Shown here: piece by piece, positions 1 through 29,642 of the stretch | Position numbering within the stretch: position 1 is the first letter of the stretch | Layout: each line of letters opens with the position of its first letter | IMG/VR virus record: IMGVR_UViG_3300027734_000237 | Location: 1-29,642 of that record | Direction: 5' to 3' (one strand) | Length of the DNA stretch: 29,642 nt | Source: a virus | Lineage: Duplodnaviria; Caudoviricetes | The notes under the pieces: generated by a model | Database searches by the model: none | What the model was told of the DNA's origin: nothing | Seen by the model: the letters and a program-made list of their open reading frames with translations, nothing else | Program-made: the position numbers and the translations under genes

Positions 1-352
1 GTTCTGCGGTGTGTGCAGTCTGAATGATTTTCTTTTCCGGGAACTTACCTAAGAACCACGACGGGAGCAGGTAAGAAGCAAACTCAGACTTGGTATGCCT
101 TGGAGGCATGTTGATGATCAGGCGCTTCAGGTCGCCCCTAGCGACCCTTTCAAAGGCATCGGCCATGATTGCATGGTGTTTGCCAGAGATGAAGATAGGC
201 CACATCTGCTGGACAAAGAACAGGTATGACTCCTTGCAACGCTCAACCCTATCAAACTCCAGAAGCTTCTGAATCTTAGCCCGCTCTGCTGGAGGAGCAG
301 TGTCCGACAGCTTGATGTAGCCTTCAATCTCACTGCGGGTCAGTAAACTCAT
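1..352 (-). CDS. terL: Terminase large subunit, N-terminal part (runs off the window)
   Basis: Manual translation from ATG at 352: MSLLTRSEIEG...KRLIINMPPRHTKSEFASYLLPSWFLGKFPEKKIIQTAHTAE. MPPRHTKSE is the terminase Walker A variant. ATGA overlap with the upstream gene. Not in the ORF track because it is truncated. Confidence 0.93.
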   Translation of the reverse strand, partial: MSLLTRSEIEGYIKLSDTAPPAERAKIQKLLEFDRVERCKESYLFFVQQMWPIFISGKHHAIMADAFERVARGDLKRLIINMPPRHTKSEFASYLLPSWFLGKFPEKKIIQTAHTAE

Positions 353-579
353 AACGCAGCCATTTCTTTAACAGACTTGTCTACAAGCCGGATGGAGTTG
401 AACTTATAAGGACGCACAGTCAGATGCCCATCTTCTTTAAGACGGTGGATGATCCGGTGCACATTCGACTTTGACTTCAATCCAATTCCTTTAGCAATAA
501 CCTCATACGACGGCGGTACTCCGTGTAAACGGATATACGCCCTGATGAAGTCTAGTACTAACTGCCGATGTTTGGTCAT
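349..579 (-). CDS. LexA-like winged-helix DNA-binding protein (DNA-binding domain only)
   Basis: MTKHRQLVLDFIRAYIRLHGVPPSYEVIAKGIGLKSKSNVHRIIHRLKEDGHL matches the LexA N-terminal pattern. 76 aa, no peptidase domain. Start placed at ATG 579. Confidence 0.8.
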   Translation of the reverse strand: MTKHRQLVLDFIRAYIRLHGVPPSYEVIAKGIGLKSKSNVHRIIHRLKEDGHLTVRPYKFNSIRLVDKSVKEMAAL

Positions 580-644
580 GTTTAAACAAAAATGATGTTG
601 GCGCACTTAAAGTCGGAACACGTCCCACAGCGTCTAGCAGCTTC

Positions 645-785
645 ACCAACACAACTGAGCACTTTTTTCCTCGTCTTCCTACCATAGCGACCGCGTGTTC
701 TAAGGCTTCCCGGTTCTGAGTAAGTCCACCTTACGTTTCAGCGTCCAAGTGCTCATGTGTGTTAGTCCTAGGGATTCCACCTAGG
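645..785 (-). ncRNA. Candidate structured RNA
   Basis: Long-range stem 645-664/747-766, in which one mismatch becomes G-U on the minus strand, plus a CCTAGG hairpin at 767-785. Region is non-coding. Confidence 0.4.
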
Positions 786-1005
786 CCCACCTCGCTTTAA
801 CGTCTGCGTGTCCAAGACGATGTGAGTTTAAACGATAATGAGAACGTTCGCAAGTGTTTAAACGAAAATATATATAGGGTGGGGGTTTGGATTTGGATTG
901 GATAGGGGGGGGTGTTCTGTGGGAGATGTATGGATGAGTGGATTAGAGCGTAATAGACGGGCGGGTGGTCAACGGCCACAGCGGGGGGTACGGGTGCGGT
1001 GGGCA

Positions 1006-1671
1006 TCACGTCTGCGCCTGTTTAAACTGGGTGGCCTCCACATCGAGCACCGATGACCGTTCACCCTTGAGAAGCTTCAAGTGCCCTGCCAATTCGCGCT
1101 TCAATTGATCGGCCGTCACTGGTGCTTTGTCTTGCACGTCAACTGGTGTAAACAGCCCACATGCTTTGCCCATGAGTTCCAGTGCTTTTAGTTGACTGCC
1201 CTCTTGCTTGCCTGTCTTCACTAAGTGCAACAGACCCTTGAGCACAAACCTCTTGGATGCCACAACGTCATCTATCAGGTGTTCCACGGTTTCCCCCCAA
1301 GCCTCATTCAGTGCTTGGACAACCCTTGGATCTTTCATTAGCTTGTTGGCACTTGCGCTGATTGACGCATCTGATCCGGTGTCATTCTGGAAAGCCTCAC
1401 GGTAGGCCTGACGCAAGCTGTGGCCACGTATTACGCCTTGAACGAACCTTTGCTGTGACAACGTGAGGCCTTTGCCTCTTCTATGGTCTGACCCTACTAG
1501 TTGCCCATCTACTCTTCTCTTAGGTTTCCCTGCGGCATGGGCCAACCGTTCCGCTTCGCTTAGGCCTGCCATCTCCGCATCTGCCTGCTCCGAATCCCAA
1601 ACCGCCTCGGCCTCGGCCAACTCTTCCTTGTACATACCCGCACCAGTATTTCGCATAATCACCGCCTCCAT
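1006..1671 (-). CDS. terS: Terminase small subunit
   Basis: LTLSQQRFVQGVIRG...QAYREAF...ASANKLMKDPRV HTH and QLKALELMGKACGLF are typical TerS motifs. Upstream of terL. An alternative start at 1656 follows GGAGG. Confidence 0.8.
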   Translation of the reverse strand: MEAVIMRNTGAGMYKEELAEAEAVWDSEQADAEMAGLSEAERLAHAAGKPKRRVDGQLVGSDHRRGKGLTLSQQRFVQGVIRGHSLRQAYREAFQNDTGSDASISASANKLMKDPRVVQALNEAWGETVEHLIDDVVASKRFVLKGLLHLVKTGKQEGSQLKALELMGKACGLFTPVDVQDKAPVTADQLKRELAGHLKLLKGERSSVLDVEATQFKQAQT

Positions 1672-1745
1672 TTTGTGACTGACCAGTCTACTTTGTGCAC
1701 ACCAAGTGCAGGCCGTGAACTGTTCGTATTCCGCACCATTCTAAG

Positions 1746-1794
1746 TTATCCACAGGCTGTGGACAACCCATTTTTATCCCCAGCTTTATCCACA
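1746..1794. promoter_or_regulatory. Cluster of four DnaA boxes
   Basis: TTATCCACA at 1746 and 1786 (perfect), TGTGGACAA at 1758 (reverse, 1 mismatch), TTATCCCCA at 1774 (1 mismatch). Confidence 0.75.
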
Positions 1795-2098
1795 GAAAAT
1801 GTAGTACTTTTGTTTCCCAAAACGTATACCCCCGACAGTATTTTTCTCAATCGGCCGTTTAAGCCGTTTTTCCGAGGGTGCTAATGCACTGGTAGCCATG
1901 ACCCCTAAAAAACGCTTACAGGCCGTTTTAGATACCACCCAGAGTATGCCAACCATACACACCTGTATGTTGCCCAAAACCTCAGGCTTTCGCTTCTATT
2001 AGTAGCACCTTGTTTCCCTAGGAAACCCCTAGAAAACATGACCGTAAGAGATGCTGAGGTAATAACCCCACAACTTAGTCAACTTAATATTGTGGTGT

Positions 2099-2129
2099 TT
2101 GACAAACTAATATCTTTTTAGACTACAAT
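2099..2129 (+). promoter_or_regulatory. Putative sigma70 early promoter
   Basis: TTGACA-N19-TACAAT upstream of the first rightward gene, followed by a CACACC/GGTGTG hairpin. Spacer is longer than optimal. Confidence 0.5.
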
Positions 2130-2174
2130 CACTTCACACCACTTCCGGTGTGTTTAAACAGGACTTCAAGCACC

Positions 2175-2369
2175 ATGCAAAAACTCTTAAATGCATACAA
2201 GGTCAGCCCCTCACAGGACAACCTCAAACGCCTTATTGCCTACAGCCGTAAGCACCCCTTTGCTTCCATCATGTTGAATGCAGATGATGCCAAGCTGTTG
2301 ATGACCCTCGAACATGAGGTAGAGGCCTTGCTCAAGCAAGCCCGCCAACTGGCCATGGATTCAATCTGA
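2175..2369 (+). CDS. Hypothetical early protein
   Basis: ATG at 2175 after CAGGAC. First gene of the rightward block. Confidence 0.7.
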   Translation: MQKLLNAYKVSPSQDNLKRLIAYSRKHPFASIMLNADDAKLLMTLEHEVEALLKQARQLAMDSI

Positions 2370-2424
2370 CATATCAGCGGTAAGCCCGATGGGCTTATCA
2401 GTGCTATGTCGCACTACTTGGAGA
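2366..2424 (+). repeat. Structured intergenic repeat, copy 1
   Basis: CTGACATATCAGCGGTAAGCCCGATGGGCTTATCAGTGCTATGTCGCACTACTTGGAGA; aligns with 3093-3152. Confidence 0.85.
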
Positions 2425-2432
2425 ACCAAACC

Positions 2433-2765
2433 ATGACTGTCAATATTGATCGCTTCCAACCAACAGCCACTGCCCTGACTGCCACTGCTGTTGTGGCCAA
2501 CCTCAAAGCCCGCCTCAAGATGGCACAGCGGGATTACCTGTCATTCCCCAACGCCACACGTTGGAACGTCCAAACACGTGACGCATTTGTCTATCAGCAA
2601 GCGTTCTACTTTTTTAATGCTGTCAGCCGTTCCTATGAGGACAAAAACGCCTGTCTCATTGCACTGGGTGCTGAGTCCAATGGCAACTGGGGTGACGTGA
2701 TCTGCCAACATGCGTTTGGCCTGACCCTGACAGCCGCTTTGCGTGAACACGCCAACTGCCCTTAA
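2433..2765 (+). CDS. Hypothetical early protein
   Basis: GGAGA RBS then ATG at 2433. Confidence 0.75.
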   Translation: MTVNIDRFQPTATALTATAVVANLKARLKMAQRDYLSFPNATRWNVQTRDAFVYQQAFYFFNAVSRSYEDKNACLIALGAESNGNWGDVICQHAFGLTLTAALREHANCP

Positions 2766-2790
2766 TTCAATCAACTTCGGAGAATCAACC

Positions 2791-3096
2791 ATGGTCACAG
2801 AGCAAGTCAGAGACTATACGCACCTGTCAAAGGATCACAAGGGCGTGTTTGGTCAGATGGTCTACAACTACAGGTCACCCACGCATTGGGGCAGTGATGG
2901 CCTGTGCGAGATTCGGGTCAGCTTTTGGGGTGACCTCAAAGAGGCTGAGGTGCAATTCAGCTACTCATCGGGCGGTTGGAACAAAGGGTTCACCAACTTG
3001 CAGATTGCCGAGGCAATGAAAGAGGCCTTTGCCCTTGCGGAGCACCGCTTGGCCGTGCTTGAAAAGTGCCCTTGGCAAGCTCAGGTTGTCGCCTGA
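2791..3096 (+). CDS. Hypothetical early protein
   Basis: GGAGA RBS then ATG at 2791. Confidence 0.75.
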   Translation: MVTEQVRDYTHLSKDHKGVFGQMVYNYRSPTHWGSDGLCEIRVSFWGDLKEAEVQFSYSSGGWNKGFTNLQIAEAMKEAFALAEHRLAVLEKCPWQAQVVA

Positions 3097-3152
3097 CATT
3101 ACAGCGGTAAGCCCTGCGGGGTTTACCAGTGGAATGTCCCACTGATTGGAGA
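3093..3152 (+). repeat. Structured intergenic repeat, copy 2
   Basis: CTGACATTACAGCGGTAAGCCCTGCGGGGTTTACCAGTGGAATGTCCCACTGATTGGAGA; shows compensatory changes relative to copy 1. Confidence 0.85.
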
Positions 3153-3160
3153 TCTTAAAA

Positions 3161-3769
3161 ATGAACCAACTACATGCTAACCGTGAGGACTGGTTGAATG
3201 CCGCTGTCGATGAACTCCGGCCGTTCTTCTCTTCCAATGGCCACACCCTGCCCGCTGAGATTCGGGTTGCCTGTGCCTATCCAACCAATGCCAAACGCTC
3301 CGGCTTCAAGGTGCTTGGCCAGTGCATCCCAAACACCAACAGTGCTGACGGCCACTTTGAGATCTTTGTCTCACCGCAGATTGACAACCCTTACAAGGTC
3401 ACTGAGGTTTTGATTGCCCAACTGGCTTGCACTGCCAAGGGTGCGTTGAATCAGGCCAACCAAGCTTACGCCAAGGTTGCCGAGGCCATGCACATCTTGC
3501 CCGATGGCAACAAGTCCAACCCCTACTATGAAACCAACCATGGTGCGGCCTTTGACCTTGCCTATGCGGCCATCATTCAATCACTGGGTGACTACCCTCA
3601 CGCCAAGGTTGACGTGACCACACATAAGACCCAAGGCACACGCCTGTTGTTGGCCGTGTGCCCAACGTGCGGTTGCAAAATCCGCATGACCGCCAAGTGG
3701 ACGTTGAATGCACACGGTGACGTGGATCTGCCCACGTGCCGCTGTGGTGACCTGTTTAACCTTGTTTGA
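3161..3769 (+). CDS. SprT-like phage protein with C-terminal zinc ribbon; HExxH motif degenerate
   Basis: REDWLNAAVDELRPFF...SADGHFEIFVSP...LGDYPHAKVD...CPTCG...CRCG resembles phage SprT-like proteins. The expected HExxH position reads AQLAC. Confidence 0.65.
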   Translation: MNQLHANREDWLNAAVDELRPFFSSNGHTLPAEIRVACAYPTNAKRSGFKVLGQCIPNTNSADGHFEIFVSPQIDNPYKVTEVLIAQLACTAKGALNQANQAYAKVAEAMHILPDGNKSNPYYETNHGAAFDLAYAAIIQSLGDYPHAKVDVTTHKTQGTRLLLAVCPTCGCKIRMTAKWTLNAHGDVDLPTCRCGDLFNLV

Positions 3770-3795
3770 TGACCGTACCTAAGAGAGAGAAAACC

Positions 3796-5214
3796 ATGCA
3801 AAAAGCCCTTAAAGACACCCTGCTGTCGATCCCCAACAACGTCATCATTGGTGCAACCATTGCCCATGGTGCACCCAGTCATTTTGTAAGCAAGCTTCAA
3901 CGCATTGATTGGCTTGGCGAACAAATTGAATTAGGCCGCCTGACCATTGACCAAGTGTCCAGTGCCAAGCCTGTTGTGGCCTCACAGCCCACAGCCATTG
4001 ACACAGCCAAGCTTGATGCCCTTGAGTCAGTGGCCAACCGTGCCCACGCCTACGCCTTGCAGGGTCTAGACCTAAGCCGCTCAGTCGAAACCGCAGTGAC
4101 CACAATTGCGGGCGACATGGCCTCAACCCGCATGGCCATTGACCAACTGGCCAAGGCTCAGGCCGCCTCTGTGGTTGACACCTCCAAGGTTGATGCCGAG
4201 GTTGCCAGTGCTATTGCCAAGGCCTTTGCACCGTTTAAACAGGCCGTGATTGATGCCAATGCCCAAGAGGCTGTGGCCTCCGGTGTGGCCGCCACTGTGG
4301 TTGACCGCAAAACCGCTCTTGATGTTTTTGGGGTCAACGTGATTGACAACAAGGGCAATCAAGTTTGGGTTGACGTTTGGAACGCCTCCGATGCACCCGC
4401 CATTGACCCCAACTTTGTGTGGTCAGAGGGCATTTTGCGTCACTTGTTGTTGTCTCAATACACCAGTGAAAACCTGTGGTTTGGCGGTGAAAAGGGCACA
4501 GGCAAGTCAGAGACAGCCCGACAGTTTGCCGCCCGCACTGGCCGCTCATATACCCGCATCAACTTTCACAAATACAGCACCGCTGAGGACTACTGCGGAT
4601 CGATTGGCCTTGAGAATGGTGCGACAGTGTTTAAACGTGGTGCTTTCCTGACCGCCTTTGCCTCACCCTCTACCGTGATTTTGTTGGATGAGATCTCCAA
4701 CTGTGCGGCCGGAGAACTTGCCCCACTCAATGGTTTTCTCGAACCCAACAGCGCAGTGAACTATGGCGGCCAAGTGCACCGCAGGGCACGTGGTGTGATG
4801 GTGTGTGCCGCTGACAATACGCTGACCAACGGTGATCAGTCCGGCCGATACGCTGACACACGTCAAATGAATTCATCACTGGCTGACCGCTTCGCACGTG
4901 TCATCAAGTTTGAATACCTCAGCGCAGATGATGAGGCTGAGGCTCTGATCCGGCACACCGGATGCCATCAAGCACTGGCCACGCATGTTGTGGCGGCCAT
5001 CAATGCGGCACGTGCAAAGGTTGAAACAGGGGACGTGATTGATGCCCCCTCTATCCGCTCCGCCATTGCATTCATTCGCAGTTTAAACATGCTCTCAGTG
5101 GATGAGGCTTGGCACTCAGCCGTGACCGCACGTCAACCCTCAGAATCTGCGGCCGCATTGGATGCCATCAAGGCCGCTTACATCAACCCCGCTGACGTAG
5201 CTCAGTGGATCTAA
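3796..5214 (+). CDS. MoxR/CbbQ/CobS-like AAA+ ATPase
   Basis: Walker A GEKGTGKS, Walker B ILLDEI, SLADRF arginine-finger region, Ala-rich helical N-terminal extension. Adjacent to a vWA gene. ATG 3796 follows AG-rich RBS. Confidence 0.9.
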   Translation: MQKALKDTLLSIPNNVIIGATIAHGAPSHFVSKLQRIDWLGEQIELGRLTIDQVSSAKPVVASQPTAIDTAKLDALESVANRAHAYALQGLDLSRSVETAVTTIAGDMASTRMAIDQLAKAQAASVVDTSKVDAEVASAIAKAFAPFKQAVIDANAQEAVASGVAATVVDRKTALDVFGVNVIDNKGNQVWVDVWNASDAPAIDPNFVWSEGILRHLLLSQYTSENLWFGGEKGTGKSETARQFAARTGRSYTRINFHKYSTAEDYCGSIGLENGATVFKRGAFLTAFASPSTVILLDEISNCAAGELAPLNGFLEPNSAVNYGGQVHRRARGVMVCAADNTLTNGDQSGRYADTRQMNSSLADRFARVIKFEYLSADDEAEALIRHTGCHQALATHVVAAINAARAKVETGDVIDAPSIRSAIAFIRSLNMLSVDEAWHSAVTARQPSESAAALDAIKAAYINPADVAQWI

Positions 5215-5225
5215 GGAATATCAAA

Positions 5226-6233
5226 ATGACAAAAGCAAAATACCGTGGATGGGAATTCAAATCTGCCCTCACTGCGGCCATTCACAAGATGGCCTCAGAT
5301 CTCAAGATCAAACGTGTTATGGTGACCTTTAAGGATGAGATCCCAACAGCGGCCATCAACCGCCATGGGCAGATCTACATCACCAACATTGCAGATGATG
5401 CCGTGCTGACCCGCTTTGACCTTGAGCGTTTCACTGGCTTTGCCCTGCATGAGTTACTGCACCGCAAGTTCACCAACTTTGATGCCATCGACAATTCAAA
5501 GGTGAGTTACCTTGTGCAATTGCACAATGGTTTGGAGGATGCCTACATTGAGAATCGTGCCGTGGCTGAGAAGCTGACAGGCAATGCCGAGGGCTTGCTC
5601 CGCACCCTGATTGACAACATGGCACGTGAGGGCTTGGCCGAGGTGTCAGATTGGGCTGACCCCCGCCAATATCCCTTTGCACTGGCCGTCTATGCACGTA
5701 AGCACAGCACCGTGCAGATCCCATTGGCCAAGGGCTTGAAGCCCATTTTCGATGAGGCTTGCAAGCGTTTAAACACATGCAACTCCACGCATGACACATG
5801 GGCACTGGCTGAGTGGGTGTTTGACCAACTCAAACAGATTGGCAAACCTCAACAGCCCACACAACCCGATCAGCCTCAGGATCAGCCAACCAACGGCCAA
5901 CCTTGTGATGATGGCAACCCCAGTGACCAAGAGGGCGGCAATACCCCTACAGAGGCCGGAGAGGGGGGCACAAGCCCCGATCAGGGACAGGGTGAGGGTG
6001 ATGCCCCAACTCAGGGAAAAAACGCCCCTGAGGCCGGAGAGGCTCAGTCCCCCATCAAGGGTGAGAAGCAAACCTCAAAGGGCAAAGTGCTTGTGATTGC
6101 CAAGCCCCGCTCAACTGAGCCTAAGGCTGACGTGCCCGACTCTGCCAAGCAGTGCGGATCAATCAGCAACTGGGTTGTGACAAAGGATGCCTACCACGTA
6201 GGTGATGTTAGACGTTGGTCAATTGACTTTTAA
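5226..6233 (+). CDS. CobT-N-like protein with HExxH motif and low-complexity acidic Gln/Pro/Gly linker
   Basis: ALHELLHRKFT and LHNGLEDAYIE motifs typical of N-terminal domains of CobT-like vWA partners. AAGGA RBS. Confidence 0.75.
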   Translation: MTKAKYRGWEFKSALTAAIHKMASDLKIKRVMVTFKDEIPTAAINRHGQIYITNIADDAVLTRFDLERFTGFALHELLHRKFTNFDAIDNSKVSYLVQLHNGLEDAYIENRAVAEKLTGNAEGLLRTLIDNMAREGLAEVSDWADPRQYPFALAVYARKHSTVQIPLAKGLKPIFDEACKRLNTCNSTHDTWALAEWVFDQLKQIGKPQQPTQPDQPQDQPTNGQPCDDGNPSDQEGGNTPTEAGEGGTSPDQGQGEGDAPTQGKNAPEAGEAQSPIKGEKQTSKGKVLVIAKPRSTEPKADVPDSAKQCGSISNWVVTKDAYHVGDVRRWSIDF

Positions 6234-6241
6234 GGACTGCC

Positions 6242-6901
6242 ATGATCCCCGCAAAATTACGTTATGAAATTCGCAAAATGTTTGAGAACTCAGGCACTGA
6301 GGAATTCGACACCAACCGCAAAACAGGTTCAATCAACGTCAACGCATTGGCAGGGTATGGCCACACTGACCGCCTGTTTAAACGTAGGACTGAGGTAGCA
6401 GGAATTGACTCAGCAGTGACTATTGTTTTGGACTGCTCCGGCTCGATGGGTGATGAGCCTGAGCGCATGGCAAACGCTGTGCCTGTGGCCTACGCTTTGT
6501 TGGACACATTGGCTCAGGCCGGAGTGCCAACCTCACTGGTGACATTCAGCAGTAACGTTTCAGTGCTCAAGCCGTGGTCAATGCCCGCCAAAAAGGTCAA
6601 AGGCATGTTGGAGCGTTTAAACACATCTGGTAGCACCAATGACTATGCGGCCGTGCAGTTTGCCCATGGCATGTTGCTCCGCAGATCTGAGGCACGTAGG
6701 GTTTGCTTTGTCCTCACTGACGGTGAGGGTGAGCCGGACGCAACACGTGCCCAGTGCGAGTCAGGCACACGCCTTGGCATCACAACCATTGGCATTGGCA
6801 TTCTGCAATTTGTGCAACATGTCTACCCCAATGCAGTGCGTGTCAACAACGTGGCTGACATGGGCACTGTGGCATTCACCAAGCTTAAGCTTGCCGCCTG
6901 A
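6242..6901 (+). CDS. von Willebrand factor A domain protein (CobT C-terminal-like)
   Basis: MIDAS motif VLDCSGSM, GSTND, VLTDGE. Own RBS AAGGA at 6232. Confidence 0.88.
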   Translation: MIPAKLRYEIRKMFENSGTEEFDTNRKTGSINVNALAGYGHTDRLFKRRTEVAGIDSAVTIVLDCSGSMGDEPERMANAVPVAYALLDTLAQAGVPTSLVTFSSNVSVLKPWSMPAKKVKGMLERLNTSGSTNDYAAVQFAHGMLLRRSEARRVCFVLTDGEGEPDATRAQCESGTRLGITTIGIGILQFVQHVYPNAVRVNNVADMGTVAFTKLKLAA

Positions 6902-6943
6902 GGGGGGCTACCCCTTGATGACCGTAACTACAGGAGAGAACAA

Positions 6944-7129
6944 ATGAACACAATCAAAATGACCTTGAGCCTTGAAATTGCCGGAGGTGAGAACTGGCAG
7001 GAGCGTTTGGCCGATGCCTTGTTGGCCATTCAATCAACCGTGCGTGAGAGTGAAACACTGCGAGTGGCTGACACGCTAGATGGCAATGACTTTGCCGCTT
7101 ACTACACCTTGTTTGGAGAACTGAAATGA
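6944..7129 (+). CDS. Hypothetical protein
   Basis: CAGGAGAG RBS, 61 aa, coupled to the next gene. Confidence 0.7.
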   Translation: MNTIKMTLSLEIAGGENWQERLADALLAIQSTVRESETLRVADTLDGNDFAAYYTLFGELK

Positions 7130-7296
7130 AAAAGTACAAAGTTTGGGTGAAAGAAATTGCCTATCACTACGCCTTTATTGAGGCCGAGGATGAGGACACG
7201 GCCTTTGACATTGCCTTGAATATGGATGGGTCAGAGTTTATCGCTGGAAATCAAATAGATTGGGACATCTACAGCGTAGAGGAGGCCGCCCAATGA
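7126..7296 (+). CDS. Small acidic hypothetical protein (56 aa; not in ORF track)
   Basis: MKKYKVWVKEIAYHYAFIEAEDEDTAFDIA...WDIYSVEEAAQ. GGAGA RBS, ATGA overlaps at both ends. Confidence 0.75.
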   Translation: MKKYKVWVKEIAYHYAFIEAEDEDTAFDIALNMDGSEFIAGNQIDWDIYSVEEAAQ

Positions 7297-7502
7297 ACGA
7301 AAGAGAACAGATTGTTTACCTTAGGACGGCTCTTAAGAACCTTGCCGAGTCAGCAGATCGATATATCGATGACGGCTCTTGGATCGAGCATGTGCATCTT
7401 GATGTGCAGTTTGCAAAGGATGTTTTGAGGAACACACGTTTAAACAAGGTAGAGCAGGGCATCAGGGATGCAGTAGGCAGATCAATGAAGGGAGAGAAAT
7501 AA
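7293..7502 (+). CDS. Hypothetical protein
   Basis: GGAGG RBS, ATG 7293. Confidence 0.7.
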   Translation: MNEREQIVYLRTALKNLAESADRYIDDGSWIEHVHLDVQFAKDVLRNTRLNKVEQGIRDAVGRSMKGEK

Positions 7503-7732
7503 TGGCACACATGGTTGAAACACATGATGGTTGGGTGTTACGTGATGACTGGGACATTTACGATGTACAGGCAAGGCTTGAGGATTACTGGGGCTTTGAG
7601 TTAACCGATGCCGAGTGCACCAAGGTTTTAAAGCTTGTGGCTAAGGCCTTTGATGCCAACATTGGGATTAACTGGGACGCTATCGATGCGGCCATTGAAA
7701 CCCTGTACGGTAAGCGGAGGGTTGACAAATGA
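7502..7732 (+). CDS. Hypothetical protein
   Basis: GGAGAG RBS, TAATG coupling. Confidence 0.75.
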   Translation: MAHMVETHDGWVLRDDWDIYDVQARLEDYWGFELTDAECTKVLKLVAKAFDANIGINWDAIDAAIETLYGKRRVDK

Positions 7733-7821
7733 ACTTCACACCTTGGCAAAAATTAGAACGTGCCGTGCTGTTGATCAGCATCATTGTGTTAATGCTTGAT
7801 CTGTTTTATTGGAGGCCATGA
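7729..7821 (+). CDS. 30-aa predicted single-pass membrane peptide (not in ORF track)
   Basis: MNFTPWQKLERAVLLISIIVLMLDLFYWRP. GGAGG RBS, ATGA overlap, fills the gap exactly. Confidence 0.65.
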   Translation: MNFTPWQKLERAVLLISIIVLMLDLFYWRP

Positions 7822-7822
7822 G

Positions 7823-8086
7823 ATGTTTAAACACATTAGTTCTTACCCTTGGACATTGGGCGGTTCGGGGCTTACTGTTTGGGGCTATGAGCAAAAATAT
7901 GGGCGACCTTTGGTTGTTAACTGTGACGCTAAAAACGAACGCTTACCCATGCCGACCGCAACAAAACGTGCCAACGCACGACTGATTAGCATCGCCCCGC
8001 AAATGTATGAGATTATTCAAACGATGCATGGCAACTCAGAGGCCATGGCTTTAGTCGCTTACATGGAGAAAAATCATGAGGATTAA
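7823..8086 (+). CDS. Hypothetical protein
   Basis: GGAGG RBS. YPW...ANARLISIAPQM is a motif common in small phage proteins. Confidence 0.75.
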   Translation: MFKHISSYPWTLGGSGLTVWGYEQKYGRPLVVNCDAKNERLPMPTATKRANARLISIAPQMYEIIQTMHGNSEAMALVAYMEKNHED

Positions 8087-8315
8087 AACCCCAAAAGATC
8101 AAGACTTTGAAAAGATCTACAAGGCTTATGCGGGGCTGATTGATTGGATTGGGGGCAATGACGTTGATGGTCAGGAAACCCTCGGCCTACTGCTCAAAGC
8201 CGCTGTGTCTATAGCCGTGACAAACCGCCTACCCAAAGAGGACATACTGGAAGTGGTATCCGTGACCTATGAAATGGAGCGCATGATGCGTCCCGATTCG
8301 GGTGAGGTGCATTGA
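8076..8315 (+). CDS. Hypothetical protein
   Basis: GGAGA RBS, coupled ORF. Confidence 0.7.
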   Translation: MRIKTPKDQDFEKIYKAYAGLIDWIGGNDVDGQETLGLLLKAAVSIAVTNRLPKEDILEVVSVTYEMERMMRPDSGEVH

Positions 8316-8554
8316 TGCTCAAGGTTAAAACCCTGACCGACCACCGCCCCGACTTCCTCAAAGCCGCATACAAATACGACAACTTGGTAGACCTTATGAA
8401 TCACGAACGCTTTATCAAAGCCGGAGAACGTTACATCAAGTATTCGCCTGAGGCTTGGACAGTCTACAAGATGGGGAAAAACCGTGTGCCTCGTTATTGT
8501 GGAGCTTATGAGTCAATCACCCGTGCGGTGTTCTATGCACGTTTAAACATGTAA
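8315..8554 (+). CDS. Hypothetical protein
   Basis: GAGG RBS, TGATG coupling. Last gene before the terminator. Confidence 0.7.
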   Translation: MLKVKTLTDHRPDFLKAAYKYDNLVDLMNHERFIKAGERYIKYSPEAWTVYKMGKNRVPRYCGAYESITRAVFYARLNM

Positions 8555-8587
8555 CTTACCAGCAGCGGCTGCTGGCTGCGTTTAAAC

Positions 8588-8614
8588 AAAAGGGGGCTTG
8601 CTGCCCCCTTTTTT
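8588..8614. terminator. Bidirectional intrinsic terminator
   Basis: AAAA-GGGGGC-TTGCT-GCCCCC-TTTTTT between convergent operons. Confidence 0.85.
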
Positions 8615-8961
8615 CATAGTCCTAAATCACTTACAAGACTAATGAACATTGGGGTTCGCTCACCCACATACGCCCCAACGATATTGAATTCATAGAATTC
8701 TGTTGCCTCCTCCCGATCCATACCGTCCCGCTCACAGAGAATGTCTATAAGTTTAGTTGTGTCATAGACCACAACCGTGGGCATTCCAATCCGATCAGCC
8801 ACCCCAACGATGGCCTCATCGAATTGTGCGTCACTCAAGAAAAGCAATTCATCAAACAACGCGCTTAATTCATCGCGTATGTTTAAACGACCTTCAAGTA
8901 GCTCATCTGGTGAGCTTGCAGGTGAGCCACCCGTTTCATTGTTTAAACCGTCAGAATGCAT
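8614..8961 (-). CDS. Conserved-looking phage hypothetical protein
   Basis: FDEAIVGV...VVYDT...EEATEFYEFNIVGAYVGERTP. Follows the helicase in the same operon. Confidence 0.75.
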   Translation of the reverse strand: MHSDGLNNETGGSPASSPDELLEGRLNIRDELSALFDELLFLSDAQFDEAIVGVADRIGMPTVVVYDTTKLIDILCERDGMDREEATEFYEFNIVGAYVGERTPMFISLVSDLGL

Positions 8962-10633
8962 CTAAGTTCTCCGAATAAGTCCCTGCCGTTTTGTTATACA
9001 GCATGGTTGTTTCACCTTGTGTGCCGACCCAACGGTAACGGCACTTCCATACTGCGATCTCCACGTGGTGCTCTCTGCGATGCACAGTGATACCGCAATC
9101 CGTTTTTGCCCACCATGCCATCGATCCGGCAATGGACATGCCGTCAGGGCGGGGCTGTTCTACGCCTTGGCGTGTGATCTTAGAGGGGTGTGCAACAAAC
9201 CATGTGTGCACATCGTGAGCCTTACAAAATTTCTGTACCCTTGTCAGCATGTCGCTAATGGCGGCCGTTTCTGTGCCATCTGCACGTGGCAGTTCAATGT
9301 AGTTATATGGGTCAATGACCAAGCCCCGCACACCCATGCGTTTGACTGCCGCACGTGCCCGCTCAAGTATTGAGTCCAATGTGGACGGCTCTTCTCCGTT
9401 TGTATCAATGAACAGGAAATGATCCTTAACGAATTTAAACGCTCTCTCTTTTTCCTGCTCCGTCATTCTGTCCCGACCTTCAAAGAACCGCTTACGTGTG
9501 TAGATCTCCATGAGTCGGCTAATATGGATCTCAGGCTGATTCTCAAACGAACACACCGCAAACTTCCAATCATGCGCTTGGGCTAAGTTGACCATGATCT
9601 GATCAACAAAGTTGGACTTACCCGATGATGGATAACCAGTGACTACGGTTAGCTGTGCCGGTGCGACCGTGTAAATCTCATCAACCGATGTGTACCCCGT
9701 TGAGAATCCCTTACCCGTGCCCTTCGAGTACAAGTCGTTTAAACGATCAAAGTATGTGCCTGCATCGCTGATGCCAGAAATGGGGTACGCAGCCGCAGAC
9801 TCAATGACTTTAAACACCTCCCCTGTCCGTGAGGGGTCGTCAAGATGCACCTCGTTTAAATCTTTCTTTGCAAATTTAGCCAGCCTGCATTTTTCTTTAC
9901 CGATTCTGCGGGCGAGTTCCTCTGCCAGTGCTTGCCCTGCGGTGTCTTGATCAGTGGCTAGAACTACATAGGGTGCGGCATCGATGATCTCTCGTGCATT
10001 CCATACGTAAGCGAACCGCTTGTCCTCTGACGGCAGAACCTTGCCATCTGCGACTTTGATTGGAGCACCTGATGGCACACTCACCACGTTATTGATACCT
10101 AGTTCGAGTAGGGTCAAGCAGTCTACCTCTCCTTCTACGATGATCAGAGGCTCACCCTTCTTGATCATGTCTATACCAAAGAAGTCATGTGCACCGCCTG
10201 AGTCTTGGGTGAAGTCTTTCTCAGGAAATGATCTGTACTTGGCGGCAACCAATGCACCGTTGCGGAAATATGGGAAGCCTATTGAATCTGCGTTCTTGCC
10301 TAGCTTGCTGAAGAACTTTTCTGCGGCAAACAATTGCATCTTGTCTGCGGTTTGTTTGGAGATTCCTCGTTGTGATAACCAATCGTAGTGCGTTGCCTGT
10401 AACTTGTTCGATATTATTATTGGGTTGGGAACTGCTGACAATTTTCTCTCCTGTTGTGGTTGTACTGAGCCGCTTGTTTGGCAATGATGGCAATGGAACA
10501 CGACCGCCCCGTCTTCTTTGCGGGTTAGGGTCATGTCCTTTGAATTAGCCTTCTTGCGTTCATGAGAACAATAAGGGCAAGCTACCCTCGTTGACTCGGT
10601 GAAGTGGAATTGCTCCACGAATTGGGGATTCAT
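8951..10633 (-). CDS. Bifunctional DNA primase-helicase (T7 gp4/Twinkle-like)
   Basis: Zn finger CPYC...CHHC, TOPRIM IVEGEVD and ATDQD, SF4 helicase Walker A VTGYPSSGKS, LVIDPYN, FVAHP. Confidence 0.95.
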   Translation of the reverse strand: MNPQFVEQFHFTESTRVACPYCSHERKKANSKDMTLTRKEDGAVVFHCHHCQTSGSVQPQQERKLSAVPNPIIISNKLQATHYDWLSQRGISKQTADKMQLFAAEKFFSKLGKNADSIGFPYFRNGALVAAKYRSFPEKDFTQDSGGAHDFFGIDMIKKGEPLIIVEGEVDCLTLLELGINNVVSVPSGAPIKVADGKVLPSEDKRFAYVWNAREIIDAAPYVVLATDQDTAGQALAEELARRIGKEKCRLAKFAKKDLNEVHLDDPSRTGEVFKVIESAAAYPISGISDAGTYFDRLNDLYSKGTGKGFSTGYTSVDEIYTVAPAQLTVVTGYPSSGKSNFVDQIMVNLAQAHDWKFAVCSFENQPEIHISRLMEIYTRKRFFEGRDRMTEQEKERAFKFVKDHFLFIDTNGEEPSTLDSILERARAAVKRMGVRGLVIDPYNYIELPRADGTETAAISDMLTRVQKFCKAHDVHTWFVAHPSKITRQGVEQPRPDGMSIAGSMAWWAKTDCGITVHRREHHVEIAVWKCRYRWVGTQGETTMLYNKTAGTYSENLDAF

Positions 10634-10881
10634 TTCATGCTGCCGTCAGGTTTTCGTTTAAACGAACGGTTGGCCGCTGCGGGTTTTGCTCGGAGATTAC
10701 TCATGACCGTAGTCCCACCCTTGCTCAAAGGTTTTTTGTGGTCAACGTCTTTGCCATCTCCCTTGTGCACCGCGCCTGTTGCCTCAAGCATTCTGCGTGC
10801 TTTGTTTCTCTGCGCTCGTTTCTTCTTAACGGCCTCAGTGCCATCGTAGTTGGCGTATTCTTGTTTGTAGTTCCTAGTCAT
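10630..10881 (-). CDS. Small HNH-family endonuclease-like protein
   Basis: DVDHKKPLSKGG...NLR...ANRS. Confidence 0.75.
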   Translation of the reverse strand: MTRNYKQEYANYDGTEAVKKKRAQRNKARRMLEATGAVHKGDGKDVDHKKPLSKGGTTVMSNLRAKPAAANRSFKRKPDGSMK

Positions 10882-11200
10882 TTTTAATCACTTTCATCAC
10901 TCGTTGCGATCTGCCTGATGCGGCCTTGCGTCTTTCGCCAGTGTCGGCAATGAAACCTTTGCGAATCAAAGGGGCAAACCTAGGTGAAATGGTTTGAACA
11001 CCGTGATGGGGAAAATGTCTCATGACTTCGTCGGACGTACAGCCATTGGGGTACTTGGCAATGACCTCGTAGACCATTGATTCAAGCTGAGTTGAGTCTA
11101 CAGAATTGGCCGCGCTTACGCTAGTGTCCGGATCGGTATTTCGCACCATCTCTTGCGGTGCTGTACCAAATATTTTTTCAAATAATGATTTTTGTTCCAT
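10874..11200 (-). CDS. Putative winged-helix DNA-binding protein
   Basis: RNTDPDTS...GCTSDEV...ISPRFAPLIRKGFIADTGERRKAASGRSQRV. AGGAGAG RBS. Confidence 0.7.
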   Translation of the reverse strand: MEQKSLFEKIFGTAPQEMVRNTDPDTSVSAANSVDSTQLESMVYEVIAKYPNGCTSDEVMRHFPHHGVQTISPRFAPLIRKGFIADTGERRKAASGRSQRVMKVIKND

Positions 11201-11221
11201 GCTTCTCTCCTTTGTTGAAAA

Positions 11222-11425
11222 TTAAAGTTCTAATTCAATCTGCTCAGGTGCGGTGTAGTTTTCGATGGGTATTCCTTTGTCTAGTTGGTGAATAATATCT
11301 TCCTGTGTGGCAACTCGTATTGTCATAATCCCTAATGACACATGCGCTATCGCTTGTCTGCGGTTGGATGCACGGATCAGCCTGATCTGATCACCTACGC
11401 CTATTGTGTAAACACGTTGCTTCAT
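11222..11425 (-). CDS. Hypothetical protein
   Basis: GGAGA RBS, coupled ORF. Confidence 0.7.
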   Translation of the reverse strand: MKQRVYTIGVGDQIRLIRASNRRQAIAHVSLGIMTIRVATQEDIIHQLDKGIPIENYTAPEQIELEL

Positions 11426-11655
11426 CCATTCTTCTCCTTGAGTTTGGCTTCAATGTAGGCCACGATTTCAGATGGATTGACCCAACCAATCTCTTCTTCT
11501 CTGTTGTCGTGCCAAGTATCAAACGCTTTAATCTCCTCATCCGTCAGCCCAACCCACTCACGCTCAGGCAACGGATGCCCTGCTTGTTTGTAGGCTTCAT
11601 CACGCCACAGTTGCGCTCGTTTCTTGTGGTACTCACAGTGTGGGCAATCAGTCAT
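11422..11655 (-). CDS. Hypothetical protein
   Basis: REWVGLTDEEI...IEAKLKEKN is a common small phage protein motif. Confidence 0.7.
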   Translation of the reverse strand: MTDCPHCEYHKKRAQLWRDEAYKQAGHPLPEREWVGLTDEEIKAFDTWHDNREEEIGWVNPSEIVAYIEAKLKEKNG

Positions 11656-11827
11656 GCTTACCCCTGTTTAAATACCAATGCCATCTGCGTTTCATTGCAA
11701 TGATAAAAAGCATTTCCTTTACATAGTGCTCAACCTTCAAGCCTTGCTTTTGAACCACGGCAATCTCAGTCGGAGTCAATATGATGCGACCGACTTTGTC
11801 TTGCCCTCTGACTTTCCTTACATACAT
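11648..11827 (-). CDS. Hypothetical protein (59 aa; not in ORF track)
   Basis: MYVRKVRGQDKVGRIILTPTEIAVVQKQGLKVEHYVKEML...GKHD. GGGAGAG RBS. Confidence 0.7.
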   Translation of the reverse strand: MYVRKVRGQDKVGRIILTPTEIAVVQKQGLKVEHYVKEMLFIIAMKRRWHWYLNRGKHD

Positions 11828-12103
11828 GTTCTCTCCCTTATAAACGCCCCTTGTCGGGGCTTTTGCTATGTTTCACCCAAAGACCCCCCTACCCCATCGG
11901 GTATGGAGGAGTGGGTTTCACCGCCTAACGGCATCTGCATGTCAGCGTAAGCTGTACCCCTGTGCTTGCAGATTCGACCAGCACCGTGGATTATTCGGGA
12001 ACTGCCCCCTAGCCTTACGGCATACCACGTAACCCTTTGCTTCCACGCAGGCAGATTTCTACCCCTTAGTAACGTCTGGAGTACGGTTGTCGTAGGAGGA
12101 GGA

Positions 12104-12198
12104 GGAACTAAGTCGGCTCACATAAAGCAGTGGTGCTTTAGCATTTCGTCCGACGGTTACGTCTGTGGTGGCGCTAACCCACCACCCGACCTAGTTCC
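12104..12198 (-). ncRNA. Candidate multi-stem (cloverleaf-like) RNA
   Basis: 13-bp closing stem 12104-12116/12186-12198 enclosing three hairpins. Confidence 0.5.
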
Positions 12199-12278
12199 AA
12201 AAACAGAAAAGCCACTTAGCTCTACCCTCGGTGAGAACCCTGCGGCAAAAACCAAGGGCGAGAGTAGAATTAAGTGGC
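12199..12278 (-). terminator. Long terminator/attenuator-like hairpin
   Basis: GCCACTTA..TCTAC..CTCG / CGAG..GTAGA..TAAGTGGC, followed on the minus strand by TTTTCTGTTTTT. Confidence 0.65.
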
Positions 12279-12310
12279 CTAAATCTGTCGCTTCTCACGG
12301 CAACAATTGC

Positions 12311-12341
12311 ACTGTATCACAACTTATTGGGGTGTTGTCAA
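12311..12341 (-). promoter_or_regulatory. Putative sigma70 promoter for the primase-helicase operon leader
   Basis: Minus strand TTGACA-N19-TACAGT. Confidence 0.5.
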
Positions 12342-12501
12342 GTAATTAAGTACTTATTGCCGAAAATATTTTGGGGTGCTACCGGCAGCGCACCGCTGCA
12401 ACCGTTTAAACCTGCACGCCGGGCCTGAATTTTTGTTTAAACACCTACGCCGGGCTGGTTGCTGCTGGCCGGGTTTTGGTTTAAACTAAGGCACTCTCTC
12501 C

Positions 12502-12960
12502 TCAGCAGTTGCCTTTGTTGAGTTTGCCCCGTCCGGTTCGCTTGACGGGGTTTTTTTTGGGCGCTACCTCAGAGATCTTTTCAATGATGATCTCTGCCCT
12601 AGGGTTCTCAGGGTCTAGCCCCCAGTAGCAGTGCCGCTCCTTAACCTGTCGGTCGTTCGCATATATAAGACCCTGCATCAAGTCTAGGATTAGGCTCTCA
12701 TCCAAGTCGGGTCGTCGTGATGCATAAAAAATATGCAGAGTAACCCGCAGATCCCCTGTCATTAGTGTAGGCAATGGCTTGCACTGTTGCCTAAAAACAT
12801 CAGAATAACTTAATGCTTTAGCAGACTTAATCAGTCTAGACATACCACCGTAGTGTACAACTCTACGAGAGTTTGCTTTAGAAGCTGGTTCACCAAAAAT
12901 AATTTGTGATAGCACTTGCAATTCTTGTGTAACATCACTATCATTGTGTTTCGGATTCAT
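12502..12960 (-). CDS. rusA: RusA-like Holliday junction resolvase (start uncertain)
   Basis: GEPASKANS, RRPDLDESLILDLMQGLIYANDRQV, NPRAEIII are RusA acidic motifs. Confidence 0.82.
   Translation of the reverse strand: MNPKHNDSDVTQELQVLSQIIFGEPASKANSRRVVHYGGMSRLIKSAKALSYSDVFRQQCKPLPTLMTGDLRVTLHIFYASRRPDLDESLILDLMQGLIYANDRQVKERHCYWGLDPENPRAEIIIEKISEVAPKKNPVKRTGRGKLNKGNC
12916..12944 (+). promoter_or_regulatory. Putative sigma70 promoter
   Basis: TTGCAA-N17-TATCAT, ending 34 nt before ATG 12979. Confidence 0.55.
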
Positions 12961-12978
12961 AACAACCTCGGAGAGAAG

Positions 12979-13845
12979 ATGAAGATAACAAACAAACAGA
13001 ATCTACCCGCACCGTTAGTGGCTTTGCTCTCACGTAACTACTACAGCAAAGGTGCATCACAGTATAGCGTGACTGAGTTAATGTCGCCACCAAAGATTAG
13101 AAGGTTGCGCGAACAGTATGAAGCTGAGATGGAGATTGACGTAACCAAAATGATTGCCTCACAGCTAGGCACATTCATGCACGGCAAGCTTGAAGCTAAG
13201 GAAGTCGTTGGCTATACCAACGAGGAGCGCATCTTTACAGAGGTCGATGGAATCGTTATCAGCGGAGCGATTGACCTACAGCAACATGTAGAGGGCGGGG
13301 TCATCATCATTGACTACAAGTTTGTCAAGGCGTGGTCGGTCAAGCAGGGTAAGGCTGACTGGGAAACGCAGTTGAATGTCTACAAGTGGTTGGTTGAGAC
13401 AGTCAAGGGAGTGCCAGTCAAAGGCTTACAGATCTGCGCCATCATTAAAGATTACTCTGCACATGACACCTCCGAGGGCTACCCCGAAGCTGAGGCTGTG
13501 ATGATTGATGTCCCACTATGGGACTCGGTTAAGACTGAATCCTTTGTTCGTCAGCGGTTGGAGATGCACCGTAACGCCAAAGTTAACCATGAATTTGGTG
13601 AGGAGCTACAGGCTTGCACCGATGAGGAAAGATGGATGAGTGAAACCGTCTTTGCTGTGAAGAGAGAAGGACGCAAGTCTGCGATCCGTTTATTTAAAAC
13701 TATTGAAGAAGCCACAGAGTTGGCAGAAAAGGAAAAAGGCTATGTCGAAACCCGCCAAGGAGAACCAAAGCGATGCACAGGAGATTTCTGTGGAGTCAGC
13801 AAGTGGTGTAAACAGTACCAAGGAGAAATCAATGTCCCCGCATGA
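12979..13845 (+). CDS. PD-(D/E)XK exonuclease (Cas4/RecB-like)
   Basis: GTFMH, EER, SGAIDL, IIDYK, QLNVY, and C-terminal CTGDFCGVSKWC cysteines. GGAGAG RBS. Confidence 0.85.
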   Translation: MKITNKQNLPAPLVALLSRNYYSKGASQYSVTELMSPPKIRRLREQYEAEMEIDVTKMIASQLGTFMHGKLEAKEVVGYTNEERIFTEVDGIVISGAIDLQQHVEGGVIIIDYKFVKAWSVKQGKADWETQLNVYKWLVETVKGVPVKGLQICAIIKDYSAHDTSEGYPEAEAVMIDVPLWDSVKTESFVRQRLEMHRNAKVNHEFGEELQACTDEERWMSETVFAVKREGRKSAIRLFKTIEEATELAEKEKGYVETRQGEPKRCTGDFCGVSKWCKQYQGEINVPA

Positions 13846-14518
13846 TTTACTAAAGCTCAACGTCAACGAGCACACCGAGAAGAAGAATGGCCTGACGTAC
13901 CTGTCATGGGCGTGGGCATGGGCTGAGGCTCTCAAGGCCGACTCCACTGCGTCGTTCATTGTTCACACATTCGCTGACAAACCTTACATGGATGTTAACG
14001 GTACAGGAATGGTATGGGTCACCGTCACCATGTTTGGCCAAGGGCGTACCTGTATGTTGCCTGTGATGAACCACCGCAACCAACCTATCCAAAGCCCTGA
14101 CGCTTTCCAAGTTAACACTGCCATCATGCGATGCATGACCAAGGCTTTAGCTTTGCATGGATTGGGTCTGTACATCTATAGCGGTGATGATCTTCCGCAG
14201 TCAGATGAACCCACCACCATGGGCGAACTGACCAAGAAAGAGGATGCACCCAAGTACGAGAAGATCATTGCTAAGACTGCGCCTAAGAAGACGATTCAGC
14301 CTACTGAATGGGATCCATCTGACGAAAGCCGCAAGTTCTTTGCCGAGTCAATGATTGAGTGGACGAGCCACTGTACCGAAGTATCTGGTTTAAACAGCTA
14401 CTGGAAGAGCAATGAACTTCAGCTTGATTCGCTGAAGACAACGCACCCCTCTTTGTATAAAGAGGTTTTAGACCGCTTCAAAACATTGAAGCTTCAACTA
14501 ACTGAGGAAAAGAAATGA
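13832..14518 (+). CDS. Sak-like single-strand annealing protein (DUF1071 type)
   Basis: VNEHTEKKNGLTYLSWAWAW...LPVMNHRN...NTAIMRCMTKALALHGLGLYIYSGDDLP. Confidence 0.88.
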   Translation: MSPHDLLKLNVNEHTEKKNGLTYLSWAWAWAEALKADSTASFIVHTFADKPYMDVNGTGMVWVTVTMFGQGRTCMLPVMNHRNQPIQSPDAFQVNTAIMRCMTKALALHGLGLYIYSGDDLPQSDEPTTMGELTKKEDAPKYEKIIAKTAPKKTIQPTEWDPSDESRKFFAESMIEWTSHCTEVSGLNSYWKSNELQLDSLKTTHPSLYKEVLDRFKTLKLQLTEEKK

Positions 14519-14850
14519 GCAATTACGCACCGAAGAAAAGCTACGACAAGCCCTTTGAGGCACGTCCCGATGCAGGGAATCTGTTTGCAACCCAAAGCAA
14601 GAAGACTTCCTTGTCCCCTGATTACTGGGGAAATATTGCCATCAATCTCAAAGACTTAACTAACGTTAAGACTGAGAACGGCTTAACGATTATTAAGCTG
14701 TCCGGATGGAAGAGGGTCAGCGAGACTACTGGCAAGACTTATCTGTCTCTTGCGGTGGATCGTTGGGTTCCTGAGCAACCACAGGGCGGCACACGCCAAG
14801 AGAATCAATCCCAAGAGTTCCCCGCTGATGACAGCGACATCCCCTTCTAA
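14515..14850 (+). CDS. Putative single-stranded DNA-binding protein
   Basis: PDYWGNI...LSGWK...YLSLAV with acidic tail DDSDIPF. Follows the annealase. Confidence 0.7.
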   Translation: MSNYAPKKSYDKPFEARPDAGNLFATQSKKTSLSPDYWGNIAINLKDLTNVKTENGLTIIKLSGWKRVSETTGKTYLSLAVDRWVPEQPQGGTRQENQSQEFPADDSDIPF

Positions 14851-14857
14851 GGTAATC

Positions 14858-15241
14858 ATGATGAACAAAGCAAAACAAATAAGAGAGTTTAAACAGGCCA
14901 ATCCTTCTGTATCGCCAAAAGGAATTGCAGATGCATGTAATGCAACTGTTACCTATGTCTACCAAGTTCTACATAAGCTTAAACCTAAGAAGGTGAAGGC
15001 GGTAAAGCCGGTAGCCACCCAACCCACTGCCGGTCAAGATGTGCTGCGTAAAGAGATTCAGCGTTTAAACCACCAAATGGATATATGGGAACGTACAAAT
15101 GAAGTGCAGGAGCGCAGGATCAGTCTTCTCACCGAGCAGTTACGGGAAGCCAAGCTTCACCACAACGGCCTTGAGTATGTGATCTCTTATCTTGAATCCC
15201 GCCTTGGCATTACGGAGAAACCAAATGGCGCTTCAGTTTGA
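14858..15241 (+). CDS. Hypothetical protein (HTH-like N-terminus, coiled coil)
   Basis: NKAKQIREF...PKGIADACNATVTYVYQV. Confidence 0.65.
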   Translation: MMNKAKQIREFKQANPSVSPKGIADACNATVTYVYQVLHKLKPKKVKAVKPVATQPTAGQDVLRKEIQRLNHQMDIWERTNEVQERRISLLTEQLREAKLHHNGLEYVISYLESRLGITEKPNGASV

Positions 15242-15617
15242 AGCCCGTAAAGTAGCGCTCAAGCAAGACCGGACAGGGTTTATCTTGACGCTCTCACTGC
15301 ACCCTGACGAAGTACCGGAAGAGATTCTGCGGGACTTTGTCGGGGCGAGGTATGCCTGTGCGGTGGTTCGCATCCAAGATGATGAGTCACCCACACCATA
15401 CGACAACCGAGTTCAGAAAGCCGGAATGCTTTGCCGTGACCCTGACTTTCAAGAGTTCCTATCATGCGACAACGAACTGGACGCAACGCACTTATTGTCT
15501 AAACGCTGTGGTATTGAATCACGTACCGAGCTTCATGGCAACGTAGAAGCAAAGTCTAAGTTCGATTTCCTTGTCCGTGAATACCAAAAGACGAAAGTAA
15601 TTGATGACCCATTTTAA
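15225..15617 (+). CDS. Hypothetical protein
   Basis: GGAGA RBS, ATG 15225. Confidence 0.75.
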   Translation: MALQFEARKVALKQDRTGFILTLSLHPDEVPEEILRDFVGARYACAVVRIQDDESPTPYDNRVQKAGMLCRDPDFQEFLSCDNELDATHLLSKRCGIESRTELHGNVEAKSKFDFLVREYQKTKVIDDPF

Positions 15618-15912
15618 GAAGTTTAAACCGTTCATGACGTATGTCTCTCCTGATGAGCACATGCGTATGAAGAAGTTTGCAAAACTTAAGAAGATCACAA
15701 TGGCTCAAATGATTCGGGAGGCGATTGACAGTCGCCTGTCGGTCGGGGATCCATACACCGCAGGGTACAACGCAGGGATTGATGCTTGCATTTTGGTGGT
15801 CAATCAAAACAATGCGGCCAAGATGAGATTTCCGTCTGGAGCCTCATTTGCTGAACTAATTATTGATGAGCTTATCCTTGAACGCAGACTGGAAGTGCCC
15901 GATGAAACTTAG
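15604..15912 (+). CDS. Putative ribbon-helix-helix DNA-binding protein
   Basis: PFMTYVSPDEHMRMKKFAKLKKITMAQMIREAID pattern. Confidence 0.65.
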   Translation: MTHFKKFKPFMTYVSPDEHMRMKKFAKLKKITMAQMIREAIDSRLSVGDPYTAGYNAGIDACILVVNQNNAAKMRFPSGASFAELIIDELILERRLEVPDET

Positions 15913-16120
15913 TGGCACAAGGAATCAATGCACTGGATGCAACGAGTATTTCAACAGCAACACTGCGTTTGATAAACACCGCACCGGCAAGCACGGTGTA
16001 AACAGGCGATGCCGTACCCCAGAAGAAATGGAAAATCTGGGGATGTTTATTAACATTTATGGATACTGGGTTAGCGAACCCATGGTAAAGGACTTCTATG
16101 CAAAAACCGACACCGTATAA
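15902..16120 (+). CDS. Small zinc-binding protein (FDxHR type)
   Basis: CTGCNEYFNSNTAFDKHRTG...RRC. Confidence 0.7.
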   Translation: MKLSGTRNQCTGCNEYFNSNTAFDKHRTGKHGVNRRCRTPEEMENLGMFINIYGYWVSEPMVKDFYAKTDTV

Positions 16121-16304
16121 CACTGGCAAAGTATTGATTGGGTGTATGTACAAAATACCCCCTCATGATCCTACGCCTGAGGAACTGTGGATTCAGTCCA
16201 CTTTGCTGGGTGACTCGCCTCATAACGAAGACTACGTTTGGGCTTGTATTTGTACAGTTGCCATGGCATTCTTTGTTCTTGCGATGAATGTTTACACACC
16301 ATGA
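16098..16304 (+). CDS. Hypothetical protein with C-terminal hydrophobic segment
   Basis: AAGGA RBS. TPYNTGKVLIG and a C-terminal TM-like stretch. Confidence 0.65.
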   Translation: MQKPTPYNTGKVLIGCMYKIPPHDPTPEELWIQSTLLGDSPHNEDYVWACICTVAMAFFVLAMNVYTP

Positions 16305-16507
16305 AAAACAAAGTTATTCTGGAATTTGAATATCCGGATGATGAAAATAAACTTATGTTTGCCATCAAAGGTGTAGACATGTACGCAACACTGGCCAACA
16401 TCAAGCTGGCCATTACAAGAGAGTTTAAACACAAGGCAGACATGGAAGCCGCGTTGCTGCGAGTGAGAGAACTGACGGACGAGATGTTGGCCGAACTAAA
16501 TAAATAA
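16301..16507 (+). CDS. Hypothetical protein
   Basis: ATGA coupling. VILEFEYPDDE. Confidence 0.7.
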   Translation: MKNKVILEFEYPDDENKLMFAIKGVDMYATLANIKLAITREFKHKADMEAALLRVRELTDEMLAELNK

Positions 16508-16515
16508 GGACGCAT

Positions 16516-16698
16516 ATGACTGACGCAGAGAGAGAACAAGATTTAAACATGGCAGAGCTAGAGGCAGAGAACCGAAGGCTCAAAAAGATTGAAAATGCGG
16601 CTCGGCTTGTGATGAAGGCGTTCAGCAACAGTATTGATTATGACTCATGGGACAAGGCTCTGGATGCACTGGAGGTGGTGCTGAAAGAGAAGCCATGA
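16516..16698 (+). CDS. Hypothetical protein
   Basis: AAGGA RBS. Confidence 0.65.
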   Translation: MTDAEREQDLNMAELEAENRRLKKIENAARLVMKAFSNSIDYDSWDKALDALEVVLKEKP

Positions 16699-16994
16699 GC
16701 AAATCCAAAACACCTGAGCCACTGTACAGGCAGTTCACGCCCGAAGAAGACCGTGGCAAAACAATGGCCAGTAAGTATTACAGAGTGAATCAGAACATGG
16801 ATGGGTTGGGTGTAAGCCTACATCCGTACCTTGTTGAGTGCAACATACGCATTGACTTTGGCTTGGATGGTGGTATCTACAAAATCGAGTGGAGCAATAA
16901 AATATTAGGAGCAAGAAATGAGCGAACAAAGTTTAAACATATGGGAGAAGGCGCTGGGATGGCGAAAGCGGCAGATGATCCTCAAGCAACTTGA
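16695..16994 (+). CDS. Hypothetical protein
   Basis: ATGA coupling. 3' end overlaps the next gene by 77 bp. Confidence 0.5.
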   Translation: MSKSKTPEPLYRQFTPEEDRGKTMASKYYRVNQNMDGLGVSLHPYLVECNIRIDFGLDGGIYKIEWSNKILGARNERTKFKHMGEGAGMAKAADDPQAT

Positions 16995-17115
16995 CCCTGT
17001 AACCAACAAGATTAGGAACGATACCTTGGAGGAAGTTGCCAAGGAGTTTGACAAGATGCCATTTGGCGACACGGCATCAAGCTTTGCAGTTTATGTGCGG
17101 AGTTTAAAGCGATGA
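16918..17115 (+). CDS. Hypothetical protein
   Basis: AGGAG RBS. RNDTLEEVAKEF..FGDTASSFAVYVR. Confidence 0.7.
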   Translation: MSEQSLNIWEKALGWRKRQMILKQLDPVTNKIRNDTLEEVAKEFDKMPFGDTASSFAVYVRSLKR

Positions 17116-17516
17116 AAGAAATCAAGAAATGCCCACATTGCGATGCCAAAATGGTGGAGTATCGCCATACGTTTAACAAAGGATTAGCCCATGGTTTATA
17201 CGAACTGTGGCTGGCCGGTGGTGGCCCATCAAGCCTACGCAGTCTACGTTTAACCCGAACCCAGTGGACTAACTTTCAAAAGCTAAGATACTGGGATTTG
17301 GTAAGTAGAACCAAGCATGAGGGCGAGTGGATGATTACCTCAAAAGGCTTGGAGTTTATAACCCAAGGAACGCCCTTAACTAAATGGGTGTGGACGTACA
17401 GGGGCGATCCAGTCAAGTTTGATGGGGAGACATGTTTCTTTAAAGACATACATGAACCCAAGTACGACACAAGAGAAGACTACGTAATTAACTCGAAACC
17501 TAGAAAAAGACCATGA
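17112..17516 (+). CDS. Hypothetical protein (CxxC, winged-helix-like)
   Basis: CPHCD...FQKLRYWDLV...GEWMITSKGLEF. Confidence 0.7.
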   Translation: MKEIKKCPHCDAKMVEYRHTFNKGLAHGLYELWLAGGGPSSLRSLRLTRTQWTNFQKLRYWDLVSRTKHEGEWMITSKGLEFITQGTPLTKWVWTYRGDPVKFDGETCFFKDIHEPKYDTREDYVINSKPRKRP

Positions 17517-17695
17517 ACGGATTTGCCAAACAGCAATTAGAAATCGGTAGCAAGCAGCCGACGCATAAGTTTAAACACTGCAACAAATGCGAAGAAACTA
17601 AGCCGCCTGAGGGGGGTATTCAGATGAGTCCTAACAAATGGCACTGCGCTTCTTGTTGGGCACACAGGGCTACACGGAGGCCAAAGAATGCCTAG
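17513..17695 (+). CDS. Small zinc-finger protein
   Basis: CNKC...CASC. Confidence 0.65.
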   Translation: MNGFAKQQLEIGSKQPTHKFKHCNKCEETKPPEGGIQMSPNKWHCASCWAHRATRRPKNA

Positions 17696-17876
17696 ACCTA
17701 AACCACCCATGCCCTTGAAGGGTCGGCAAGTCCGGATGTCTGACCTTGAGTGGATGATTTTTCAAGAACTGGGCGGGGCAGACTGGCTCCGCACTTTAGT
17801 CAAGAAACAGGCAAAGTTTTCCACCCCCTACTACATGTTAAAGCTAAAGGAACAAGATGATTCAAAGAGCAGATGA
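17688..17876 (+). CDS. Small putative DNA-binding protein
   Basis: MPRPKPP...QVRMSDLEWMIFQELGGADWLR. GGAGG RBS. Confidence 0.65.
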   Translation: MPRPKPPMPLKGRQVRMSDLEWMIFQELGGADWLRTLVKKQAKFSTPYYMLKLKEQDDSKSR

Positions 17877-18087
17877 TTACCAAATAGATGGCCGCCATTA
17901 CAAAGACATGGAGATGCAACCGTGGGCCGTGATGGAGGCAGTACTAACGCCTGAGGAGTTTGTTGGATTCCTTAAAGGCAACATCATTAAATACGCCATG
18001 CGCTCCGGACACAAGGAAGGTTCTCACGATAGCGAAAAAGCCCGTCACTACGCTCAGAAGCTGGCAGAGTTTCAGGCCTTCCTATGA
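17857..18087 (+). CDS. DUF3310/SaV-like protein
   Basis: QIDGRHYK...GFLKGNIIKYAMRSGHK...DSEKARHY. Confidence 0.85.
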   Translation: MIQRADDYQIDGRHYKDMEMQPWAVMEAVLTPEEFVGFLKGNIIKYAMRSGHKEGSHDSEKARHYAQKLAEFQAFL

Positions 18088-18296
18088 ACGAGTGTAAACA
18101 GGAGTACTGCGATTTTGTCGGCAGCAGGGCGTTTGAAGACGACGGAGGTTGGAGCTACGAAGTTTGGCAGGCAGCCCAGCAAGCCGCGTTTAAACGACTA
18201 GCCGAACGCTTTCGCAGCTACGGCAACATTGACTACACCGGCAAAGAGATTGCTCAGTACATTGAATTTATAAGCAAGCAAGATGTACCGAAGTAG
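18084..18296 (+). CDS. Hypothetical protein
   Basis: ATGA coupling. Confidence 0.6.
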   Translation: MNECKQEYCDFVGSRAFEDDGGWSYEVWQAAQQAAFKRLAERFRSYGNIDYTGKEIAQYIEFISKQDVPK

Positions 18297-18576
18297 GCCA
18301 CTGCTTGACCTTGTGAGGCAATGCCCTTGTCAAAGGTGCGGGGTTGAGGATGGGACGGTTGTAGCCTCCCATTCCAACCAACAGCGGGACGGTAAGGGCA
18401 TGGGCATCAAGGCTCATGACTACCGAATTGCGGCATTGTGCTACGCCTGTCACATGCTCATAGACCAAGGCAAAGACTTTGGCAAGCAGGCTAGGTTTGA
18501 TGCTTGGGATGAAGCCCATCGAAAGACCATTGGATGGCTATTCGAGGGGGGTCATCTTACGATACGTTTGCCTTAA
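18283..18576 (+). CDS. DUF1364-like / His-Me-finger putative nuclease
   Basis: CQRCG..DGTVVASHSN...GKGMGIKAHD...LCYACH. Confidence 0.75.
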   Translation: MYRSRPLLDLVRQCPCQRCGVEDGTVVASHSNQQRDGKGMGIKAHDYRIAALCYACHMLIDQGKDFGKQARFDAWDEAHRKTIGWLFEGGHLTIRLP

Positions 18577-21500
18577 GCGTATTGATGTTTGCGGTCAAGG
18601 CGTTCTGAGCTTGGTTGATTCTTAGTAGCGCATCCCGCTTGGCATCAGCGTCCATCCTAGAGCTACGGATCATGACTTGCATTTGACGGAACTCCTTCAT
18701 GGTTTTTTCCATGTCAAGGATAAATTCTTTAGAGGCAAGAAGCTTAATGTTGTCTCGCATGAACTCGCCCTTTTCCTCAAAGTTCATGGTTCGCTCTAGC
18801 AAATTAGAAGTTCGGACGGCTTGGTCAGCCGCATTTTTTAATTCGTAGTAGCTGGTGACCGTACCTCTTGCCTCTGGATCCAACGCAAAACGTTTGATAA
18901 GCGGCATCTGCTCAAAGCGTTTAGACGCATTAGGCGTGTCGCTATTCATGTTCATGATTGAATCTAAAGCACTGACCATATACATGCCCATGGTTCCCGT
19001 GTAGCCGCCAATGATGTGGTCAAGCTTCATGGGAGAGATACCCAACGCAGACCCAATTTGAGCCGCTATGGCTGAGGTGTTGGGGCCAACTTGGTACTCA
19101 GGTGCAATACCTTCCATGCCCTGACCAACAATGGCTCGTTGCGTGAAGAATGAGTAGTTAGTGGTCGCTTCCACCAAAGGCAAAGCCGCCTGAGGAATGG
19201 GATTTACCGCCAATGTACTGCTTAACTGGCGTGCCATGGACTTCATGAAGTCTTTGCCTGTATCGTCGCCAAAGAAGTAAGCCATTGTTCGCTCAGGAAT
19301 AACCTTGAAAATGACACCAATCTCAAATGGGATTGGGATCTTGACACCCAATGATGGGACAAGCCAGTTGTTATCTTTGGTTTCTTGCTCTTGTTTTTTG
19401 TACTCATCATCATCATGGGTGAGTGCCCAGTACATGGCAGACAGAGCGGCCATGGTCATGCCACGGACAAAGAAAGAACGTTGGATAGCGGCCGCATCCT
19501 TGTGACCCAACTTACCAAATGAAGCGCGGTACAGAACATCCAAGCCCTGCATACGGGCGTTCAAGAACGGGATGGCCGCAGTCAAAATACGAACGACAGG
19601 AGAGCTACCCTTGCGGTTAAAGTTCATTACCTCAAGCGCACGGAACAGAGCTTCTGCCTCGTTGCCAGTTTCTGCGAGGGTGCGTTTATACACCTCAATC
19701 CTTGTGGCAGCGTCAGATGCGGTTGTACCTTTCTCCAACAATTCCCACAAAGATTTAGGGGCAGTCATAGGATTAGCAAGGCGCTCAAGCGTTGACTTAC
19801 CGCCAGCCTTTTTCTTTAACTCGTTTTCAAACGCCTGAGCACTGACCTCAACGTTCTGAGAGAACTCGTAGCCGCCCAGCAAGCCTGCGTTTAAAAGGGC
19901 TTGGAACTCTGGGGATGTGCCTGCCATGGCAGACTTGAAGTTTTTAATGGTGTCGATGACTGGAGTCATCTTGATACCACTCGTTACGTAGGCGGCCATG
20001 GAGTCACGCACCATATTGGCCATCATGAATCCGGGATCCTTAGTCACCAAGTTACGCAAGAGATTAGCCGGGCCAGACAACAGGCCAATAAACGGCAAGT
20101 CAGGCATGTTTAAACTCTTGACCGCATCAATAAACAACGGGTCGTGTACACGGTAGCTGACCATGTTGCCGTTCTCAAGCACTTGAACAACGTCCAAGCC
20201 TGCGCCTGCTTTAGGCATACGCTCTGCTTGATTGATCTTGACAGCCACATCAACAGCACGCTGTGCCGCCACATTCTTCATGCCCATCTGAATAGAAGAC
20301 TGGGTGTTGCGAACAATAGTCTCAAGGAAGTCGGCCAACGGAGCCTCGCCACCTTTGATCTTCTTAGGAGCTTTCACGCCTGAGATAGACTGGAAGATGT
20401 TAGGGCCAATGGTGCTGTCGCCATCCATCTGACGATAGAAGGGGATGTAGTCGGAATGCTTGGTAAAGGCTTCCTTCTGAGCTTCAGACAGGACACCTGT
20501 GTCCACAAGGAACTGAACCAGCCCGTTGTTAAACGTGTTCCAGTCTTCTTGAATCTCTTTAAACTCAGGGTATTGTGATGCAGCCGGATTAGCTGGATCA
20601 CACAGTTTCTTGGCCAGATCCAAGTCAGCCTGTGTAAACAACTCTTCTTTGCCATCGGCCAGCAGACGTGAGCCACGCTGTGCGCCCGCCCAGAATTGAT
20701 ACAACTGATACACAAATGGGTCGTTGTACTTGGCCAACGGAGCAAAGATGGCCACTGGGCCTTTAATCTTGCCATCGTCATTAAAGACTGTAGTGAAGCC
20801 ATTCTTATAGACTGGGATACCACCGTTGCGATCATGTACACCCATAGCAGACGCAGTGACACCGGCCGCAAGGTCAGACATCAGAGCCGCAGATTCTGCG
20901 CTTGCGTCAGCCATGAATGCCGCACCGCCCATGGTCTTGGCCAACTCTTTGTCGTAGTCTGCTAGACGCTGGTATCTGTTTAAAGCCTGTGCACGGAGCT
21001 TGGAGAAAGACTCGCCACCCAGTGCCTTGGTAATACGCTCAACGAAACCCGTCTCCTCACGGGAGGTAGTTGTCTCGTCAACACGACCACGGATAGCTGG
21101 GTCAGTGGAATCACGTAAGCTTAAACGCTCCTGCTTTTGTGGCCCGGCGTAATCCTGCGCCCCTTCCTCGCGTGTAAACGGCATAGGAATGGATGCGTAT
21201 TCACGCAGCGCACCTTCTTCGGCAACGATACGCTCAGGCCAAGACTCGCTGTAATCAAACTTCTCAGGATCAGTCTGCTCAGACCAACGAATTTCGGTAC
21301 GCCATTCAACTGGCATGGTTGTGTAGCCTGCGGCTTGAAGCGCACGGGCACGGTGTCTGCCTTCATGGCCTGTAACCCGTAGGTTGTTGCCATCTTTGGA
21401 CATGTAAAGATATGGGATTGATGTGAATTTCAATCCTTCTTGTTCACGTTTCTGAGCAAGAATTTCTTTTTCTTTGTTAAAGCCAAACTTAGCCAACTTC

Positions 21501-24500
21501 AAGAAGTCAGCAATATCCATGTTGACCAGTTTGTTTTTAGATTTGTATCCCTGCTCAGAAGCTTTCTCTATCTCAGCGGGGTCAAATCTATCTGTTGCAT
21601 CACGCAAGCTATAGCGGATGTCAGGATTAGACTTGTCAAAGGTTCCTATGTTGCCTGTAGCAGACTTAATCTGCGATGGGTCATAGACTGCAAGATTTCT
21701 AGTGCCGCCTTCGTTTACATAAAAACCATCGTGCCCCAGTTTTTTAATGGCATCTTGGACAACTTGGCTCTCAATGGTTTCCCACTCACCACGTTTAATC
21801 TGATACAAGATGTCGGGGTCATCTGAAAAATTGTAAGACTTTTGCATTTGTCTATATAGATCTGCGACTTGAGCAGAATCTTTGTAGTCAAATGGATCTT
21901 GTGCACTTACATACACAGGCATTACGTTAGGGCCAGTTGGTAATCTATCGTGCACCGCCTTGATGACGTAGTCTGCTACCGCACTGGGAATAGAACTCCA
22001 AGCAAATCCGTAATTTGGATCAATCCGAGACTTAAGTAACTGGGCTGTAGATGCGCCAATATCTTTGGCTTTTCTAGCAACTTTGATGGCATCCAACACC
22101 ATCTTGTTTTGCTCGTCAATGTCTAGAGTATTCCAGTACTCACGGCTAATATAGTTCATGCCTGCGTCAGAGAAACCTTCGGCAAAGCTAGGGTTGTCCG
22201 TTACAAAAATTGCATTAGCTTGCTTGGGTTTAAACGTAGTAATGTCACGCGCAGTTCCGTGGTACATAACTTTTGGCGTGTCGTCTGAGTTAACGACCAC
22301 ACTGTTGCCAAACCATTGTTTAAACTCAGGCGTATCCGGCGCAGCACGCAGGCTTAGTCGTTCGTCTTCTTCAAGCTGCCCACCAGTTGCATCAGGGCTT
22401 TGGCTCTTTCCTTGGGGTCTAATCCCACCGTCAGATCCTTCACTGAAGACCACAGAGGGTCGCGCTCGTCCATCACCCTCACGGGCTTGGGCGATGATTG
22501 CTTCTTCGTATCCGATGTCATCTGCTTTCCTTCCGCTTAATTTTTCGTATAAACGTTTCTCGTAGTACCACAAAGCCGCTTGGATGTCGGCCAGTGTTAA
22601 ATCAATACCTTCGTCACGCAACATCTGTTGTGCCTTACGGCCTGCGTCGTACATGAACTTACGATCTGTTGCTGTAAACGGAGCCTCTTCCAGCATTTCA
22701 AATTCGTTCTTGTAGATGGTGTTAGCCATTTTTTCCATGTTGTGTTCAAACAACAGTTGGTCGTAAGCTTCAGCCGCTACCTTTTCGGCTTTCTTAAACC
22801 ATGCGGCTTTCTCAGCTTTCTTGGCGGGTTCTTTTGCACCAACCAGATGCTCAAGCTCACTGTTCCAACCGTACTCTTCGTACTTGTTACGCAACGGAAT
22901 GGTGGCGGCAACCACTTCATCACGGCTTGCGCCCGGTTGCTCCATCATGTCACGGAATTTCTCAATAGAAGCCTCCGTGGCCTTAGGCATCAACAGACCA
23001 CGCATGCGGTTGATGGAGCGAGTCCACCACAAGTCCATGGTCAGGTAACCTTCTGAGCCTGACAGGTTGGCGTAGAACGCACCAAGCTTAGGGCCAAAGT
23101 ACACAGCGGCCGCAGGCACAACTGTATTGGCTAAATAGCTACCGTCAGATTCTTCGCCACGCTCACGCAGTCGGGCATTCATTTCCTTGACTGTGATTTC
23201 TTGAAGCAAGACCTTCTCAAAGTCATCACCGTGTGTGTCAAGCAACTCTTGAATCATGACAAGGTTGTTCTCTAGAGCCGTAGCCCTGCGGTTACCCATG
23301 GCAACTAAGGGTTTACCCATACGCAAATCAGCATACAGCTTGATGGCGTTATCAATGTTCTTTGTTACTTTCTCACCGTTGGATGTCACTGCCACCAAGG
23401 CAGAGAACACTGAACGGGCGTGCTTGTTCTTTTCAAGCTCAGGGAAACGCTCGGCCAGTCGGCTAACGGCATTAGGATAGTTGTTGGAGTACCAGCCAAG
23501 GCCTGTACCAGTCTTGGCAGTTGTGCCCAGTTGGTATGCCACCTCATCAGCAATAGCCTGTGCAATCTGCGTTGATTGTTGAGGCGTAAGGTTGTTGCGA
23601 TCCATTGCGCCAAACTGATCCAGTGTGTACTGATTCAAAGCCTTGGCGATGTCCCGGACGTTATTAAATCTATTTCGTACAGCCTCGGTGTTTAAACCCA
23701 ACTCCTGCTGGGCTGTGCCGGTCTTGCGTTCCATAATGCCACGGGTCGAGAAAGGAACTCCCTCTCCAGACAATGACTTCCTCTCGCCACCTTCGGTAGC
23801 TGTACCAGCTTTCAGTTCGCCACGTTCAATCTGACCAAAGACATCCTCGTATGTGCGGAAACCTGCTCCTGCCAATGCATTACGCAGCGCAGTAAAGAAG
23901 TCATTTAAACGCTTCATCAGCGCTGCCAGCATTCCTGCTGGGGGTTTATTGTTGGCAAAGTCAGCAAACGCATCAGCGATTGCTTCCTCAATGACCTTGT
24001 CTATGTCGCCTTTGTATTCTTTTACATAAGCGTCATAGCGGGACATGGTCTGCCCGTTATAGGATGCATTACGGCTCTTAAGGTACTTATCAATCCACTG
24101 ATCCTTGGCCATGCGCTCAAGCGCAGTCCATTGCTGAGGTGTAAAGAAACCCAGTTCCTTTAGGGCGTGGATAGACTCATGACGCAGAATCTTGGCAGGA
24201 TTAGACAAGTCCAAGGCAATCTGGATAAGCTTCTTGCTGTACGAACCTTCAGACTTAAGATTCTCAATAATGTTTAAACCTACGTCGCCCAAGCCAAACT
24301 GCTTCAGCATAGGTTTGAGCAAAGCTTCAAACTGAGCGATCCGCTCTTTGGCTCCGGGAGTCTGCTTGGCTTCTTCTGCCTTAGCCTTCTCAGCCTCAAT
24401 GCCTTCTAAGACTTCAGAAACCTTCTTACCCTCAGTCTGTGGAGCGGCAGTTCTGCGTTTGATCTCAGCTTCAGCCTTCTTACCAATGGCACGACGGCCT

Positions 24501-27025
24501 TGCTGTTGAGTTAACTCTTGCAGTTGCTTCTCGTCCATGTCGGCCAAGATGCCTTCTTCAGCCGCCTGACGGGTGGGGTAGGTAGCCCTAGCCTGACCCT
24601 GATCAAACACTGTGTAGCCCTTACGGCCAACGGCTTTAGTGCCTGTAGGCTTGACCTCTAGCGGTGTAGCCTTAGGATCGTACTTGGCGATCTCTTCAGT
24701 CAGGGTTGCAATTTTTGCTTGAGTCTCTTCGACCAACTTGGCATGGCGACCGGCAGCTTTCTCGTACTGGGTCGTCTGGCCTTTGCCCTGAGCCTCTAAT
24801 GTGTTTAAACGCTTCTGGCTGGCTTCAATGGCGTTGTTCAACTGCGTGATTTGGTTCTCACGAGCGTTAGCCATACCGGCACGAGTACGCTCAAAGCTTG
24901 CCTTCTTGGCGTTGGCTTCTTCGACTGTGTTGGCTTTAAACAGGACTTCTTCCCCGGCGGAAACTTCGTAACCTGCTGGAGCCTCACCCTCTTTAAACGA
25001 GCCTTCCCGGATGTCAAATCCTTCGGGCAACGTGGCGGAGGTGGACGGAGCGGCAATCGCATCCGTTGTAATCTGTCTTACGTTTAAACCACGCTTCTTT
25101 GCTGCCGCGTCAGCAGCGGTTTTAGATGCGTAGGTAGACGGCAAAGCCTTGCCGGTCTTGGGATCAAAGACTTCATAGCGGGCAGACTTAATAAGGTCTA
25201 CATCACCATTCTTAATCGCTGCATCAAGGATAGCGCCAGCATGTGAGTCTTCAGTAAGGTTTGTATATTCCTTAATGGTGTCGATCACTTGCTTGGTATC
25301 AGCAGGCGCACCTAAATCATTGAGGAACATGTCCACACCCTTGAGGGCACGAGCATATTGTTTGTCGTCAAACCGTCGGGCGTTTGTGCCTTCGGGTAGG
25401 ATGTTTAAATCTGTAGCTTCTGGCAGGTTAGCCAGTGCTTTAAACGCAGCGTGCAACTGCGGCTGGGACATCTTCTCTAGTGCGTTTACACCAGTTGTCC
25501 GGGCCAAGAAATCGTTGAAGCCCTGAGTCTTAGTCTCAACCTTCTTACGCTTGGCTTGGTTCAGAATGTCTTCTGCGGTGTATTTCTCACCGGCATAGCC
25601 AGACTTGGCGGTAATGAGTTCGTCCAGCAAAGCCTGCTCGGCCTTAGGGTTAACCCCCGGCATAGCATCCACAAAGTCCTCAATCGAGTACTCCTTGAGC
25701 TTGGGAAGGCCAGCCTCCTTGCGGTAGTCATCGATCTGCTTGTAGATGTCAAAGGGAACTTCGTTCTTACGGATGTTGCCTAGAGGGTTCTTGAGCGGGT
25801 CAATTTGTACTTCTTCAGCGGGGATTTCCTCAGCCGGTGCAGGAAGAGCAATAGCTTGCTGTTGCTCCATCTGTTGACGGATACCTTCTGTTTGTTTTTC
25901 CAAAACAGCACGTTCTGCCACTGCCTTGTCATTAGCAGCTTTAAGTTCTTGGTCAAATTGAGCTTGCTTCTTTGCTTGGTCATCGGCTTTAGCTTGTTGA
26001 TGCGAACGTTGCAGATTAGACATCTGCGCGGGAGAGACAGCAAGACCTAGGACTGCACCGACCAAAGCATCATGGGCAACTGTACCGGCCAAACCTTCTG
26101 TCAAATCTGTAGCCACGCCAGCTTGATTCAAAGCGACGTTAGTGCCCACTTGACCCACACCGGCCTGCACAGCTTCAGGCGCAGCTTCGCCCAGCACAGA
26201 TGTGCCGACAGCTTGTTTAAACGTTGGAGCATCCAGCGATGCCACGCCGTTAGCTTTGCTGACCTTCTTAGCCGCATTAGCCAAAGCCTGTTCAACACCG
26301 AATGCGCCTTCCAGTGCACCAGCCGCACCAGCGGCAAGTTGTCGTGGAGCGTTCTGCAATGAGTACGCAGCAGCCTCTTGGGCCTTCTGCTCGGCAATCA
26401 TTGGGTCTACGCCTTGGGCTAACAAGGCCTGTTTAACCGCCTCGTAGTCTTGTCCCTTTTGACCGCCAACGCCCATCAAGCCACCAATACCTGTGGCTCC
26501 ACGTGCGCCTGCTAATGCCCTAGCGCCAAGGCTTGCGCCTGCGGCTACCTGACCACCGGGCAATAAGCCACCGGCAATAATAGGAACGCTAGAAGCCAGT
26601 GCCTGCAAACCTGTCTGTAATGGAGCCTCTAAGAAACCACCCACACCAGTGGAAATCTCTTTACCTAAGTCACCTTTGGCGCGATCTTGAAGCTCTTGCC
26701 GACGGGCAATTTCTTCTTTACGGGCGGGGGACAGTGCCTCAAACGCAGATTGCTGTACGCCACCTAAATATTGAGAGGCTGCATTATCTGTACCAAACAG
26801 GTTAGTAAGAGATTGAATACCTCCCACTAAACCCTGTCCAGTAGCAAGGCCAACGTCCTTTAAAGTACTGGGTGCGCTTTTGGCAGACTCCAGTTCTTTT
26901 GTGGTCTGCCCTGCGTATGGGTAATTCTGTAATACCAGACCATACACCTGATCGTCAGTCGCACCTTCCGGGGCGTTTACACGATACTTATTCCCATCCG
27001 GAGCGGTGTACTGATAAATTGCCAT
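18557..27025 (-). CDS. Large polyvalent internal virion (ejection) protein, 2822 aa
   Basis: Ala/Gly-rich N-terminus, zincin motif HESIH, ART-like YHGT..IFVT..GHDG module, ParB/Srx-like HEGRHR module, LPD38-like C-terminus (NFNRKG..IPFLNARMQG..KIPIPFEIG). Confidence 0.85.
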   Translation of the reverse strand: MAIYQYTAPDGNKYRVNAPEGATDDQVYGLVLQNYPYAGQTTKELESAKSAPSTLKDVGLATGQGLVGGIQSLTNLFGTDNAASQYLGGVQQSAFEALSPARKEEIARRQELQDRAKGDLGKEISTGVGGFLEAPLQTGLQALASSVPIIAGGLLPGGQVAAGASLGARALAGARGATGIGGLMGVGGQKGQDYEAVKQALLAQGVDPMIAEQKAQEAAAYSLQNAPRQLAAGAAGALEGAFGVEQALANAAKKVSKANGVASLDAPTFKQAVGTSVLGEAAPEAVQAGVGQVGTNVALNQAGVATDLTEGLAGTVAHDALVGAVLGLAVSPAQMSNLQRSHQQAKADDQAKKQAQFDQELKAANDKAVAERAVLEKQTEGIRQQMEQQQAIALPAPAEEIPAEEVQIDPLKNPLGNIRKNEVPFDIYKQIDDYRKEAGLPKLKEYSIEDFVDAMPGVNPKAEQALLDELITAKSGYAGEKYTAEDILNQAKRKKVETKTQGFNDFLARTTGVNALEKMSQPQLHAAFKALANLPEATDLNILPEGTNARRFDDKQYARALKGVDMFLNDLGAPADTKQVIDTIKEYTNLTEDSHAGAILDAAIKNGDVDLIKSARYEVFDPKTGKALPSTYASKTAADAAAKKRGLNVRQITTDAIAAPSTSATLPEGFDIREGSFKEGEAPAGYEVSAGEEVLFKANTVEEANAKKASFERTRAGMANARENQITQLNNAIEASQKRLNTLEAQGKGQTTQYEKAAGRHAKLVEETQAKIATLTEEIAKYDPKATPLEVKPTGTKAVGRKGYTVFDQGQARATYPTRQAAEEGILADMDEKQLQELTQQQGRRAIGKKAEAEIKRRTAAPQTEGKKVSEVLEGIEAEKAKAEEAKQTPGAKERIAQFEALLKPMLKQFGLGDVGLNIIENLKSEGSYSKKLIQIALDLSNPAKILRHESIHALKELGFFTPQQWTALERMAKDQWIDKYLKSRNASYNGQTMSRYDAYVKEYKGDIDKVIEEAIADAFADFANNKPPAGMLAALMKRLNDFFTALRNALAGAGFRTYEDVFGQIERGELKAGTATEGGERKSLSGEGVPFSTRGIMERKTGTAQQELGLNTEAVRNRFNNVRDIAKALNQYTLDQFGAMDRNNLTPQQSTQIAQAIADEVAYQLGTTAKTGTGLGWYSNNYPNAVSRLAERFPELEKNKHARSVFSALVAVTSNGEKVTKNIDNAIKLYADLRMGKPLVAMGNRRATALENNLVMIQELLDTHGDDFEKVLLQEITVKEMNARLRERGEESDGSYLANTVVPAAAVYFGPKLGAFYANLSGSEGYLTMDLWWTRSINRMRGLLMPKATEASIEKFRDMMEQPGASRDEVVAATIPLRNKYEEYGWNSELEHLVGAKEPAKKAEKAAWFKKAEKVAAEAYDQLLFEHNMEKMANTIYKNEFEMLEEAPFTATDRKFMYDAGRKAQQMLRDEGIDLTLADIQAALWYYEKRLYEKLSGRKADDIGYEEAIIAQAREGDGRARPSVVFSEGSDGGIRPQGKSQSPDATGGQLEEDERLSLRAAPDTPEFKQWFGNSVVVNSDDTPKVMYHGTARDITTFKPKQANAIFVTDNPSFAEGFSDAGMNYISREYWNTLDIDEQNKMVLDAIKVARKAKDIGASTAQLLKSRIDPNYGFAWSSIPSAVADYVIKAVHDRLPTGPNVMPVYVSAQDPFDYKDSAQVADLYRQMQKSYNFSDDPDILYQIKRGEWETIESQVVQDAIKKLGHDGFYVNEGGTRNLAVYDPSQIKSATGNIGTFDKSNPDIRYSLRDATDRFDPAEIEKASEQGYKSKNKLVNMDIADFLKLAKFGFNKEKEILAQKREQEGLKFTSIPYLYMSKDGNNLRVTGHEGRHRARALQAAGYTTMPVEWRTEIRWSEQTDPEKFDYSESWPERIVAEEGALREYASIPMPFTREEGAQDYAGPQKQERLSLRDSTDPAIRGRVDETTTSREETGFVERITKALGGESFSKLRAQALNRYQRLADYDKELAKTMGGAAFMADASAESAALMSDLAAGVTASAMGVHDRNGGIPVYKNGFTTVFNDDGKIKGPVAIFAPLAKYNDPFVYQLYQFWAGAQRGSRLLADGKEELFTQADLDLAKKLCDPANPAASQYPEFKEIQEDWNTFNNGLVQFLVDTGVLSEAQKEAFTKHSDYIPFYRQMDGDSTIGPNIFQSISGVKAPKKIKGGEAPLADFLETIVRNTQSSIQMGMKNVAAQRAVDVAVKINQAERMPKAGAGLDVVQVLENGNMVSYRVHDPLFIDAVKSLNMPDLPFIGLLSGPANLLRNLVTKDPGFMMANMVRDSMAAYVTSGIKMTPVIDTIKNFKSAMAGTSPEFQALLNAGLLGGYEFSQNVEVSAQAFENELKKKAGGKSTLERLANPMTAPKSLWELLEKGTTASDAATRIEVYKRTLAETGNEAEALFRALEVMNFNRKGSSPVVRILTAAIPFLNARMQGLDVLYRASFGKLGHKDAAAIQRSFFVRGMTMAALSAMYWALTHDDDEYKKQEQETKDNNWLVPSLGVKIPIPFEIGVIFKVIPERTMAYFFGDDTGKDFMKSMARQLSSTLAVNPIPQAALPLVEATTNYSFFTQRAIVGQGMEGIAPEYQVGPNTSAIAAQIGSALGISPMKLDHIIGGYTGTMGMYMVSALDSIMNMNSDTPNASKRFEQMPLIKRFALDPEARGTVTSYYELKNAADQAVRTSNLLERTMNFEEKGEFMRDNIKLLASKEFILDMEKTMKEFRQMQVMIRSSRMDADAKRDALLRINQAQNALTANINTLKANVS

Positions 27026-27028
27026 TTT

Positions 27029-28642
27029 TTATCCAAGTCGTTCAACTGTACCTTTGATGGGCATAGTGGGTGTAGTTTGCCCCGATGGCCCAGCACCGAA
27101 TCTAGCACGAATTCGGTTGTAAGCGTCTTCATTTTCTTTCAACATTTTTTGTCTTTCCTCAGGTGTCTTAGCCATGTAAGGAATAGTCTTTGGATCATGT
27201 GGACGCTCTTCTTGATATGCCTTTTCAATATTGCCTTTCATACGCGCATCTGCGGTTTCATACTGAGCACCACTGATCAGGCTAGGAGCACGCTCCAACG
27301 ATTCCTTGACGGACATGCCTTGACCTTGCAAGTATTTGGCAATCTGAATAACTTGAGGATCACGGTTGGCACTGGCCGCACTAATGTTATGGCCACGAGC
27401 TTGTTCAGCCAACTTAGCCATATCCAGTTTGTTAGAAAACTCAGTTTGTTGAAGATCACGACCAATTTTCTCAGCGTCTTGTTTGTGTTTAAACGCAGCT
27501 TCAAAATCACCACGCGCCTCAGCACGACGGGCAGCGTCAAGTTCAGCACGCATTTTAGCCATGCCCATTTCTTGATCACGACGCATTTTGGCTTGTGCAT
27601 CTGCACGATCAAACGCAGCCGCTTCAGAAGCGCCAGCCGACTTACCAAAGCCACCTAGCAAAGCACCAATGCCTTTTTGGCCACGAGTGGCTTCGCCTGC
27701 ATCAATCAATGATTTCCAGAAGTCAGCACGTGTACGGCCTTTTTCTTGGGTAATGAAACGAGCGCGGTCAGCTTCGTCTTGTTGGGCAATCTTGTCCAGT
27801 AACTTTTGAAACTCGCTGCCAGCCAATCCGGGGTTAGCTGCTTTAAACGCAGCCAATTTCTTGTCGTAAGCATCTGCATCTGGCCGCTCAAACGTAGGAG
27901 CCTTAGGCATACCGATGGCCGCAGGGATTCCGCTACCACCGGCTGGTGCAGGGGCTGGAGGAGCTTGCATAAAGTCGCTTCTGCGAGTGGCTGTAGCGGG
28001 ATCGTATGCAATTCCTTGTTGTTCTCTTGGGGCCTCTGGTTTAGGAGGATTTTTTAAGGCGGCTGCTTCGCGTTCGCCACGCTCAAGAGCGCGACGGTTT
28101 TCTGGATTAAAAATACCCAGTTTTTCCATCAGCGTGCGATCATCGTTAGAAGGTTCATCTGAACTAATTACCGCTCCCGTCATGGGATCACGCACTACAT
28201 TGCCTTCAGCAAACGCTACTACGCCACCACCAGAGGCAAATTTAAACATGTCGTTGGTTGGTAGGGAGGTCAAACCACCCGCAGCCATCTGCGGCATCTC
28301 TGGCATCTCTTCCTCTGGCTGTGGGGGTTGAGGTGTACCTTCAGGCACTGGCTGGGGTTGACCCATCAGGCTCTGTTGAAGCTGTTCATTAGACTGCGCT
28401 TGTTTAGCCGCACCGGCTTGCATCAAGTCAGCGGCCTGTCCGGTGATCTCTTTCTCAAGCTTGTCTTTAACTGTGCCATCAGGAGGTGTTCCTGTACGTG
28501 CAGACTGCTCCATTTGCTTGCGACGATTCAACTCGCCCAAAGCTAAATAGGGAGGAACCTGAGGGTTCTTCCCGTTAGCGTATTCCATGATTGCCCTCAT
28601 AGGCATATCCTTGAGGTGCTCTTGTACTTGGATCAGATTCAT
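27029..28642 (-). CDS. Putative internal virion protein
   Basis: 537 aa, helical and Ala/Gln-rich, with MAAGG and FASGGGVVAFAEG motifs. Directly upstream of the giant gene. Confidence 0.7.
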   Translation of the reverse strand: MNLIQVQEHLKDMPMRAIMEYANGKNPQVPPYLALGELNRRKQMEQSARTGTPPDGTVKDKLEKEITGQAADLMQAGAAKQAQSNEQLQQSLMGQPQPVPEGTPQPPQPEEEMPEMPQMAAGGLTSLPTNDMFKFASGGGVVAFAEGNVVRDPMTGAVISSDEPSNDDRTLMEKLGIFNPENRRALERGEREAAALKNPPKPEAPREQQGIAYDPATATRRSDFMQAPPAPAPAGGSGIPAAIGMPKAPTFERPDADAYDKKLAAFKAANPGLAGSEFQKLLDKIAQQDEADRARFITQEKGRTRADFWKSLIDAGEATRGQKGIGALLGGFGKSAGASEAAAFDRADAQAKMRRDQEMGMAKMRAELDAARRAEARGDFEAAFKHKQDAEKIGRDLQQTEFSNKLDMAKLAEQARGHNISAASANRDPQVIQIAKYLQGQGMSVKESLERAPSLISGAQYETADARMKGNIEKAYQEERPHDPKTIPYMAKTPEERQKMLKENEDAYNRIRARFGAGPSGQTTPTMPIKGTVERLG

Positions 28643-28651
28643 AGCGAACCC

Positions 28652-29563
28652 TTAGGTCAATTTAAACTTGTTCAATGAGTCCATGATAGAACCCATACCG
28701 CCGATTGAAGACACCAAAGAGCCAAGGCCAGATTGCTGGGCGGCTGTGTTGGTGACCGTAGAGATAGGCAGACCTTGAAGCATAGACTGCAAGTACTGCG
28801 TCTTCTTCATTGGATCATCACGTTGTGCGAGGAATTCGTTGTAGTCTGCGCTGATACCTTGCTGTTCAATACCACGCTGTTGACCACCGGCCTCAGACAT
28901 CATGTCAGCCAAAGTCTTAGCTTGACCCTGCTCAGTGTTAAATTGACCCATGGCCTTGTCGTACGCATTTGCGTACCCTTGGCCGATAGTCTTGTTCTGC
29001 TCTTGAAGTAGGTTGCGGTTAGCCTCAGACTCCATAATGGCCTGACGGCCGCCACCATAACCACCGGCTTGGGTTAACTTGGCCATGCTTGGTTGGAGAT
29101 TGATCTCGGACTGACGGCGCATTTCTGCCAACTGAGGTTGGAGGACTGAATCCAAGTATGGATTCATGTACTGAGCCGCTACGCCAGTAGGTTGACCGGA
29201 AGGAGGCTGACCTCCCATAGGTGCACCCATACCGCCCATAGGAGGAGCGCCTGCGCCTGTGCCAACGGCTCCGGGGCTATAAACACCGGGGGTCATTGGA
29301 GGAGGCTGATACGCACCTGTAGAGCTAAATGATTGACCAAGTTGGCCGGGGAAGGACAGATTGCCCAAGCCTTGGAAGACCTTGGACTGTAAGCCTGACT
29401 CACCCGCAGTCTGTGGGCCACCGTACACAGCATAAGGCTGATCGGCAATCGCTTGGGCTTTGCCAAGCATATCCGTTACATACGGGCCTGCCCATTCAGA
29501 TAGGGTGGAGGAGGATGTTCCTCCAGATTGGGGGGTTAGTCCTGCAATAGGTGATGTAGCCAT
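28652..29563 (-). CDS. Putative internal virion/pilot protein
   Basis: Gly/Gln-rich. YMNPYL...GGYGGGRQAIMESE pattern seen in podophage ejection proteins. Confidence 0.7.
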   Translation of the reverse strand: MATSPIAGLTPQSGGTSSSTLSEWAGPYVTDMLGKAQAIADQPYAVYGGPQTAGESGLQSKVFQGLGNLSFPGQLGQSFSSTGAYQPPPMTPGVYSPGAVGTGAGAPPMGGMGAPMGGQPPSGQPTGVAAQYMNPYLDSVLQPQLAEMRRQSEINLQPSMAKLTQAGGYGGGRQAIMESEANRNLLQEQNKTIGQGYANAYDKAMGQFNTEQGQAKTLADMMSEAGGQQRGIEQQGISADYNEFLAQRDDPMKKTQYLQSMLQGLPISTVTNTAAQQSGLGSLVSSIGGMGSIMDSLNKFKLT

Positions 29564-29572
29564 GTTTAAACC

Positions 29573-29642
29573 TTACGCTGGTAAATGTTTGTCAGCCTTG
29601 GTGTTGGCTGCAACGTTCTTCAAAGTCTTGCCACGAGCTTTC
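29573..29642 (-). CDS. C-terminal end of an upstream virion-associated gene (partial)
   Basis: ...KARGKTLKNVAANTKADKHLPA-stop, ending 9 nt before the next ATG. Confidence 0.55.
   Translation of the reverse strand, partial: KARGKTLKNVAANTKADKHLPA

Follow-up and report, generated by a model that had tools for sequence, protein, structure and literature searches.

HIP1 of cyanobacteria is an octameric palindrome that recurs about once per kb, within genes and in several frames; it is chromosome-wide and methyltransferase-linked. The metalloprotease SPRTN binds DNA structures and is not known to read a word. Cluster A mycobacteriophages carry 20-30 or more dispersed operator and stoperator sites served by one phage protein, an L5 gp71-type repressor; the stoperators are 13-bp asymmetric sites, oriented with transcription, bound by an HTH repressor and diverging between subclusters (PMC6550527). 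In that system the repressor, once bound, stops transcription elongation and confers immunity. ArdC, an antirestriction protein of mobile elements, is described as a DNA-binding part joined to a metalloprotease-like domain (PMC7213743). The window analysed here, the whole stretch of 29,642 nucleotides from a freshwater phage, carries the following sites:

580..29571, no strand: array of 40 exact GTTTAAAC, 1.35 per kb
523..28667, no strand: 27 variants that differ by one letter and keep one GTTTA half intact (GTTTACAC 11, GTTTAAAT 8, GTTTAAAG 8)
1020..27494, no strand: 31 intragenic sites, translated x-F-K or x-L-N, with silent positions more conserved than the background

Like HIP1, this is an iterated octameric palindrome lying inside genes in several frames; unlike HIP1, the word is confined to mobile elements, is unevenly spread over the genome and varies with a phage protein. 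Its dispersed sites (40 here, 9 intergenic), few in promoters and most elsewhere, and a site sequence that co-varies with a protein recall the Cluster A stoperators. Unlike those, the sites are 8-bp, palindromic or near-palindromic, unoriented and near-constant across phyla, and instead of an HTH reader the co-varying protein is a zincin with a zinc ribbon, in a family without tyrosine integrase. That protein shares with the DNA-dependent metalloproteases SPRTN and Wss1 a zincin N-domain fold and a small C-terminal domain predicted to bind DNA; unlike SprT/Spartan proteases, the window's copy is without HExxH (AQLAC). The likeness to ArdC is by description only, a DNA-binding part plus a metalloprotease-like domain on a mobile element, and ArdC differs in binding single-stranded DNA and in having no known word (PMC7213743).

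An exact count over the whole window found GTTTAAAC at all 40 starts listed in the sequence-only reading, with none overlooked and 0.5 expected; the six variant positions and six frame calls (F-K, L-N) named there were also correct. Under Markov orders 0, 2 and 3 the expected counts are 0.46, 0.52 and 2.1; under orders 4-6 the expectation rises to 12.8-38.6 because GTTTAAAC itself inflates its own sub-words. The word is the top 8-mer of the window, 77-fold enriched. Palindrome depletion by restriction-site avoidance fails for GTTTAAAC, which is enriched and not depleted; CGCG is depleted in the same window (21 vs 68). On both strands, the variants GTGTAAAC/GTTTACAC, ATTTAAAC/GTTTAAAT and CTTTAAAC/GTTTAAAG number 11, 8 and 8 (about 0.8-1.2 expected each), and variants changed at the two central bases total 5 vs 4.8 expected. 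The one-letter variants are likely weaker sites of the same array, and GTTTAAAT in the primase gene is retained at two places in 65/72 and 50/72 homologues. Within the window, GTTTACAC is found 6 times in sense and 5 in antisense, and GTTTAAAG, at 7:1, is the sole biased class. The asymmetric sites divide by strand as 15:2 in Emotion, 4:13 in Caron and 13:22 in Marky, with no consistent orientation. The base before half-sites shows a mild Y preference (58/80), and the flanks are otherwise featureless. Contigs from a run of another study (X3) agree with the window at nine sites (2152, 4233, 5767, 6376, 6615, 7438, 7825, 8881 and 8941) with no alternative letter, which rules out an assembly artefact.

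Thirty-one sites are inside genes, giving 32 gene-site pairs (16 F-K, 16 L-N), and 9 are intergenic. In 500 synonymous-codon shuffles, for which gene starts were picked by hand, in-gene pairs had a mean of 4.0 and a maximum of 10 vs 32 observed. These shuffles and the Markov expectations rule out lower-order composition and codon or dipeptide bias. Site gains are often accompanied by an amino-acid change to K or N. A GTWWAC-type methylation motif, which is known from Burkholderiales, was rejected as a cause: GTTTAAAC is without that motif, and GTAAAC, GTTAAC and GTATAC stand at 17/14.1, 18/14.6 and 2/5.2 in the window. The earlier proposal of a phage-specific site system, selected at the level of DNA, is backed by the shuffles, by the conservation of silent positions in relatives and by the host-genome counts given below. 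The same reading had extended the array across the whole phage segment; it does span the window, which is the dense half of the phage, but few copies fall in the structural arm: of those in a complete 64.5 kb relative, 22 are in 20-40 kb and 5 in the head and tail genes (40-60 kb).

The SprT-like protein is the sole window protein common to Emotion, Caron, 4A, Mica and R5C (E<1e-5), and its ORF is the sole one common to all six named motif-rich phages tested. Motif-rich phages that share only this protein with the window were isolated on Arthrobacter, Microbacterium, Burkholderia and Dinoroseobacter. The gene and its parts are:

3146..3769, + strand: SprT-like gene, likely reader, 207 aa from TTG; zincin-fold N-domain and C-terminal zinc ribbon
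3416..3430, + strand: degenerate metal-binding motif A-Q-L-A-C, aligned with H-E-L-x-H in relatives
3623..3766, + strand: C-terminal zinc ribbon, CxxC ... CxC, with conserved Q163, T165, R166, C172, R180, W185 and C198
3632..3643, + strand: Q163-G164-T165-R166 at the start of the zinc ribbon; in relatives the word's outer base co-varies with residues 164 and 166

Among named phages, the word is enriched in 9/9 with a Q-[GST]-T-R tail (observed/expected 17/0.12, 17/0.03, 13/0.22, 34/1.7, 7/0.09, 10/0.02, 35/0.05, 16/0.02 and, weakly, 4/0.93) and is missing or at chance in 3/3 with a divergent tail and 9/9 without a full-length homologue; related phages without the SprT-like gene are also without the word. 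Enrichment was found in 54 of the 62 remote-homologue IMG/VR loci fetched, and in 41 of the 62 a site lies no more than 200 bases upstream of the gene. The counter-cases are 8 of these 62 loci and most Methylocella-type elements, which have a canonical tail but 0-3 sites. No array was found with stand-alone 49-aa QKTR ribbons (4 loci), and the top 7-, 8- and 10-mers contained no replacement word in EB-cluster Kieran, Albright and Stoor (the latter two with stand-alone tails) or in the YuA-like Psa21-HRN. A motif-first scan found the gene in 10/12 strongly enriched loci and 0/64 other loci longer than 2 kb; its positives all come from the window's own family and represent no independent lineage, and 44 loci of about 600 bases are too short to judge. 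Two enriched loci (L234, L225), chosen on the motif only, show no homologue in the 6-10 kb fetched. In three actinobacterial genomes, 22/28, 14/23 and 11/21 copies lie inside 40-45 kb around the SprT-like gene, which leaves 6, 9 and 10 sites for the remaining 8.9, 3.7 and 8.1 Mb of chromosome; in a betaproteobacterial and an alphaproteobacterial MAG the word falls below reversed-word controls. The comparison with bacterial genomes shows GTTTAAAC enriched only in the SprT-bearing stretch and not a trait of the chromosomes examined, with no excess outside it in 5/5 bacterial genomes, from which the window phage's own host may differ. The open-licence literature yielded no description of GTTTAAAC or of a word-protein pairing.

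The Atlas record of the SprT-like gene begins at ATG 3161. Its product matches PHROG 6361 (E 1.6e-23), and homologues account for 164 phage records, most named SprT-like protease. Pfam SprT-like (PF10263) is matched by 48/61 family members at E<=0.1 (best 3.4e-8), the window copy being without a match. The predicted model has a pLDDT of 95, and the best fold matches are SPRTN (a middling Z of 7.3, rmsd 3.1, 95 aligned), abylysin (7.2) and Wss1 (7.1). HExxH is intact in most relatives; the window's lineage and one or more other clades of the family have lost it but kept the sites. Judged from its sequence, the window's copy is predicted to be protease-dead. Site density is alike in protease-dead clades (27-32 per 21.7 kb) and intact ones (28). 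The C-terminal zinc ribbon is the predicted DNA-binding head. A PDB sequence search with the family profile returned only chance Rubisco rows, and a VIA fold search with residues 163-207 only rows at Z 3.6, the whole-protein search being dominated by the N-domain. An ESM Atlas search with residues 150-207 gave scores of at most 0.83, to be taken as leads, and one cluster there has Zn_ribbon_SprT in 15% of its members. One homologue record carries the name 'antirestriction protein' (annotation only). The SprT-like gene is also found in a mobilisable-type, non-phage element.

A new residue-to-base code links residues 164 and 166 of this protein to the spelling of the word. Gly164-to-Pro moves the outer base from G towards A, with ATTTAAAC exceeding GTTTAAAC in 23/24 QPTR loci. 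This replacement is seen at six places in the tree, six changes being required by supported branches. In 6/6 QP contrasts, two of which rest on 1-4 sites, the A share is above that of sister groups. Where Arg166 is lost, in only two lineages, GTTTAAAC is gone and CTTTAAAG, CTGTAAAG or ATTTAAAK is found instead; the count of GTTTAAAC is 0 in 7/7 Arg-less QKT-[SYN] loci, and 6/7 have a C- or A-edged array. One locus (L069) is an exception, with QGTR yet an A share of 0.40, and the alignment showed no residue that explains the choice between GTTTAAAC and GTGTAAAC.

Several sites lie near promoters, at gene starts or between genes:

2099..2159, + strand: sigma70-like promoter TTGACA-19-TACAAT (2099-2129) with a site after it at 2152, heading the operon to which the SprT-like gene belongs
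580..587, - strand: site directly 5' of the ATG of the LexA-DBD-like gene
29564..29571, - strand: site directly 5' of the ATG of the ejection-protein-like gene 28652-29563
826..863, no strand: intergenic site pair between the terminase small subunit and LexA-like genes
12404..12486, no strand: three-site intergenic cluster 3' of the RusA-like gene
8580..8587, no strand: intergenic site where the early and replication operons converge

The site at 2152 has what appears to be an operator-like position, and the 53-base promoter-to-site offset is repeated in two other loci (L430 and L433). The SprT promoter contains or adjoins sites in Emotion, Caron, Marky, Pan1 and ep3, and a word is present in 23/67 promoter-like matches from 80 family loci vs 8.7% of random windows. 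A promoter scanner run on 1-13500 found 6 sites vs 11.8 in shuffles; it allows spacers of up to 18 bases, so the promoter at 2099-2129, with its spacer of 19, is unlisted.

Enrichment, silent-site conservation, confinement to gene-bearing elements, 164/166 co-variation, promoter placement and loss of the protease motif are all seen directly. With a probability of roughly 0.55, we suggest that the array is bound by the SprT-like ribbon, which represses its own promoter and damps transcription of the early and replication half. That the SprT-like protein is the reader of the word is highly probable; given this reader, we lean towards repression or silencing as its main effect here. The protein would dock on the word through its C-terminal zinc ribbon, and Arg166 may contact the outer G, Arg-G readout being common in DNA recognition. 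One strict GTTTA half and a looser half would be recognised, the palindrome serving both ways. Bound at promoters, including that of the SprT gene itself, the protein would repress, and at intragenic sites it could act as a road-block or sink. In a preprint on the 'SprT-like protease' of Clusters AZ, EH and EB, the AZ homologue is listed among repressor candidates, and plaques are clear in Liebe, where the homologue is N-terminally truncated, but turbid in Maureen; Liebe carries three other changes as well, the phenotype implicates the N-domain, and the preprint names no operator, stoperator or TAAAC site (10.1101/2025.05.26.655371). Against repression, 31/40 sites are inside genes, where it requires the putative road-block. 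The word is also the same across phyla, unlike immunity-repressor sites, which diverge (PMC6550527). No tyrosine integrase was found in 3/3 complete relatives, and therefore a lysogeny repressor is without evident use in the window's family.

The same reader could have another job, which we consider possible but clearly the less likely: the array would park the SprT-like protein every few kb on the element's own DNA, where the zincin domain would cleave or displace host silencers, translocating defence complexes or cross-linked proteins, and promoter sites would only set the dose. The intact HExxH in most of the family points this way, as do the nearest folds, the DNA-protein crosslink proteases SPRTN and Wss1, although Z values below 8 do not establish function and the substrate is hypothetical. 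The word is almost unchanged across phyla, and the mobilisable-type element and the 'antirestriction protein' annotation are also in keeping with self-protection. Sites are more even than random in Marky (P 0.0006), Pan1 (0.003), R5C (0.006), Caron (0.026) and one integrated element (0.02), but even spacing is not significant in the window (CV 0.84, P 0.15), and both its family and Venkman have their sites concentrated in one half. The loss of HExxH in two or more clades without loss of sites also argues against it. Were it true, which we hold to be doubtful, about 3,700 protein clusters would form a self-addressing system for mobile elements of several phyla, in which a 45-residue ribbon with a simple, re-programmable code reads an eight-letter word spread over the element's DNA and brings a zincin to it, mostly a protease and here a dead scaffold, to clear or fend off host proteins and not only to repress promoters.

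Other readers are far less probable than the SprT-like protein. The small LexA-DBD-like protein (349-579, 77 aa, between the terminase genes) would read the word to shut off early genes late; it matches Pfam LexA_DNA_bind (E 5e-10), its gene is kept in all loci of the window's family that reach it and a site abuts its ATG. However, none of the seven named SprT phages compared, of which six are motif-rich, gave a match to it; in Synechococcus phage Ssp-JY39 a 40% homologue goes with 0 sites; and the recognition helix, KSKANVHR or KSKANMHR in A-shifted and GTG-shifted lineages alike, does not change with the word. This reader is very improbable. Binding by a virion protein for packaging, coating or ejection, with the greatest site density on the half ejected first, is scarcely likely either. 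Sites are indeed denser from the terminase region through the early and ejection genes than along the structural arm, and many contigs stop just upstream of the LexA-like gene, but those ends may stem from a poly-G tract at 905-913, and the word is found in phages of siphovirus, myovirus and podovirus-like type that have no structural protein in common with the window, as well as in the non-phage element. Of the four causes offered in the sequence-only reading, that of sites bound by a phage protein has support, the likely candidate being an early, non-structural SprT-like one and not a coating, packaging or ejection protein; a part as decoys or as a self mark is also conceivable. A host-driven palindrome (methylation or repair, a host DNA-binding protein, a Chi-like signal), acquired or adapted to, has the HIP1-like octamer inside genes in both open frames in its favor but is very improbable and, on the genomes examined, already largely refuted: their chromosomes lack the excess outside the SprT stretch, two MAGs fall below their controls, phages that infect the same hosts but have no such gene are without the word, and its spelling changes with residues of a phage protein. 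The methylation-driven form of this reading, a HIP analogue, is also unsupported, a search of 3/3 complete relatives for N6/N4 methyltransferases of PF01555 having found none.

If the SprT-like protein reads the word as proposed, its ribbon would be a new class of sequence-specific DNA-binding domain, with contacts from residue 164 and Arg166 to the outer base pair, and the array would be a case of phages reshaping their own proteins to write a DNA word. Should the address-and-protease reading prove true instead, mobile DNA would have a new means of self-marking and self-protection. Two reports describe immune lysogens of Cluster AZ and EH actinophages for which no repressor is known (PMC8758107; 10.1101/2025.05.26.655371). 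The SprT-like gene of these culturable phages, whose own promoter contains GTGTAAAC, offers a concrete candidate for a repressor and its operator.

The palindromic eight-letter word GTTTAAAC occurs at exactly the 40 positions that the sequence-only reading had listed, against at most 2.1 copies expected up to Markov order 3 (0.46–0.52 at orders 0–2, 2.1 at order 3), so its enrichment held. Of the one-letter variants claimed alongside it, those retaining one intact GTTTA half are enriched (11, 8 and 8 copies) and the others are not; changes of the central TA occur as often as chance predicts (5 versus 4.8 expected). Thirty-one of the 40 sites are intragenic; they use both stop-free frames as described, half encoding F-K and half L-N, and lie far above synonymous codon shuffles (mean 4.0; maximum 10 among 500). 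Nine sites between 2000 and 9000 are identical in contigs of another study, which argues against an assembly artefact. Among homologues of 80–95% identity, motif codons are retained above identical codons elsewhere where the amino acid is unchanged (TTA, 38/38 versus 69/177; AAA, 22/22 versus 354/568), although these homologues share descent and the events are hence not independent. The site at primase residue 297 is present in 54 of 72 distinct homologues; others are gained and lost, often with K or N replacing the majority residue of the column. The GTTTAAAC array is real and selected.

The window is a 29.6-kb piece of a tailed phage genome, and the runs holding it are from freshwater metagenomes; no close isolate was found (primase identity below 33% at best). 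Besides the features listed here, it encodes terminase subunits, a primase-helicase, RusA, an exonuclease, Sak and ejection-like proteins.

Features of the window
349–579 (−): LexA-like DNA-binding domain alone (77 aa, without the peptidase domain), between terminase genes; strongly conserved in the family
1746–1794: four DnaA boxes (TTATCCACA), half of them perfect and half imperfect, upstream of the gene for the terminase small subunit
3146–3769 (+): SprT-like gene, 207 aa, with a zincin-fold N-domain and a C-terminal zinc ribbon
3766–6901 (+): CobS-like AAA, CobT-like and vWA genes, following the SprT-like gene family-wide
12404–12486: three GTTTAAAC sites interspersed with GCCGGG repeats, close to the cumulative GC-skew minimum
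18557–27025 (−): polyvalent protein, 2822 aa, with ART-PolyVal and LPD38 domains

The stretch at 12404–12486 is a possible origin region. DnaA-box clusters of up to six are kept in most family loci, and the boxes at 1746–1794 are possibly a host-DnaA-dependent origin or a sink. Many of the related contigs L098–L169 start 50–400 bases upstream of the LexA-like gene (window 600–1000), which can be read either as a physical genome end or as a break at the poly-G tract at about 905–913. CobT and vWA are fused or split depending on the relative, and the N-terminal part of the polyvalent protein differs in G001, a 94% relative. CGCG is rare in the window (21 versus 68 expected); its observed/expected ratio spans 0.0 to 1.0 among the relatives L001–L079, a variation suggesting that host restriction systems differ.

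GTTTAAAC is carried by 73 of 79 IMG/VR relatives at 0.24–2.2 per kb. Of the six that lack it, L065 carries 20 copies of ATTTAAAC and L072–L075 carry 8–14 of GTGTAAAC; further family spellings are GCGTTTAC (10 copies, L484), GTTTACAT (10 copies, L023) and GTAAAC (13/2.9 observed/expected, L049). The three complete relatives (63–64.5 kb) hold 46, 49 and 49 copies of GTTTAAAC, dense along the part of the genome that begins with the terminase region and takes in the early, replication and ejection genes, and few in head and tail genes.

The 207-aa ORF at 3146–3769 has homologues in 164 INPHARED records. Counted over whole genomes as observed/expected unless stated, GTGTAAAC reached 17/0.12 in Arthrobacter phage Emotion, 17/0.03 in Microbacterium phage Caron, 13/0.22 in phage 4A and 35/0.05 in Streptomyces phage Marky, and GTTTAAAC reached 34/1.7 in Methylophilales phage Venkman, 7/0.09 in Burkholderia phage Mica, 10/0.02 in 50 of the 78 kb of Dinoroseobacter phage R5C, 16/0.02 in phage Pan1 and, as a weak excess, 4/0.93 in E. 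coli phage ep3. The SprT-like protein is the sole window protein that Emotion, Caron, 4A, Mica and R5C also encode, and its ORF the sole one present in all six compared genomes. Where the homologue has a divergent tail, the word count was 0 in Psa21-HRN and Kieran and 0 and 1 in FP1 (50 of 60 kb). Among phages lacking a full-length homologue it was 0 in BaileyBlu, Halsey, Teagster, Ssp-JY39 (which has a LexA-like homologue), MinM2 (which has a primase homologue), Albright, Stoor and Kenzers, and 3 versus 2.6 expected in PJN03. Of 62 IMG/VR loci retrieved using the proteins of Caron and R5C, 54 were enriched (Poisson P<0.001) and 8 were not; in 41 of the 62, a site lies no more than 200 bases upstream of the SprT-like gene. 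The family comprises 3,723 clusters at 50% identity. Three motif-rich loci (L234, L225, L222) have no protein in common with the window, and no SprT homologue was seen in their fetched 6–10 kb. The ribbon is an independent module: it stands alone in three EB-cluster Microbacterium phages, in the place of Kieran's full SprT-like gene.

Stand-alone C-terminal ribbons
L376:271–456: Albright
L377:431–595: Stoor
L378:324–482: Kenzers

A host-derived analogue of HIP1 had been proposed, but the distribution of GTTTAAAC differs from the HIP1 pattern and the word is not spread over the tested chromosomes carrying the gene, which may not be those of this phage's host. Instead, sites cluster around the SprT-like gene in three actinobacterial genomes: 22/28, 14/23 and 11/21 GTKTAAAC sites lie in a 40–45-kb stretch surrounding it, presumed in each case to be a prophage, versus 6–10 in the remaining 3.7–8.9 Mb. 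The word count in two proteobacterial MAGs was under that of the reversed-word control, and 16 of 30 GTDB loci were enriched. Methylocella-type loci (L511–L522, e.g. L515:9881–10723) have exactly two sites each, one upstream of the gene and one inside; there the gene, present in several copies per genome, sits in a mobilisable-type element with MobC-like and coupling-protein-like ORFs (judged by eye).

Neither the word nor its pairing with the gene is described in the open-licence papers searched, and the new part here is a residue-to-base code between the ribbon, which bears Q163-G164-T165-R166 near its start, and the word. When 169 distinct C-terminal sequences were sorted by local word, three Q-P-T-R loci preferred ATTTAAAC, unlike Q-[GST]-T-R. 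A back-translated QPTR ribbon fetched every matching IMG/VR locus (24, three already known); the SprT-like gene was found in 24/24, ATTTAAAC outnumbered GTTTAAAC in 23/24 and neither word occurred in 1/24. On a maximum-likelihood tree of 84 rows the QP label changes six times, each forced by supported branches. In the six QP groups, A occupies the outer base at shares of 0.37, 0.52, 0.63, 0.83, 0.38 and 0.50 (the sixth value comes from a single site); the respective neighbouring groups, chosen by hand, give 0.12, 0.12, 0.07, 0.07, 0.00 and 0.04, and the window 0.08. ATTTACAC also increases in QP groups; the exception is L069, which is QGTR yet has an A share of 0.40.

The QKTY locus L364 carries CTGTAAAG at 10/0.03, and scans for QKT-x ribbons yielded L554, L555, L556, L558, L560 and L561. 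The QKTS loci L554 and L561 carry CTTTAAAG (10/0.09 and 9/0.08), the QKTN loci carry ATTTAAAG and ATTTAAAT (L555, 5; L558, 13+13; L560, 3+4), no array word was found in L556 (QKTY, 1.1 kb), and GTTTAAAC is absent from all seven. Since the L554 group is only 34% identical to L364 (48% to the R5C protein), the Arg-less set represents two lineages. Full-length QKTR proteins retain G (15 copies in L023, one each in L550 and L551), and no array was found with four stand-alone 49-aa QKTR ribbons. L553 is not a homologue. That the spelling shifts in separate lineages whenever individual residues of one protein differ argues for direct readout: the pattern would be best explained if the SprT-like protein read the word itself, likely through its zinc ribbon, and we infer that Arg166 contacts the outer G. 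In the predicted structure (pLDDT 95), a zincin-like N-domain, best matched by SPRTN, abylysin and Wss1 at a middling Z of about 7, is joined to a small strand-rich C-domain.

Direct readout could amount to plain repression, the SprT-like protein acting on promoter sites as a repressor, and words are over-represented at promoter positions. In 80 family loci, 23 of 67 sigma70-like matches hold a word versus 8.7% of random windows, frequently within the spacer of a SprT or early-operon promoter; Emotion, Caron, Marky, Pan1 and ep3 likewise have promoter-associated sites. In the window, a TTGACA-19-TACAAT promoter heads the SprT operon with one site after it, and two sites adjoin start codons. 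In Venkman (L179, 2154–4002), several sites lie exactly on early-cassette gene junctions at 2154, 2375, 2611, 3789 and 4002. For Cluster AZ phages, reported to have no known immunity repressor, a preprint counts the SprT-like gene among the candidates and describes clear plaques for phage Liebe, whose copy is truncated at the N-terminus; it gives no site for the candidate (10.1101/2025.05.26.655371). The likeness to operator/stoperator arrays is one of mode of working; the GTTTAAAC array differs in site length, site orientation and the HTH reader that define them. Several points count against plain repression. Stoperator sequences diverge (PMC6550527), whereas the word is almost constant between phyla. 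Sites are also mostly intragenic and without orientation, their spacing is more regular than random in several phages, and a tyrosine integrase was not found in 3/3 complete relatives.

Because of these points, a categorically new system in which the array parks the SprT-like protein to deliver its zincin domain still carries real weight when the whole family is considered, though we hold it to be rather unlikely. The window protein has AQLAC where HExxH is expected, HExxH was lost in at least two clades on the tree, and array density is equal in HExxH-dead and HExxH-intact clades; because of this loss and the equal density, the array of the window lineage would serve predicted binding rather than proteolysis.

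Follow-up and report, generated by a model that had tools for sequence, protein, structure and literature searches.

RNase III is described as needing 11 base pairs on one side of the cut in vitro. For the proximal box, PMC1540722 and PMC6212723 describe a position 2 that excludes G-C and C-G and a position 1 that prefers G-C, and the in vivo sites of PMC6212723 have two paired positions between the staggered cuts, usually with a G-C pair. A quoted consensus for the enzyme opens with W-N-A (PMC4357697), and the new RNase III sites reported in PMC5371410 share no striking consensus. Terminal pairing is described as protecting the 5′ end of RNA in work on RNase J1. The pistol ribozyme, found between phage genes, is built according to PMC4604425 from helices P1, P2 and P3, a pseudoknot from the P1 loop to the P2-P3 junction, a two-base cleavage junction and 10 conserved nucleotides.

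The window, by which we mean the whole 29.6-kb stretch of DNA analysed here, is a piece of a podovirus-like phage. It encodes a terminase small subunit, a primase-helicase whose closest relatives in cultured phages are less than 33% identical, a Sak annealing protein, an exonuclease, an ejection protein and a 2822-AA polyvalent protein; the last (18557-27025) carries ART-PolyVal and LPD38 domains and adjoins predicted ejection genes. Two copies of an intergenic element (2367-2424 and 3094-3152, spaced by 727 nt) lie near the start of a rightward operon of small genes, as an earlier note on this DNA had described; a search of the window for a third copy found none. The operon is probably early, with a promoter-like sequence upstream: a sigma-70-like candidate with a 19-nt spacer was read by eye at its head (2099-2129, plus strand), and a promoter scan with a spacer limit of 16-18 nt did not list it. 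The first gene, on the plus strand like all those that follow, encodes 64 AA (2175-2369), has no PHROG or Pfam family and ends in a UGA stop (2367-2369) that overlaps copy 1. Between the copies lie a 110-AA ORF (2433-2765) and a 101-AA ORF (2791-3096), neither with an assigned function, the second ending in a UGA stop (3094-3096) that overlaps copy 2. The junction before the 101-AA ORF has no element in the window, and an element is present there in a relative (L292). Copy 2 precedes a 202-AA ORF (3161-3769; phrog_6361, function not assigned), followed by genes for a MoxR/CobS-like ATPase and a CobT-like vWA protein. The CobT-like gene behind the ATPase consists of two adjacent ORFs (5226-6233 and 6242-6901), one matching the N-terminal and the other the C-terminal part of a single family, phrog_1576.

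In both copies the upstream UGA stop overlaps the element and a TTGGAGA ribosome binding site (RBS) closes it, and three helices are kept between the two through compensatory and G-U changes, all as first reported. For each copy, none of 200 shuffles folded as well (z −3.14 and −4.23). In copy 1, the 5′ arm of the lower helix (2368-2378) comprises P1a (2368-2373) and a 5-nt linker (2374-2378) and is followed by the upper hairpin P2 (2379-2399) and the hairpin P3 (2400-2415), which has 5 bp and a 6-nt loop that is P1b; positions 2400-2410 double as the 3′ arm of a long hairpin. The Shine-Dalgarno sequence (SD) and start (2418-2435) include TTGGAGA at 2418-2424 and the start codon at 2433. Copy 2 has the same parts on the same strand: a lower-helix 5′ arm at 3095-3105 (P1a 3095-3100, linker 3101-3105), P2 at 3106-3127, P3 at 3128-3143, and SD and start at 3146-3163 (TTGGAGA 3146-3152, start codon 3161).

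These copies belong to a covarying family with at least 104 distinct cores in uncultured phages; among cultured phages the element was covered by no record. A first pattern scan of viral contigs gave 79 stretches in 72 distinct contexts, and further scans with a structural descriptor brought this to 132 contexts and 104 distinct cores, with L212, L386 and L409 (judged by eye) and all GTDB loci left out before counting; a metagenome scan gave 94 additional stretches. The order of parts is fixed: P1a of 6 nt, linker of 5 nt, P2 of 20-36 nt, P3a of 5 nt, a 6-nt loop that is P1b, and P3b of 5 nt. The SD follows P3 by 4-6 nt in 108 of 132 contexts, and AUG follows it by 14-19 nt in 115 of 132.

The proposed structure was said to stand or fall with covariation in a larger alignment, and this was found: P1, P2 and P3 each show two-sided pair changes among the 104 cores, which are kin and therefore do not count as independent tests. 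In this alignment 95.8% of the cells are paired vs. 75.9% in column shuffles, with none of 500 shuffles as high, and slid partners pair in 30.8-46.0% of cells. The searches fixed GUG/CAC, and often GACA, in the lower arm, so the invariance of this arm is partly built in. A scan that used no P1 or P2 information still gave all five of five P1 pairs in 23 of 36 P2-bearing matches vs. 0 of 84 P2-less ones, and the free P3 pair was complementary in 35/36 vs. 44/84. With the covariance model, four near-complete genomes were found to carry 1-3 copies each and a fragment of 7.9 kb to carry 7, copies within one genome or fragment always being a few kb apart at most.

The element has no Rfam match. The two weak matches in the window at E≤5 both lie elsewhere; 20 short loci gave four weak matches at E≤10, none convincing, and 20 long loci gave none at the gathering score, so that no known ribozyme stands beside the copies in those 20. 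At window positions 12495-12558, two Rfam models of betaproteobacterial sRNAs match weakly and below the gathering score, mostly over a terminator-like hairpin with a U run. In GTDB bacterial genomes (18 of 64 parts scanned with a loose pattern) none of 120 loci had a convincing element, and the covariance model found nothing among the 150 candidates scored in each of four bacterial genomes. Two looser viral patterns gave, among the matches listed, one already known variant and none in 100 of 120 loci, respectively. Our literature search, which covered the large motif catalogues in part, found no description of the element, and motif strings gave, among the matches listed, those of primer type only.

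Related intergenic elements that keep the logic of two pairing partners occur in a form with a 5-nt loop (L003, L028, L037, L038, L611) and in a form with a longer linker pairing (L035, L598); the covariance model did not score these seven. Remnants with P3 and RBS and without a normal P2 are seen at L584:363-406, L552:1093-1160 and L576:1890-1949. A divergent copy in a much larger phage contig (L087, 229 kb) scores −23.0 at the register predicted below, and the family may thus reach beyond the phage group of the window. The palindrome GTTTAAAC, possibly a protein-binding or modification site, occurs 40 times in the window (580-29571) vs. 0.55 expected from shuffles, both within and between genes, and also lies 3′ of several P3-less copies of the element in relatives.

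Whether the helices form one pseudoknot or two alternative folds had been left open in the earlier note. Two alternative folds are what our results support; a static pseudoknot is neither supported nor needed. In the first fold, the 11-nt stretches flanking P2 lie opposite each other and extend it to a symmetric hairpin of about 20-23 pairs or positions, and the second fold is the 5-bp P3 hairpin beside the RBS. P3a can pair with the linker or with P3b, and the two pairings are mutually exclusive. The 11 nt on either side of P2 align in register, and the G and A once taken for conserved unpaired bases become G-G and C-A mismatches, and bulges are not required. In members that the covariance model found outside its training set, changes in P3 are compensated and the linker changes along with them; at least three pairs are kept in 15 of 16 linker/P3a types vs. 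a shuffled mean of 11.1, the types being related and hand-picked. In 98 of 104 cores the long hairpin has the lower energy of the two folds, and the folding model predicts nearly balanced folds for uncut RNA (P1 0.55, P3 0.41). G-U exceeds A-C on the sense strand in P1 (38:12), at the P2 base (88:0) and in P3 (7:0), indicating that mRNA is the folded strand.

We propose that the element is a T7-type processing site for host RNase III, whose downstream product refolds its first 16 bases into a 5′-terminal hairpin, a model to which we give a probability of about 75%. During transcription, P2 would pair first, then the linker and then P1, giving the symmetric hairpin with its invariant lower arm of 11 pairs. 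RNase III would bind this hairpin and cut the 3′ arm at the P2|P3 junction (2399|2400 in copy 1, 3127|3128 in copy 2), either alone or together with a cut in the 5′ arm two pairs higher (2380|2381 and 3107|3108). The free 3′ strand of P3 would then displace the linker, and ribosomes terminating on the stop inside P1 may help to strip off the upstream piece. In E. coli, 5′-terminal pairing protects mRNA. The released message, with P3 as its predicted cap in both copies, would start with a paired base 14-19 nt before AUG and so shield its 5′-monophosphate end from decay. Should only the single cut be made, P2 would remain as a hairpin at the 3′ end of the upstream mRNA. Folding of 127 predicted cut products gave P3 in 116 and a paired first base in 113. 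A search of five genomes found no phage-encoded RNase III, so the enzyme would be that of the host.

To evaluate the fit to RNase III, pair scores were taken from in vivo counts for the 85 E. coli substrates in Table S4 of PMC6212723, and 13 registers were scored per core against a strict (−25.5) and a loose (−33.8) threshold with a gapless ladder, which differs from the RNAduplex procedure of that source. The rules are those of E. coli and may differ in the phage host, and the RNase III hypothesis was formed after the conservation had been seen. The register ending at the first base of P3 was the best of 13 in 75 of 104 cores; on the gapless ladder all 104 passed the loose threshold there and 41 the strict one, leaving 63 below it. 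Copies 1 and 2 of the window scored −24.6 and −23.2 at this register (strict threshold −25.5; gapless ladder). Only 1 of 118 control hairpins from other phage passed the strict threshold with the best register allowed, and antisense strands passed in 0 of 104 cases at the P3 register and in 7 at their own best register. For cores outside the alignment the same register was best in 38 of 55, and 20 of 55 passed.

A blind scan of 6,450 window positions placed 3128 first and 2400 second, that is, the first bases of P3 in the two copies. Across 45 loci (the first 45 in locus order among those over 3.5 kb; about 2,400 positions each) the 80 elements had a median rank of 2, and the single best site was a P3 first base in 33 of 45; as long hairpins rank high in any such scan, the exact register alone is informative here. 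A second register, 5 nt lower, was best in 24 of 104 cores (37 of 104 on 14 core positions). When pair identities were shuffled with the mismatch positions held, only 48 of 104 cores outscored the shuffles at p<0.05 (median 0.063). Of 20 divergent variants picked by hand, only 7 were best at the P3 register and 3 passed the strict threshold; several of the 20 contain a single-base insertion, which a gapless ladder penalises. The same best register was kept in 7 of 12 P3-less copies. As a positive control, the best or second-best site upstream of T7 genes 0.3, 0.5, 1, 1.1 and 1.3 lay within 3 nt of what we take to be the R-site positions, with scores of −24.4 to −29.9; for gene 0.7 the same scan gave no good site.

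A cut at P2|P3a puts A-U at proximal box position 2 and G at position 1 (numbering of PMC1540722), and the staggered cut in the 5′ arm, between the second and third bases of P2, gives the same A-U/G pattern in the upper arm. The sequence of P2 was fixed by no search pattern, and its upper box position 2 holds G-C or C-G in 0 of 104 cores, against 81-99 of 104 at the flanking positions; the next position has G on the cut strand in 103/104, and W followed by G is kept in 33 of 36 distinct P2 starts. The lower box, partly fixed by the searches, has A-U in 104/104 and C-G or U-G in 103/104. Both positions between the staggered cuts are paired in all 104 cores, the first, next to the 3′ cut, being G-C or C-G in 98. 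With a lower arm of 11 positions in 104/104 and a P2 of 20-36 nt, the helix reaches about two turns with 11 pairs on at least one side; since RNase III needs an 11-pair helix beside its cut, this invariant arm suggests the enzyme. On the other side P2 is only 20-22 nt (8-9 pairs) in 47 of 104 cores, below the 11 pairs needed there in vitro. Lower-arm proximal box positions 3 and 4 do not carry A-U, which E. coli prefers: the positions beside the 3′ cut are mismatches, G-G in 95/104 and C-A in 93/104. In Table S4 of PMC6212723 these two occur in 6 and 5 of 85 substrates and are not preferred. Within this scoring model the long hairpin fits the pair preferences of E. coli RNase III in one register, and the reading as a processing site, one of those first offered for the element, is supported.

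The same structure could instead act uncut, as a P1+P2+P3 pseudoknot or a two-state hairpin that insulates neighbouring genes by blocking re-initiation or nuclease scanning, or that binds a protein other than RNase III. We consider this uncut insulator the main remaining alternative and rather improbable. P1 and P3 do both covary, P1b fills the P3 loop in a geometry like that of the pistol P1 loop, and the spacing to the RBS is tight; structure placed directly after a stop also lowers coupling, according to a review. However, the covariation of the linker with the 5′ strand of P3 is demanded by the long hairpin only, and the ban on G-C at one P2 position, together with the single preferred register, is left unaccounted for by an uncut element.

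Length (about 50 nt), interleaved helices and repeated occurrence between small genes of phages, where pistol, twister and hammerhead are found as well, might also speak for a new self-cleaving ribozyme, as the earlier note had considered. Pairing and RNase III preferences nevertheless account for almost all conserved bases. Divergent members keep no fixed unpaired base except one A, which is paired in the long hairpin. The lack of an Rfam match and the absence of the pistol P2 and of its two-base P3-P2 junction argue in the same direction, and we regard a ribozyme as extremely unlikely.

In 113 of 146 contexts with a called upstream ORF, the stop is placed exactly one base ahead of P1 (by majority in 38 of 57 protein families; 77 of 89 in an earlier, smaller count). 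Other upstream stops are mostly slightly upstream or mis-calls, and several far-upstream ones are mis-calls that count against the −1 peak. A further 50 contexts are without a called ORF, many of them leader copies; the looser filter kept two spurious window matches among these 50. Such a register would suit a translational switch in which a ribosome halting at the upstream stop opens P1, so that P3 can form and the state of the downstream RBS is altered with no cut, and masking a ribosome footprint in the folding model, at a size taken from general background, shifts P3 from 0.41 to 0.98. Yet neither fold covers the SD, and a ribosome on the stop lowers the cost of opening the RBS by just 0.6 kcal/mol (median difference, uncontrolled for the trivial masking effect); after the predicted cut the shift is 0.8 kcal/mol. 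With the SD uncovered and these shifts small, an RBS-occluding switch, suggested for this locus before, is weak. Moreover, 5′-leader copies without a called upstream ORF keep the whole structure, and the stop position also follows from the W-N-A consensus and compaction: W-N-A falls at the U-R-A stop of the element, and U or A precedes P1 in 98 of 104 cores, which gives a plain reason for the register of the stop. We judge a switch of this kind very unlikely. Stop-codon readthrough was rejected as well, there being no frame bias (38, 26 and 41 of 105) and 27 stop-free in-frame joins.

Processing by RNase III could itself be gated by translation. In this doubtful but possible version, which we put forward tentatively, the element would be a portable module of 50 nt that combines an RNase III switch controlled by the ribosome with a means of releasing its own product. 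As the stop codon lies within the distal recognition helix, a terminating ribosome would flip the RNA to the P2+P3 fold, which could not be cut, so that processing would depend on upstream translation; after a cut, P3 would strand-displace the duplex and cap the message. Any gene acquired with such a module would become a self-punctuating unit that can be shuffled.

Gene content between copies varies among relatives, a point on which the earlier note had called for a check. At least two downstream partners were found for 17 of 54 upstream families, and 15 of 104 identical cores stand in different gene contexts. These variations would also be expected of a DNA-level site, attC-like or HUH-type, that excises gene cassettes by site-specific recombination. 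Integron attC sites have an integron integrase, a fixed core triplet, one crossover point and a bottom-strand hairpin; the 5′ flank of our element, with its overlapping stop, resembles their inverse core. The whole element, however, has stayed with its upstream neighbour in 14 of 85 pairs and with its downstream one in 13 of 97. It thus travels with either gene and breakpoints occur at both edges, which leaves no single crossover. There is no fixed core triplet, the excess of G-U over A-C lies on the sense strand, and PF00589, PF01797 and PF00078 (tyrosine recombinase, Y1 transposase and reverse transcriptase) match in none of five near-complete genomes. With genes shuffling at either edge and no integrase in these genomes, the element is not attC-like, and the suggestion of such an ssDNA site is the least probable of the readings weighed here.

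Shuffling is best read as relaxed homologous recombination at the repeats, which would be a by-product of the processing site: the copies may serve as homology patches, probably through the phage Sak. Annealing proteins of the Sak type carry out relaxed recombination. The Sak single-strand annealing protein of the window (13703-14518, plus strand; PF06378, E 1e-41) has counterparts in all five near-complete relatives and is a candidate driver of this shuffling.

If RNase III processing is the right reading, the element is a natural 50-nt part that cleaves polycistronic mRNA and leaves the resulting 5′ end capped without any unpaired base, and more than 100 natural variants offer nucleotide-level predictions testable in E. 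coli. Covariation that looks like a pseudoknot or a ribozyme could then stem from a nuclease substrate adopting two folds in succession, which calls for care in compiling motif catalogues, and RNA processing would be linked to gene shuffling in phage early regions.

Several described systems share single features with the element. The pistol ribozyme as presented in PMC4604425 likewise has a short stem, a loop complementary to another strand and a phage intergenic context; the order of its parts differs, as had been noticed from the outset, and the element has neither the helix P2 and cleavage junction nor the Rfam match by which pistol would be recognised. With the DUF1874 motif and attC sites of PMC5737381 it shares a motif-ORF-motif arrangement in consecutive intergenic regions, whereas it comes without an Rfam match, an integrase or a single crossover; of the attC hallmarks, integrase, core triplet, one crossover and bottom-strand folding, we found none. 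Closer in behaviour are the PeSL cassettes of T4-type phages (PMC2839356), repeated intergenic stem-loops that also run from stop to SD and provide homology for small-gene shuffling without a dedicated recombinase. Flanking genes are shuffled among relatives here too, yet PeSLs are described as holding a sigma-70 promoter and a terminator, and a sense-strand scan for promoter-like and terminator-like sequences at both window copies gave no match. In the 5′ UTR of S. aureus cspA (PMC3386247), an RNase III cut leaves a stabilising 5′ hairpin, an outcome like the one proposed here, in a single chromosomal leader rather than a mobile repeat between phage genes.

The closest likeness is to the early R sites of phage T7 (R0.3-R1.3; R1.1 and uR1.1; PMC1540722, PMC3867540), described likewise as imperfect hairpins of about two turns between early genes and before the RBS. 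The A-U/G-C pattern in the proximal box is alike, and the element scores equal or beat those of the T7 sites found by our scan. In contrast to the unrelated hairpins of T7, however, it is one repeated homologous motif, has the upstream stop built into the base of its helix and can adopt a conserved second fold in which the product begins with a paired base, whereas for T7 genes 0.3, 0.5, 1 and 1.1 the products of the best-scoring sites are predicted to start unpaired (the top sites for genes 1 and 1.1 not being the known R sites).
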